Below are positions 1 through 64,000 of a stretch of 64,000 nt of DNA, piece by piece. A program made the position numbers and the translations under genes. The notes beneath the pieces are model-generated. The model ran no database searches and was not told where the DNA came from. It worked only from the letters and a program-made list of their open reading frames with translations. Within the stretch, counting starts at the first letter, position 1. Each line of letters opens with the position of its first letter. Source of the stretch: a virus (Duplodnaviria > Caudoviricetes); the IMG/VR virus record IMGVR_UViG_3300036713_000599; one strand, written 5' to 3'.

Positions 1-1
1 G

Positions 2-460
2 TTCGAGAAGACCATTCGGGGTGAGCTGGTAGAAGGGCCTCCAGTGAATGCGGAGGAAGTCCGCTTTGGTCGCGGATTTAATCCTCAGGATGAGGGCGGT
101 TTCAAGCCACCGTTCAACCCAATGGGTCGTGAACGTGGAGGCGATCTTGATGCTATTGCTCAGCAGGGCAGTTCGGCTCGTCAGGACTTGCAGAAAAGCT
201 TCGAGGAATTTGGGGATAAGCTCAAAGCCGGCTCAAAGCGTACCGAGTTGGAAGGGCGGAAGCGTTCGTTAGAGGAACGTGTTCTCGATCTTCGTGCTGC
301 GGTTAAAGAGAGGGAAGAATTCCTGGACGCGGAGGGCACCCTCGTCACCAGTACCGCTTCGACTCTTGAGGACCTTGAAAGGGCGTTGGCAGATGCTGAG
401 CAGGATCTTCGAGATGTCGCCCAAGAATTGAACGTTCTTAATAAGGAATTTCCGCAATAA
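2..460 (+). CDS. 3' end of a gene truncated by the window edge; C-terminal coiled coil; probably a virion/baseplate-hub-region protein
   Basis: The frame of the 44..460 ORF is open back to nt 2 (FEKTIRGELVEGPPV...). Heptad-like C-terminus (LEERVLDLRAAVKEREE...LERALADAEQDLRDVAQELNVL). Its TAA overlaps the spike ATG (TAATG). Confidence 0.7.
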   Translation, partial: FEKTIRGELVEGPPVNAEEVRFGRGFNPQDEGGFKPPFNPMGRERGGDLDAIAQQGSSARQDLQKSFEEFGDKLKAGSKRTELEGRKRSLEERVLDLRAAVKEREEFLDAEGTLVTSTASTLEDLERALADAEQDLRDVAQELNVLNKEFPQ

Positions 461-2649
461 TGTTCAGTAGCCAGCCTAAGCGGCCCGTCGGAACCATTCC
501 AAGGAAGGACTTCTTCGACCCTACCAAGGTCGAAGGGACTCGTGTTGGTATCATCACTCGTGTTGACGAGATCAACATGAAAGCCGACGTCAAAATCCTA
601 ACAGGCGGTGGGTGGCGCCTAGAGGTGGATATTGGTCAGGCAATGGCCGGGCCTCGCTCCTTTTGGGGTGGTGTGCCTGAAGTCAATTCTATCTGTATTC
701 TTGGTTTTCGTAGTATTCACAAGAACTTGAATGAAGCCGTCATCCTTGGCTTTATCCCGGTGGGGAACCGTAGTGGGTTGCGTTTTGATCCCTTCACGGC
801 GGTGGATCCTGCTGAAGTCGCAGATGGTGACGAGGCTATTTACAGAGAGCTTGTAGGGCCTACTATTCGGTACAAAAGGCTCCTGATGAAGCCTGGCAAT
901 GTCGGTGGCATGTCTTCTGATGGAGCTGAACTGGTTCTGTCGAAAGATGTGGCGATGACCAATCGCGCTGGCGACTTGTTGGAGCTGCGTGATTCGGAGA
1001 GAACACTGGTTGCTCAGGCCATCCATAGAGTGCAGACAGAGAGTGGTGTGCGGCTCGTCTCAGGGCCGGCTCGTCGAAGTGCTTTTTTCCTGCCTCCTGA
1101 TATCCTCAAGGAGGACGGTACTCTGAAAGAAGTCACGGAGGACTATTTCGATTCGGATAATTACTTTGGCCGGGATGAGCTACAGGCAGCAGGTCCAGGT
1201 ACTGAGGGTGAGATCTACAGGTTCGCTGATTCTAGTGGTAACCTCAACTCCCTGTTTAATTCGACAAGGGAGTTTCCCGCTGTCGTCTACTCGAACGGTA
1301 AGCAGGTGCATTACCCTCCTTCCCTGCGACCGGACTTGAGCTTGGAGGATCCGAACAGCCCCGCAGACGCCCTCGTGGAACATCGTATGGAGATGTCCCA
1401 TACTTCCAACCTTACTCACGAAGTGCTTGAGCAGGTGGACGGATTCTCTTCTGATCGACGTCCACCTTACATTGAGCGCGTCTACGGCACTGTCGTGGGA
1501 AATGATATGACCTCGTCCCGAGGTCAGCGACAGTACGGTAAGATTCTAACACCGCGTATTTTCTCCGAATTCACTAAGCATGGGCCGGGTAAATTCCAAT
1601 TAGATGAGATCGATCGAGTTGGGGCGGAAGAGGTGGATACGACGGCGGGAGCCTTCCTTTTTCGGATCCGTCCTCCCCGAGGTCGGGGCGATAACCATTT
1701 CGTCGCAGCGGTGACTAAGGAAGGCAAGGCTATACTCAATGTTCCAGCATCTGGGTCGGAAGCCTACGCTAGCGGCACGAATAAGGTTTCCGTTGAGGCA
1801 AACCTAGCGGGAGCCCTCAAAGCATACATCGGGGCATCTACTCCCGACCGAATCTCCGCCCACCTTACGCTTGCTGGCGGTCTTCATCTGGATATTGGGC
1901 GAGATGCTCAAGGCAATGTGATTACGACCAATTTTCGCGGTGCTGTGAGACAGACATTCACCGGGAACCCCAATGAGGAAGATGCGGCCTTGGCTATTGA
2001 GGTCAAGGGTATCAAAAAGGTTGCCATCTCGGGGGCTGAGCAAAAGAGCATCTCGGGATCCAAGGTCACTTTCGTTAACGGCCTGAACCGATCCGAAGCG
2101 GATAGGACGGAAATCAACTCACATTCGGGCTACACTCTCAACACTGGTGAAATGAATCAGCTGGTGGCTGGGAAGACTCAGCTTAATTACGCTCTTCAGG
2201 TGTTGGAGAACATTGTGGCGGGAGGGAAGCTCTCTACTATCCTTGCAGGAGCTAAGATTACCAACGTGCTCGCAGGGGCGATGACCTACAACGTTGCGGC
2301 AGGAGCCACCTCTTTTCTCAATCCAGCCGGAGCTTTTAGCGTCAATGTGGGATCTGGTGCCATCAATGCTGCGACAGGGGCTGGAGCCGTGGCAGTATCG
2401 ACCGCGGCAGGAGCCATGTCCTTGGCGGCGGGAGCAGGAGCCATGTCCTTGGCATCTGGGCTTGCTCTCAATATTGCCGCTGGTGGCATTGCTAGTACTT
2501 TAGGTGCTGTCATTAACCTGGGAGGAGCTGCCACCCCTGGGGCTCTCGGGGTAGCTCGTGGTGCTCCAGCTTTGCCTCCGAACGCCCCTACTCTGGATCC
2601 TATTACCGGCTCACCTGTTTTAGGTGCTGCGGTGGTGTTGGCGAGTTGA
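460..2649 (+). CDS. Baseplate central spike (T4 gp5 / P2 gpV / VgrG-like), 729 aa
   Basis: N-terminal OB-fold-like pattern (RVGIITRVD...ADVKIL...GGVPEVNSICILGF). C-terminal small-residue beta-strand repeats with ~9-aa period (AGAMSLAAG), as in spike beta-helices. Lies upstream of W/J/I-like genes. Confidence 0.75.
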   Translation: MFSSQPKRPVGTIPRKDFFDPTKVEGTRVGIITRVDEINMKADVKILTGGGWRLEVDIGQAMAGPRSFWGGVPEVNSICILGFRSIHKNLNEAVILGFIPVGNRSGLRFDPFTAVDPAEVADGDEAIYRELVGPTIRYKRLLMKPGNVGGMSSDGAELVLSKDVAMTNRAGDLLELRDSERTLVAQAIHRVQTESGVRLVSGPARRSAFFLPPDILKEDGTLKEVTEDYFDSDNYFGRDELQAAGPGTEGEIYRFADSSGNLNSLFNSTREFPAVVYSNGKQVHYPPSLRPDLSLEDPNSPADALVEHRMEMSHTSNLTHEVLEQVDGFSSDRRPPYIERVYGTVVGNDMTSSRGQRQYGKILTPRIFSEFTKHGPGKFQLDEIDRVGAEEVDTTAGAFLFRIRPPRGRGDNHFVAAVTKEGKAILNVPASGSEAYASGTNKVSVEANLAGALKAYIGASTPDRISAHLTLAGGLHLDIGRDAQGNVITTNFRGAVRQTFTGNPNEEDAALAIEVKGIKKVAISGAEQKSISGSKVTFVNGLNRSEADRTEINSHSGYTLNTGEMNQLVAGKTQLNYALQVLENIVAGGKLSTILAGAKITNVLAGAMTYNVAAGATSFLNPAGAFSVNVGSGAINAATGAGAVAVSTAAGAMSLAAGAGAMSLASGLALNIAAGGIASTLGAVINLGGAATPGALGVARGAPALPPNAPTLDPITGSPVLGAAVVLAS
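2407..2453 (+). repeat. 27-bp-period direct repeat (GCAGGAGCCATGTCCTTGGC x2) within the spike beta-helix
   Basis: Identical 20-mers at 2407-2426 and 2434-2453, encoding AGAMSLA twice. Confidence 0.9.
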
Positions 2650-3221
2650 TGCCTGTCGCTGTCCCAGCGATGACTTCTGTCATTGCACCAAACCTATTAT
2701 CCGTAGGTTTGGTCGGCACAGATACACCTCGACTTGCGTCAGGAGTAGCAAACGGTCTTCAACAGTGGGTGCCCACCGTACAGGTTACAACTTCAGATAC
2801 AGGCTCTCTTGGGGTAGGTACTAATGTTCCACTGCCTTTGCCTATTCCACAACCGGCTTTGTTTGCCTCCCTCATGGGAACTATCCCAGCGGCAGGCCTC
2901 ACAGGGACTATGATGCCTTTGCTTGTGGCTGGTTTGTCCAATGGATTGTCCTTAGCATTTCTTCAAATGCTCATAACAACGACCCATCCAACTATTGGTT
3001 CAGGTGCAGGGGTGGCAAAATTCTTAGCTCCCTCCTGCTCAGGGCCTATGATTGAGGGGTTTTTGGCAGCAGGGCTTGTAGGAGACTCCATGCCCCGCCT
3101 TGCTGGTGCGATCGGTCTCGCCCTCGACTCGACTTTCGCGAGTCTTGCTATTCCGATCGCTATAGTAGGATCGGCCTCCCCTTCCGGCGGAGTCGGAACA
3201 GGATCCGGTAAAATCCTATAA
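2649..3221 (+). CDS. Gly/Ala-rich hydrophobic hypothetical protein, probably spike-associated (190 aa)
   Basis: The ATG at 2649 overlaps the spike TGA (TGATG), so it is preferred to the TTG at 2646. Internal two-fold similarity (LVGTDTPRLASGVANGL / LVGDSMPRLAGAIGLAL). Confidence 0.7.
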   Translation: MPVAVPAMTSVIAPNLLSVGLVGTDTPRLASGVANGLQQWVPTVQVTTSDTGSLGVGTNVPLPLPIPQPALFASLMGTIPAAGLTGTMMPLLVAGLSNGLSLAFLQMLITTTHPTIGSGAGVAKFLAPSCSGPMIEGFLAAGLVGDSMPRLAGAIGLALDSTFASLAIPIAIVGSASPSGGVGTGSGKIL

Positions 3222-3236
3222 GATGAAAATGAAAGC

Positions 3237-3248
3237 TATAATGAGGTG
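3237..3248 (+). promoter_or_regulatory. Perfect -10 hexamer (TATAAT) followed by an SD-like GAGGTG upstream of the GTG start at 3253
   Basis: TATAAT at 3237-3242 and GAGGTG at 3243-3248 in an AT-rich 31-nt gap. No consensus -35 visible. Confidence 0.4.
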
Positions 3249-3252
3249 ATCT

Positions 3253-6200
3253 GTGGGTGGTCTTTCAATCACTGGCTACGTATTGGAGCCTCCCCGAGTC
3301 GGAGCGGCAAACAGTGCGTTCACTTCGACACCGAACGTATACATTTCGAATCAGGCAGCGTTTGACGCAGCCTACCCCTCCAATGAATCGGCCCCGAGAA
3401 CAGAGTACCATGTCTTTGTCTTGGTGGACGGAGACTTTCCCGATTGTACCTTCTGTTGGACCAAGAACGAGATTGTCAATCGCTTTGACTATGACGGGCG
3501 GCAGCAGAGATTTCGTACCCTGCCTGGGTCAGTCTTGGATGAACTTGGGGACCTCGGGCCGGATTCGAACACGAATAGGCTCGTAGTCGCAATTCCTGCT
3601 TCTTCTGACCTTGTTTTGGATCCTGTGAGGGTGTCGGTAGGATCGGGGATTGGGACGGCGTTTACGGTCGTTCTAGTGGCCCTAGACGTCGATTTGAATA
3701 ATCCTGACCCTCCGGTGGGGACTGTACAGATTTCTCAGGAGTCCGGAAGTTTGGGTTGGGCACCCGCAGACCTTGGGACCTTTAATGTTCAGCCGGTGAG
3801 GTTCCAACGTCAGAGCTTTTATACGAGGAGTGAGTCCAGTGGTAGGCTTGGGGCTATTGAGGACACGCTGCTCTTGAACCCTCTTCCTGCCACAGGGCAG
3901 TTCCCCCTTATCCGTATCGGTTTTCAGGAGTATCTCACACCTGTGGAAGTAGCTTCTCTTGGCCTTCCTGCGTCTGGTACCGTCGAATGGGACAGGGGCA
4001 CGGGAGAGCTGAGATTTAGTGCGACCGATGCTGCTACCTATGCAGGCGAATTCGTCTATTACGATGGTTCTGTATTTTCTTTCGGGCAGACAGTGTCGGT
4101 CACGGCCTTGGGTACGGTGGGCTCCCCGGGAAGTCTTTCTCCGGTTCCTCCTGAGGAGAGTGACTTGTTTTTTAGGGTTCCAGGTGTGGTGCAGTTCGCT
4201 GAGACAACGTACGTTGGCTCCTTTAGTGCGACAGGTAAGCGAGGGGTGGTTGAGGTTGATCGAGGGACGGGGGCGGTTCAATTCTCAGCGGCCGACCAAG
4301 CAGCTTACGGTTCTGAGAGTGTTCAGGCTATTGTAGCTGACCTCGACGTGGAAAGAGGCATGACGCTTCGGATGTTCCGCACGCCAGTCGATTTGGCTGC
4401 TACGGATCCGACAACGATCGATGTCACAGCTTTTCACTCGACGGAGGGAGCTTCTTGGGCGGACCCTGTTATTGGAGCACCGTCGGTCAACTTGCCGGCC
4501 ACACCGGTGGAAGGAAGACCCTTGGAGGTTCGCATAGCTCAAGGGACGGGAACCTTTCCTGCGGGAACCTTTCCTGACCTTGACGTCGCTTCGCCTCCTT
4601 CAGGCTATGGTTACGTTTTTGACCTAGACGAAGGTGTCCTGAATTACGCCCGCCGGCAGAATGGGCAGATTGTCTCGGCTTCAAGCGTGGGTAATTTCCG
4701 CCTTCGGGTGTCAGGGCCTTATGGTTCGCTTCAGCTTCCAAATCCTCTCGTCTTCGAGGAGCAGTTCGCACTGGAACTGGAAGATACAGCAGGTGGGGGA
4801 GCTGCCTACCCGTCCACTGTTGGGTGGACGAACTTGGTCCTCGGTGAAACAGCTCTGTTTGACTACACGAGCGGGCTTATCACGTTCGTAAATACTGAGG
4901 GAGTGTTGTACGCTAACGGAGGTGGAGACTTTTCTGGGACCATCTTCACCGACACTGACCAAGATTTTGTGGCAGCTGGAGTCCAGTCGGGGGATCTGCT
5001 CATTGTCACCACAGGGGTGGCTCAAGGTGTGTATACCGTCGACGCTGTAGGGACTACATCTTTGACGGTGGACGTCAGTGGTGGTGTGGAATCCGACCTT
5101 GTGTACGAGGTTCGGAGGGGAAGTGAGATTCTTGCAGACAGGTACTTTGAGAACATTTCGGACGTGGACCCGAATACGGTGGTCGAGCGCTTGATCAATA
5201 TGGGTGTGACGCAAGCGGGCTCTTCCATCGACACTACGTACATCGATAGCTATAGGTTTCGTTTTGGTACTTCGACGTTTTCCACTTCAGTGACAAAAGT
5301 TGCCAATGCAGGGGCTTTTACGCCTCCAGCGTCTTTAGGTGCAGGGGAAGTTGAAATAGCTGAAGATACTGGTGAGGTCAACTTTAGCCAAACGGACATC
5401 GACGCAGGGTTTGATGTTTATTCGGCTAGAGCCCTCACTCTCGGGGTTGATTACGAGATACAGTCGGCCTTGGGGCTCATCAGCTTTACGGATCGGATGC
5501 TCGAAAACGAAGAAGTGTTCGTTACCTACGCCGTGCTAGACGAGGATAACAAGGTCATCGTGGAAGAGAGGGGCCGGTTTATTGTCAGGAAAGAGGTCAC
5601 GCAGGACCATCCTTCAGCGACAGACACGCTTGGCTTCAACCCTCTTGGTAGGGAGATTGCGGACGAACCCTCTCCTGAGGCATTCCGCGGAGGGCGCCCT
5701 CAGAGCAGTTCGCAGGTGACCTTCGACCTTACAGCGTCCACTGTCCGATTCTTGTCAGACAGCCAAGTGACGGACGCCCTGCCTCACGGTAGTAGCGTAC
5801 AGCCTACGGAGAGGGTGTACGTTGATTACTACGTTTACGGTGCCGTTGGTGGGGAGAAAAACTTTACGGTCCTTCGGGCGCCTATGTTTGGGCCGGTGGT
5901 GAATATCGAGGCAGACGAGACTGAGTTCACCGTTATTGGTGACCGGACATCGGACCTCATCTCGAATAGGCTCATGAGGTTAGATGGCACGGAAATTTAC
6001 CTCATTGGAGCTTCGACCTATAATCTCACTAACGACACGACCACAGTCGTTCTGGCGTCACCTCAGGTTTTTCGATCGGACCTTCTCAATCCGTCGGTAG
6101 AGGTCACCTCTGGAGAAGTACGCGTCAACACTGTAGGATTTTTCCCTTCGTACTTCGTCACAGAGATATCCTCCTGGCCGGCTGTTCCGAGAGGGGCCAA

Positions 6201-9200
6201 CCGTATCTACATTCCAGGGGACGTTACGAGAACGTATGTTTCGGGAACCGTTACTTTGTTCACTGATGGTGGAACTGTTCTTGACTTCAATCGGGTGACC
6301 GGCTCCGTCTACGATTCCGATCTAGATCGGACAGAGGTTGTTCTGACTTCCAATGGTATCTCTCAGTACAACAACGGTACCATCACGCTCAAATACTCCA
6401 GTCGGCCTGTCTTGGACGGCACCGCTACCACGGCCACGACATCTAGTAGTCCGGTGTTGAGTGAACCGTTCCTTGTCTACCGGCGGGTAGAGGGGCAGGC
6501 GGGGGAGATCTTGAGCCAACCGGAGGGCTATAGCGTCAATGATAGTGGCCAGGTGATTCTAACTTCTCCGCTTCAGGAGTCGGAAGAGTTCGCCATCTTA
6601 TATACTGGTACGAACCTCATTGATGCAGGGCGAAGGGTGCGGGCGTCTTACACGCACTCGATTGTTCCTACGGACAACAACGGCATCAATGGGCAGATCT
6701 TGAAGGCGGACTACACAACGTATTTGCCGGACACGTTCTACTTCCGGGTGGAAACTTTTACCAATTTCCGAGCTGAGCTGGTTGAACAATATGAGGAGGA
6801 CGTCCAAGCGACTATCCCGACCGCGGGCCCTCGACTTGAAAATATGAGTCAGCTCCGGCTATACGAACAGGGACGCGAGTCGATATTTTTCACTGAAGGA
6901 AGACTTTTTAATGAGGACGAGGTAGCTAGACCGACACTGAAATACTTCAATGACGGGGTTAATTACCTTGAGGACGCCCTGCAACATATGGATGGTCGCG
7001 TCGTTGGTGGTCATGACGGCCGGTTCCTTTTTGACGGGCTCATTGATAACCCGACGAGGGACACGTACTCGGAAGTTACCAACCAGATCGACGACCTTTT
7101 GAAGATTGCTGAGCCCCCTCTCAAGTTCTCGCTTAATCCTTTCTCTTTTACGTGGATCGGGACTTACCAGGAAGCGTATAAGGCAGCAACTTCCAGTCGA
7201 TTCTATCCCACCTATCGCCGTCTCTTCAGCCCAGCCGTGGATGGAGCGGAAACAGGCGACACAATTGCTGAGACGGGTTTTACTAACCTCAGTTCTGTTC
7301 AGAGTGTCTCTCGTAGGCTTCCGTGGTCTATTGTGACTCAGGAAGCTCCTGCTGGTTCGTCAACCCTCGTCGTGGACTCTACTGAAGAGGAAGAAGATCT
7401 ACTTCGGCCAGCGTGGCCTGATCCAGCTACGGTTGACAGTATCTTGGTTATTCAGGGTCGTGATGGTTCGTGGCTCATTCCAGATGGCAGCCCTCCTAAT
7501 ACAGATCCAGCCCGAGATCTTAATTCAAAGACATCAGGTAGTCTGACTATTGCGGGCACCTTACCTTTAGATGTTCCTGTAGGTGCGACAGTTTACCACA
7601 TTCCTAATTATGACTCGACACATTCGCAGGCGCCGTCAAAGCCTTATCTTAGGACGTACCGTGTGGGGTTTGATGTTGGTGTGAATCTTGAGGACGGAGT
7701 TCTCACATACATTAAGCCATACCCTCCTTATGATGGCAGTTTCCCTTCTATTCCAGCGGAGCTGAAAATTCAACCTCCAGCTCAGGGTGAGTTTGTCGAC
7801 ATTGACGCTTATTTGGTCAATACGCTTACGAGTCCGTACCGTTTCCCAGCCCTTGATGGCGGGACTACAGATGATGACGGTAACAGAAGTTTTCCTTTGC
7901 TGACACCAGACCCCGAATCGGAGCTAGGATTGAGCAGGACGGTGAACGGTTCTGCTAGCCCTGACATTGGTGCGCTTCCTCTTCAGACGTCGAACATCAC
8001 TTCTATCCAGTCAATTACCACCGACGCATTGACTGGGACGGGGAGTCTGGATGCGACGAAGACTGTCCTCACGAATCTTGGCGGAGTCTGGGGTGCCCCT
8101 GTTCCTCAGATAGGTGACGTTGTCGCTATTTTGGATGGCCTTAACGGGCTGACCGATTATCACCAGGTCACGGCGGTGGGCGGTGATAATGTTACGGTTA
8201 GTCCGGCTTTTCTCGCACAAGATACGGGATTCAGTTGGGTCATGAGTGCGACCAGTTCTCTCGTGTTTGGGACGGGAACTCTTACGACGGCCACTCAGCT
8301 TGACGACGTTACTGGAGATTTCATCGCCAACGGGGTACAGGTGGGACATACAGTAGTTATCTCGTCCCTCCAGGAGAGGCGGCAGGTTGTGGCGGTCAAT
8401 TCGGCCACCCAGCTTTTTGTAGAGGCGTTTTCGGTGACGGGTGCGGTCACGTACAGGATTGATGATTCTGTTTTGACGTATGGAGGGACGGGAAGCTTCT
8501 TAGAGAAGGTCGTGGAGGAGCTAGACATCCAAGAGGATGCCCTTTTGAGTAATGCCCCTCCTACGAGGCCTTGGGCGCAAGTCGAAGCCTTAGAGAGGTT
8601 CATAGAGCACGTAGCGACTGATGTTTTCGTGTCTTCCAGTGGTCAGACGACAGCGGCATCCCCTTCACTCACTGACATGGCGGCCGACTTTACGGCATCA
8701 GGTGTAGATTCAACTCATTTCGTTTATGTCCGATCGGGACTGAACGCGGGTATTTACAGGATCGATCAGGTCACCAGCTCAACCACGCTTGATGTGGACA
8801 GCACGACGCCTTTTCCCGATACCACTGGAGCTTTGTCTTATCGCATTCTGGATGCCTATGGGGTGACTATTCTAACGCTGTCCGCTGCGGTACAGGCCCT
8901 CCTCAATGCGGACGCTGCTGTGGCGAGTCTTCAGACGTTCCGGACTCTTGTCACTACATCGGTTATAGTGGATGGGGACCCGGGAGCTTTCGCCAGAAGA
9001 ACAGTGTACTCGGACTTGAGCGGTCGATTAGCCGAGATAGCTTCTCGAACAACGGAGTTGACGGACCCGAGTACGGGCGACATTGTGGCTCTTGAGGACG
9101 CAATGTCGACGGGTGACCGTCTCTATGATGTGAGGATGACATGGATCGAGACAAGGACGAATTTGAGAATAGGGGTTCTGCCGAAAAAGGACAGGGCGGT

Positions 9201-9273
9201 GAACAATCGGGAGGAGGCTGCTCAGGAGACCCTGAGTCAGTTGACAAAGCTTCTGACGTTGAGGAATCTGTAG
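3253..9273 (+). CDS. Very large virion structural protein (baseplate region), 2006 aa
   Basis: Uninterrupted ORF with SD-preceded GTG start. Repeated modules (G-x-V-E-x-D-x-x-T-G-x-V-x-F-S; D-F-x-A-x-G-V-x-x-G...G-x-Y-x-V) and a helical C-terminus. Sits between spike and gp25-like genes. Confidence 0.8.
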   Translation: MGGLSITGYVLEPPRVGAANSAFTSTPNVYISNQAAFDAAYPSNESAPRTEYHVFVLVDGDFPDCTFCWTKNEIVNRFDYDGRQQRFRTLPGSVLDELGDLGPDSNTNRLVVAIPASSDLVLDPVRVSVGSGIGTAFTVVLVALDVDLNNPDPPVGTVQISQESGSLGWAPADLGTFNVQPVRFQRQSFYTRSESSGRLGAIEDTLLLNPLPATGQFPLIRIGFQEYLTPVEVASLGLPASGTVEWDRGTGELRFSATDAATYAGEFVYYDGSVFSFGQTVSVTALGTVGSPGSLSPVPPEESDLFFRVPGVVQFAETTYVGSFSATGKRGVVEVDRGTGAVQFSAADQAAYGSESVQAIVADLDVERGMTLRMFRTPVDLAATDPTTIDVTAFHSTEGASWADPVIGAPSVNLPATPVEGRPLEVRIAQGTGTFPAGTFPDLDVASPPSGYGYVFDLDEGVLNYARRQNGQIVSASSVGNFRLRVSGPYGSLQLPNPLVFEEQFALELEDTAGGGAAYPSTVGWTNLVLGETALFDYTSGLITFVNTEGVLYANGGGDFSGTIFTDTDQDFVAAGVQSGDLLIVTTGVAQGVYTVDAVGTTSLTVDVSGGVESDLVYEVRRGSEILADRYFENISDVDPNTVVERLINMGVTQAGSSIDTTYIDSYRFRFGTSTFSTSVTKVANAGAFTPPASLGAGEVEIAEDTGEVNFSQTDIDAGFDVYSARALTLGVDYEIQSALGLISFTDRMLENEEVFVTYAVLDEDNKVIVEERGRFIVRKEVTQDHPSATDTLGFNPLGREIADEPSPEAFRGGRPQSSSQVTFDLTASTVRFLSDSQVTDALPHGSSVQPTERVYVDYYVYGAVGGEKNFTVLRAPMFGPVVNIEADETEFTVIGDRTSDLISNRLMRLDGTEIYLIGASTYNLTNDTTTVVLASPQVFRSDLLNPSVEVTSGEVRVNTVGFFPSYFVTEISSWPAVPRGANRIYIPGDVTRTYVSGTVTLFTDGGTVLDFNRVTGSVYDSDLDRTEVVLTSNGISQYNNGTITLKYSSRPVLDGTATTATTSSSPVLSEPFLVYRRVEGQAGEILSQPEGYSVNDSGQVILTSPLQESEEFAILYTGTNLIDAGRRVRASYTHSIVPTDNNGINGQILKADYTTYLPDTFYFRVETFTNFRAELVEQYEEDVQATIPTAGPRLENMSQLRLYEQGRESIFFTEGRLFNEDEVARPTLKYFNDGVNYLEDALQHMDGRVVGGHDGRFLFDGLIDNPTRDTYSEVTNQIDDLLKIAEPPLKFSLNPFSFTWIGTYQEAYKAATSSRFYPTYRRLFSPAVDGAETGDTIAETGFTNLSSVQSVSRRLPWSIVTQEAPAGSSTLVVDSTEEEEDLLRPAWPDPATVDSILVIQGRDGSWLIPDGSPPNTDPARDLNSKTSGSLTIAGTLPLDVPVGATVYHIPNYDSTHSQAPSKPYLRTYRVGFDVGVNLEDGVLTYIKPYPPYDGSFPSIPAELKIQPPAQGEFVDIDAYLVNTLTSPYRFPALDGGTTDDDGNRSFPLLTPDPESELGLSRTVNGSASPDIGALPLQTSNITSIQSITTDALTGTGSLDATKTVLTNLGGVWGAPVPQIGDVVAILDGLNGLTDYHQVTAVGGDNVTVSPAFLAQDTGFSWVMSATSSLVFGTGTLTTATQLDDVTGDFIANGVQVGHTVVISSLQERRQVVAVNSATQLFVEAFSVTGAVTYRIDDSVLTYGGTGSFLEKVVEELDIQEDALLSNAPPTRPWAQVEALERFIEHVATDVFVSSSGQTTAASPSLTDMAADFTASGVDSTHFVYVRSGLNAGIYRIDQVTSSTTLDVDSTTPFPDTTGALSYRILDAYGVTILTLSAAVQALLNADAAVASLQTFRTLVTTSVIVDGDPGAFARRTVYSDLSGRLAEIASRTTELTDPSTGDIVALEDAMSTGDRLYDVRMTWIETRTNLRIGVLPKKDRAVNNREEAAQETLSQLTKLLTLRNL

Positions 9274-9425
9274 ATGATGGTCGACCTACGCCTGAATGGA
9301 AATTCAGGGAAAAGTTGCCCATCAATGATCGGATGTCCGACGTTATCCAGAAAACTGTTAAGGCGGCGGAGTACCAGCTTGAGAAAGAGCGGCGGAGACT
9401 TCGTAAGCTACAATACGGTTCCTAG
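9141..9425 (+). CDS. Possible small basic/helical protein; start uncertain (9141 or 9333)
   Basis: The open frame fills the 9274-9436 gap and its C-terminal half is protein-like (EWKFREKLP...KAAEYQLEKERRRLRKLQ). The only starts are 9141, overlapping the previous gene by 133 nt, or 9333. Confidence 0.45.
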   Translation: MDRDKDEFENRGSAEKGQGGEQSGGGCSGDPESVDKASDVEESVDDGRPTPEWKFREKLPINDRMSDVIQKTVKAAEYQLEKERRRLRKLQYGS

Positions 9426-9436
9426 GAAGGTGGCAA

Positions 9437-11671
9437 ATGGCTGACTGGAAGTCCTTCACTATACAAGTTCCGGGCAAGGACTTCATGGAGCCTGTCCGGG
9501 ATGTCCTGGAGAGTCTCCTTATCTACTTGGAGGTTCTCAAGGCCATTCTGGAGACGATCAAGTTGTTCTTGGTCGATTTTGGCAATCCCATCAGGGCTCT
9601 TGTCGAGGCTTTGATCAAGCTCATTGAGGAGTTGTTCCTTGCTTTAAAGCAGAGCGGCTTTTTCATGTATCTCGATGTGCCCAACCCGATAGATGACCCC
9701 AATTTCGACTGGACAAGGGGAGGCTATCCTGCTTTCGTGAACCGTTTTAAAGCGAGCTTGTTTGACAGCAAGGACTTCAATCGACCGCAGCCGAGGGGCT
9801 CCAATAAGGGCGGATTTGTTCTTCTCATGGTCGATGCGACCACTCCGTGGCAGCTTATACAGGCCGTTGCTCGTCTTCTGTCCTTTTTTGGGAAAGGCTT
9901 CGAGCGACCCCAGTATCTCGCCCCGAATAATTTCAAGGTCTTGCCTGTGGGGGCAGACGGGGATCCTATTCTCGCAGCAGCGAATGTTTTTACCTCGGGA
10001 CCGATTGAATCTATCCAGCTTCAGTGGACGCCCCCCACCACTCAAGAAAGTCCTGACTCTGGCTTCGAAGATGTCATACAGAAGGTGTACCGCGAGTTAG
10101 TCCCGCCATCCTTCCTAATCGGCCGATCAACGATCAATCCTGCTTCTCGTCGGATCGATATCTCGGACTTAGGTACTCCTGAGGCAGTGGGTATCGTCGA
10201 GTTCGATCGGGAGACGGAGATCCGAGCCTCGAACGGGCAGCGGGCCACGCGGAGAGAGGTTCTTCGAGACGATAGTGGGGAACCTGTTATCAAGTTTGAA
10301 AGCTACCTTGTTGCCCCCATTGGTACCCGGCTTCTTGGGGCTGCCGGTAAGTATCGATTTCTTGACAATAATGTCGTGACTGATGAGGACTACTACTACC
10401 AGGTTCGAGCCTTTATCGGAAGCCTTGATTACAACGAGGAAACTGGTCAAATCAACTTCCCAACCTCAGTAGATGCCCTACAGATCTCCAAGCACGGCAA
10501 CAATACGTCAATCCCCGTCATGCCCTGGCCGGCGACGTCTTCGAATTTGGCGGACGTTGTGTCTATGGGTCTCCCTACTCTTACCCTTAAGACGCGGATT
10601 CCAGTCGATGTGGGGGACTTTGACGTCATCGAGAACCTTACGGCACTTTTTGAGGTGGCCTTCTCACTTGACTTCCACGAAGAACTTCCAGTAGACGAAG
10701 AAGGCAGATCTATATATTCGTTCGATCAAGACGGCCTACCTCTTGGCACGGAAACGCCTAACTCAGCTATAGGTAAGGGGAGCCTAACAAGTGTGTCGGG
10801 TATTCTAGCTGGGCTTCCTTCGCTTCCAATTCTTAATCTTCTTCAAGATTTGGAGGCACTTGGGAAGAGCTACCAACCGGACGAGATTTCAGGAACGTAT
10901 CCTGACATGCCGTGGACAACGTTCAATGTACAGAGGCGAGCGGCCCAACTTGCTGACGCGGTTGGGACGGCTATGCTCCAGGCCGGGACTGTTTCGGCAT
11001 TTCGTGACATTATGCGTTCACTGCCGAGAGGGCAGATTGATGTCATTCATCTGTCTGACCTCGACACTTTGGAAGAGGTGGTTTTCCGAGCTACTGAGTC
11101 TGAGGATTACGTGATTCCTGGGTCATTCCTCGATGTAGAGACGCGTGCGACATTTGAATCGGTTAAAGTATATGTGGAGGGTTACGCTGATGTCACGTAC
11201 CGATTGAGCATTCTTGATGTGATCAATTTCATCAAGAGTTTTACCCTTGGGGGAGTACCGCCAGACTGGATCAGCGTCGCCCCATTGAGGGATATCATTC
11301 CGTGGTCGGGTAGTTTCTTGTATGATCTTTTGGACAAAATTCAGGCGCTGCTTGATGCATTCAACGGAGTAATACAGGAAATTCGTGATTTTATTGATTT
11401 GGTTATTCGGAAAATCGAGGTTCTAGAGGAATTCATAGAGTTCCTGATAAGCTTGCTTGATTTTATAGAGTCCTTGGAAATTGGGGCATTCGTCCTGAAT
11501 TCAGGAGACGTCGAGGGCACGGCTACTGCTTGGGTGAATGTCTTGGACACTGCCGGAGGTACTTTACCTGCCACTGGAGCGGCAGGTTATTCTGCGGGTG
11601 TGGGTTTAGCTTATGTGGCTCCTGATGTGGAGGCTTTCCGGGAAGCTTTCGATATTATTTTTGGAAGTTGA
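9437..11671 (+). CDS. Baseplate-region structural protein with terminal amphipathic helices and a central FN3-like domain, 744 aa
   Basis: SD-like GGAAGG upstream. Long amphipathic helices at both ends; central IQLQWTPP...YRFLDNNV...YYYQVRAF resembles fibronectin type III. Confidence 0.75.
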   Translation: MADWKSFTIQVPGKDFMEPVRDVLESLLIYLEVLKAILETIKLFLVDFGNPIRALVEALIKLIEELFLALKQSGFFMYLDVPNPIDDPNFDWTRGGYPAFVNRFKASLFDSKDFNRPQPRGSNKGGFVLLMVDATTPWQLIQAVARLLSFFGKGFERPQYLAPNNFKVLPVGADGDPILAAANVFTSGPIESIQLQWTPPTTQESPDSGFEDVIQKVYRELVPPSFLIGRSTINPASRRIDISDLGTPEAVGIVEFDRETEIRASNGQRATRREVLRDDSGEPVIKFESYLVAPIGTRLLGAAGKYRFLDNNVVTDEDYYYQVRAFIGSLDYNEETGQINFPTSVDALQISKHGNNTSIPVMPWPATSSNLADVVSMGLPTLTLKTRIPVDVGDFDVIENLTALFEVAFSLDFHEELPVDEEGRSIYSFDQDGLPLGTETPNSAIGKGSLTSVSGILAGLPSLPILNLLQDLEALGKSYQPDEISGTYPDMPWTTFNVQRRAAQLADAVGTAMLQAGTVSAFRDIMRSLPRGQIDVIHLSDLDTLEEVVFRATESEDYVIPGSFLDVETRATFESVKVYVEGYADVTYRLSILDVINFIKSFTLGGVPPDWISVAPLRDIIPWSGSFLYDLLDKIQALLDAFNGVIQEIRDFIDLVIRKIEVLEEFIEFLISLLDFIESLEIGAFVLNSGDVEGTATAWVNVLDTAGGTLPATGAAGYSAGVGLAYVAPDVEAFREAFDIIFGS

Positions 11672-11700
11672 GGATCATTTTGGGTACGGACTAGGTAAAC

Positions 11701-12474
11701 ATGTTTGAGTTTAAGGGAACCTTCAATCAGAGTCAGTTTGAACGATTCCTTGCGTTTGCTCGGGCTCAGTTGCCCCTTGTCAATGCTCGTGTGAATCATA
11801 TTGATGCGGAAATAGCCCGTATTGGCATCGTCTTTTTTAAGTTGGACAGGGGTGTGGCTCAAGGGTACTCCGCCCGTCCCTCTGGATCTTACCTTGCGAA
11901 ACTTCTCGCCGCTTATGAGGTTCTTGGAGGTAACCCTCTGATCGATCTACGTCTTCGTCTAAAAACGAATCCTGTTCATTTTGTCCGAGGCGATGAATCT
12001 ACAGGAGGGTCTCAGTACACTTCCGGAGGGGAGCCCATTGGAGGTAAGGGTCTAATCGACGGCCCTACTTCCCTTCTGATGGATCAGGCTCGGGGATGGC
12101 TGGATGACACATTACATTATAGGTTCGCTAGACTAGAGCGGAAAATTCGCAGAGCCTTGGATTATGCTGACCAGCTCCAAGAAGAAAAACAGAATCTTGT
12201 GGTGTTGCAGCTTGCTGCGAGCACAGAGGGTTCGCTGGAATACATTGCTGCTCGAATCCAAGAACATTTGTCGGACCCCAATTACCGCCCCTGCTATAAT
12301 GACCAGTTTCAGGGTAAACGTGATCCTGAAGGTAAGCTCGTCTATGCGAAGTACGCCGCCTACGACATCGACGAACCTTTGTTCCCTAATATGGGTGGTA
12401 CTCGCACTGCTACCTCTCCGCAAAAGCAGGGCAGCGGTGTATATGAGCCTGGTGAGGGAGGGCGGAACACATGA
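11701..12474 (+). CDS. Hypothetical helical virion protein, 257 aa
   Basis: Long ORF in the structural cluster; coiled-coil-like segment; ATGA overlap with the next gene. Confidence 0.75.
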   Translation: MFEFKGTFNQSQFERFLAFARAQLPLVNARVNHIDAEIARIGIVFFKLDRGVAQGYSARPSGSYLAKLLAAYEVLGGNPLIDLRLRLKTNPVHFVRGDESTGGSQYTSGGEPIGGKGLIDGPTSLLMDQARGWLDDTLHYRFARLERKIRRALDYADQLQEEKQNLVVLQLAASTEGSLEYIAARIQEHLSDPNYRPCYNDQFQGKRDPEGKLVYAKYAAYDIDEPLFPNMGGTRTATSPQKQGSGVYEPGEGGRNT

Positions 12475-13610
12475 GCTACGACCGTAAGATCGACAGAGTT
12501 TGTTCACATCAGGTTGTCGAAGAGGCGTTGTTTTTTGGAAACGACCGTACGACGGTTCAGCCACTTCGGCCAGTAGGTGCGATTCAGTCGATGAAGGTGC
12601 GGTTCAATGGCCTCATGGATGTTCCTTCTGAGGGGGCTAGGGTTGCGGCACAAGCTATTGCTTCTAACAAAGGTCCTTTTGATATTCAGGCGGGCGTGAA
12701 CGACACTTTTGTGGTTCTTGTTAATGGGCGAGAGCAGACGGTCACGGTAACACCAGGGTCTCAGCTCACTGCTGGTCAGGTAGCCTTTGACCTGAATCGG
12801 TTGGTGAGCCAAGCAATCTTCTATGTTTCCAACAAGGGACGTATCCGAATGCGAACGGGCCTTAAGGGCAGCAAGGCCTCTCTGTTCATAAGGTCGTCCA
12901 GCACATTGGCTGCGACGTTGGGATTTACGATGGATCGTATGTGGAGGGGCCAAACAATTATCCCTGGCTGGAGCTTGGTACGAGACCCCAATACTTTGAA
13001 TGATCGTCCTTCTCGATTCGTGGTGTTCGATTCCCCTGCTAGTGGCACGAGTGACTTCGTTGAGTTGACCTACACTACTATTCGGCAAGAGTGTCGTCGC
13101 TGTGGTGGAACTGGGGTCGAAAATGATTGGGTTTACGGCTCTACCGGCGAGGTCGTCCAAGTGAGGGACGAAGCCTTACTGATTCAAGAAATTCTGAAGA
13201 TGGCCTACACGGAGAGAGGAAGTAATCCTTTCCATGAGTGGTATGGGTCAAACTTGCTCCGGACCATAGGTAAGAAAATTAGCAGTAGTGGGCTTGTGCA
13301 AAACCTCGTCGTGGCGGATATCAGTGAGGCTTTTCGTCGTTGGCAGGCCATTAAGCGTAAGCAGGAAGAGGAAGTAGGGCAGGTTGTCACGGACTCGGAA
13401 TTCCCCTTCCGTTTGCTTAACATTTCGCTTATACAGAGTCAGCAGGACCCGACGGTCATGTTTGTGGATGCGACGGTACAAAACCGATCACGGCAACCTA
13501 TTCAAATTGAACGGGGAATCAAGGTCCCCGGGCCCGTTGATCTTCTTGGGGCAACAGCACAACAAGGGGTCTTCCGCCAATCCCTTTCGGACTACACGCT
13601 CATAGGATAG
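12471..13610 (+). CDS. Baseplate wedge gp25/gpW-like protein with N-terminal extension and CxxC motif, 379 aa
   Basis: The C-terminal region (EALLIQEILKMAYTERGSNPFHEWYGSNL) matches the gp25/W pattern 'L-T-x-x-G-E-R-x-F-x-P-x-Y-G-S-x-L'. Directly upstream of the J-like gene. CRRCGGTG at ~13092. Confidence 0.8.
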   Translation: MSYDRKIDRVCSHQVVEEALFFGNDRTTVQPLRPVGAIQSMKVRFNGLMDVPSEGARVAAQAIASNKGPFDIQAGVNDTFVVLVNGREQTVTVTPGSQLTAGQVAFDLNRLVSQAIFYVSNKGRIRMRTGLKGSKASLFIRSSSTLAATLGFTMDRMWRGQTIIPGWSLVRDPNTLNDRPSRFVVFDSPASGTSDFVELTYTTIRQECRRCGGTGVENDWVYGSTGEVVQVRDEALLIQEILKMAYTERGSNPFHEWYGSNLLRTIGKKISSSGLVQNLVVADISEAFRRWQAIKRKQEEEVGQVVTDSEFPFRLLNISLIQSQQDPTVMFVDATVQNRSRQPIQIERGIKVPGPVDLLGATAQQGVFRQSLSDYTLIG

Positions 13611-13614
13611 TAGG

Positions 13615-16600
13615 ATGACGATAGCTCCTCAGATCAATCTTAGAGACGGCTCAGGGTCGGCCCAGGATGTAGTTTTTACCACGAACTTGAGGCATATTAC
13701 CCTGACGGGGACGATTGACACAAATATCGTCGACCTTCAGGTGTCTCTTAATGGGGGGACTTTTGTTTCAGACCCTACCCTTGTACTGCTTGATGGTGCC
13801 TCTTGGACTTTCCCGAATCCTGCTTCATATCCTGACGGGTATCCTCTGGAAATAGGGTTAAATACTGCACAGTTTCGGGGTATTGATCTTGTCGGGAGCC
13901 TTAGTCCTACGGCGTCTGTGGAAATGACTCGGGTTGATGAGGTCACCCAAGAGGTCAGCATTCCTAGTGGAGTAAAAATTCGCAGGCGTCGAGACACTGT
14001 TGATGTCTTGGCATCTCGACCTGTGGTGGCTGCAAATGCGACCACAGGTCTGGAAGTTAGTGGGTTCGAGTTCCGTGGGTTCAATATTTACGCGTCTACG
14101 TCTCCAGGAGGCACTACTGGCTACTTCAGGATTAATGAGTCTGTCGTTACAGGAGCTTCGACGTACTATGAAGAGGAGTTGGTTGATGTAGCCACTGACA
14201 GTCTATCGTTTACGGCTACTACAACAAACGTTCGAATCTTGATTACCGAGGAAAACCCTTTCGGTGAGACTGTTACAACCCTCGTGGACAATCTTGTAGA
14301 TGTGTTTGGGTACGCAGACACTTTGCAAACAAATTATTCTCTTCAGGAAGCAATCCGTACCGAGTACATTTTCTTTCGGCACAATAGGGCTGGTGGTGCA
14401 GGGATTATCAATTCTGACCAGTTCTCAGATGTGGAGGACAGTGATCCGCTGTACTATGTTGTGACAGCTGTCTACTATGACCCTACCCAGAGAATTGAGT
14501 TCGAAACCCCTTACAGTCAAGAGATTCTGGGTAAGCCTCTGATCATAGACACTACACTCAGAGATTTACCTGATCGGACACAGCTTCAAGTCTCACTTAG
14601 TTTTCTTGATGCGATTCAACGAGTTAACGAGGAAATTAGTCTCGTTCCTGGTTCCACGACCCGAGATGTGTCGATCGACCCGTTTGCGTCTGAGGCCGAG
14701 AGAATTTGGTTCATCCTCGACTTCGTGCACAGGTCGCAGAGCTTCCTCACTCTCATGTCTGTTGATGACGCCAACGGGGACGAGGTGTCCGATGCTGTTG
14801 AGTCTTCCTCGTACAAGTCGGCGATCAAAGCAGCCCTGGGCTTCACGACGGATATTGCTGTCCAGCAGCTTATTGATACGCAGTTTGAGAAGTTAGCTGG
14901 CAACTTTCAACGTAGACGACTTGCGGGCAGGTCAGCTACGGGTCAGGTTGTGTTTTTCGCAACCACGAGGCCCACGCAAGACATTGTCGTCGTATCAGGC
15001 ACCGTTGCTTTCACCTCAGACGGGGTCCGTTTTCTTGTGAGCGGTACGTATGTTTTACCAGCAGCGGACGCGGACGCTTACTACAACTTCGACACGCAGC
15101 GTTATGAGCTAATTGCTGCGATTACGGCAGAGACTCCTGGAGCTAATGGTAATGTGCCTGCAGGCACTATCACGGGTTTCCAGTCGACTTCTTCGACAGG
15201 TAACGTAAGCGTCACGAACACTGAGGCTACTGTTTTTGGCACGGATCGGGAAAGTAACCACGATTTGGCTGTTAGGGCACAGCTTGGCTTCGTGTCGGTC
15301 GATAAGGGCACAGAGGGGGGTTATGCGGCGACCGCGGCTGAGCAGGTAGGCATTGTTCGAGCTAAGATTGTGAAGTCCGGTGATGCCCTCATGATGCGGG
15401 ACTACGATGATGTCCGAGGGAAACATATTGGCGGTAAGGTCGATGTGTGGGTCCAGGGCATCCGAGAGAGGACTGTCACTGAGACATTTGCTTTCGCTTT
15501 TGAGGTTCTTCGTGACACCCAGTGCCAAATTGTGGATGCGGCTAATCTCATTTTTCGTGTGACAGCGTCGGAAGTTGCCGACGAAACCCCTCTTGTGGAA
15601 ATCTTGGATAATTCCGCTCAAGGGCTCGGGGTTCGAAATGTTACTCAAGGGATCGATTACGACCTCACAGGCGTGACTATCGTCGACTATCAAACGTTCC
15701 AGGTAAACTCAGGTATCCAGACGTTTACCACTGCGGTTGACGACGTTATTCGAGCGGATGTTCGATACCGTAGCGTCAATAGGTTTACCCCGACACTACA
15801 GCCTGTAAGAAGAGTTACGTCTGTTGTGGGGGAGGTGTCGGGGACTTTGTCTACTACAGAGGGCTATGACTTGTACAAGACGGAGGACCCTCTGTGGAAC
15901 GGAGAAAGTACTATTGCCCGGGACTACATCTCTATCAATCAGGTGGGTGGAGTACCGTCTGGTGACGTCATTACGGTGAACAACGAAACGCACGTTATGG
16001 TTGGTTTCTTTCAGGAGAAGCTCGCATCTATCGGTATCAATACGGCAACTCTCAGAGTATTTTCTGAGGACAGGATGACTGAATACGACGGCCCTGGTAC
16101 GACGGCCCCCGACTTTGAAATCGTTGAGGGCACAGCAATTACACCAGCCTCCATTGTTCGTACGACTACTTCAGCTATCGTTAGCGGTCAGACGGTGAGT
16201 GTTGATTACGATCACGATGAGAACTTTGTCGTGACGTACGTCATCAATGACTTGCTTCAGGAGTTTCAGCGATCTCTGAATACACAGCGTCACACGACGG
16301 CGGATGTTCTCGCCAAACAAACTATTTTGAACTCGGTCGACTTGGAGACAACTATCCAGCTTAAGTCAGGGGCATCCAAAGACTCTACTGATCCTCTTGT
16401 TCGCACCAGCGTCTCGACTGAGTTGAACCAGAAGCTCATTGGGCAAGGTTCGGCTCAATCGGACCTGATTAATGCCATAGATTCCACTAAGGGGGTGGAC
16501 TTCCAGGTTATTCCTCTCGCCAAGATGGGTTACGCAGACGGTTCACAGAAAATGCGAGAACGTCTCTTCAATTCTTATGCTCGTGTCTCTTCTCTTGATT

Positions 16601-17058
16601 CAGGGGACAACCGAGCGTTTATTCTCATCAATGCATTGCAGTACCCTACCATTGATGGCGGGGGTCCGGTGACCATGCATCGGGGTGTATTTCAGGACGA
16701 CGTTGCGATGACTTTGTCCCCTACTCTTGGAGTGGTGGGCAGTTTTACCGCAGGTGCCTATATCATCGGGGCTGGCGGGGCTTCGATCACAGGTTACAGC
16801 GATGACGCGACAATTACGTCTGAGACGGGACTCACCGATCCGGATGACATTGAGGCTGAGAGGTTGGAGAGGACGGCCAATCATGTGATTGTGAGCTTAG
16901 CGACAGGCGGCACATCAGCGGACGAGCCGACCAACCACGATTATGCTGCGAGCTATGTGATTTATGACGATCGTGGTCCCCATGACCTCCAGTCGTCAGA
17001 AGTGGAGAGTTTGGACCTCGGAGAGTTAACGTTAACTTTTAGATCTGCGAATAGCTAG
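13615..17058 (+). CDS. Baseplate J-like (T4 gp6 / P2 gpJ) wedge protein with N-terminal Ig/FN3-like extension, 1147 aa
   Basis: Baseplate-J hallmarks: PGSTTRD, ATGQVVF, AETPGANGNVPAGTIT, VTNTEATVFGTDRES, GTEGGY, GGKVDVWV. Confidence 0.88.
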   Translation: MTIAPQINLRDGSGSAQDVVFTTNLRHITLTGTIDTNIVDLQVSLNGGTFVSDPTLVLLDGASWTFPNPASYPDGYPLEIGLNTAQFRGIDLVGSLSPTASVEMTRVDEVTQEVSIPSGVKIRRRRDTVDVLASRPVVAANATTGLEVSGFEFRGFNIYASTSPGGTTGYFRINESVVTGASTYYEEELVDVATDSLSFTATTTNVRILITEENPFGETVTTLVDNLVDVFGYADTLQTNYSLQEAIRTEYIFFRHNRAGGAGIINSDQFSDVEDSDPLYYVVTAVYYDPTQRIEFETPYSQEILGKPLIIDTTLRDLPDRTQLQVSLSFLDAIQRVNEEISLVPGSTTRDVSIDPFASEAERIWFILDFVHRSQSFLTLMSVDDANGDEVSDAVESSSYKSAIKAALGFTTDIAVQQLIDTQFEKLAGNFQRRRLAGRSATGQVVFFATTRPTQDIVVVSGTVAFTSDGVRFLVSGTYVLPAADADAYYNFDTQRYELIAAITAETPGANGNVPAGTITGFQSTSSTGNVSVTNTEATVFGTDRESNHDLAVRAQLGFVSVDKGTEGGYAATAAEQVGIVRAKIVKSGDALMMRDYDDVRGKHIGGKVDVWVQGIRERTVTETFAFAFEVLRDTQCQIVDAANLIFRVTASEVADETPLVEILDNSAQGLGVRNVTQGIDYDLTGVTIVDYQTFQVNSGIQTFTTAVDDVIRADVRYRSVNRFTPTLQPVRRVTSVVGEVSGTLSTTEGYDLYKTEDPLWNGESTIARDYISINQVGGVPSGDVITVNNETHVMVGFFQEKLASIGINTATLRVFSEDRMTEYDGPGTTAPDFEIVEGTAITPASIVRTTTSAIVSGQTVSVDYDHDENFVVTYVINDLLQEFQRSLNTQRHTTADVLAKQTILNSVDLETTIQLKSGASKDSTDPLVRTSVSTELNQKLIGQGSAQSDLINAIDSTKGVDFQVIPLAKMGYADGSQKMRERLFNSYARVSSLDSGDNRAFILINALQYPTIDGGGPVTMHRGVFQDDVAMTLSPTLGVVGSFTAGAYIIGAGGASITGYSDDATITSETGLTDPDDIEAERLERTANHVIVSLATGGTSADEPTNHDYAASYVIYDDRGPHDLQSSEVESLDLGELTLTFRSANS

Positions 17059-17067
17059 GTACCTGTC

Positions 17068-17874
17068 ATGGCACGCTTTAAAATCGATCCTGCTCGCGTG
17101 AACTTCAACATCGAGCGACGAGGCAAGGAATACAACCTCAGGGTCGTACAGCGTGCTCAGACTATTTTTTCCACCCTCTTAGGGTTGTTGCCTTCGAATT
17201 ACATCAGCAGCATACAGGGACCCAACTATACCCTCGAACTCAAGGCTGTCGCTGTTGAGCTAGCTAAAATTGAGTTAGCCATCGAAGACGTGGACATGGA
17301 TTTGGACTATACGAAGACAAGGTCCGACTTCCTGTATTCTATCGTCGGTTACTTGGCGTTTCTCAACGGCCGTTTACCTGGCTTGGACCAAAGTGACGAA
17401 GAGTTCAGATCCTTTTTGATCAATATCATTCGCATTTACTTTCAAGGGTCAACACCTGATTCGATGCAGGATGCCGCGGAACTATTCTTTGACAGCGGCA
17501 CGACTTTAGAAAATTTTATACTACAACGGGCAGGGGTGTCGGGACTTGATATTTCGGACCAATTTGGGTTCCAGGTAGACATCGCTACAGGCGGGGTTTT
17601 TCCTTCGAACGTGTTCGAACTACAGAGGGCTCTCAAGTTGATCCTCGACATTATCCGTCCTGCCCATACGCTTTTTCGAATTAGGTACATTTTCACGGAC
17701 GATTACAATCCCAATGACCCCGAAGGACGAATTCTGGACGAGTATCGGTGGCGGATGGCAAATTATTACTACGAGGATTTTCGGTCCTACTGGTGTGGTA
17801 TGAGGGACCGTGATAGGTTGGGGAAGAAGGTTAACCAAACAGTTACAGGTGAGGACCACTCATCGGACTTTTGA
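17068..17874 (+). CDS. Baseplate wedge gpI-like (tail protein I type) protein, 268 aa
   Basis: Follows the J-like gene. SDEEFRSFL...QGSTPDSM and IIRPAHTLF resemble the 'D-x-x-(Y/F)-R...G-G/S-T' and '(K/R)-P-A-H' motifs of gpI/DUF2313-type proteins. Confidence 0.7.
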   Translation: MARFKIDPARVNFNIERRGKEYNLRVVQRAQTIFSTLLGLLPSNYISSIQGPNYTLELKAVAVELAKIELAIEDVDMDLDYTKTRSDFLYSIVGYLAFLNGRLPGLDQSDEEFRSFLINIIRIYFQGSTPDSMQDAAELFFDSGTTLENFILQRAGVSGLDISDQFGFQVDIATGGVFPSNVFELQRALKLILDIIRPAHTLFRIRYIFTDDYNPNDPEGRILDEYRWRMANYYYEDFRSYWCGMRDRDRLGKKVNQTVTGEDHSSDF

Positions 17875-17916
17875 GGTCAGTTCTATTTATGTGCTGGCCT
17901 GAACAGGAGACACCAA

Positions 17917-18423
17917 ATGCAGATTATCATGACAGGCCCCAGAGCAGCTGTTCGAGTCCACCATGAAGTCGCTTATGACTTTGACGAGGATAAAGGCATC
18001 TGGCTTCGGAGGGTAGAAGACGAGGATGAGGTTGTGCATAACCTCATCTTGGATGCGGGCCGTGTGCAGCTCCACTCACAATGTTACGCCACGAGTGGCA
18101 TCTTGACCAACGGGTTCAACTATATCGCTCTGACAAATGATGGGACTGCTCCGGCGGCCGGTGACACAACCCTCACAGGTGAGATAGCTACAGCGGAAGG
18201 CCTTGATCGGGCGCAGGGGACCGTCACTTTACCGACGGGCTCAGGTAACCAGACGACTATTGAGAAGGTCTTTACCTACACTGGTAGCTCACAGGCGGTC
18301 CAGAAGTCCGCTTTGTTTACGGCAGCGTCTGCGGGTGTGATGGCTCATGAGGTACAGTTTGCTTCGAGGTCACTAGCTACCAACGATCAGCTAACTGTGA
18401 CGTACACGATCACACTGGGCTAG
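17917..18423 (+). CDS. Tail-fibre attachment / tail-collar-like protein (P2 gpH N-terminus type), 168 aa
   Basis: AGGAG SD. HNLILDAG...YIALTNDGTAPAAGDTTLTGEI...LTVTYTITLG is the typical pattern of this family. Follows the W-J-I genes. Confidence 0.65.
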   Translation: MQIIMTGPRAAVRVHHEVAYDFDEDKGIWLRRVEDEDEVVHNLILDAGRVQLHSQCYATSGILTNGFNYIALTNDGTAPAAGDTTLTGEIATAEGLDRAQGTVTLPTGSGNQTTIEKVFTYTGSSQAVQKSALFTAASAGVMAHEVQFASRSLATNDQLTVTYTITLG

Positions 18424-18434
18424 TCGTCATTGTT

Positions 18435-18863
18435 TTGGCAGGGAAGGTTGTTGTGTACGATTACGACCGGAGAGCGGCGTCAAAAGTTGTTTGGGTCAAT
18501 GACACCTTGGGGCCTAGACTTACCAAAGGTAAGTTTGGTGCACCTAAACATATAGCGCACCAGGACGCGTCTTGGGCTTGGGCCGTCAAGACTATTTCCA
18601 AGTGGAGAAGTCCCACGAAACAACCAACTTTGTTTTTGCGAGTTCTCCCAATAGACTACGCTACGGACAAACTTCTGCACGATCAGGCTAAGAAATTCCC
18701 TCCCAGTGCTCTGAAGCAGGCTAAAGCGTATGCAAAGGAGCTAGTAACCAACGGAAAGGCTGATGCGGCTGAGGTAGAAGGTTTTGCTTCGGGATTGCCC
18801 GCGTTTTCCTTCGCGGATACCCGATCAATTGAAAAATTCGGTCATTTTGAGCGGCGGGACTAA
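18435..18863 (+). CDS. Basic hypothetical protein (non-fibre-like composition), 142 aa, TTG start
   Basis: Fills the gap exactly, and its TAA overlaps the next ATG (TAATG). Lys/Arg/Ala-rich, unlike its acidic S/T/G-rich neighbours. Confidence 0.6.
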   Translation: MAGKVVVYDYDRRAASKVVWVNDTLGPRLTKGKFGAPKHIAHQDASWAWAVKTISKWRSPTKQPTLFLRVLPIDYATDKLLHDQAKKFPPSALKQAKAYAKELVTNGKADAAEVEGFASGLPAFSFADTRSIEKFGHFERRD

Positions 18864-19696
18864 TGGCGGTAGCACAGTGTCAGTTCACGCAAGGTGGGAC
18901 GGTCGGAGGCGACGGTCAGTCTGTTATAGGGCTCTCTTCCGGTGCCCAGATTACCATGACCGACAAAGCAGGGGCCGGAGCGACCTCTTACTTGTGGGAG
19001 ATCATTAATTGGCCCGCTCCTTTGTCTTCGGCTCCGGTGATTACGAACTCGACGTCGCAGGTTGCAACGGTGACTCCTACCCAGGATGGGATCTACATCG
19101 TCAAGTTGACCCGGACTGATGCGGGTGACGGAACTACAGTGGACACACAGTTCTTCGGTATCGAAGACTCCGAAGGCCACCATCTTCCAGTGGCTGGCAT
19201 GTCCGGGAATATGACCAACGTGGGAGGTTCCCCTACCCTGGCCCAGGCGGCCGGGTGGATGGGCCGGGCGGACGCTTCAACAAATGTCCTGCTAGATGCG
19301 TATCTCCGGTGGTGTAAGGCAGCAGCCCGTAACGTCCAGAGCTTTCCTCTGGTTGCTGGGAAACAGGTTGCCACGAGCAACAGCTGGCTCGTGGTGGGCT
19401 CTTTGCAGTTCGACCCCTCCCAGTACCCTTCCTACGCTACAGCGGCCTTCCAGGTGGCTCTGAGTGTTACCAGTGGGCAGACGGCCGAGGTTCGGCTCTA
19501 CAACGTCACCGACGGTGGAGTGACTGCAAGCTCAACTCAGACGAGTACAAGTCAAACAACGGAGGTCAAATCAGCCACGGTTACGCTGCCTTCAGCTGAG
19601 AAGCTCTACGAGGTCCAACTTCGGCTTGCGAGCCCCAATGGGGGGTCTGACGAGGCTGTATGCTCTGAGGCTCGTCTTATTCTGGCAGGTGTTTGA
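18863..19696 (+). CDS. Fibre scaffold protein (PKD/Ig-like domain + C-terminal beta-sandwich), 277 aa
   Basis: SYLWEIINWP...ATVTPTQDGIYIVKLT is PKD/REJ-like. Paralogous end-to-end to the C-terminal third of 19696..22656 and to both ends of 32350..34551. Confidence 0.75.
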   Translation: MAVAQCQFTQGGTVGGDGQSVIGLSSGAQITMTDKAGAGATSYLWEIINWPAPLSSAPVITNSTSQVATVTPTQDGIYIVKLTRTDAGDGTTVDTQFFGIEDSEGHHLPVAGMSGNMTNVGGSPTLAQAAGWMGRADASTNVLLDAYLRWCKAAARNVQSFPLVAGKQVATSNSWLVVGSLQFDPSQYPSYATAAFQVALSVTSGQTAEVRLYNVTDGGVTASSTQTSTSQTTEVKSATVTLPSAEKLYEVQLRLASPNGGSDEAVCSEARLILAGV

Positions 19697-22656
19697 TGGC
19701 AGCACCGTACTCCCAGCTCTCGTGTGTCTTTGGAGGGACAAACGAGTACGTTACGATAGGGGACGTGCTCGGGTTTGAGAGGACCGACTCGTTTTCGGTG
19801 AGCTTTTGGTTCAAAACGACTGATACTGGGTGGAAGTCTCTGATTGGAAAGTCAGAGGGAGCCTCCAATTACCGAGGATGGGGCGTCATCCTCAGCGGAA
19901 TCTCGGCAGGGAGCATTCGATTCACACTTACGAGCATTTCGGGTTCCAACCATCTGTCTGTCCGCACGACCGGTGTCTACAACGACGGAGAGTGGCACCA
20001 CGGACTAGTCACCTACGATGGTTCTTCTTCGGCTTCTGGTGTGACGTGGTACATCGACGGAGGATCTGTCGCCATGACCACTGTGGACGACACCCTATCA
20101 GCTACGATCGTCACGACCCGCAACCTTCTCCTCGCGGCTAATGATGACGGGGCAATCGATCATTACACAGGCAGTCTTGACGAGGTTGCCGTTTATGATG
20201 TCGAGCTGACCTCTAGCGATGTTGTGGAGATATATAATGGAGGGGCGCCATCAGACCTTCTCCGGCTCGATACTTCGGGTGATCTCGTGGGTTGGTGGAG
20301 AATGGGAGACGGAGATGTCTACCCGACTCTCATGGATCATTCGATTAGCGGTAATAATGGCACTATGACCAACATGGAATCAGCCGACATCCAGGCGGAT
20401 GTGCCAACCGGCAGATTCTCGGTTGAGTTCGGAGGGACCAACGAGTACGTTACGATGGGGGATGTGCTCGGGTTTGAGAGGACCGACTCGTTTTCGGTGA
20501 GCTTTTGGTTCAAAACGACTGATACTGGGTGGAAGTCTCTGATTGGAAAGTCAGAGGGAGCCTCCAATTATCGAGGATGGGGCGTCATCCTCAGCGGAAT
20601 CTCGGCAGGGAGTGTCCGGTTTCAGCTCACAAGCGTTGCGGGTTCCAGCCATCTGTCTGTCCGCACGACCGGTGTCTACAACGACGGAGAGTGGCACCAC
20701 GGACTAGTCACCTACGATGGTTCTTCTTCGGCTTCTGGTGTGACGTGGTATATCGATGGGGAAACCGTTGCCATGACCACTGTGGACGACACCCTGTCAA
20801 CTACGATTGCCACAACCCACGATCTTCTCCTCGCGGCTAATGATGACGGGGCAATTGATCACTATACCGGCAATCTTGATGAGGTTGCCGTCTATGATGT
20901 CGAGCTGACCTCTAGCGATGTTGTGGAGATATACAACGCCGGGAACCCCGCCATTGATCTGGCGAAGGCTTCCTCTGCAGGCAGCCTTGCGGGTTACTGG
21001 AAGTGTGGGGATGGAGACACTTATCCAACCATTGCAGATCACTCAGGCAACGGTAATGACGGTACCATGACAAACATGGAAGCCACGGATATTGTGAATG
21101 ATTCGGCTTTCGCTCGGCTTCCTGTGGGTTCTCCACTGCTCCCAAGAGTTTCAGGATACTCAGCAGCCTTTGGTGGTACGGATGAGTACGTCACAATGGG
21201 GGATGTGCTCGGGTTTGAGAGAACGGACACGTTTTCGATCTCGGTCTGGGTTAAGACAACTCTTTCGGCCATTGGACATATTGTGGGCAAAACTGCCAAC
21301 TCGACGGCTGCCCCTGGGTGGGCGCTGCTCATCGACTCGACAGGGAGGCCTTACTTTGATCTTATCAACTCTCTCACGGGTAACAATTATCTTCAGATCG
21401 GCACGACCACAGCGACCGTGAAGGATGGTCGCTGGCATCATTTAGTTTTAGCCTACGATGGTTCAAGTGCTGCGAGTGGTGTTACGTTCTATATCGATGG
21501 CGTGAGTGTCGCGTCTTTGACGACCTACCAGAACACGCTTTCGGCCTCGACCGTCCATACAGATCCTTTGACTGTTGGGCGTAGGGCGAACCATCCTAGT
21601 GACACATATCCCTACGTAGGCAGTCTCGATGAAGTTGCTGTCTACGACATCAAGCTGACGGCAGCAGAGGTGTCCCGTATCCATAACGGGGGTTCGCCTT
21701 GCGACCTGGCGAAGCTCGGCACCTATGCGGACCTCGTTGGCTGGTGGCGGATGGGTGATGGGGACACGTTCCCAACTCTAGCCGACCATGGTAGCGGTGA
21801 CAACGACGGCACCATGACCAATATGGAAGCTTCGGACATTCAGCGAGATGTCCCGTTGGCTGGTGGTGCCATCCAGTTTACTCAGGGCACGGAACGGGAC
21901 ATCGGGAAGTTCTCGACTGTCACGGGCAATACAGCTGTTACGCTCCGGGACGCCAAGGGTTATGGAGCCATCGCCTGGCAATGGGAGGTCATTTCGGCCC
22001 CTGGCCCAGTAGGGACTTTTCCAGCCATCACAAATGACGGGGCCAAAGATGCCTTTGTTACGCCGTCTACGGACGGGGTTTACGTCGTCAGGGTCACACG
22101 AACGGATATTGGCGGGGAGTCTGTGGACACCCAAGCGTTTGCCGTGCTTGACGGTGAGGGGCATGCTCTGCCTTCGGCTGGCCTCGGTGGCAGTCTTATT
22201 AACACGTCTGACGAAGCTCTAGTGGCAAGTTGGATTGGACGGGCCGATGCCCAGACGGACTTCTTTTTCGACGCTTACTTGAGGTGGCTCAAGGAGGCTT
22301 TGAAGAATTCTCAGACGTTTGAAATCTTATCTGGTCTTCAGAAGACCGATTCGACTTCATTCGTAGGGGTCGGGGCAGTCCGACTTAATGAGTCAAACTT
22401 CCCGAGCTACACAGTGGCGACATTTCAAGCGGTCTTTGAGGTAGCTTCGGGTTATACAGCTGAGGTCAGGTTGTACAACCTGACGGACGACACTACAGTG
22501 TCGGGTTCGGTATTGAGTACAACCAGTACATCTTCCGTGGTACTCGAAGGTACCCTGACGCTTCCTTCCGGGCAGAAGGACTACGAGGTTCAGCTCCGGG
22601 TTACGGCCGGTGGCGGTTTTGCTACTTGCACAGGAGCGAGGATTATTCTCACGTAG
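19696..22656 (+). CDS. Tail-fibre/receptor-binding protein: 3 LamG domains + scaffold domain, 986 aa
   Basis: ATG in a TGATG overlap. Three F-x-G-x-x-E-Y-V...FSVSFWFK...WHH...YDG...YIDG...G-x-LDEVAVY...W-x-M/C-GDGD units (~19708-20412, 20413-21102, 21157-21855), then a paralog of the 277-aa protein. Confidence 0.85.
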   Translation: MAAPYSQLSCVFGGTNEYVTIGDVLGFERTDSFSVSFWFKTTDTGWKSLIGKSEGASNYRGWGVILSGISAGSIRFTLTSISGSNHLSVRTTGVYNDGEWHHGLVTYDGSSSASGVTWYIDGGSVAMTTVDDTLSATIVTTRNLLLAANDDGAIDHYTGSLDEVAVYDVELTSSDVVEIYNGGAPSDLLRLDTSGDLVGWWRMGDGDVYPTLMDHSISGNNGTMTNMESADIQADVPTGRFSVEFGGTNEYVTMGDVLGFERTDSFSVSFWFKTTDTGWKSLIGKSEGASNYRGWGVILSGISAGSVRFQLTSVAGSSHLSVRTTGVYNDGEWHHGLVTYDGSSSASGVTWYIDGETVAMTTVDDTLSTTIATTHDLLLAANDDGAIDHYTGNLDEVAVYDVELTSSDVVEIYNAGNPAIDLAKASSAGSLAGYWKCGDGDTYPTIADHSGNGNDGTMTNMEATDIVNDSAFARLPVGSPLLPRVSGYSAAFGGTDEYVTMGDVLGFERTDTFSISVWVKTTLSAIGHIVGKTANSTAAPGWALLIDSTGRPYFDLINSLTGNNYLQIGTTTATVKDGRWHHLVLAYDGSSAASGVTFYIDGVSVASLTTYQNTLSASTVHTDPLTVGRRANHPSDTYPYVGSLDEVAVYDIKLTAAEVSRIHNGGSPCDLAKLGTYADLVGWWRMGDGDTFPTLADHGSGDNDGTMTNMEASDIQRDVPLAGGAIQFTQGTERDIGKFSTVTGNTAVTLRDAKGYGAIAWQWEVISAPGPVGTFPAITNDGAKDAFVTPSTDGVYVVRVTRTDIGGESVDTQAFAVLDGEGHALPSAGLGGSLINTSDEALVASWIGRADAQTDFFFDAYLRWLKEALKNSQTFEILSGLQKTDSTSFVGVGAVRLNESNFPSYTVATFQAVFEVASGYTAEVRLYNLTDDTTVSGSVLSTTSTSSVVLEGTLTLPSGQKDYEVQLRVTAGGGFATCTGARIILT
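19732..20934 (+). repeat. Tandem near-identical duplication (period 699 bp) of LamG-coding DNA
   Basis: 19732-20235 aligns with 20431-20934. Perfect blocks counted by hand: 107 bp (19765-19871), 41 bp (19873-19913), 102 bp (19950-20051). Confidence 0.92.
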
Positions 22657-22665
22657 AGGTACATC

Positions 22666-23832
22666 ATGGCAGGCACCCCCATCGGCAAAATAGACTGCGC
22701 TATCACAAACGCATCAGCAAATCTGGCGAACCAGGAAGTCTTTAAAAATACCTTCGATTTTTTTGAGCAAATGGTTACGGCTGGGTACGCGACTCGTATC
22801 GCTCTCCAGTACGGGGCTAGCGGTACGGGGACTGATTACCACGACGGGACCAATCCTTTCGGGGAAAACGCCTTTGCAGTCTATCGAATGGATGGGTCTA
22901 CGAGTGGGAATTCTTCGAGCGCTCGGGATGGGTCAACCCTTCCGGACTTTGACTATTATGTGCTCATCCAGTGGGCTGACACAGCCGCATTCGGCACTAC
23001 TCCAGGCAACCCAGGGACTCTGGATGCGGGGACAGGAGATGGGGTCGGAATCGTGGTTGCGGTGCGTGAGGATGGAGGAAGCCCTTGGAACGGTGGGACG
23101 GCTAATGCCGGTGCAGATGCTAAGGGTTCAACAGTTTGGACGGCGGGTGCCTCTGTTTTGCATGTGTTTCCTATTTCCAACAGCTTTACGGGCGGGTCTC
23201 ACCTAACCAACAAGGAAAATGCTCGTCTGCTGGTGGACTCGGGGACAGGTGGAGTCAGAATGTCGTGGGTGGGTACAGCTGACTCGTTCGCGTTCATCTT
23301 CGACGCTGGAGATACCGGAACATACCAAGCTCACTACGTTGGGATTTACGAGCCTAGAAGTGGGCTGAGCCCCTCTTTGCCTCTCGTGTGTGCTAGCCCC
23401 TCTGCTGCAGCAACGTTGCCATGGCCAGACGGTACAGCGACAACGTGGGGCACAACCACAGGGGATGGGACCAACGAGGGTGGTGTGCTCGGAACCCTTC
23501 TCACCGATCTGATGACCACTTTGAGCGTGGGTCAAGACGTGGCGGGAGTCTTCACAGCAGTCTCCCAGCCAAATAACCAGTTGGCAACTCCTGAATTGGA
23601 CGCTTTTCCGATTCGTCTGGTTCAGCGAGGTACTGGACGAGTTGGCTATTTAGGTGATTTGGAGCCAGGTCTGATCCAAGTCGTTTACGATGTTGCCACA
23701 AATCAGACGAACGCTGCCCAGAGTCGAGCTTACTTTGGGTCGGCTACGCAAGCATCTCTCCACCTCGCAGTGGCTTGGGGAGGTAGCAACACACCCGGCA
23801 CTAACTCGACTCGTGCAGGAGTAACGTTCTGA
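22666..23832 (+). CDS. Fibre-associated protein, probable distant member of the ~330-aa paralog family, 388 aa
   Basis: Similar size, position and C-terminal pattern (LDAFPIRLV...VGYLGDL) to the family at 34557-45475. TGATG overlap with the next gene. Confidence 0.65.
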   Translation: MAGTPIGKIDCAITNASANLANQEVFKNTFDFFEQMVTAGYATRIALQYGASGTGTDYHDGTNPFGENAFAVYRMDGSTSGNSSSARDGSTLPDFDYYVLIQWADTAAFGTTPGNPGTLDAGTGDGVGIVVAVREDGGSPWNGGTANAGADAKGSTVWTAGASVLHVFPISNSFTGGSHLTNKENARLLVDSGTGGVRMSWVGTADSFAFIFDAGDTGTYQAHYVGIYEPRSGLSPSLPLVCASPSAAATLPWPDGTATTWGTTTGDGTNEGGVLGTLLTDLMTTLSVGQDVAGVFTAVSQPNNQLATPELDAFPIRLVQRGTGRVGYLGDLEPGLIQVVYDVATNQTNAAQSRAYFGSATQASLHLAVAWGGSNTPGTNSTRAGVTF

Positions 23833-26243
23833 TGACCGACGAGTATCGTTCCCTAGGTCTAGCTGCTACTTCTTTCAGGAATGATGGAGGTGTGCCAAGT
23901 CGTCTTCGTACCTTCGGGGAGCCGATTAAGACTCTTGCCGTGGGCCATGAGTTGGATTCCGATACGTTTGCTCTGTGGAGGATGAATGAGACTGAGTACC
24001 AGGGGGCACTTGTTCACAATTCAACCCAGAGTGCTACGGCAGCTTATAGTCGAAGATCCACCACCTTTGACGGTGTGAATGAATACGTCACGGTGGGTAA
24101 CGTCTCAGAGCTTTCGTTTGAAAGGACTGATTCGTTTTCAATTAGTTTTTGGTTCAAGACCTCGTCAACCTCTTTACAGTACCTCATCACCAAGATGTCC
24201 GCCTCTACGGCGAACACTGGGTACGCAGTTTCCTCTATCGGCTCAGGCACGGTCGGGGCCATTCGATTTCAATTGGCGTCGAATGTCGGGAGTGGTAACT
24301 ACCTCCAAAAAACGACTACTTCAGCTTATAATGATGGTGAGTGGCATCACGCTGTGATTTCATACGGGGGATCCAGTGCTGCTTCCGGTATTTTGATCTA
24401 CATCGACGGTTCGTTGGCTTCCACCACAACTAATTTAGACGCTCTTTCTGCAACTACGGTCACTACAGCAGCATTCGAGATTGGAGATGCTTCGGCTGCT
24501 AGCTCCTCCTACACTGGGGATATAGACGAAGTGATCGTATTTGACAAGGAGGTCTCTAGTTCAGAAGTAGCCTCTCTGTATAATGGCGGTGTGCCGATCG
24601 ACCCCCGAGCCCTCGTGTCTAACGTCGTGGGTTATTGGCGTATGGGTGACGGTGACGTCTATCCGACCATCACGGACCATTCAGGCAGCGGCAATGACGG
24701 CACCATGACCAACATGGAGGTCACCGACATCACCAGGGAAGTTCCTAGCGGACGGACTCTGGCTCCAAGCACTCCCTCAGATTGGACGTTCGTACCGCTC
24801 ATCTCTTACGGCCCTGGGGGTAAAAAGCAGCCCTGTCGATGGTTCCGAGGCCCTTTTTTCGACAACAATCTCCAGCGGGCGGGGCAGTCGGACTTCGTCT
24901 CACTACTCACAGGAGACCATACCATTGAGGTCTGGGTCTACATTGAGGACTTGTCTGTTGGTAGTCACACGATCATGGAGTACTCAGGAACAGGGGAGGC
25001 AGAGGCAGATAACTATCTCCAGCGAGTCCTCGTCACCTCGACCGGTAGGATTGCTCTTTTTTGGGAGTATGGTGCCGGGAGTGACGCTGGATTTACGACC
25101 ACATCAATTTACATCACAGAGAGAACCTGGCACCATATAGCTGTGAGTAATGTGGTTGTCACGGGGGACCGGACAGCTAAGGTCTATGTGGATGGCGACT
25201 TCAAGGAGTCTACTACCGACACGAATGCGTCCGGCGGAACGTCCGCTGATTTTTCGATAGGATGTGATGTCGAGATAACGACCAACAAGATGTTTGGTGC
25301 TATGGCTGATATGCGGTTCAGCAGCAAGGAAAGGACGGCGGCAGAAATTGCAGCTTCCGCCGCTGATTATCAACACATCCTCGATTCAGACACTTTTGCT
25401 CTTTGGCGATTTAACGATCGCCCTGCTATTGAGGACGAAGTCGGGAACTACCCCCTGGTTCCTATGAGCTTCTCCGAAGAATCTGGTATCGTATCGGCTC
25501 TGATTAACGATAATGGTCGTGCTAAGTCCATTAATAGTACGAAAATGTCTTGGAGTTCGAACCGGACACTGATAAGGGACTTTCTGGACAGTGGGGACCA
25601 GACCTTTGAGTTATGGTTTCGGGTTGAGGCTGGGGCAGGGACGGGTTCCGTCCCCTCTTCCCGCATGCGTCTTTTCCTATTCAATTCCTCCGGTGAGGCT
25701 GAAGGGGAAAACGTCTTGATACAAGTTCAATTCGAAACAACGGGACACATGGAGGTTTTTTGGGAGTATGGGACTGGAAACGACGTGTCTCTGGTCACCA
25801 CGGATCCTGTGATAGGTCCCAATGATTGGTGGACTTCGCATCACATCGCGATCACTAGGTCGATTGGTGCTAGCACAGACGTGCAGATTTATTGTGACGG
25901 TGTATTGGTCCAAGAGTGGACTGGTCAGACAAACCCTTCTGGTGGTACTGACGTTGACGTGGAATTTCGAATTGGAGACTCTTCAACGGAAACGTTTATT
26001 CTGGACGACGTCCGCCTGTCCTCCAAAGTTCGAACCGCCGGGGAGATTGTCCAATCGCATGCGAGAGGCACGCCCATAGACAAAATTACTCGGTACCGTA
26101 AGCGGGCGAGGGATCAGGGGTCTGAGCCTGCCATTGTTTACGTTGAGTGGGAGACGACAGACCCTGACGGCTCTTTTCCTGGAATCATCCCTAATGGTGG
26201 TCCTCTCGTCGAGGAAGTGATTCTGGACAAGTTCCAGGTGTGA
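23832..26243 (+). CDS. Tail-fibre/receptor-binding protein with 3 LamG-like domains and a C-terminal 'R-A-(W/R)' module, 803 aa
   Basis: Two H-x-LDSDTFALWR-type LamG-like units plus one EYVT-type LamG cassette (~24045-24746). The C-terminal ~50 aa resemble the small proteins at 35528 and 45477. Confidence 0.8.
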   Translation: MTDEYRSLGLAATSFRNDGGVPSRLRTFGEPIKTLAVGHELDSDTFALWRMNETEYQGALVHNSTQSATAAYSRRSTTFDGVNEYVTVGNVSELSFERTDSFSISFWFKTSSTSLQYLITKMSASTANTGYAVSSIGSGTVGAIRFQLASNVGSGNYLQKTTTSAYNDGEWHHAVISYGGSSAASGILIYIDGSLASTTTNLDALSATTVTTAAFEIGDASAASSSYTGDIDEVIVFDKEVSSSEVASLYNGGVPIDPRALVSNVVGYWRMGDGDVYPTITDHSGSGNDGTMTNMEVTDITREVPSGRTLAPSTPSDWTFVPLISYGPGGKKQPCRWFRGPFFDNNLQRAGQSDFVSLLTGDHTIEVWVYIEDLSVGSHTIMEYSGTGEAEADNYLQRVLVTSTGRIALFWEYGAGSDAGFTTTSIYITERTWHHIAVSNVVVTGDRTAKVYVDGDFKESTTDTNASGGTSADFSIGCDVEITTNKMFGAMADMRFSSKERTAAEIAASAADYQHILDSDTFALWRFNDRPAIEDEVGNYPLVPMSFSEESGIVSALINDNGRAKSINSTKMSWSSNRTLIRDFLDSGDQTFELWFRVEAGAGTGSVPSSRMRLFLFNSSGEAEGENVLIQVQFETTGHMEVFWEYGTGNDVSLVTTDPVIGPNDWWTSHHIAITRSIGASTDVQIYCDGVLVQEWTGQTNPSGGTDVDVEFRIGDSSTETFILDDVRLSSKVRTAGEIVQSHARGTPIDKITRYRKRARDQGSEPAIVYVEWETTDPDGSFPGIIPNGGPLVEEVILDKFQV

Positions 26244-26251
26244 GGTAACGG

Positions 26252-29200
26252 ATGAGCGTTTACGGTCGGACAGCATATGGCGATAGATCCTTTGAAGGGT
26301 TAGGTCCGTCTCTCGCGTCATCTTTTCCGACCACAGGTGCCACCAGTACAGGCACCGATGTCCTGACTTACTTCACTGTCACATCAGAGGCAGGGATCGA
26401 CGTCAGTTTGTTTAATGTCTACGACGGTACCACCCCAGTTATTCTGGGAGGGGTGTTCGTGGGTGACTTCGACGGTGTTGTTACACTTGGGGCTCAGGAC
26501 TGTGATGTTGTTGTCTCGAAGTATCCTGTGTGGGCGTCTGGTGAGCACACAATCAACATAGATGTTACTGACCTCGCTGGGACGCAGGATGATCTAAGCT
26601 ACACGTTCAACACGGCTTCAACCGGTAATATTGTCGACGTCAATGAGACGATAACCGTTTCGGACACAGTGTCCACGGATGTCAACCTTGTGGCGGCTCC
26701 TTCAGAAACAGTCTCTGTTTCTGAAGGTATTTCGACGCAGTATGGTGCCAATATTGGCCTTGGTGAGACGGTTTCTGCTTCTGAGAGTCTAACTTTAGGC
26801 TCCGTTGCTCTTTTGGACGAAACGGTCGCTGTTTCTGACGGGGTCGTCACTGAATATGGTGCGGTGGCTGAGCTATCTGAAACAGTCTCTGCTTCTGAGT
26901 CGAAGACCGTTTCTAGTGCGACCTCCCAGGCCGTTGGCGAGACAGTAAGCGTCTTTGAGAATGTGGTTCTCAGGGATGCCGTTGAGTTGTCGGAATCCGT
27001 GAGTGTGGGGGAAACGCTGGCTATCAGCGAGGGCGAGACCCGTTCGCTGAATGAAACTGTTCTTGTGTCCGAGACCGTCCAGGCGGAAAAGGGTCAAGTA
27101 GTATCTGTTTCAGACTCTGTGTCTGTGTCGGAAGTTGTAGGTACGCTCCAAGAAAATCATGTCGGCTTAAGCGAGACGGTTTCTGTTACCGAAAATATCG
27201 GCATACTGAATCCAGTCAGAATTGGCGAAACAGTCACGGTCGCTGAATCCGCAGCTGCCTACTTCACTTACGGCGTGAATCCGAGTGAGACTGTTGCGGT
27301 TACCGACGATGTCAACATCGGTGAGAACAATCAGGTAATCATCGACAGCCTACCTGGAACGGCGGACAGACAATTCTTCCGACTAAAGTTCCCCGTCCCT
27401 CTGAGCTGGTCGCCTCGAAGTGAGCAGGCCAGTATTACAGCCCTAACCCTAACCTCCCCAGACGGGGGTGTGCCCGCGGCCATTATTGGAGCGACTAAGG
27501 AGTTCTCGACCTACCACACAGGCCATTTAGGTCGCCTCGTACTCCAGAGCATAGACGAAAGCAAGTCGAACAGGTTCCGTGTACCAGGACAATATTCAAT
27601 CGACGCCAGTCTCATTGGTGAGTACCTGGAGATCTCAAGCGGGTCCAATGAAGGCATTTACAAGATTGTAGGGCTCGACGGAACGGACCTTGTTATCGAC
27701 ACGGAAATGCCTTTGACGGACACAGTGAATGGCTACGTCCAGGGGAAGGTCGAGTACGTCAGCCAGGTGGTGGGCCCAACAGAGACAGTACATACTTTCC
27801 GATTGGTCAATGGTCGTGTAACCGTATCGGACCCCCTCATCGAACTAGTTTACACGGATAGAAGGGATGGCCCCCTTCCAGGTATCGCTGCTCTCGGGTC
27901 AAGTTACAATACTATTGAAATCACTGTCAACAATGCAACCCCATGGCTCAACCCAGAGGAAGCCTTCGTTTATGTCGTGGCACGTATCTCGCCCAAGACC
28001 GACTGGCGAATCGTTAGCGGTGTGACGAGTTTCCTCCTTGAGACGTCCAAGTTGACCGCTGGTAAAATATACGAGCTGTCAGCTAAGAGCTTACTGACTT
28101 CAGAAGGGCAGTATGTCGACTTTGTGGGATACGCTCTCCTTGAAGCGAGCGATGTCCAAATACCAAGATTGATCGCCGCTAGTACGATTGGCGACGAGGG
28201 TGCTGTCCTCGTTACGTATGACCAACCAATGCAGCCGGATGAAGACAACCTCTTCAGTACGTCAGATTACGCCCTTACTGGACCGATCACAGTCTTTGTT
28301 CAAAGTGTGAAGGCGTACGGTAGCAATTCGGTTGTCCTGGTCACTACGGGGATGGAGGCGGGAGATTATACGCTGACTGTTTCGACCGGCACTCCGAAAG
28401 ACGTTGCTGGTAACCCTCTCGACCCGACATTCAATACGGCCATCTTCACGGTAGGTGCTTCACCGCTTGCGAGCCGTAGCATTTTTGTGGATAAAGGGCC
28501 GATCGCAAAACCACCTCTTACAATACAATCGGGAACGGGAGTCACTTTCGACAGCTTCGCTCTGCTCACCCTCGCGGGAGCGAGTTTGACGAACGATCAT
28601 GTAGGCAAGTTTGTCACTATCGATAGTGGCGGCAGTTCTACTAATGAGGGCACCTATCGGATTACCTCGGTCGTTACGTCTTCTCAGGTGAGGCTCCAGG
28701 CCAGCTTTACCTTGCCCGACACTGTAGTCTTTACATGGGAAGTGTTTGACCCACAAGACGGCATCGTCGCGGATGACCCTGGTGACGTCACTGTTCGAAT
28801 AAACGGCTCCCCTGTGACGCCGGAGGCTGTTGTAGGGCTTCTGGGTCAGGTGGTTCTTTCGACGGCCCCTAGCCTCACTGATGACGTCACAGTCGATTAT
28901 TCCTGGTGCTGCAACCCGACCGTCGACATTAGACGGCTCAATTCTGCTGAGTTCCGATTCAACGCGTGGAATCAGAACTATGGTCAGACTTGTCAGGCAA
29001 CTCAGCATCAATACAGATACAACAATGTTCTCGTCCGTCCGAGTGATTATGATTCGGACGATCCAAGGGCACTTCTCGATCAACCAAAGGAGCGGGAGCT
29101 TCATTACAGAGGCTACGAAAGGGCCTACACAGCAGTCCTGAACGATCCCACTCTTCTTGTGTTCAATACACCCATCCACCGGATCGCGTACCCTCCAGCT

Positions 29201-32200
29201 CGTCGGCTCCTTGCCGAGGAATTTGTCACCTATGAAGGGCTTTCGCTTCCCGAGTCCCTGGTAGTCAACCCGTGGGAGCGGGTGGGTTCTGGTACTGCCG
29301 TAGTGTCTTCCGGCCATCTTGTGGTCACGGACGATACGTCGGGGTCGTACCCAACAGGGCAGCCAATCTTCTGGCGACGGGAAATTGATACGACATATCC
29401 TCATGTATTTGCCATGTCGTGGAGATTCACTCTTACAATGGTCGCGGAAGCGACTGGAGTCTTCTCGGGTGTGGCGGCAGGTTATTCTGACGACAGTGTA
29501 GCCATTGTCGTTGGCTTCTTAGAGGATGGTGGGGTCAAGAAATTTGGGATTCTAAAGAGGGGTTACGGAGACGACCCTTCTGATATTACGGCGTGGGTGG
29601 GTGGTCTCGATTCTTCTGGCAACTCGACGGCTGCTCCTTCTGAAGTAGATTGGAGCACCATTCATAGCTATCGGCTGCTCCGGGGTATTGATGGTGTGAT
29701 CCGTATCTACGTGGACGGAGACATCGAAGAGATCCTTCGGATCACTCCGGACGAGCTTCCGTTCTTGGAGGAGCTAGACGCTCCCTTTGATGCCATACAA
29801 GGTGTGTTTTTCGGCTCGTTGAGTAGGCCGGCCCGAAATATCTCGGACTGGGATTTCATCCGGTACCTCACACAACCCACAAATCCAATTCAGACGAGCC
29901 CTTCGAGCTTTACCTCTTATGAGGCGAATGTGGTACCTGAGGCGGACTCAAAGCCTTGGACTCCTATTGGCTTCCACGGTACGAGTACAATACTGTCGAC
30001 GGATTTCTTGCTCCTAGACTCCACGAGTGCCTCCGATGTCTCGGATGTTGGGCTCATTGGAGGAGACTTTCATGGCTATCTTCGATTTGAACCACTTCTT
30101 GGGATCTCTTCTGAGATGGTCGTCGATGCCCAGGTGCAGGTCCTGACACACACTCACGGCTTTGACCCGAATGGTGTTATGTTCGCCGTGGATGACGGTA
30201 CACGGCTCATGCAAGTGTGCTTCATCTCAGATCAGGAGCTTCCTAAGATCAGCTATGGTGGTCGATCCCTCCCCGGTGACTTCACCCCCTTCTCGTGGGC
30301 TTCTGCAGGATCGCAAACAGCGGAAATGGCCGGCCGCATTCTTCGGATAACTGATGCGTCGGCAACGGATGGGTTGGTCTATTATTACGATGACGTTGCT
30401 CCAGCAGGTTCAGATGATCGTACTCTTGAGTCAACCATTGACTACATGTTGGAGTGCCGTTGTAGGGTTGTGTCTTACACAGTGGATGGTAGTGGTTACG
30501 CAGGCACCTTCTTCCAAGCCTATGATGGCATTAGAGTCATTGGGCTTCTTTTAGAAGAGGTCTCTGGTACTCGATATGCTTCGTTGCAGTCGGATGGTGT
30601 GGTGTTGGCCCAGTTCGCGTTTGAATGGAATGACAGTGCTTTCCACACTTACCGTCTTCGCAAGAGCACCTCGGGTAATCTGGTAAGCCTTTTCATCGAC
30701 GGCTCTTTCGTCGGAAGCCTTGCCTATAGTTCGTTCACTTCTCCAGGTGTCTCAACTACGGGGCAGATCAGTTTTGGGTCTTCAACTCCTGCAAGTATTG
30801 GCAGCGAGTCAGTTGTGGACTGGGCCTATTGTAACACTTGGAGGGTAAGGGGCGATGTACGCCACTATATTGGTCTCTGGCGGGGTTCAAGTACCGGCAC
30901 CCTCCAGGATTACCATGTCCCCCTGAAAGCGGCAGGAAGAGGGGCATCAGTAGTCGGAAATGTTCTTACTGACGCGAATGCTAGTTTTGTGGTTGACGGG
31001 GTTGCGGCAGGAGATCAGGTTGTTGTCGACGAGGGGCCGAACGCAGGAATCTATGAGGTGTCAGCTGCCACACCTACGACGCTTGTGATGACGACCACGT
31101 TCTCTCAGCAGCCTTCGGAGGTGGATTACAGGGTGGCGGAGGAGACTGACTGGACGACGCAGCACAAGTACCGGCTTGCTAGGGATTCCAATGGGACCGT
31201 CTCCCTTTTACTCGATACGGGAACTCAGCCTATCGTTCAGGTGGAATACGGTGCGGTTGATCTCCCTGCTAGTGGCTCTGGGCTCGTCCGTACTCTGTCT
31301 GGCGGCCTGGCAGCTATAACTTTCGGCGCCTTCGATGTGGAGGGCCTGTCACAGTCCTCATGGGACTTCGTTCGGTACGGGCTCACAAGGTCTCCGACAG
31401 AGCTTCGGATCGTTCCACAGCACGAGATTCTGAACCAATGGAACGTAATGTCCTCACCGGAGCGGTTGTTCACGCAGCTGCCTCATAACCTCACGGATTT
31501 CAAGAGTAGTTCTACAGGTATTGTGCCCAAAGAGGATCCTGACTTTCTAGAAGACCCGGGTCTTACGGCTTTCACGGTACTCAATGAGCAGACTCCTCTC
31601 GTCCCCTTGACGCAGGCATTTGAAACGCGGTCCCCTTACCCTGTCCAAGAGTTCATTTCGGCTCTCAATCGTCCTGAAGACGTACTCAATAATGACGGCG
31701 GCTTCACACTCAATGACGGTACCCGCAGGTTCAAACTTATCGTCCCGGACGACGTTCTATATTCGTGTCTCGACGTCATAGAACAGACGATAGGTGAGCA
31801 GTCACTCATTAAACCCTTCTCGGATGGGTGTGGGTGTGCGTCCGACATGAAATTGGAATACACCCAAGAGGTGTGCTTGACGTACGACGGGGATGTCCTG
31901 CCAGAAAGTGACACAGCGGCACCTACTCCTTGGGATCTTGTGAGCGACAGTCCTGCACAGGTCTCCACGACCGTTTTTTCTAGTGTTTTGACTTACGGTA
32001 CGCTTTCTGGGGGGACTCGGACGGTTTACCGTAACAACACTCCTCTTCCGGATGCTCCTGGTCTTCGAACTGAGGCACAGTTTAAAATGCGTGTTTTGAA
32101 TGACGGGACCCTTGGAACAGATGACACGCAGATCCGGGCAGGGCTTTCGGCGCCAAACCTTACGGTGGCTTTGGCATTTGTTACGACGCCACTTGCGGAA

Positions 32201-32338
32201 CGTTATATTCTCGTGATTGATTTGAATAATGGAAACGTTATGGGTTCGATCACTTTTGACTACCTTGATGGTAACTACCACACCTACCATATCGTTCGAG
32301 ATCCTGGAGCTGGTGTTGTCCAGGTCTCGATCAGCTGA
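26252..32338 (+). CDS. Giant tail-fibre/virion protein with ETVSVSE repeats, Ig-like and lectin-like repeats, 2028 aa
   Basis: GAGG SD. 12 E-T-V-x-V-S-E repeats; bacterial Ig-like segment (PRLIAAS...VLVTYDQPM); four Y-x-G-x-x-(L/V)-P...W units, each followed by an H-x-Y-(R/H)-(L/I) motif. Confidence 0.8.
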   Translation: MSVYGRTAYGDRSFEGLGPSLASSFPTTGATSTGTDVLTYFTVTSEAGIDVSLFNVYDGTTPVILGGVFVGDFDGVVTLGAQDCDVVVSKYPVWASGEHTINIDVTDLAGTQDDLSYTFNTASTGNIVDVNETITVSDTVSTDVNLVAAPSETVSVSEGISTQYGANIGLGETVSASESLTLGSVALLDETVAVSDGVVTEYGAVAELSETVSASESKTVSSATSQAVGETVSVFENVVLRDAVELSESVSVGETLAISEGETRSLNETVLVSETVQAEKGQVVSVSDSVSVSEVVGTLQENHVGLSETVSVTENIGILNPVRIGETVTVAESAAAYFTYGVNPSETVAVTDDVNIGENNQVIIDSLPGTADRQFFRLKFPVPLSWSPRSEQASITALTLTSPDGGVPAAIIGATKEFSTYHTGHLGRLVLQSIDESKSNRFRVPGQYSIDASLIGEYLEISSGSNEGIYKIVGLDGTDLVIDTEMPLTDTVNGYVQGKVEYVSQVVGPTETVHTFRLVNGRVTVSDPLIELVYTDRRDGPLPGIAALGSSYNTIEITVNNATPWLNPEEAFVYVVARISPKTDWRIVSGVTSFLLETSKLTAGKIYELSAKSLLTSEGQYVDFVGYALLEASDVQIPRLIAASTIGDEGAVLVTYDQPMQPDEDNLFSTSDYALTGPITVFVQSVKAYGSNSVVLVTTGMEAGDYTLTVSTGTPKDVAGNPLDPTFNTAIFTVGASPLASRSIFVDKGPIAKPPLTIQSGTGVTFDSFALLTLAGASLTNDHVGKFVTIDSGGSSTNEGTYRITSVVTSSQVRLQASFTLPDTVVFTWEVFDPQDGIVADDPGDVTVRINGSPVTPEAVVGLLGQVVLSTAPSLTDDVTVDYSWCCNPTVDIRRLNSAEFRFNAWNQNYGQTCQATQHQYRYNNVLVRPSDYDSDDPRALLDQPKERELHYRGYERAYTAVLNDPTLLVFNTPIHRIAYPPARRLLAEEFVTYEGLSLPESLVVNPWERVGSGTAVVSSGHLVVTDDTSGSYPTGQPIFWRREIDTTYPHVFAMSWRFTLTMVAEATGVFSGVAAGYSDDSVAIVVGFLEDGGVKKFGILKRGYGDDPSDITAWVGGLDSSGNSTAAPSEVDWSTIHSYRLLRGIDGVIRIYVDGDIEEILRITPDELPFLEELDAPFDAIQGVFFGSLSRPARNISDWDFIRYLTQPTNPIQTSPSSFTSYEANVVPEADSKPWTPIGFHGTSTILSTDFLLLDSTSASDVSDVGLIGGDFHGYLRFEPLLGISSEMVVDAQVQVLTHTHGFDPNGVMFAVDDGTRLMQVCFISDQELPKISYGGRSLPGDFTPFSWASAGSQTAEMAGRILRITDASATDGLVYYYDDVAPAGSDDRTLESTIDYMLECRCRVVSYTVDGSGYAGTFFQAYDGIRVIGLLLEEVSGTRYASLQSDGVVLAQFAFEWNDSAFHTYRLRKSTSGNLVSLFIDGSFVGSLAYSSFTSPGVSTTGQISFGSSTPASIGSESVVDWAYCNTWRVRGDVRHYIGLWRGSSTGTLQDYHVPLKAAGRGASVVGNVLTDANASFVVDGVAAGDQVVVDEGPNAGIYEVSAATPTTLVMTTTFSQQPSEVDYRVAEETDWTTQHKYRLARDSNGTVSLLLDTGTQPIVQVEYGAVDLPASGSGLVRTLSGGLAAITFGAFDVEGLSQSSWDFVRYGLTRSPTELRIVPQHEILNQWNVMSSPERLFTQLPHNLTDFKSSSTGIVPKEDPDFLEDPGLTAFTVLNEQTPLVPLTQAFETRSPYPVQEFISALNRPEDVLNNDGGFTLNDGTRRFKLIVPDDVLYSCLDVIEQTIGEQSLIKPFSDGCGCASDMKLEYTQEVCLTYDGDVLPESDTAAPTPWDLVSDSPAQVSTTVFSSVLTYGTLSGGTRTVYRNNTPLPDAPGLRTEAQFKMRVLNDGTLGTDDTQIRAGLSAPNLTVALAFVTTPLAERYILVIDLNNGNVMGSITFDYLDGNYHTYHIVRDPGAGVVQVSIS
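26642..27320 (+). repeat. Protein-level tandem repeat: 12 x (E/D)-(T/S)-(V/I)-x-(V/A)-x-(E/D), period 18 or 20 aa
   Basis: ETITVSD, ETVSVSE, ETVSASE, ETVAVSD, ETVSASE, ETVSVFE, ESVSVGE, ETVLVSE, DSVSVSE, ETVSVTE, ETVTVAE, ETVAVTD. Confidence 0.85.
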
Positions 32339-32349
32339 GGACTCATCAC

Positions 32350-34551
32350 ATGGCTGCTGAGATTACGTTCGACCAACCGACTGGGGCGGGTGCTGGTGTT
32401 GCCGGAAAGGCTCGGAATGACCTTTGGTTGAGCCAAGCGGTAGACATGGTCTCTAGCGGAACCGGTTCGACGTACCTGTGGGAGTTGTTGGACGCCCCTC
32501 CAGGTAGTTCTGCAGTGATCGCAAACCCTACCGCGAGCACAGCAAATATTACACCTGATGAAGTAGGTACCTACCGTATTCAGCTTACGGTGGATGGCGG
32601 GGGATTGGACAATGTTATTGTCAAGGTCATCCGTGCTCGCTTCAGTGACTCGGGTGAGCTTCTTTTTCGGGGCTGGGCTTTGCCGGCGATCGACGAGGAA
32701 ATCGACGAGGCCGACTACGGAACCAATACGCGGCACTGGGCTGAGGTGTGGGAGTCCATTATACCTGATGTCCGAGGCAACCTGACTCGTTCGCTCGTGT
32801 TTCGACCTGGTGGGCCAGCTGGCGGTAACGTCTACGCGAGCTGGTCTGACCTTATGGTGGCTTTCGGTGAGACTTCCGGTCTAGTGACTGTCGAAATAGA
32901 TGGTGACTATGACCAGCCGGTCGTCCCTCCTGGGTCGTGGGACTTTGAGTCCAGAGCTATTTTGGTTGGAAGGGGTTTTGCAGGCTTTCGTGTACCTTTA
33001 GAAATAGGCGATGGCTCCACTAGTGACACGGAGCTGAGTGGGGTTAGCGGTTTCCGAAATCTTGAAGTTTATGCCGTAAATGATGCGACGAACACTGCTT
33101 CGAATTACATAGCGAGCGATAAAATTTGGTTTGAAGACTGTGACGTTTATTCCCAAAACATTGGTGCTCCTCGGAGAATGTTCGAAATGGAGCAGAGCGA
33201 GATCATTCTTCGGGGTAGAACACGTTTTCTAGAAGGGGGCACTGAGTCTATATACGTTGTGCCCTTTAATCCAGGTAATAGTGTTTATGTCGAGAATTTC
33301 AGTTCTATCGACGAGTCTGTGTTGGACGTCCCTGCTAATGCCACGGTTGACATTTATTTAGCCAACCAAACTACGACCTACGACACCTCTCAAACAGTAA
33401 GCGGAACCCTGAACGCATTTTCTTCGACTGCGTACACCTTTTTTGTGTACCGGCCAGGAGGGATTTCTTCTGGTAATGTCTACTCTGATTGGGCCACATT
33501 GATGGGAAAAGTGGCGTCTACAGAGGGACCGAAGACAATTGAGCTGGACCCTTCGGTGGACCCGAATACGCGATGTGATATTCCTAGTGGCACGTGGGAC
33601 TTAGGGTACAACACCACCCTCCGTGGGGATGGTTCCGTTGTCGTGCTTATGGAGGATGGCGCCAATTTCAGAAATGCTTCTGTACTAGAAGGTGGTTTGG
33701 AAATTTGGAGTGCCAGCACGAGTGTTGTGTTCACGTGGTCTGGTACGAAAACTCTTAGCCTCCGCGACTCCTGCAAGCTGATCGGGGCCCAGTATCCTGG
33801 CCAATCAGCTCCAACTTTCCCTCTCTTGGAAGGTGGGAGCCACGTCATTGATATGAGAGACGACTCGGCTTTGAGGGCCTCTTTGGGCGATCAGCCGGTT
33901 TTGGACAATGATGACTTGCCTAACGACCTCATCCTCATGTATGATCGTGCTAGTATCGAGGATGGGTCAGGAGGCAGCAATCAGTCGTATGCTCTAAATG
34001 CTGGTGAACAAGATGACATAGGGATCAACTTTTATTCTCCTGCGTCGTATTTCAATCACGACAGAACTAACCTAAACATACAGTCTTGGGCGGTTAGGCA
34101 AAATGTCATATCTCTCGTGAAGGGCTCCTTCAGCAATGCATCCTCTACGCCTTCAGCTGTGGGGGGTGGTCACCTGGATCTCGCCAGGATGGGGACGGCC
34201 CATTCCAATTTGACAGCCAGGCTTCTGGTCTTGTTGGAGACCACGAGCGGTACTCCGGGGTTCGAGGCGTATTTTGACTTGTACGATGTATTCGGTATTT
34301 TGAATTCAGGCGTACCTGCTGTAGTAGCGGGCTCTCAGGTGAACACGGGGACGGGGGTGCCACCTGTGGGTGGTCCTACAACTAACCCTCTTGTTCCGAG
34401 CCTGTATGTAGTTGATCTTAGTTCGTTGCTTGCGTCGGTTCCGGCAGCAACAGCTTCTTATGTGGTCTTAGAAGCTAGACTCTGGATTGGCACGACTGGT
34501 GGGGGCAACGTAGCAACCTGCAAATCGGCCGAGTTGGCCTTCGAGTGGTGA
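32350..34551 (+). CDS. Tailspike-like protein: PKD scaffold + duplicated beta-helix-like insert + C-terminal beta-sandwich, 733 aa
   Basis: N-terminus (STYLWELLDAPP...ANITPDEVGTYRIQLT) and C-terminus (...VATCKSAELAF) match the 277-aa scaffold. Internal duplication FRPGG...GNVY...W at ~32791 and ~33439. Confidence 0.72.
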   Translation: MAAEITFDQPTGAGAGVAGKARNDLWLSQAVDMVSSGTGSTYLWELLDAPPGSSAVIANPTASTANITPDEVGTYRIQLTVDGGGLDNVIVKVIRARFSDSGELLFRGWALPAIDEEIDEADYGTNTRHWAEVWESIIPDVRGNLTRSLVFRPGGPAGGNVYASWSDLMVAFGETSGLVTVEIDGDYDQPVVPPGSWDFESRAILVGRGFAGFRVPLEIGDGSTSDTELSGVSGFRNLEVYAVNDATNTASNYIASDKIWFEDCDVYSQNIGAPRRMFEMEQSEIILRGRTRFLEGGTESIYVVPFNPGNSVYVENFSSIDESVLDVPANATVDIYLANQTTTYDTSQTVSGTLNAFSSTAYTFFVYRPGGISSGNVYSDWATLMGKVASTEGPKTIELDPSVDPNTRCDIPSGTWDLGYNTTLRGDGSVVVLMEDGANFRNASVLEGGLEIWSASTSVVFTWSGTKTLSLRDSCKLIGAQYPGQSAPTFPLLEGGSHVIDMRDDSALRASLGDQPVLDNDDLPNDLILMYDRASIEDGSGGSNQSYALNAGEQDDIGINFYSPASYFNHDRTNLNIQSWAVRQNVISLVKGSFSNASSTPSAVGGGHLDLARMGTAHSNLTARLLVLLETTSGTPGFEAYFDLYDVFGILNSGVPAVVAGSQVNTGTGVPPVGGPTTNPLVPSLYVVDLSSLLASVPAATASYVVLEARLWIGTTGGGNVATCKSAELAFEW

Positions 34552-34556
34552 AATAG

Positions 34557-35528
34557 ATGGCTCTCCCGACACTAGAAAAAACTTGGCAGTTCTCCGTCAA
34601 TCAATCGGTCGGTGGGATTGCTGTAGATAATGACAACGCGGATCTCCTTTGGAAGATACAAAATGCTTTGAAGAACTTCGTGTCAGGTCAATGGTCGGTC
34701 GCGTCCAGCTCTGATGGGTCAAACTTTGGGTTGTCAGATTTCTGGCAGACGGATTACACAGACATCACTTGGGCAGCCGGTTCAGTGGCCCATTCCTGGA
34801 TTGTGTTGACAAACAGTGCCACGAACGCCCAGCTATGCATCGACTGCAACGTGGCTGAAGCCGGTAGCGAAACCGGACAAGTGTACTTTTCCCCAGGAGG
34901 AGGGTATGCCACCACAGGGCTCGCCACAACAGATCGGCCCACTCCTCCAGCAGACGAGGTCCTTATCACAGCTGGACCAGGGTACGGCGGGTCAGATGGA
35001 GCGTGGAACGGGAAAGTTCACGTGATGATGAGCAGCGACGGAGAGGCCACCAGAATTGCAGTCTGCGAATCGAATGGGTGTGTGGCTCTCTGGCTCTTAG
35101 ACGCCGCTCGAAATCCAATAACGGGTTGGACCAACGCAAATATTGGGTGTGCCGCTGGTAGGAGTAGCTCTGGGGTATCAGACTATTCAACATACGCAAA
35201 CCTTAACGCTGCGACTAAGCTGAAGAGTTACATCACGACCTCTTTTGACCTGTATCTCACCAGTGAAGGATATGGGTCAGGTATGGTTGGAAACAGCCCT
35301 TCTGGGACCGTAGCAGACAGCCAGACGGGATCATGGCCCATGTTGCCCATAGGGCTAGCGAGTGAGACTGCGGCTCATGTGGGCCGAAAGGGTGGTCTCT
35401 ACGACATCTGGTGGGGTAGTGTCACGCGAAATACAGGTGACTCCTACCCCAATGACACGTCGTACCAATTCGTGCAGTTTGGGGACATCATTCTTCCCTG
35501 GAGCGGCGTGCTTCCACAGGTGTCATAA
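34557..35528 (+). CDS. ~330-aa fibre-associated paralog family member, 323 aa
   Basis: LEKTW...LWKIQNAL...WSVASSSDG...D-x-W...SWIVL...SSDG...MLPIGL...RKGGLYDIWW motif series shared with 41456-45475. Confidence 0.8.
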   Translation: MALPTLEKTWQFSVNQSVGGIAVDNDNADLLWKIQNALKNFVSGQWSVASSSDGSNFGLSDFWQTDYTDITWAAGSVAHSWIVLTNSATNAQLCIDCNVAEAGSETGQVYFSPGGGYATTGLATTDRPTPPADEVLITAGPGYGGSDGAWNGKVHVMMSSDGEATRIAVCESNGCVALWLLDAARNPITGWTNANIGCAAGRSSSGVSDYSTYANLNAATKLKSYITTSFDLYLTSEGYGSGMVGNSPSGTVADSQTGSWPMLPIGLASETAAHVGRKGGLYDIWWGSVTRNTGDSYPNDTSYQFVQFGDIILPWSGVLPQVS

Positions 35529-35773
35529 TGGCCACTGTAGATGGAGACTTGGCAGGTAGAACGGACTATGGTGATGGGCTCCTGAGCGGAGCTGTGGGCA
35601 GCTCCCATGCCCTTCCACAAGGCTCTGGAGTCTTCGAGGTTAGGTACAAAATGCGTGCCTGGGAGACGAGTGTGGGTTGGGTTACGTGGATTAGTTATGG
35701 CACACCAGACCCGAACCCGCCGGCGGGCACAGGTCCTGTTGAAGATGTGACTATAGTTGCTTCCTGGGAGTGA
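35528..35773 (+). CDS. Small 'R-A-W' module protein, 81 aa
   Basis: TAATG overlap. YKMRAWETSVGWVTWISYGTPDPNPPAG is similar to 45477..45713 and to the C-terminus of 23832..26243. Confidence 0.75.
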   Translation: MATVDGDLAGRTDYGDGLLSGAVGSSHALPQGSGVFEVRYKMRAWETSVGWVTWISYGTPDPNPPAGTGPVEDVTIVASWE

Positions 35774-35776
35774 TTA

Positions 35777-38700
35777 ATGCCTGTTGCTACCAAATCCTTG
35801 TCTTTTGGCACGAATAAGTACGTCACGATGGGCGATGTGCTGGACGACGACGGGACGGGTGTTTTAGTTTTTTCATTTTGGTTGAAATGTTCTTCCGGTA
35901 CCTATCCTCTCATCTTGAAACAAGAGGGGGTGAGCCCCTATTTGGGTTACGCTGTTTGGGTTGATTCAGACAAGATTCGGTGGGATCTTGTTCACGACAC
36001 AACTACGAATGCCTTGAAGGTAGAGGCTTCTATGGCTTCGGTTGCAACGGGTCAGTGGACCCATGTCGTGGTTATGTCAGATGGCAGTCGTACGCCAGGG
36101 GGAATGCGGGTATATGTCAATGGCGTCCAACAGGTATTGACCACGATTACAAATACCTTGACCTTGTCTATTTCGAATTCTTATCCATTCCAATTTGGAA
36201 AGCAAGGTGCGAGAACAGACTGGTGGTTCACTGGCAATCTGACTCAGGTGGTCAAGTACACCCGAATGCTCACGTCGGCAGAGGTTGCGGATCTGTACAA
36301 CCAGGGTAACCCCCCGAATGTCACCAATCTTAGCTCAAATGACGCCATTGAGGCATATTGGCCTCTTGGGGAAGGTGACGTCTTCCCGGTAAATTTCGAA
36401 AGAGCGTTGGATCCTGTAGTCTTGTACAATGCTGGAACAGAGAGTTCTTTTTACCAACTTTCGAACAAAATTGAGTCTATTGAGTGGTGTCGAGGTGAGG
36501 GTCTAGAAGACACGGCACCGTACTATGAAGGGCCGGGTGGTGTTTTTTGTCCATTTTCGACTAAATTTGACGTAGACGCTTTTTACAGAGCAGGGCCTAT
36601 CAATAATTTGGCTCACACGAGTCCTTGGACGATGTCTGTGTGGCTTAAATGGAACTACACAGATAGCCGTAATGGCGTGATAATGGGTCGTTTCGTAGGT
36701 TATCCGGGAGGCGCTGAGGGTTATGGTTACGGGTTATACACAGAAGGAAGTTCTTCTGGGGCTGTAGGGATCTCTACACGGTTTAGCGGAGTCTCTCAAG
36801 GACCTGTTGTTCAGACGACGGCAGAGACGTTCAATGACAACAATTGGCACCATGTTGTGGCGACTTATGATGGAAGCCAAGTTGCGGGAGGTATGCACAT
36901 TTGGGTAGACGGGGAGGATGAACCCCTCACAATATTGAGCAGTGCGACCCTCCAAGGGCTGCCCACAGCCTCTTTTTGCTTGGCAGGGTACGCTGACACA
37001 GCAGGTACCCAATCTTTTGAGGGGTTCATGTCTCAACCCACTATGTGGGGTCGAGTACTTGGTGTGAATGAAATCGAGGCCTTGTACAATGGTGGTGTGC
37101 CAGCAGAAATAGCCGGTTTTGCGGACCCTAGCTTACTAGGTTATTGGAGGATGGGCGATGGGGACACCTTCCCTGTTATTTCCGACAATATTGGAAGTAA
37201 TGACGCCATTATTCAACAAGCGAGCCCCCCATTCTCCCAAACTTCTTGCTTGTTTGACGGTTCGAATGAGTACGTGACGATGGGGAATGCGTCTGAGTTG
37301 TCCTTTGAGAGGACGGACGCATTCTCGGTTTCTTGTTGGTTCAAGTTGGACCCTGGAGACTCAGGGTATCTTATGTCCAAAATGGACGCAGGACCGACGG
37401 GATATGGCCTTTTTGCTGATTCCAGTAATACCAGAATATACATTCAAGATACCTCATCTTTTCAGATAGAAGTGACTACTACAAGTGCCTACGATGATGG
37501 AATTTGGCATCACGTCGTGGTAACCTATGACGGGACCTCGCTTGCGAGCGGGATCTCTATCTATATTGACGGCAGTTCTGTCGGTACTTCGACCGTAGAT
37601 GATACTCTTGGCACCAACAGTATTCTCAACACTGCATCCTTCAATGTTAGTAGTCGTACTGACGGTGCTGCAGGTCTGATGGACGGCAAGATTGATGAAG
37701 CGGCCGTCTACGACAAAGAACTGTCCTCTGGGGAGGTGGCTGCTATCTATAATGGAGGGATTCCGGTAGACTTGTCGGGGCTTAGCAGCTCTCCTAGCCT
37801 CGTCGGTTGGTGGAGAATGGGAGATGGGGACACTTTTCCCACACTCACAGACAATTCTTCCAATAGCAACGATGGTACTGCGGTCAACATGGAATCAGAG
37901 GATTTCCATGGAGACGCTCCAGGAAAATTCTCTCTATTATTTGACGGAGTGGACGAATACGTGACGATGGGGAATGTGACCGAATTATCCTTTGAAAGGA
38001 CGGATGCGTTTTCGATTAGTTTTTGGTTCAAGTCAACGTCAACTGTTGAGCAATACATTGTAGGTAAAACAGCGGCAGCACCTGCGTACACAGGATACCT
38101 GGTATACTTAGTTGGATCTGTGGGGACCATACGTGTCCAGTTGGTTGCTGATGTTGGTTCCAGTAACTACCTGCAGAAGACTACAGTTGCCTCGTACAAT
38201 GACGGGGCTTGGCATCACGTTGTTATTGCGTACAATGGATCGAGTAAGGCTGTAGGTGTGTCGATCTATGTGGATGGTGTCCAAGTCAGCACAACAGACA
38301 ACCTAGATGCCCTGTCATCAAGCATTGCCACAACGGCCGCTTTCGAAGTCGGTGATGCTTCAGCAGCTACTTCGCCGTTTGTCGGTCAGGTTAAGGATGT
38401 TGCTGTCTACGACAAAGAGCTTTTTGCCGTGGAGGTGGTCGAGATTCACCAAGGAGGTGCACTTTTGAGTCTTCCCACCTCGTCGGGTTTGTTGGGCTAC
38501 TGGAGGCTCGGAGATGGGGACACTTTCCCGACTGCCACAGATAGCAGCGTGAGTGGCAATGACGGAACCATGACAAACATGGAGTCCGCGGACATTGTGA
38601 ATGATGCCCCCTTGCCTATGTTCTTTCCGTATTACAGTGTGTCTGTTGTTAATGACACGACACCTCGATTTTCGCAATTGTCTTGTCTGTTCAATGGGAC

Positions 38701-46992: not shown

Positions 46993-47640
46993 ATGAACAT
47001 GAGAATTCTTGAAGCTTTTCGGGTAGCCGGAAGCTCCTTTAAATCGGCATTGAGCAACCAATACGAAGAGAACGCTCGGATCAAGGTCCGAGGTGACGTT
47101 TTTTTTGAAATGAGGGATGGGAAGACGGGGGAGCTTCAATTCAAACAAGCGAAGCGAAATCTGGTCGTAAAAGATGCTTCGATTTTAATCGCACGCCTCA
47201 TCAAAGATAATGCTGAGCCCTCTAAGGGTTCTTATGTTTTGGCAGTTGGTACGGGGGATACTGGATGGGATCTCCAGAATCCACCTGCCCCTACCGACAC
47301 ACAGCGAGCCCTTTACTCTGAGATCACTCGCAAAACATTCTCTTCCACCCAGTTTATCAACTCGGGTGGTTCACCCGTCAGTTACCCTACCAACATTGTC
47401 GACTTTACTACCATTTTCACCGAGTCAGAGGCGGTAGGGCCGATCGTTGAAATGGGGTTGATTGGCGGGAACATTGATTCCAACCTCGCAGTAAAGAATC
47501 CGGTGTCACCTCCCAACGGTACTTACGATGACACGGTAGATCTCACGGCTTACGAAACACTTCTCAATTACCTCACTTTCGCAGTCGTCAACAAACCGGC
47601 GACATCCACGCTCCAACTAACGTGGCGGCTTACATTTTGA
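46993..47640 (+). CDS. Second tail-fibre attachment / tail-collar-like protein, 215 aa
   Basis: GAGGAG SD. RNLVV...LAVGTG...PTDTQRALYSEITRK...TTIFTESEAVGPIVEMGL...LQLTWRLTF belongs to the same family as 17917..18423. Confidence 0.7.
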   Translation: MNMRILEAFRVAGSSFKSALSNQYEENARIKVRGDVFFEMRDGKTGELQFKQAKRNLVVKDASILIARLIKDNAEPSKGSYVLAVGTGDTGWDLQNPPAPTDTQRALYSEITRKTFSSTQFINSGGSPVSYPTNIVDFTTIFTESEAVGPIVEMGLIGGNIDSNLAVKNPVSPPNGTYDDTVDLTAYETLLNYLTFAVVNKPATSTLQLTWRLTF

Positions 47641-47879
47641 TGGGAACGATGGAACTTAGACGTCCAATATGTGATGAGCCCCAGCCTTTCCGTCGAATGC
47701 ACGGATGTGTGTACGAAAAATGTCGACATAGAATCGAATATGTCCAGAAAACTGCTGTTTCGAGGAATGGTGTAGTACTAGACAGATCTTTGGCTGCAAA
47801 AGTCGGGCTAAACTTTAGCCAGATCGGGCAGCTAAGGACCGCTAGAAGCATTCCTGTGTTAGGAAAGGTTGCCTCCTGA
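47640..47879 (+). CDS. Small basic Cys/His-containing hypothetical protein, 79 aa
   Basis: TGATG overlaps at both ends (47638-47642 and 47877-47881) support translation. C-x9-H-x-C-x4-C-x-H cluster. Confidence 0.6.
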   Translation: MGTMELRRPICDEPQPFRRMHGCVYEKCRHRIEYVQKTAVSRNGVVLDRSLAAKVGLNFSQIGQLRTARSIPVLGKVAS

Positions 47880-50443
47880 TGGTCACCAAGAATTATGGGA
47901 CAGGTGTCAGTGGTTACTTGGACCCTGAGGGCCGGAGTTGGGAGACAGGCGTCTACTCGGCATCCAAGCCTGTCTTAGACAAGGAACTGAACCTTACCCA
48001 GGACGTTGTTCAGAATGAAATCCGGCGTCTTGGTAAGCGTTCATTCCCCTCAGGTTGGTTGACCTCTGAATATCTGGACACGTCAGACATGACGTCGGGT
48101 ATCTTCACAGCGTCAGCCACTGCAAACGAGCTGGAGATACCTCAAGACTTGTATGCGGCCATCAATGGTTGGCTCGTTCGTGTAGGGTATACGAACGCTG
48201 CGGGAGGTTCCAAGAATGTCTTAGATCTAGGAGCCGGCCCCTCTGGTGCAGGAGCCAAGAGAACTGATATTGTGGTCCTTGAGGTATGGCGTAAGCTTCT
48301 GTCTGCTTCCCCTGACACAGACGGGAAGAGCCCTGCCGGCCGAATTTGGTGGTTTGGGAACACCAAGATTGACCCGGCTGACGACCTGACACTGAACTTT
48401 GCGGATGACATCCTCGACTCTTCCCTTGGTTCCGAGTCGACGAAGCGAGTACAGATCCAATACCGTCTCAGGGTCATCCAAGGGGTGGATCTGTTCGCTT
48501 ATCCTCATGGCATAGACGACCCTACCGTGGTTGCCCATTCTGTACCTGTTTCGGCCGCGGCCCCTGATGGTGTGGCGACAACCTGGACATACGCAAACCA
48601 GTCAGCGGTGGGGGACCCAGGGCTATGGAGAGCGGGGGACGGTGTCCCCACAAACACGCTTGATACAGTAGACGGCTACATGTACGCTATCCCCTTGATG
48701 GCTGTGATTCGCCGCAACGATGCAGCATTTGATCGAAATTCCAACCATAATGGCGGTGTTGCTTCTCCCGGCCCCTCAGACCGTCCTGACGGGCTTTTCA
48801 ACGATATCCTCGACTCAAGAGACATTATCGATCTCCGGCTTGGTGTCGCCCCAGAAGGCTGGAACTATAGAGAGGTTACCGAGAAGAATATTCAGTTTCT
48901 CCTCGATAACAAAATTCGGACGGAAATTGTGCGAACGGCCATTGGTGGTGGTATGGACGGAAACACCGTCATGTGGGCCGATGAGGTGGGTGTGCTTCCC
49001 GGGGATGGCACGACCACAGGTGATACTCCTGGGGCTGAATTCATCGGCCAGTTCGACGCAGTTCGGAGAAGGTTTTCGGATCGAGTCATACATGAGACGG
49101 TCGTCCTCGCTTACACTCCGGCGGGGGCGACGTGGGTGAATAACGAGGTGATCACTATTGACCCGACTGCTCTACCCGTGTACCCTTACGCGGCCTTCAA
49201 CTGGGCAAGCAGGGCCCCGTCAGACATCTCCATTGTGGATATCTATGACGGTAAGTTCACTGGCGCGGTCGGCCAAGCGAGTCTCGGGAATTATGTTGCG
49301 ACGGGACTGAGTGCGGTACCACAGGGAAGTATCGCTTTGGATATCGGAACGGTCCCGGGCGGTGTAACGAATGAGACGTTGTACCTGTATGTAGAGATCG
49401 CATATCCTGTCGGTCAAGGGATCACCAAAACCCCGACGGCTGATTATGGAACTTCTTCATTCTCGATCAATAATCCTGGCTCTCTCCCCGCTGACTACGA
49501 CTCAGATGAATACGCCAACGTGTATTGGGCGAACCGAGAAGTGGAGTTGGCCTATCGGACGACCCAGGTAACGTTCACATTTACATCGGATGGTGCTCAA
49601 GACACTATCAGCATGCCAGAACGGGTAGCTTCTCTGGATAATGTTCGGATCAACGGCACGCCTTATGGCGGTGCGGTGTCCATTGATCCGACAGGCTACA
49701 TTATTACAGATGGTGCTTCTTCCGCATTTGGCTCTTCTCCTGGTGACACAGTGCTCGTGGAGTATCGTGCGGTACGACCCTATCCCCAGAACGGCGAGCA
49801 GGTGACTGTCTACTACGAGACCAGGGCCCCACAGACGGTTCGAGACGCGTCTCTCGGTGCTTCTCTCACAGTCATCCCGCGTTACATCGCTCCGTATGTC
49901 TACGTCTTGACTGCGGGCAGTGGTGCTCAGACTGAGGCGTATCCTTTCCCGTATCAGTATGTGCAAGCAGGAGGCGTATATCCTGGCTCGGGCGGCACCT
50001 TTTCAGGCGACCATGAGTTAGAAGGCTCCTCAACAATCTATACCGCTAACTTCTCGTCAGATACGGGTTTCGTGAAACTCGACACGAAGATTCCAATGGT
50101 GCCCTCACCGGAGAAACTCACTTTTAATCGAGTGGGCGGTGACGTGGACATTGAGGGGCGAAGCTACTACAAGTCCGTACCTGGTGGTGAATACGCACCC
50201 AACTCATTTGCTCAACCTTTGAGTGACCCGAAGAAACATAAGGTCCTTCAACCGATCATTGCTGAGCTTTCGGCGGACGAGACGTACGGGCCGAAAGGGG
50301 AGCTTGTTCTTGTTCTGATCAGTCGATGGGCATCCTTTGACGACGAGAACAGCGTAAAGTTCCTGTCCACCCTGGTAGATAATACTACGACTGCGAGTAT
50401 TTACCGGATTAAGGGCAATCTGTTGAACAATAGGAGAGATTGA
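47879..50443 (+). CDS. Large virion (baseplate/fibre) protein, paralog of 53589..57896, 854 aa
   Basis: The N-terminal ~350 aa share NYGTGVS, LEVW, RVQ(I/L)QYR(L/I)RV, GDPGLWRAGDG, TVDGY, RPD-x-LF...D(I)(I/L)DLR with the 1435-aa protein. The start resembles DUF4815-type virion proteins (recalled, not searched). Confidence 0.75.
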   Translation: MVTKNYGTGVSGYLDPEGRSWETGVYSASKPVLDKELNLTQDVVQNEIRRLGKRSFPSGWLTSEYLDTSDMTSGIFTASATANELEIPQDLYAAINGWLVRVGYTNAAGGSKNVLDLGAGPSGAGAKRTDIVVLEVWRKLLSASPDTDGKSPAGRIWWFGNTKIDPADDLTLNFADDILDSSLGSESTKRVQIQYRLRVIQGVDLFAYPHGIDDPTVVAHSVPVSAAAPDGVATTWTYANQSAVGDPGLWRAGDGVPTNTLDTVDGYMYAIPLMAVIRRNDAAFDRNSNHNGGVASPGPSDRPDGLFNDILDSRDIIDLRLGVAPEGWNYREVTEKNIQFLLDNKIRTEIVRTAIGGGMDGNTVMWADEVGVLPGDGTTTGDTPGAEFIGQFDAVRRRFSDRVIHETVVLAYTPAGATWVNNEVITIDPTALPVYPYAAFNWASRAPSDISIVDIYDGKFTGAVGQASLGNYVATGLSAVPQGSIALDIGTVPGGVTNETLYLYVEIAYPVGQGITKTPTADYGTSSFSINNPGSLPADYDSDEYANVYWANREVELAYRTTQVTFTFTSDGAQDTISMPERVASLDNVRINGTPYGGAVSIDPTGYIITDGASSAFGSSPGDTVLVEYRAVRPYPQNGEQVTVYYETRAPQTVRDASLGASLTVIPRYIAPYVYVLTAGSGAQTEAYPFPYQYVQAGGVYPGSGGTFSGDHELEGSSTIYTANFSSDTGFVKLDTKIPMVPSPEKLTFNRVGGDVDIEGRSYYKSVPGGEYAPNSFAQPLSDPKKHKVLQPIIAELSADETYGPKGELVLVLISRWASFDDENSVKFLSTLVDNTTTASIYRIKGNLLNNRRD

Positions 50444-52503
50444 TGCCGTCGTCAAAGTCCCTAGCTGAGGTAAATGCAGGAGCTGGAAAGCTTCACGCGA
50501 ACACTGCGACTGCGGCGTCTGATTTCCAGATGAGCGGTGGAGCGGAATCTTTACTCGCTGCTTCTACTGCGGCTTTGAATCAAGAGATTGCCGCTCCTAC
50601 AGACATAAACGTCAACCTTACTCTGAACGACACCTCTGTCGTTTTAGATGCGAGCCTTTATGGTCCTTTCTGGTTGGGGTATAGTGGAGAAACTGTCGGA
50701 GACGTGTTCGATATCGTCAATACCTCGGATGATTCTCGAATCACGGATACGGTTGGCAACCCTATTTACATCACAGGTATTACAGGTGCCTCGATTGGCT
50801 CAGGTACCTTCACTTCGAATGTTATCACGTTCAATTTGAGTGGAGGTATCCCTCTCACGGGGTCGTACAAGTTTAAATTCTCGAAAAGAGCCACTTTAAA
50901 TAATTTTCTGACTGGAGCCATGGCAACGGGTCGGAGATTTGTCCCCGAACCCCCTATTATCGAATCCCGATTCCAGGCTATTTTGAGCGATGTGTCGGTT
51001 TCGTGGGACAGTACGCCAATTATCTCACTACGTGAGTCGGCTTTATCTGGTCTTGAAGAGAGATACAATCGAGCCGGTTCAGTGACTGGCTCGCCAGTCC
51101 TTAATGGTCCTGGTGACGGTGGTCTCATTCGGAGGACGGGGCAGGCAGTTACGGTACAAGGTACGGCAAGCACCTATTCGTACAGTAATCCTCAACCTGA
51201 CGCTTACTGGGCCCAATTCATGGTAACAGCCGGTCCGGCTGCTGTTGGCACAAGCTCCCTTGCGAATCGAGACGGAGGTACAGGTTTCGTCGGGGTTCTT
51301 CAGCAGAGGACTACGACGTCAACTTCTCAAATTACAGCCGCGCAGTCGTTGACTCTTGCGAGTCGGATTGACGTCATTCAAAGAAATGTCACAGCCGCGA
51401 CTATTGGTTCTGGCGACGTCAAAACCAAGGTTAGTCCGTCAAATTCAACGGACACTGCTCTTAACCCTGATGGAGGAGCGACGGCTGATGATCTGCGGAC
51501 CGTTCGCCTCGGCACCGGCGACTATTTCTGGGAAGTTGCTTCAGGAGATGATCTGTCTGAGGTTGCGGTTGGCTATGACATGGTTGAAGTAACATTGCCA
51601 GGTGGTGAGACACAGGCATATGTTATCACTGAGTTATTTGGCGGCCCTCACTCATCGAGTCCTGTTCCTGGAGAAGACACACGAAGGGCGCTTGTTCGAA
51701 CCCTTGCAGGCGACAGCCCTACTTTCCCTTCAGGGATTGCCACCACAGGTGTGACTTTTCGTTTTGTAAAAACGAAGCAATTCGCAGGTGTCGGTACACA
51801 AGCGCTGAGAAGCAAGATCGGTAGTCATGCCGATCCCATCCTCTTAGGTGGTTTTTATCACGCGATTGTGCCACCTCTCACGAACAATCCTGGTGTCTCA
51901 GGCTCGGACGAGTCTCACCCAGGTAATGTCCAATTTTTTGCTTTAGGGCAATCTCCAGATAGAGACTTCTTCAACATCACTAACGGTTTCGCTGCCCTTC
52001 AATGGGGGGGCCATGACGCTGCGCAGCATGTACAAAAGATCGCAGGCAGTCTTCGAGGTGACGGTACGGTAGAATGTTCGATGGTTAGTCGGACCGGTAA
52101 GGTCGAAACAGTTACTGCGACTGGGACGGTCTCATGGAATCCGGCTCTCGAAGGTTCGATTTTGAACATTATCTTGAACCACGCCTCGGGTAATATTGCT
52201 GTGGCAATAGATCTTGTCTCGGATTACATCAACAATACCTTACGTCCAGGCGACGAACTGACTGTCGTCATACATAATTCTCCGAATGCTCCGGATGCGG
52301 GCGGAGGTGGTGGGACTGCCACAGCAACGTTCACCTGGTCCCCTGAATTTATTTTCAGTGGTGTAGATGCCAACCCAAACCCCAACAATGACCTTGGTGG
52401 AGCAATCACTGTGCATAAGTATCACGGTACCATGGTCGTGATGAGCGACTCTTCTACCAAGTGTTTGATGACGCTCACGACCTACCTTGGAGCGGGAGCC
52501 TGA
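50443..52503 (+). CDS. Tail-fibre-like protein, 686 aa
   Basis: AGGAG SD and TGATG overlap at 50443. S/T/G-rich beta composition; the C-terminal domain is paralogous to the next gene. Confidence 0.7.
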   Translation: MPSSKSLAEVNAGAGKLHANTATAASDFQMSGGAESLLAASTAALNQEIAAPTDINVNLTLNDTSVVLDASLYGPFWLGYSGETVGDVFDIVNTSDDSRITDTVGNPIYITGITGASIGSGTFTSNVITFNLSGGIPLTGSYKFKFSKRATLNNFLTGAMATGRRFVPEPPIIESRFQAILSDVSVSWDSTPIISLRESALSGLEERYNRAGSVTGSPVLNGPGDGGLIRRTGQAVTVQGTASTYSYSNPQPDAYWAQFMVTAGPAAVGTSSLANRDGGTGFVGVLQQRTTTSTSQITAAQSLTLASRIDVIQRNVTAATIGSGDVKTKVSPSNSTDTALNPDGGATADDLRTVRLGTGDYFWEVASGDDLSEVAVGYDMVEVTLPGGETQAYVITELFGGPHSSSPVPGEDTRRALVRTLAGDSPTFPSGIATTGVTFRFVKTKQFAGVGTQALRSKIGSHADPILLGGFYHAIVPPLTNNPGVSGSDESHPGNVQFFALGQSPDRDFFNITNGFAALQWGGHDAAQHVQKIAGSLRGDGTVECSMVSRTGKVETVTATGTVSWNPALEGSILNIILNHASGNIAVAIDLVSDYINNTLRPGDELTVVIHNSPNAPDAGGGGGTATATFTWSPEFIFSGVDANPNPNNDLGGAITVHKYHGTMVVMSDSSTKCLMTLTTYLGAGA

Positions 52504-52886
52504 TGAGTATGGAAAAATACGCCGAGCTAAACTTGTACCGGGCACGGGGCATCGTACATACCTTCACAGCCGACGGACCTTTCAATTGGGTTCCCGAACG
52601 AGACGGGTGCCTTCTCAAGTTGGATGCTGGTGCAGGTGGTCCTTGGACCGTTACTCTAAGTGTAACCCTCCCCACTGCTCCGACTCTTCCTACCGGAATG
52701 CGACTGTGGGTTGAATTTTACCAGGGCGGTGCAGGTGGCTCACTGATCACATGGCCTGGCTCTTTTCAGTTCCAGACGGCAGGTGATCAAATTCCAAATG
52801 CTGGAGTCGCCAACACTACCATTTGGACGGGTATTTTCGGGGTTGGTTCGTCCAACTGCTACATGACTAAGTTGGGGGAGTGGTGA
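52503..52886 (+). CDS. Stand-alone copy of the preceding fibre C-terminal domain, 127 aa
   Basis: TGATG overlap at 52503. Aligns by eye with ~52100-52503 (T-A-x-G-x-x-x-W-x-P...G-x-x-L...ITW/FTW...F...C-x-MT). Confidence 0.7.
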   Translation: MSMEKYAELNLYRARGIVHTFTADGPFNWVPERDGCLLKLDAGAGGPWTVTLSVTLPTAPTLPTGMRLWVEFYQGGAGGSLITWPGSFQFQTAGDQIPNAGVANTTIWTGIFGVGSSNCYMTKLGEW

Positions 52887-52887
52887 T

Positions 52888-53520
52888 ATGGGCACCGTCT
52901 TTTTAGTCGACGGACACACCTCTGTTCTTGCAAATTCGGAGATCAATGACACGATCCCCCTTGAGGCCGGTGAGACACAAACGCTCAATGGCAGCTTTGT
53001 AGTGAATGTCCCCTTCGGTGTTCCTGTAAACGGTACGCCTACGGATCTCACAACATTGCTTGCAGACAAATTTACCGGTTTACTCGCTTATTATCCAGGT
53101 TACACCTATATCGACTACGATGAAGGCATTGATGCCACTAATTGGGACTCATCGTCATCCCAAGGGGTAGGGTTGGGAGATCGTGGAAATGTCTATGTCC
53201 TGAATGGTGGGGTTCTTTTGTCCTCAGCTGTGACTCTGACAGGTGTCGCCCCTTCCGCTGCTATTATAACTTGGGAAGTCTTTGAGCTGAGCATGGAAAA
53301 CGATATTAATGGTGTAGTTCTTCGTAAGTACACAGAAGGTGACCCTTCTGACCTCACAGTGCAGGCTAGCTTCAATAACGGGACAGACTATACTAGCGGT
53401 ATCACAGACGGTGTTCAATTCGATATTCCCGCGTTTCGGCAGGGCGCTCAGTTCATTCTGAGGCTCACCAACTCCTCCGGCCGTCGGCTGTGGGTGGGGA
53501 GCTGGGCCGTCATCTATTGA
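52888..53520 (+). CDS. Hypothetical virion protein, 210 aa
   Basis: Intact ORF in the structural cluster; VQASFNNGTDY...FILRLTN beta-rich C-terminus. Confidence 0.7.
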   Translation: MGTVFLVDGHTSVLANSEINDTIPLEAGETQTLNGSFVVNVPFGVPVNGTPTDLTTLLADKFTGLLAYYPGYTYIDYDEGIDATNWDSSSSQGVGLGDRGNVYVLNGGVLLSSAVTLTGVAPSAAIITWEVFELSMENDINGVVLRKYTEGDPSDLTVQASFNNGTDYTSGITDGVQFDIPAFRQGAQFILRLTNSSGRRLWVGSWAVIY

Positions 53521-53588
53521 TCCACCTATGGACTGCGTACCGAAGAAGATGGGAAGTCCCCGACTCAAGATGAATACGGAGATGGTCA

Positions 53589-56500
53589 ATGTCGCGTAAT
53601 TACGGTACGGGCGTGAGCCGAGTGCTTGATGTAGACAGTCGTCAGTTCACGAACGTTATATTCCAGCAAGGCCGTCCTCCACTTGATGGTGAATTCACCA
53701 TGCTTGCTGACCTGACGGAGGATTGGCGACGTATCCACGTCCTTCGAGGTTGCCCTTCAGGAGTTCTTTCTAATGTGACCAACACTGAGGGGGATTTCAT
53801 CACAGATAACTCCTGGTCCAACTGGTTCCGGCTCGGACAGCAAAAGACTGGTGAGACAAAGGCTGTTGTGTGGGTTTGCGTGAATGGTTGGATCATTCCA
53901 GTGACGGGCACAGGAACAGGCACACCTCCTGGTAGCCCCAATGACTCGGATACTTGGAACAAAATCACGCTTGACCCGCCTCCATCGAATTCAGGGGACA
54001 GTCGGATTGATTTTGTCTTCCTAGAGGTCTGGCTGGCAAAGGTTGCCCCGAACCCGAGCACAGTCAACAAACCTGGCGCTTCAACTCTATATCGTTACGG
54101 TAACGTCGAGGGCGGTTATTCTTATATATCTGATGACATCCAGGACCCTGCTCTCGGTTTCGAGACGACACAGCGTGTTCAGCTTCAGTACCGTATTCGT
54201 GTAGTGAGTGGGCTCATTGGCCTCACATCCTATCCTGATGGCTTTGACCCCGCAGTGGTCAAAGCCTGGGGTTCCGCAGCAGCAGATACTTCCTACACGT
54301 TCGAGAACATGCGACAAGAATTGGGCGACCCTGGCCTTTGGAGGGCTGGAGACGGGACCAGCAACACGTTGGGCACCGTAGATGGTTACAGTTACGCTGT
54401 GCCCATTTGTGCTGTATTCCGACGCAACAGCGTGGCATGGGATGGCGACCCCGGGCAAAATTTGAATGGGGCCTTCAATCGCAACCCAACTGCGACGGAC
54501 CGGACGGGAGCGACCACCTTCTCAACGGCAGCAACGCTTGCGTCAGCCCTCAATGATTCGGACCTGTCCTTGTCTCTCGTGTCGGCGACAGGCATTCCCT
54601 TACCGTTGTCCCCTGCATCGGCTGTCACGATCAAGGTTGATGATGAGATCATGACCTACTCTGTAATCACAGGTACGACCATGACTTTGACCAATCGAGG
54701 TTTTCTGGACACGAAGGCGGAGAACCATTTAGCGGGGGCTACGGTGGAAGTTCTGGCGGGTAGACCAGACGAGTTATTCAGTGATCAAATTGCCTCGACG
54801 GACATTCTAGACCTCCGGCATACAGTCAATCCAAATGGATTTGACTACAACTCGATGCTGCACCAAGGGCTAGATAAACTCCTTCGCGGTGAAATGCGTG
54901 GAAATTGGAAGCGATCTGGTGGAGGCCCACAAGGGCCTTTCGTGTTCTACCAGGACAAGATCTCTGCTTCGGCCGCGGCTCTTGGTGTGACCTTATTAGA
55001 CGCTCCTGACGGCCACCGCACGGTGTATTCAGATGCTTCAATGATCCAGGTGATGGAGTTTATAGCCAAAGCTCCTCCAGCTCAGTCGACCTCTGAAGAC
55101 GTTTCTGTCGCTTGGGGTTTGGGCCTTAGCGGGACAGCAGACAACTCTGGAGGATCGACAGGGCTCTACAATCCTGGCGACACCATCACCATTCCCGTGG
55201 CTCAACTTAAAAACAGTATGCCTGGTGTCGATTCTGACCAGCTACAATTCCTCTCGGGTACGGGAGCTGTGGCTATCCGTATTGATGGCTCGGATGAATT
55301 CCTGGTTGAAGGCACGGATTATTCTGTGACTGCTGTCACGGGACCTAGCGATGATCTGACAATCACCTTGGAATCTGGGTTCCCAGCGAGCGTGGACAAG
55401 AACCTGTACATCACATTCCACGTTCTGTGGGGGCCTGGAAGAGGCATCAGCCGCCGCCCTGACCTTGTCCATAGCGTGTCGTATCTCAGCGGCAATACGA
55501 ACATACTGCTTCCTCAGATCGGAGTTCCGGCGGATAACACTCCCCTGCCCACTTCCTGGGCACCTCTGTGGTCAAAGTACCGTGACAGTGTGTTCAACAA
55601 TCTACTTCCTGTGACGGCTCCAGCTTATGTGGACCCTGGAAGCAAGACAGTCGTGCTCACGCCTTTCCGTAGAGTGGACCTTCCGGATGAATTCCGGACA
55701 CTTGACGGCTCTTATGTCAACTGGAACACTGGTTCTGTGGCAGCGAGCGGAACAGACGGCATAACTAACGGCACGACAGACTTCAACAGTGCGTTGGCTA
55801 ATTTTGGCAGTGGTGGCGACGACATAGACACTGGTGATGTGATTGTCATCTCATCTGGAGCTGCCGTCGGGTTCTATTATGTCGCTAGTCGGACAGACGA
55901 CAACAATCTCGTCCTAGATCGGAATGCTCCGGCAGCCACCAGCACGTACACGATCTACCGTACACAAGGGCTCATGCCTTTGGACGACACCAGTGGTACA
56001 TCCAAGTGGTCGATTACTGACCCGTTGGAGCTTTTCTCTAGCAGGAACGACCCAGCACCGGCTACGAAAAACATCTACGTGCAGATGCCTCGTAAACTTA
56101 TTCCGGGTTGGGGTGCTGTTCATGTGCCGATCATCCACACAGACAACACTGTGTGGGATGAGGGGATCAACTTCCTGGTGTTCACGGAAAAGGGGGACAA
56201 GTCTGCCGGACCTAATTCTGAAAAGAACTTTGTCCCTTTCAGTAACGGTACTTTTAGCTACGCTGCTTTTTCGACTGTCGACCTGGACTCTTACCCAAGT
56301 AGTGCCACATACAACACGAAGTACGTGTCTGCTAGTTTGCCTTATGCAGGAATGAGAAAATACACAGACACAAGGTCTTTAGGCAGAGAAGGGTTGGAGC
56401 TACCTCCCTTCTACGGCATTGCTCGTCTATTTGCTGTGTATGAGGCCCAAGACTACATTACAAACAGGTCTGCTTACGACCCGACCTCACGAGCCCTGGA

Positions 56501-57896
56501 CACTGGAGGGGCGACGAACCTCTTACGGCAGAGCTTTGACGGTCCTGTCTTCTGGATCGAAATTGATGAGGACGGAGACAGCACGTTCATTCTGAATGCC
56601 GAAGTCATCGACATTGCAAAGAGTCCAAACGCCATCGCGAGCTTCGCAGCAGGTGACTACGTCATCGAAGCGAGCATTTTTGGATTTGATCGTGGGACTT
56701 TCTCCCTTGATAGCAACCCTCGCCTTGTTTTAACACGGGAACGTTTGTCAGGAGAGGCGGATAGCGGCACCAGGGCAAACAACTTCGGCGCTGGCAGTTC
56801 GGCCTCTGTTGATACGCCAAACCTCGTCATCCCGGCCCCTGCTTTCAGCAGCGACGAAATTGCGATTAATTACAGCCGCACCCCTTATCAAGGTGACGCC
56901 TGGGGTAGCCAAACAGTACAGCAGGATATCCAGCACAAGCAGGGACCGCTTCTGACTTCGACGCTGTACCAACTCCTCTCAACTGAGCTTGATGAAGCGA
57001 ACCTCACCCGACCTAACCAAAAGGCCGTTGAGGTGTTAGCCTCTCGTAGCTTCCTCACTACATTGGGGTCTGGTCGACTTTCAGGAGACCTTGCTTCCTC
57101 CACATACGATTTCCGTAATGTGGGTTATGAGAACACGTCGTCTCCGCCAACATCGGCACTCGATCCAAGGCCAACTCTTGCGATCCCTGCGTTGTCTTCA
57201 ACGTATGCATCCGCTATCGGTACCGCCTACCACGGCTGTATCGAAAGGCTGCCCCTCGGGGCTGGGTGGCGTGATAAAGACTTCCGAGGCGATTTCGTCA
57301 GCGGTGCCTCGGCTCAAGGGCAGGTCTCTTCACCTTTCGTCTATACGGATTCCTACGGTCCAGGTACCTTGTCCAGCAGCATCGCGGTCGAATCCTCTTA
57401 CGAGGCTGCGGGGCTTCTGATCGGAACGTCTAGCCTTTCATCCGGTCAGCCAGGTGAGGTTGTAGTTCAGGTCGACGGTGAGCAAGGCAATTATGGACTG
57501 CTCGTCAATTACCGCACTAATCGAGGCGGCTCGGGCTTTACGGCGTTCCCGCCGAACCCAGGCGGCGAATTTGCTCTAGCATTCCCGACGGCCGGCCCCT
57601 CCCCGAGCTACCCCAAGGTCCTCGCGGGATCGGCGTATCTCGTTCGCAACACTGTCACGAGCATCGGATCCACTGAAGTATCGGCCGGCAGCGAGTTGAT
57701 GTTGCTGGTTGTAACTCACGGCACACAGCTCGATGCTAGCTCGGACCAAAACTTAGTGATACAATGTGGAACTAACGGTACTGGCGAGAGCTATGCCGCT
57801 GCAGACTTGTATCGGCTGCCAGGGCATCCTTTGGTGTCGGACAACGTTCGATCCCATACCGACCCAGCTTCGATCAGTCTCGCCAGGAAGTCGTAA
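53589..57896 (+). CDS. Giant virion (baseplate/fibre) protein, paralog of 47879..50443, 1435 aa
   Basis: GGAG SD. Shared N-terminal motifs with the 854-aa protein; shared C-terminal pattern (GELVLVLIS / SELMLLVVT; ASIYRIKG / ADLYRLPG). Confidence 0.8.
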   Translation: MSRNYGTGVSRVLDVDSRQFTNVIFQQGRPPLDGEFTMLADLTEDWRRIHVLRGCPSGVLSNVTNTEGDFITDNSWSNWFRLGQQKTGETKAVVWVCVNGWIIPVTGTGTGTPPGSPNDSDTWNKITLDPPPSNSGDSRIDFVFLEVWLAKVAPNPSTVNKPGASTLYRYGNVEGGYSYISDDIQDPALGFETTQRVQLQYRIRVVSGLIGLTSYPDGFDPAVVKAWGSAAADTSYTFENMRQELGDPGLWRAGDGTSNTLGTVDGYSYAVPICAVFRRNSVAWDGDPGQNLNGAFNRNPTATDRTGATTFSTAATLASALNDSDLSLSLVSATGIPLPLSPASAVTIKVDDEIMTYSVITGTTMTLTNRGFLDTKAENHLAGATVEVLAGRPDELFSDQIASTDILDLRHTVNPNGFDYNSMLHQGLDKLLRGEMRGNWKRSGGGPQGPFVFYQDKISASAAALGVTLLDAPDGHRTVYSDASMIQVMEFIAKAPPAQSTSEDVSVAWGLGLSGTADNSGGSTGLYNPGDTITIPVAQLKNSMPGVDSDQLQFLSGTGAVAIRIDGSDEFLVEGTDYSVTAVTGPSDDLTITLESGFPASVDKNLYITFHVLWGPGRGISRRPDLVHSVSYLSGNTNILLPQIGVPADNTPLPTSWAPLWSKYRDSVFNNLLPVTAPAYVDPGSKTVVLTPFRRVDLPDEFRTLDGSYVNWNTGSVAASGTDGITNGTTDFNSALANFGSGGDDIDTGDVIVISSGAAVGFYYVASRTDDNNLVLDRNAPAATSTYTIYRTQGLMPLDDTSGTSKWSITDPLELFSSRNDPAPATKNIYVQMPRKLIPGWGAVHVPIIHTDNTVWDEGINFLVFTEKGDKSAGPNSEKNFVPFSNGTFSYAAFSTVDLDSYPSSATYNTKYVSASLPYAGMRKYTDTRSLGREGLELPPFYGIARLFAVYEAQDYITNRSAYDPTSRALDTGGATNLLRQSFDGPVFWIEIDEDGDSTFILNAEVIDIAKSPNAIASFAAGDYVIEASIFGFDRGTFSLDSNPRLVLTRERLSGEADSGTRANNFGAGSSASVDTPNLVIPAPAFSSDEIAINYSRTPYQGDAWGSQTVQQDIQHKQGPLLTSTLYQLLSTELDEANLTRPNQKAVEVLASRSFLTTLGSGRLSGDLASSTYDFRNVGYENTSSPPTSALDPRPTLAIPALSSTYASAIGTAYHGCIERLPLGAGWRDKDFRGDFVSGASAQGQVSSPFVYTDSYGPGTLSSSIAVESSYEAAGLLIGTSSLSSGQPGEVVVQVDGEQGNYGLLVNYRTNRGGSGFTAFPPNPGGEFALAFPTAGPSPSYPKVLAGSAYLVRNTVTSIGSTEVSAGSELMLLVVTHGTQLDASSDQNLVIQCGTNGTGESYAAADLYRLPGHPLVSDNVRSHTDPASISLARKS

Positions 57897-57907
57897 GGAT
57901 AACCAAG

Positions 57908-58189
57908 ATGGCTGTCAGGCATAAGAGCTACCTAGACATTCCGACTGTGCGACGAAAGACCACAGCATCAAAGAATCTTGCCCAGCTAAAGAATGTATTG
58001 GGCGACCCCACCCTTACAGAGGAGCAGCGCACTGCTTTGGTCGGTCGTATCAAGAGGGTCAATCAATGGGCTGCTGGGTCTCTTGCCCTCTCCGAGAGCC
58101 AAAACAAAGGCCAAGACAAAGGCCAAGACAAAGGCCGCACCAAACATCGTATTGAAATCTCCGAAGAAGTCGGAGTTTCAGAAGACTAG
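57908..58189 (+). CDS. Small basic hypothetical protein with QDKG repeats, 93 aa
   Basis: AAGGA SD-like sequence upstream; fills the gap between the giant virion gene and the holin-like gene. Confidence 0.65.
   Translation: MAVRHKSYLDIPTVRRKTTASKNLAQLKNVLGDPTLTEEQRTALVGRIKRVNQWAAGSLALSESQNKGQDKGQDKGRTKHRIEISEEVGVSED
58100..58135 (+). repeat. 12-bp in-frame tandem repeat x3 (CAA(A/G)ACAAAGGC)
   Basis: caaaacaaaggc caagacaaaggc caagacaaaggc encodes QNKG QDKG QDKG. Confidence 0.9.
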
Positions 58190-58195
58190 GGAATC

Positions 58196-58618
58196 ATGGA
58201 CCAGGCACTCACGAATTTCATCAGTTGGCACACTCTGGTATTTGGCCTAGCGTGCTGGATTCTCACCTTCCTCTCTCGTAGGATTACTGAGACAGCACTG
58301 CCCCATCTGAAAAAGCAGGTGGATGCCAACCAAGAGGGGGCGACGTATAAGACGACATTCGCACGATGGTGGAACGAAGTCCTACTTTATGTCCTGCCTG
58401 TGGCTTGGGGTGGCCTAAGCGCATCATTGGCGACATTCTACCCCTTCCCCGAAGGAGTGTCTAGCTTCTCTGCTAGGCTCTTCTTCGGCATCGTCACCGG
58501 CTTCTTCTCAGGCTTCATCTACAAGATCCTGAAGAAGATCATACTCAAGAAGTTCGATATCGTGAGCGAGTCGGATCTTCCGGCTGCAAAAGTTCCGGAG
58601 CATGTAGGCGATGGCTGA
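58196..58618 (+). CDS. Holin-like membrane protein (3 predicted TM helices, basic C-tail), 140 aa
   Basis: Hydrophobic segments FISWHTLVFGLACWILTFL, VLLYVLPVAWGGLSASLATF, LFFGIVTGFFSGFIY, followed by KILKKIILKK. Located at the end of the structural operon. Confidence 0.65.
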   Translation: MDQALTNFISWHTLVFGLACWILTFLSRRITETALPHLKKQVDANQEGATYKTTFARWWNEVLLYVLPVAWGGLSASLATFYPFPEGVSSFSARLFFGIVTGFFSGFIYKILKKIILKKFDIVSESDLPAAKVPEHVGDG

Positions 58619-59138
58619 ACCCACCTACTGGGAGGCTGCTTGGGTATGGATCAAGCGAGTCTTCCGTTGGATTGCGGCACCTCTCCCAGCCCTCCTCCTC
58701 GTAGTGGGGGCTCTCTTCCTGATCGCACTCGGTGTAAAGAACGTTCAAATTGGTGGCTTGCTCAACAAGCTCTTTGGTAAAGAAGGGCCCAGCAAGGGCA
58801 ACAAAGCCATCTATGTCGCCAATTCTGTTCCGGAGGATCGGGTCGATCGTGATGGTAAGCTTATCCCCCCAGGTACGCCAGACTCCAAGGGGCACACACA
58901 GGCTGTGGTTGTACCTATTGAGGAGCCAGGCCTTTTCGACGATCCTAACGTGATCAAAATCACGCCTCCAGGAAAGAAAAAACCTGTAGAGGTCGTGCTC
59001 CCAGATGGTGTAAAATCCAAAGATGTGGAGAAGGTCGTGATAGTAAAGCCGGATGTCACGGTTGTGACTGTGACCGATAGCAGTGGTGTGACGGCCGAAA
59101 GCATCGACAATCTCTTGGAGAGATACGGTTCACGATAA
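58611..59138 (+). CDS. Single N-terminal TM-anchored protein, candidate inner-membrane spanin-like subunit, 175 aa
   Basis: KRVFRW followed by IAAPLPALLLVVGALFLIALGV; Pro/Val/Lys-rich soluble part; overlaps the holin-like gene. Confidence 0.6.
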   Translation: MAEPTYWEAAWVWIKRVFRWIAAPLPALLLVVGALFLIALGVKNVQIGGLLNKLFGKEGPSKGNKAIYVANSVPEDRVDRDGKLIPPGTPDSKGHTQAVVVPIEEPGLFDDPNVIKITPPGKKKPVEVVLPDGVKSKDVEKVVIVKPDVTVVTVTDSSGVTAESIDNLLERYGSR

Positions 59139-59154
59139 AAAGGATCGTTGGATA

Positions 59155-59847
59155 ATGTCTACGCCTATTGTAGCAAAAGTTGCGCTTATATCTCTCCTCT
59201 TCACTATTCCCGTTTGGGCGAAAGAACGGGTTGTGCTGCCCAGCGAAACTGGTGAGATAGTCGGGATCGAGGAGAAGAAAGAGTCTGAAAAGGGCGTAAT
59301 GTGCACAGCGCCCTCACAGTGTGTTGCTGGTAAGGACATGTACACGATGGTACAGGTGCTGAAGTCACGAAAGTGCCAGCTTTCGGAACTTCCTCGGTTT
59401 GAGCTTGATCCTATTCAAATTGTTGTCGACAAACAGGGCCGTATTTTCTCTTCTGGTGCAGACCCCAAACCCTACTCTCTCAAGATGGCGTGGTGTGATA
59501 TCACTGTGAAGGCCGAGGGGAGAGTCGAGGTAGTGACGGCTATGAAGAAGCCGCCCATTTGGGGGTTCCGTTTCCGACCGAAGGCGTATATGGGATTACT
59601 GCCTTTGGAATCGTTTCACGAAGGCTTACGGGGATTCAGTGACCTGACAGACGCCGGATTTATGATCGATTTCCTATACTATGATTGGGCCAACCTCAAC
59701 GCCGCTGTAGGCTATCGTAGCGTGGGAGGCGGGGTAGGGCTTGACCTGACTGAAAATTTCGGTCTATACGGCGGCTACGGGATCGCATGGGGCAGTTGGA
59801 ATCACAACGTCAACCTCTCCCTGACTTTCAGTTTCTGGAACCCGTGA
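59155..59847 (+). CDS. Secreted protein with C-terminal outer-membrane-type amphipathic beta-strands, 230 aa
   Basis: Sec-type signal (KVALISLLFTIPVWA|K) with no lipobox Cys. About six alternating-hydrophobic strands ending GVGLDLTENFGLYGGYG...VNLSLTFSFWNP. Confidence 0.65.
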   Translation: MSTPIVAKVALISLLFTIPVWAKERVVLPSETGEIVGIEEKKESEKGVMCTAPSQCVAGKDMYTMVQVLKSRKCQLSELPRFELDPIQIVVDKQGRIFSSGADPKPYSLKMAWCDITVKAEGRVEVVTAMKKPPIWGFRFRPKAYMGLLPLESFHEGLRGFSDLTDAGFMIDFLYYDWANLNAAVGYRSVGGGVGLDLTENFGLYGGYGIAWGSWNHNVNLSLTFSFWNP

Positions 59848-59874
59848 TGGCACCGTTAAGCTCGATATACGATC

Positions 59875-60093
59875 ATGAAGCATCAATTTAAAAAGGGCAA
59901 AATTATTTCTTTCCGCCCGTCCACCTGCTGGGGAGTTGTCGAAGTTAGTGGAGAGGAATACGACTTCTTCTCGACATGCTTCGCAGCTATCCAGAAGCCG
60001 CGGTTCCCAAGAGCTGGGGAAGAAGTCGGTGTGGTGCTAAATCCCAAGGGGATGGGATTAACTGTCCAAATCATGGTTTCAAAAGCGCCATGA
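59875..60093 (+). CDS. Cold-shock-domain-like (OB-fold) small protein, 72 aa
   Basis: KGKIISF...WGVV...EEYDFFST...PRAGEEVGV parallels the CSD pattern G-x-V-K-W-F...G-F-G-F-I...D-V-F-V-H...G-x-x-V-x-F. Confidence 0.6.
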   Translation: MKHQFKKGKIISFRPSTCWGVVEVSGEEYDFFSTCFAAIQKPRFPRAGEEVGVVLNPKGMGLTVQIMVSKAP

Positions 60094-60266
60094 TATTTTC
60101 AGGACAATAGGCTGACACCGAAGAACTCCCGGCCATAACCCAAAAGATTCTAGGATTGCAGTGAAGATGGTGCCAACTTGGTTGTCGTTGGTTCCACTTC
60201 TCATCAATTCTATCCTTACCGCCAGAAAGTATAGTTGTCCTCCCTCCTTTGGTGTATGTCATCAGG

Positions 60267-62054
60267 ATGGCAGAAAAACCAAAAGTCAACCTGTCTCCAC
60301 CAATGGCAAAGGCGTATGAGCGTCTCAAGCAGGTCAGAGCCTCCAAGACTGTGAGTCTTAAACCAAGCAGTCGACTTAAACAGGAGATCACGAGCATCGG
60401 GGGAGGGACGGAGAGATTTGATCTTCGGTACTACCAGGTACAAGGCGTGTACCACATGATGACGCTCAAGAGGATGGTGCTCGGGGACGATTGTGGACTG
60501 GGCAAGACGGTCGAGACTTTGGCCGCAATGGCCTACCTGTGGGACTCGAAGGCGGAGGCGAACCACAAGGTCATTGTGGTTGCTCCTAAGAGTGCCATGA
60601 ACCAATGGGCTGACGAGATCAAACGATTCCTCGTGGGAGTTGAACCCATTGTGGCTTCGGCTAAACCGAAGAAGGGTAAGTCTGCTCTCGAACTTCGGAC
60701 GGAAAAGTACGAAAAGTGGCGGGACGCCAAAGGTCCGACCGTGCTCATCACGAACTACGCTCTGCTAGTGCGAGATTGGAACGAGGGAGGATTCCGCCCT
60801 CTCAAACCAAACGGTAAACCTGACCCTAACAAACCTGTAAAGCCTGGATTGTTGGATAAAATCACAGAGGACGTAGCAAAAGGAAATCTCACGATAATCT
60901 TCGACGAAGCGACTGCGTTTAAATCGAAGCGGACCAAGACGTGGGAGACTGCCTATTTCCTTAGTCAGCGGGCGAACAGGTGTTATGGCTTGACTGCGAC
61001 TCTTCTGAAGAACCGCCTCTTTGAGGGTTATTGTATCTACGGTGTGGTCCGTCCTGGACTGTTCACCACACAGTCAAAGTTTTACGACCAGTACTGTTTC
61101 GTTGAGCTGAAAAAGGTGGGCAAAGCTCGCATACCTCTCATCAAGGGTTACAAAAATCTTGACCAATTCAGGGCAACCATCGACCCATTCTTTCTTGGTC
61201 GGAAGAAACACATGGTGGCTAAGGAATTGCCCACACTTACGACAAAGGAGATTGTCGTTGAGCTGTCGAGGCCGGAGGAGATTAAGTACGCAGAGGCCCT
61301 CACTGGTATTTTCGAACTGGGTGATGGTGAACTGAAAGTCTATGAAGACAACAAGGCGTTGGTAAGCCTTATCTATTGTCAGCAAGTGGTCAACTCACTC
61401 GCGACACTCAAATTCGATGAGGATTCCGGTGTGGACGATGACCTCATAAATGACCCCAAGAGGTACAAGGTGGGTTCTTTGGGGTCGAAGGAGCAGGCGT
61501 TGGTTGACTTGCTCTCGGAACAACTCGAAGATCAGAAGGTAATTGTTTACACCCGGTTCGCGTCCCTTGTGCCAAGACTCCAGGCTATCCTGAAAAAAGC
61601 AGGGGTGGCGTCGACTCGTATCACAGGTATGGAGACTGACGACAAGGTACGCCAAAAGAATCAAAAGATGTTCCAGGACCCTGAAGGGGACGTGAATGTC
61701 ATCTTCATCACGGATGCAGGGTCGGAGGCGATCAATCTCCAGATGGCGGCAGCGACCGTCTTTTACGACGCTCCATGGTCGTGGGGAAATTACATCCAGA
61801 TTCTCGGACGTATGATTCGCATCGGTTCGCCCCACAAGGGTGTGCTGGTGTTTCATCTCGTGGCTGCGAGGCCCGGCAAGAAAGAGGCTGCGGACAGTAA
61901 GACGATTGATCACCACGTGTTGAGTCTGCTTCGGAGCAAACGGGGTTTCATTGACAAGATTCTCGGTGAGGGTGCTGTGGGTGCCCTGACTTTTGACAAG
62001 AGCGGGAAAGACCTACACGAGCTTGTTCGATTATTGCAAGGCCCCTCCAAGTAA
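60267..62054 (+). CDS. SNF2-family (SF2) helicase/ATPase, 595 aa
   Basis: Motif I GDDCGLGKT, Ia VVAPKS...QW, II IFDEAT, III LTAT, IV KVIVYTRF, V AGSEAINL, VI QILGRMIRIG. The ATG at 60267 (after AGG) is preferred to the TTG at 60249. Confidence 0.9.
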   Translation: MAEKPKVNLSPPMAKAYERLKQVRASKTVSLKPSSRLKQEITSIGGGTERFDLRYYQVQGVYHMMTLKRMVLGDDCGLGKTVETLAAMAYLWDSKAEANHKVIVVAPKSAMNQWADEIKRFLVGVEPIVASAKPKKGKSALELRTEKYEKWRDAKGPTVLITNYALLVRDWNEGGFRPLKPNGKPDPNKPVKPGLLDKITEDVAKGNLTIIFDEATAFKSKRTKTWETAYFLSQRANRCYGLTATLLKNRLFEGYCIYGVVRPGLFTTQSKFYDQYCFVELKKVGKARIPLIKGYKNLDQFRATIDPFFLGRKKHMVAKELPTLTTKEIVVELSRPEEIKYAEALTGIFELGDGELKVYEDNKALVSLIYCQQVVNSLATLKFDEDSGVDDDLINDPKRYKVGSLGSKEQALVDLLSEQLEDQKVIVYTRFASLVPRLQAILKKAGVASTRITGMETDDKVRQKNQKMFQDPEGDVNVIFITDAGSEAINLQMAAATVFYDAPWSWGNYIQILGRMIRIGSPHKGVLVFHLVAARPGKKEAADSKTIDHHVLSLLRSKRGFIDKILGEGAVGALTFDKSGKDLHELVRLLQGPSK

Positions 62055-62071
62055 TAGGTGTATCTAGAAAT

Positions 62072-62884
62072 ATGACGGATCAGCCTCTGTGTTCAAAATG
62101 TGGAATGCCTAAGATTCCCGGTTGCAATGGGAATGGGTCGATTCCAGTCAACGAGTTCACCGTTCGACCTTGCAGGAACATGCTTTCTATACTCCTGAGA
62201 CAAAAGCTCGGTCCGGAGATAAGTAGTTCTACTCATGTCAGCAAAAGCCCCCTTTTCCAGATGCAGAAGGGCTGCCCACCAACGGTGGACCTGACAAATA
62301 AGGACGTATTCATCGATTGCCCGTGGCCTAATCTCCTGCCCCACCTAAAGTGGGTTCTCGGCTGCAAAGGCCTGAACTTCAGCTTTCGAATCGTTACCGA
62401 CCAGCAAATTAAAAATGTCTACGTCGGGAACGAGCAATACAAGAATAAGCCAAAGGGCTCTCGCGACTCCGAAGAGGTGTTTAATTCACTGACTGACCTC
62501 ATGGAGGGACATGACTTAGTCATTCTTCGACTAGGTTTCATTGGTTATCCAAACAAGGCAGCTGCAGGAGCCTTATTGGAAGCGCTGATGATCAGCGAGG
62601 CTGCTGGGTCCACCGTCTGGGTGGTGCATGACGAGAATCGACCTTGGTTTCACTCCCGTGACGCCGAGGTAGAGGAGTACATTAGGGCAAGGTTCGAAGA
62701 AGTCGAGGTCGAGCCTATCGACCCAGGGGAAGACTATGAAAATCCAGACGACCTGGATTTAGGTATGTCGGTTGTCGATTCTGATGAGCTAGAAGAAGAG
62801 TTCAACCAAGCAGAACCCGACCCAGACGACGACGACATAGAATTGTTGTCGAGACCCAAGAAAAACAAGAATGGAGGTCGTTGA
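62072..62884 (+). CDS. Zn-finger + degenerate DnaC/IstB-like protein (putative helicase loader or adaptor), 270 aa
   Basis: N-terminal CxxC...C...C. HDLVILRLG occupies the DnaC Walker B position (DLLILDD(L/I)G). Acidic tail. TGATG-coupled to the DnaB-like gene. Confidence 0.5.
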   Translation: MTDQPLCSKCGMPKIPGCNGNGSIPVNEFTVRPCRNMLSILLRQKLGPEISSSTHVSKSPLFQMQKGCPPTVDLTNKDVFIDCPWPNLLPHLKWVLGCKGLNFSFRIVTDQQIKNVYVGNEQYKNKPKGSRDSEEVFNSLTDLMEGHDLVILRLGFIGYPNKAAAGALLEALMISEAAGSTVWVVHDENRPWFHSRDAEVEEYIRARFEEVEVEPIDPGEDYENPDDLDLGMSVVDSDELEEEFNQAEPDPDDDDIELLSRPKKNKNGGR

Positions 62885-64000
62885 TGATTCGCCTTCTCCG
62901 ATCAGTCATCGACTTCGAAGATGGCAAGATAGACCAAGAGACTCTCTCAATTAATTTTCGACACTTGTTGGGATCGAGCATCCAATGGAACCGACCCGAC
63001 GACGAACGACTCTTCAAGTTTATCAAGACGTATTTTGAGCACAATCTCCCCAACCTGCCTTCAGCCCAGACGGTAGAGGACTACTTCAACAAATCCAACG
63101 ATATTGAGACGATCGAGCGACTTAAGGATATCGAGGGGCAGCCTGTCTACACAGACGCAAATTTCACATTCTTGCTCCGCCAGCTCTTAGACGAGCAAAA
63201 CAAGATTCGGATGCTGAAATTGCTCAAGGATACCCAAGAGGTGGTGAGCAAAGGCCTGGAGGTCAAAGAGGGAAGGGAAACGAAGATCTATAAAGGGACG
63301 ACAGAGGCCCACCTTTTCTACAATGCGAGGGCTGTTGACCTTTTACCCACCGTGTCTAACACACGGACGAGGGGCGACCTCCGCACTCTCACGGAGGAAT
63401 CATGGGAAGAATACTTGGCTGCCGAGCACGATTCCAGCAAAGCCTACGGCAAGCTTACCGGGATCAATGATATCGATAAAGTTTGCAAAGGAATCAAAAA
63501 AGGAGAGATGTGGGTCCACGCCGGCTTTGCAGGCGAACTGAAGTCCAGTTATTCCATGAACTGGTGCTATAACCTAGTCACGAGATACAGGACAAATGTC
63601 TTCTACGTGTCGCTAGAGATGCCGCTTGAACAGGTTCAGCGGATCATCCATGTGCTCCACTCGGCAAACGGCAAATTCGCGGCCCAAGGTAAGGAGCCTT
63701 TGGATTATCGGAAGGTAAGGGACGGGGAACTTTCTCCAGAAGAGAAAGAGTTCTACAAAGAGGTCCTCCACGATTTCGCCAACAACCCGAACTACACACG
63801 TTTCGAAATTTGGTGCCCTGATCGAGACGTCACTATCGACGATATTCGGATCGAAGCCGAGCTAATGCATCGGCAGATGGAGGTCGGGCTCCTGGTTATT
63901 GACCATGGTGGGTTGGTTGAAGCTCAACGCAGAAACTCGAACTACACGGTGGAGTTGAACACTGTTCTCCGGGGCAGCAAGAAACTGGCTTTGCACTTCA
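62884..64000 (+). CDS. dnaB: DnaB-like (SF4) replicative helicase, partial (runs off the window end; absent from the ORF track)
   Basis: My translation from ATG 62884 stays open to nt 64000: ...TGINDIDKVCKGIKKGEMWVHAGFAGELKSS (H1), VFYVSLEMP (H1a), GLLVIDHGG (H2). Confidence 0.88.
   Translation, partial: MIRLLRSVIDFEDGKIDQETLSINFRHLLGSSIQWNRPDDERLFKFIKTYFEHNLPNLPSAQTVEDYFNKSNDIETIERLKDIEGQPVYTDANFTFLLRQLLDEQNKIRMLKLLKDTQEVVSKGLEVKEGRETKIYKGTTEAHLFYNARAVDLLPTVSNTRTRGDLRTLTEESWEEYLAAEHDSSKAYGKLTGINDIDKVCKGIKKGEMWVHAGFAGELKSSYSMNWCYNLVTRYRTNVFYVSLEMPLEQVQRIIHVLHSANGKFAAQGKEPLDYRKVRDGELSPEEKEFYKEVLHDFANNPNYTRFEIWCPDRDVTIDDIRIEAELMHRQMEVGLLVIDHGGLVEAQRRNSNYTVELNTVLRGSKKLALHF

Follow-up and report, generated by a model that had tools for sequence, protein, structure and literature searches.

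The LamG domains of this huge-phage record (240,951 bp, from sediment, about 50% complete by CheckV) appear, judged from their sequences, to be built of cores and joints with different histories, which indicates that cores have been exchanged within and between genes and phages. Exchange of the cores by recombination, with the last strands and the linker of each unit remaining resident, is the best explanation overall, and we consider it likely. It is favored because of two young tracts within the genome and because cores and connectors are incongruent among orthologues. Core swapping within and between fibre genes had already been proposed from the sequence of the window (the 64,000 nt stretch of the record that was analysed), and this part of the original prediction is upheld. 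The process is ordinary recombinational mosaicism on an evolutionary timescale, for which the term "mobile cassette" used at that time is an overstatement.

LamG genes and the anatomy of their units

A Pfam search of the whole record returned exactly 14 matches to PF13385 (Laminin_G_3, of the ConA-like lectin/glucanase superfamily), all above the curated cut-off (E 5e-27 to 3e-13, 47.5-92 bits; the gathering score is 27.6 bits). About 14 domains in three genes had been expected, and all 14 are confined to the genes g987, g803, and g2225 (3+3+8), which are located just downstream of a baseplate wedge gene (Table 1). This gene anchors the module, and 50 loci homologous to it in viral contigs were used for the comparison of synteny. 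From gene position and fold, the three genes probably code for accessory baseplate or fibre proteins which consist of strings of LamG sandwiches, and the units are putative binders of glycans or other ligands. The C-terminal tail domain of g987 is paralogous to the gene at 18863-19696 (o18863, 44% identity), and the C-terminal domain of g2225 (about 340 aa, after U8) shows about 30% identity to o42418 and o43449. Tandem Repeats Finder found nothing at the start of the gene at 26252-32338.

Table 1. Positions in the window of the LamG genes, their units, the young tracts, and the anchoring wedge gene
Feature	Position	Strand	Remarks
Baseplate wedge gene	13615..17058	+	phrog_6 baseplate wedge subunit, E 3.6e-21; anchors the module
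g987	19693..22656	+	987 aa (986 from ATG); PF13385 x3, whole-protein E 7.5e-65
g987 U1	aa 1-240		
g987 U2	aa 241-487		
g987 U3	21154..21882 (aa 488-730)	+	carries the "Y" core type; followed by PKD-like domain and tail domain
Young tract, copy 1 (g987 U1)	19718..20237	+	N-border, core, and DEVAVYD...EIYN
Young tract, copy 2 (g987 U2)	20417..20936	+	partner of copy 1
g803	23832..26243	+	803 aa; PF13385 x3, whole-protein E 2.6e-48
g803 U1	24039-24767		EYVT-type
g803 U2	24768-25466		divergent
g803 U3	25467-26240		divergent
g2225	35777..42454	+	2225 aa; PF13385 x8, whole-protein E 5.8e-154
g2225 U1	35777-36526	+	
g2225 U2	36527-37237	+	
g2225 U3	37238-37924	+	
g2225 U4	37925-38674	+	
g2225 U5	38675-39391	+	
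g2225 U6	39392-40120	+	
g2225 U7	40121-40795	+	
g2225 U8	40796-41476	+	
Short conversion tract (g2225 U5 C-border)	39284..39360	+	partner 40001..40077
Partner tract (g2225 U6 C-border)	40001..40077	+	partner 39284..39360

Motif scan and alignment identified the EYVT start motif in eight units (g987 U1-U3, g803 U1, and g2225 U3-U6). KYVT takes its place in g2225 U1, and the motif is absent from g803 U2, g803 U3, and g2225 U2. The end motif W-x-(M/C/L)-G-(D/E)-GD occurs in the same eight units and in g2225 U2; the ends of g2225 U7 and U8 are degenerate. The full signature (EYVT / W-x-x-GDGD...NDGTMTNME) is found in 8 of the 14 units, and among these the mean pairwise amino acid identity is 0.58 for the N-border and 0.66 for the C-border as compared to 0.28-0.34 for the cores (the pair g987 U1/U2 excluded). 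Conserved borders around divergent cores, as originally described, are thus real, with g987 U1/U2 (cores 90% identical) as the exception. The higher-order A-B pair (A: SQ-x-SC-x-F ... D(V/A)P(x)G; B: (K/R)FS ... DIVND) occurs at the places foreseen, once in g987 (U1-U2) and twice in g2225 (U3-U4 and U5-U6); YWKCGDGD is found in g987 U2 and g2225 U6.

An AlphaFold (AF2) model was used for g2225 U5+U6 (pLDDT 91.5, pTM 0.79). Whole single-domain pentraxin/LamG chains align to its residues 1..238 and 238..473 (Z 19-23, rmsd 2.7-3.2 A over 190-212 residues), each match covering one unit: the LamG-like module of dimethylformamidase (Z 23.0), PAPP-A (Z 21.8), PTX3 (Z 20.2), and SAP (Z 19.3). According to the model, one unit is predicted to be one complete LamG/pentraxin beta-sandwich, with the "borders" as its terminal strands, so that the unit limits assigned from sequence were structurally right. 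The last strands probably pack on the core of their own unit, as suggested by alignment ranges rather than coordinates.

The border motifs recur in other viral contigs (169 units), and the viral LamG subfamily with conserved terminal motifs (EYVT; WW-x-x-GDGD; NDGTMTNME) is represented in at least 78 viral contigs. Because the motifs are kept in these foreign units, and because border synonymous sites are saturated in all unit pairs but two, border conservation is mainly structural: the terminal strands of the sandwich are constrained at the level of the protein, and their conservation cannot be taken for a product of exchange. The conserved ends are a family-wide structural trait, which alone is not evidence of recombination.

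Young tracts and the g987 orthologues

Only two tracts pass both the synonymous-codon test and the dS test. The longer one relates g987 U1 to U2 (91% nucleotide identity over 520 nt, longest exact run 107 nt). It starts at the FGGTNEYVT motif and has an abrupt breakpoint after the codon for the end of EIYN (about 20235 in the alignment). NG86 dS is 0.22 in the N-border, 0.26 in the core, and 0.66 in the DEV segment; in the C-border which follows, dS is saturated. If the unit had a uniform age and differed along its length only in constraint, the reverse of a young core next to a saturated, best-conserved border would be expected. Both copies are real, since copy-specific Logan unitigs each have full depth and the shared unitigs have about 1.6-1.9x depth. 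The shorter tract connects the C-borders of g2225 U5 and U6 (96% identity over 77 nt, 65 nt exact). In 29 codons, 22 are identical (10.0 expected), and dS is 0.175 in 25 codons, while the rest of the pair is saturated; the common 65-nt unitig is at about 2x depth.

With the young tracts set apart, the longest exact nucleotide matches between units (17-26 nt) are all at borders. Since border and core synonymous sites are saturated in all pairs but two, most exchanges appear to be old, with nucleotide breakpoints that are no longer visible. A GENECONV-like scan for longest matching fragments flagged many border fragments and was discarded, because slow substitution in the borders confounds it. 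Of the recombination signal that had been called for, the two young tracts stand and the scan does not.

The comparison with orthologues was limited to g987, because g2225 has no full-length orthologue in a protein search (best match 37% identity over 75% coverage). Megablast of g2225 against phage records gave no match, a viral contig scan found no related loci for its C-terminal domain, and a metagenome contig scan gave at most 31% identity for U1-U2. Three full-length orthologues of g987 (P0005, P0006, and P0007) share its N-terminus, connectors, PKD and tail domains, and neighborhood. Compared with g987, they are 60-63% identical in the tail, 51-76% in the connectors, and 56-81% in the N-borders, but collinear cores reach only 32-39%, with the exception of core 3 versus P0007 (68%). 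The "Y" core type is at position 3 in g987 and P0007 and at position 1 in P0006: the g987 U3 core is 77% identical to P0006_u1 and 70% to P0007_u3 but 34% to the collinear P0006_u3. Upon inspection of the alignment, connector signatures are position-specific. The Y core in P0006 bears a position-1 connector, and in g987 and P0007 it bears position-3 connectors. Around this core, the sequence switches in the N-border from that of the position to that of the core type, and it returns to the positional form in DEVAVYD-x-ELT, with a resolution of about 10-30 residues. P0006 is available as protein only, from Logan assemblies (three contigs), and its arrangement may be an assembly chimera.

The borders had been proposed as recombination hubs. 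Crossovers in the N-border and the location of the longest exact matches agree with this, but the 3' zone is DEVAVYD...EIYN and not W-x-MGDGD...NDGTMTNME: the latter end is, together with the linker, position-specific and left behind when cores are exchanged.

In the core tree, the Y cores (g987 U3, P0006_u1, and P0007_u3) form a clade with support 100/100, and {g803_U1, g2225_U4}, with cores 61% identical, are grouped with 99/97. The connector tree has a position-3 clade (83/91) and a position-2 clade (71/77). AU tests on cores reject the positional clades (p = 1.5e-67, 3e-4, and 1e-3) and connector data modestly reject the core clade (p = 0.034), for groups which were named after reading the sequences. 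The proposed check of border against core trees is thus answered by the core and connector trees of the orthologues, which are incongruent; when only this genome was used, border trees lacked resolution and the amino acid AU tests of the short borders did not reach significance (p = 0.095). Border pairs were also compared at matched core identity. C-border identity is 0.68 within genomes and 0.47 between them, with core identity near the floor and the internal DEVAVYD control also raised (0.52 vs. 0.41), so that concerted evolution of the borders is weakly indicated.

A model of core exchange and its alternatives

The exchangeable cassette would comprise about 135-165 residues, from the start (N/D)-EYVT-MG...FS-x-S-x-W-x-K to the L-DEVAVYD strand, which would be most of the sandwich and presumably include the ligand face. 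The resident connector would consist of the helix after DEVAVYD, a linker, the last strands (LVGWW-x-x-GDGD...NDGTMTNME...D-x-P), and the short inter-unit linker, its type being set by the position in the gene. As every core would have to mate with the border strands, the borders would be kept across unrelated phages and, as a by-product, the longest stretches of nucleotide identity between units that are otherwise saturated would lie in them. Crossovers by general homologous recombination or by gene conversion may then fall in the N-border and the DEVAVYD segment and swap a core with one from a neighboring unit, another fibre gene, or another phage. The enzyme is plausibly the phage's own RecA-like recombinase (a RecA-family gene is at G000:C1:78238-78993 of the record), acting during replication or co-infection. 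Short conversions would also homogenise connectors. Exchange would alter what the fibres bind, in which its selective value may lie.

A bolder version, which we regard as possible but rather doubtful, is a "socket-and-plug" system: the connector would provide the last two strands and be near-universal, and whichever core was recombined in from the viral LamG pool would therefore still fold. For huge phages this would result in a combinatorial set of multi-lectin fibres, reassorted by their own RecA-type recombinase during co-infection.

Birth-and-death of whole units by unequal crossing-over, with connectors later re-homogenised or re-selected and with no crossover inside the domain, would be an unlikely alternative as an account of the whole. 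The number of units indeed varies, contrary to the invariance that would speak for simple duplication: it is 3 or 5 in g987 orthologues, and the relative whose baseplate wedge is closest (81% aa) has zero LamG units in the g987 slot. The pair {P0007_u1, g2225_U3} is grouped both in the core tree (96/93) and in the connector tree (90/87), from which it appears that whole-unit moves also occur. The whole-unit tree unites g987 U1-U3 in one clade (96) and places g803 U1 with g2225 U4; the g2225 units fall into at least five subfamilies, interleaved with units of other contigs (L052, L053, L056, and L059). The U5/U6 tract illustrates that connectors can be converted by themselves. However, the g987 U1/U2 tract stops inside the unit after EIYN, with a saturated C-border beyond, and the positions of the Y core would each time demand a second, exact replacement of a connector of about 75 residues.

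Even less probable is duplication followed by divergence at very uneven rates, by which cores diversified and borders were frozen by structure with zero exchange. The family-wide conservation of borders in other phages and the synonymous saturation in nearly all pairs are as expected from such a history, and the background identity of collinear cores (about 35%) is possibly a saturation floor. It does not account, however, for the presence of one core type (67-77% identical) at unlike positions in orthologous genes, and it explains neither the young core (dS 0.26) with its saturated border nor a 65-nt exact match within an otherwise saturated pair; in addition, core data reject the positional clades.

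Searches of the record (about 50% complete) gave no match to RVT_1 (reverse transcriptase, RT), to resolvase/invertase, or to tyrosine recombinase/phage integrase, in agreement with the proposal that RT and invertase are dispensable. Neither an RT with template and variable repeats differing at adenines, as in diversity-generating retroelements, nor a site-specific recombinase with flanking inverted repeats, as in shufflon/invertase systems, was detected. All LamG units are direct and in frame, and the only inverted repeats found are six weak ones of 20-30 nt, none of which flanks a unit. Logan assemblies of two samples (three runs) showed no structural variants over 19600-39599 at the level of contigs, which hide rare variants; the contigs are identical and break only at the two repeats, and the suggestion of ongoing diversification in the population is therefore not upheld. 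One contig of depth 2.5 joins short border pieces and is probably from another phage. Programmed diversification of the array by a retroelement or invertase is thus hardly credible: its enzyme may be encoded outside the available half of the record and the differences within the U1/U2 tract are clustered (about 19914-19947 and 20052-20125), but these are of all kinds, not adenine-specific, and many are synonymous.

Relation to known systems and significance

The principle of such exchange is known from T-even gp38; the variant found here is new. In the T-even distal fibre adhesins gp37/gp38, His boxes and glycine-rich motifs flank hypervariable segments, and these motifs have been put forward as hot spots of recombination (Tetart et al. 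1998, J Mol Biol 282:543; Trojet et al. 2011; as reviewed in PMC12032242). As far as these accounts describe it, conserved motifs there bracket variable, presumably specificity-giving segments, and mosaic receptor-binding genes arise by general homologous recombination at the motifs, without a dedicated enzyme. The LamG units likewise have crossover points within conserved motifs (N-border and DEVAVYD zone), motif-flanked variable segments, and mosaic relations between phages. No gp37/gp38 family is among the Pfam or PHROG matches of the three proteins, and the likeness appears to be one of mechanism only. Compared to T-even phages as described in these sources, the fold differs (LamG beta-sandwiches vs. 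a polyglycine sandwich/beta-helix tip in gp38), as does the exchanged piece (the greater part of one domain out of a tandem array of as many as 8 vs. loops of one tip domain). Unlike in gp37/gp38 as reported there, exchange here involves, besides different phages, positions of one gene and three genes of one genome, and a position-specific connector, with the last strands of the same sandwich in it, is left in place.

Tail-associated proteins of crAss-like phages contain BACON domains repeated in tandem (de Jonge et al. 2019, PMC6949934). Both cases involve tandem domains of carbohydrate-binding type adjoining phage tail genes, but BACON is another domain family and the whole domain was treated as the unit (PMC6949934). 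In contrast, histories differ here within the domain (core vs. last strands and linker), with nucleotide tracts that end inside a unit. The clade of g987 U1-U3 is as would be expected of local duplication of the BACON type; the g2225 units are interleaved with those of other contigs.

By family membership (14 of 14) and fold (Z 19-23), the units belong with Laminin_G_3/LamG-pentraxin domains (pentraxins, the PAPP-A LamG-like module, laminin LG4-5, and neurexin LNS). Tandem LG pairs occur in laminin and neurexin as they do here, but the viral subfamily is set apart by terminal motifs that are strongly conserved within it. A strand with a W lies ahead of the domain in many cellular Laminin_G_3 proteins; in the viral units it comes after the core.

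That phage receptor-binding proteins exchange modules is well known, and descriptions usually concern whole domains or loops of a single tip domain. What is new is that most of a beta-sandwich seems, on this evidence, to be exchanged, with crossovers inside the domain and with the final strands and linker left as a position-specific socket, in arrays of up to 8 domains, several genes, and related phages. If true, this would explain the sharply conserved ends of viral LamG units, would provide a testable rule for LamG core swaps that keep the fold intact, and would offer a handle on how uncultured huge phages vary the binding of their many side fibres. Should the socket-and-plug version hold as well, the boundary between connector and core would be a ready-made rule for chimeric binding domains.

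LamG units and their place in the fibre module

The IMG/VR record is a single linear sequence of 240,951 bp, about 50% complete (CheckV), and is present in three public sediment-metagenome runs from two samples; the window corresponds to its bases 168097-232096, where every large ORF is on the + strand. A six-frame search revealed exactly 14 Laminin_G_3 units in the whole record, all in three genes named by their length in amino acids (g987, g803, and g2225), which are located 3-20 kb past the wedge gene.

Coordinates of the genes, slots, and exchanged tracts (window positions unless prefixed; G000:C1 is the whole record)
Feature	Position	Strand	Annotation
Baseplate wedge subunit gene	13615-17058	+	phrog_6, E 3.6e-21
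Variable slots of the fibre module	18424-26251 and 32339-45712		all LamG genes inside
g987	19693-22656	+	Laminin_G_3 x3 (Pfam)
g803	23832-26243	+	Laminin_G_3 x3 (Pfam)
g2225	35777-42454	+	Laminin_G_3 x8 (Pfam)
Young tract, g987 U1 vs U2	19718-20237 vs 20417-20936		91% identity over 520 nt, exact runs up to 107 nt
Short tract, g2225 U5 vs U6, C-border	39284-39360 vs 40001-40077		77 nt, 96% identity, 65 nt exact
Separate paralogue genes of the g2225 C-terminus	34557-35528, 42418-43452, 43449-44474, 44483-45475
RecA-family recombinase	G000:C1:78238-78993 (outside window)		PF00154, 163 bits, in 477-aa open frame

Eight units (g987 U1-3, g803 U1, g2225 U3-6) carry both the start motif F-x-G-x-(N/D)-EYVT (N-border) and the end motif W-x-x-G-(D/E)-GD...NDGT-x-x-NME...D-x-P (C-border). 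Weakened versions occur in g2225 U1, U7, and U8, and the start motif is absent from g803 U2, g803 U3, and g2225 U2. Mean pairwise amino acid identity, with the g987 U1/U2 pair left out, is 0.58 for N-borders, 0.66 for C-borders, and 0.28-0.34 for the cores; conserved islands within the units are W-HH...YDGS...Y-x-DG (0.55) and the surroundings of L-DEVAVYD (0.49). An A-B pair is found three times (g987 U1-U2, g2225 U3-U4, g2225 U5-U6) and YWKCGDGD twice. The units, borders, variable cores, and A-B pair had thus been described correctly in the original prediction.

An AlphaFold model of g2225 U5+U6, based on 56 natural two-unit sequences (mean pLDDT 91.5, pTM 0.79), was matched by Foldseek to laminin LG4-5 and neurexin LNS pairs. 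Because complete single-domain chains fit residues 1..238 and 238..473 (VIA-align), one unit, as delimited originally, is modelled as one whole beta-sandwich, with the start and end motifs as its first and last strands. The chains aligned per unit were pentraxins, the PAPP-A LamG-like module, and a Bacteroides carbohydrate-binding protein (Z 19-23, rmsd 2.7-3.2 Å, 190-212 residues). The unit's end is also the exact end of the phrog_347 profiles.

The backbone of the module (wedge gene, o17068, o17917, o26252, o45713, and o46993, numbered by gene start) is conserved and is interrupted by the two variable slots. Slot 1 is empty in L006, the nearest relative by wedge protein (81% aa identity), where o17917 is directly followed by o26252 without g987 or g803; the only PF13385 matches in its whole 372-kb record are three weak ones at other places. 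Slot 2 is empty in many relatives (L010, L013, L018, L025, L043), with o45713 directly after o26252 and no g2225.

Several neighbouring genes share parts with the LamG genes. The PKD-like and tail part of g987 (21835-22656) has a free-standing paralogue in gene 18863-19696 (44% identity), and gene 32350-34551 opens with a PKD-like piece as in g987 (32350-32600). The C-terminal ~340 aa of g2225 (41420-42454) have weakly similar paralogues (24-31%, about 330 aa) as separate genes on both sides, and no member of this family has a Pfam or PHROG match. The conserved gene 26252-32338 (2028 aa) carries loose (E/D)TVSVSE-like peptide repeats in its N-terminal part (aa 130-370, window 26640-27360), for which Tandem Repeats Finder detected nothing at the DNA level; similar VSVSEAL stretches lie between the LamG units of gene 5742-11447 in L052, a locus on another viral contig.

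Conservation of the unit borders

When viral contigs were scanned with the unit alignment, full-length units turned up at no fewer than 78 loci, in arrays that range from 1-7 copies. The majority consensus of 169 units from other viral contigs, which are overall 25-50% identical to those of the record, keeps S-x-x-FDG-x-DDY...FS-x-S-x-W-x-K, WHH...T-x-DG, IDEV-x-I...IYN-x-G-x-P-x-DL, and WWR-x-GD...N-x-GT-x-x-NM...D-x-P. The connectors (from after DEVAVYD through the last strands to the inter-unit linker) of L052 match those of the record almost word for word. Same-codon use at shared amino acids is close to the codon-usage expectation (observed/expected 1.23 for the N-border, 1.12 for the C-border, 1.08 and 1.01 for the internal islands, 0.86-0.99 for cores), and Nei-Gojobori dS is >1.4 or not computable (saturated) in all regions of all pairs examined but two, g987 U1/U2 and g2225 U5/U6. 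The consensus and, independently of it, codon use with saturated dS indicate that the borders are kept by selection on the protein, without recent copying. Conserved borders had originally been proposed to act as recombination hubs; the 169 units and the saturated dS identify the conserved ends as a family-wide structural feature.

Exchange of cores within the genome and between phages

When 55 unit pairs were tested in four regions, a significant excess of identical codons was obtained only for g987 U1/U2 and g2225 U5/U6. For g987 U1/U2, dS is 0.22 in the N-border, 0.26 in the core, and 0.66 in the DEVAVYD region; identity collapses just past the EIYN codons (about 20235). A uniform age is ruled out because the following C-border, normally best conserved, is saturated. 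The pair is mosaic: the EYVT-to-EIYN segment of one unit has been overwritten by that of the other, with the A-type and B-type ends left in place. An assembly artefact was rejected because copy-specific Logan unitigs of both units are each at full depth. In the g2225 U5/U6 tract, dS is 0.175, and the remainder of the pair is saturated.

Differences within the g987 U1/U2 tract, synonymous and non-synonymous, are clustered at 19914-19947 and 20052-20125 (partners 20613-20646 and 20751-20824), which suggests patchy conversion or older sequence retained at selected sites rather than post-duplication point mutation. One contig of run X2 (depth 2.5) matches only short border pieces of three different units in a row (21755/24697/24722/37253) and probably represents a LamG gene from a related phage that shares the sample.

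A protein search returned three full-length g987 orthologues: P0006 (982 aa; compared as protein sequence alone), P0007 (977 aa), and P0005 (1458 aa, five units). Their neighbourhood is the same (wedge, 269-aa gene, 168-aa gene, 18863-19696 homologue, LamG gene), with that homologue fused to a LamG unit in a 773-aa gene on the P0005 contig. Collinear identity to g987 is 60-63% for PKD and tail, 51-76% for the three connectors, and 56-81% for N-borders. Collinear cores are 32-39% identical, the background for any two LamG cores, except core 3 of P0007 (68%). The g987 U3 core shares 77% identity with the position 1 core of P0006 and 70% with the position 3 core of P0007; the P0007 position 1 and g2225 U3 cores share 55%, and those of g803 U1 and g2225 U4 61%. 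Connectors carry positional signatures: IYN-x-GAPSDLL...VPTG (position 1), YNAGNPA...GYW-x-C...DIVND with x-PLLP-x-x-S (position 2), and RIYNGHRPPDL-x-KL-x-TY...VPL-x-G (position 3).

The ML tree of cores contains the clades {g987_U3, P0006_u1, P0007_u3} (100/100), {P0007_u1, g2225_U3} (96/93), {g803_U1, g2225_U4} (99/97), and {g987_U1, U2} (100/99), and that of connectors holds position-3 (83/91) and position-2 (71/77) clades. In AU tests, with groups named after the sequences were read, positional clades are rejected on cores (p = 1.5e-67, 3e-4, and 1e-3) and the core-type clade on connectors (p = 0.034). Core and connector trees are thus incongruent among the orthologues; within the genome, the short-border amino acid trees lack resolution, and the AU tests give weak results. 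Similarity changes between positional and core-type within the N-border (F-GGT(D/N)EYVTMGDVLGFERTD) at the left edge of the core and within DEVAVYD-x-ELT at the right edge, in agreement with the ends of the young g987 U1/U2 tract. The 3' exchange point is therefore DEVAVYD, not the W...NDGTMTNME end proposed originally.

In a 175-unit tree, units of the record and of other contigs are intermixed. With three or five units in g987 orthologues and slots empty in others, LamG unit number and content are far from invariant among the relatives compared, which are distant. The two young tracts and the core and connector trees of the orthologues support the swapping of cores by homology-driven recombination, and with it part of the original interpretation. 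The exchange seen is limited to evolutionary time, with two fairly recent intragenic conversions besides.

Mechanism and related systems

As predicted, neither a reverse transcriptase nor a resolvase/invertase was found in the record (about 50% complete), nor a tyrosine recombinase; inverted repeats flanking the units are absent, and the g987 U1/U2 differences are not adenine-specific. Outside the two tracts, the longest exact unit-unit matches are 17-26 nt, all in border motifs (EYVTMG, MGDVLGFER, GYWKCGDG, GTMTNME), a length close to the minimum generally cited for homologous recombination. Given these absences, the RecA-family gene, and the border matches, the best-supported mechanism is general homologous recombination or gene conversion, which would exchange cores at structurally conserved motifs as the only homology available for crossover; the enzyme and the frequency are our inference.

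In relatives with a g987 orthologue, the 168-aa gene and the o18863 homologue are separated by a GIY-YIG/NUMOD3 homing-endonuclease-like gene (L144:8478-9164, L145:3261-4082). It has no match in the record, where a 440-nt gap (18424-18862) occupies the corresponding place. Located next to the variable slot, such an endonuclease could stimulate gene conversion nearby during co-infection.

Tandem arrays of carbohydrate-binding-type domains are known from the BACON domains of crAss-like phages, which evolve by duplication or single-domain transfer (PMC6949934); here the domains are LamG, and a sub-domain core is exchanged. The literature searched contained neither tandem LamG arrays in phage fibres nor sub-domain core exchange with a resident connector. 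Conserved motifs bracketing variable segments have been proposed as crossover sites in the T-even fibre genes gp37/gp38, according to the passage of PMC12032242 that cites Tetart 1998 and Trojet 2011. Since this principle was proposed before and the LamG core version was not found, LamG core exchange with a resident connector is, by the literature searched, a new form of a known principle.
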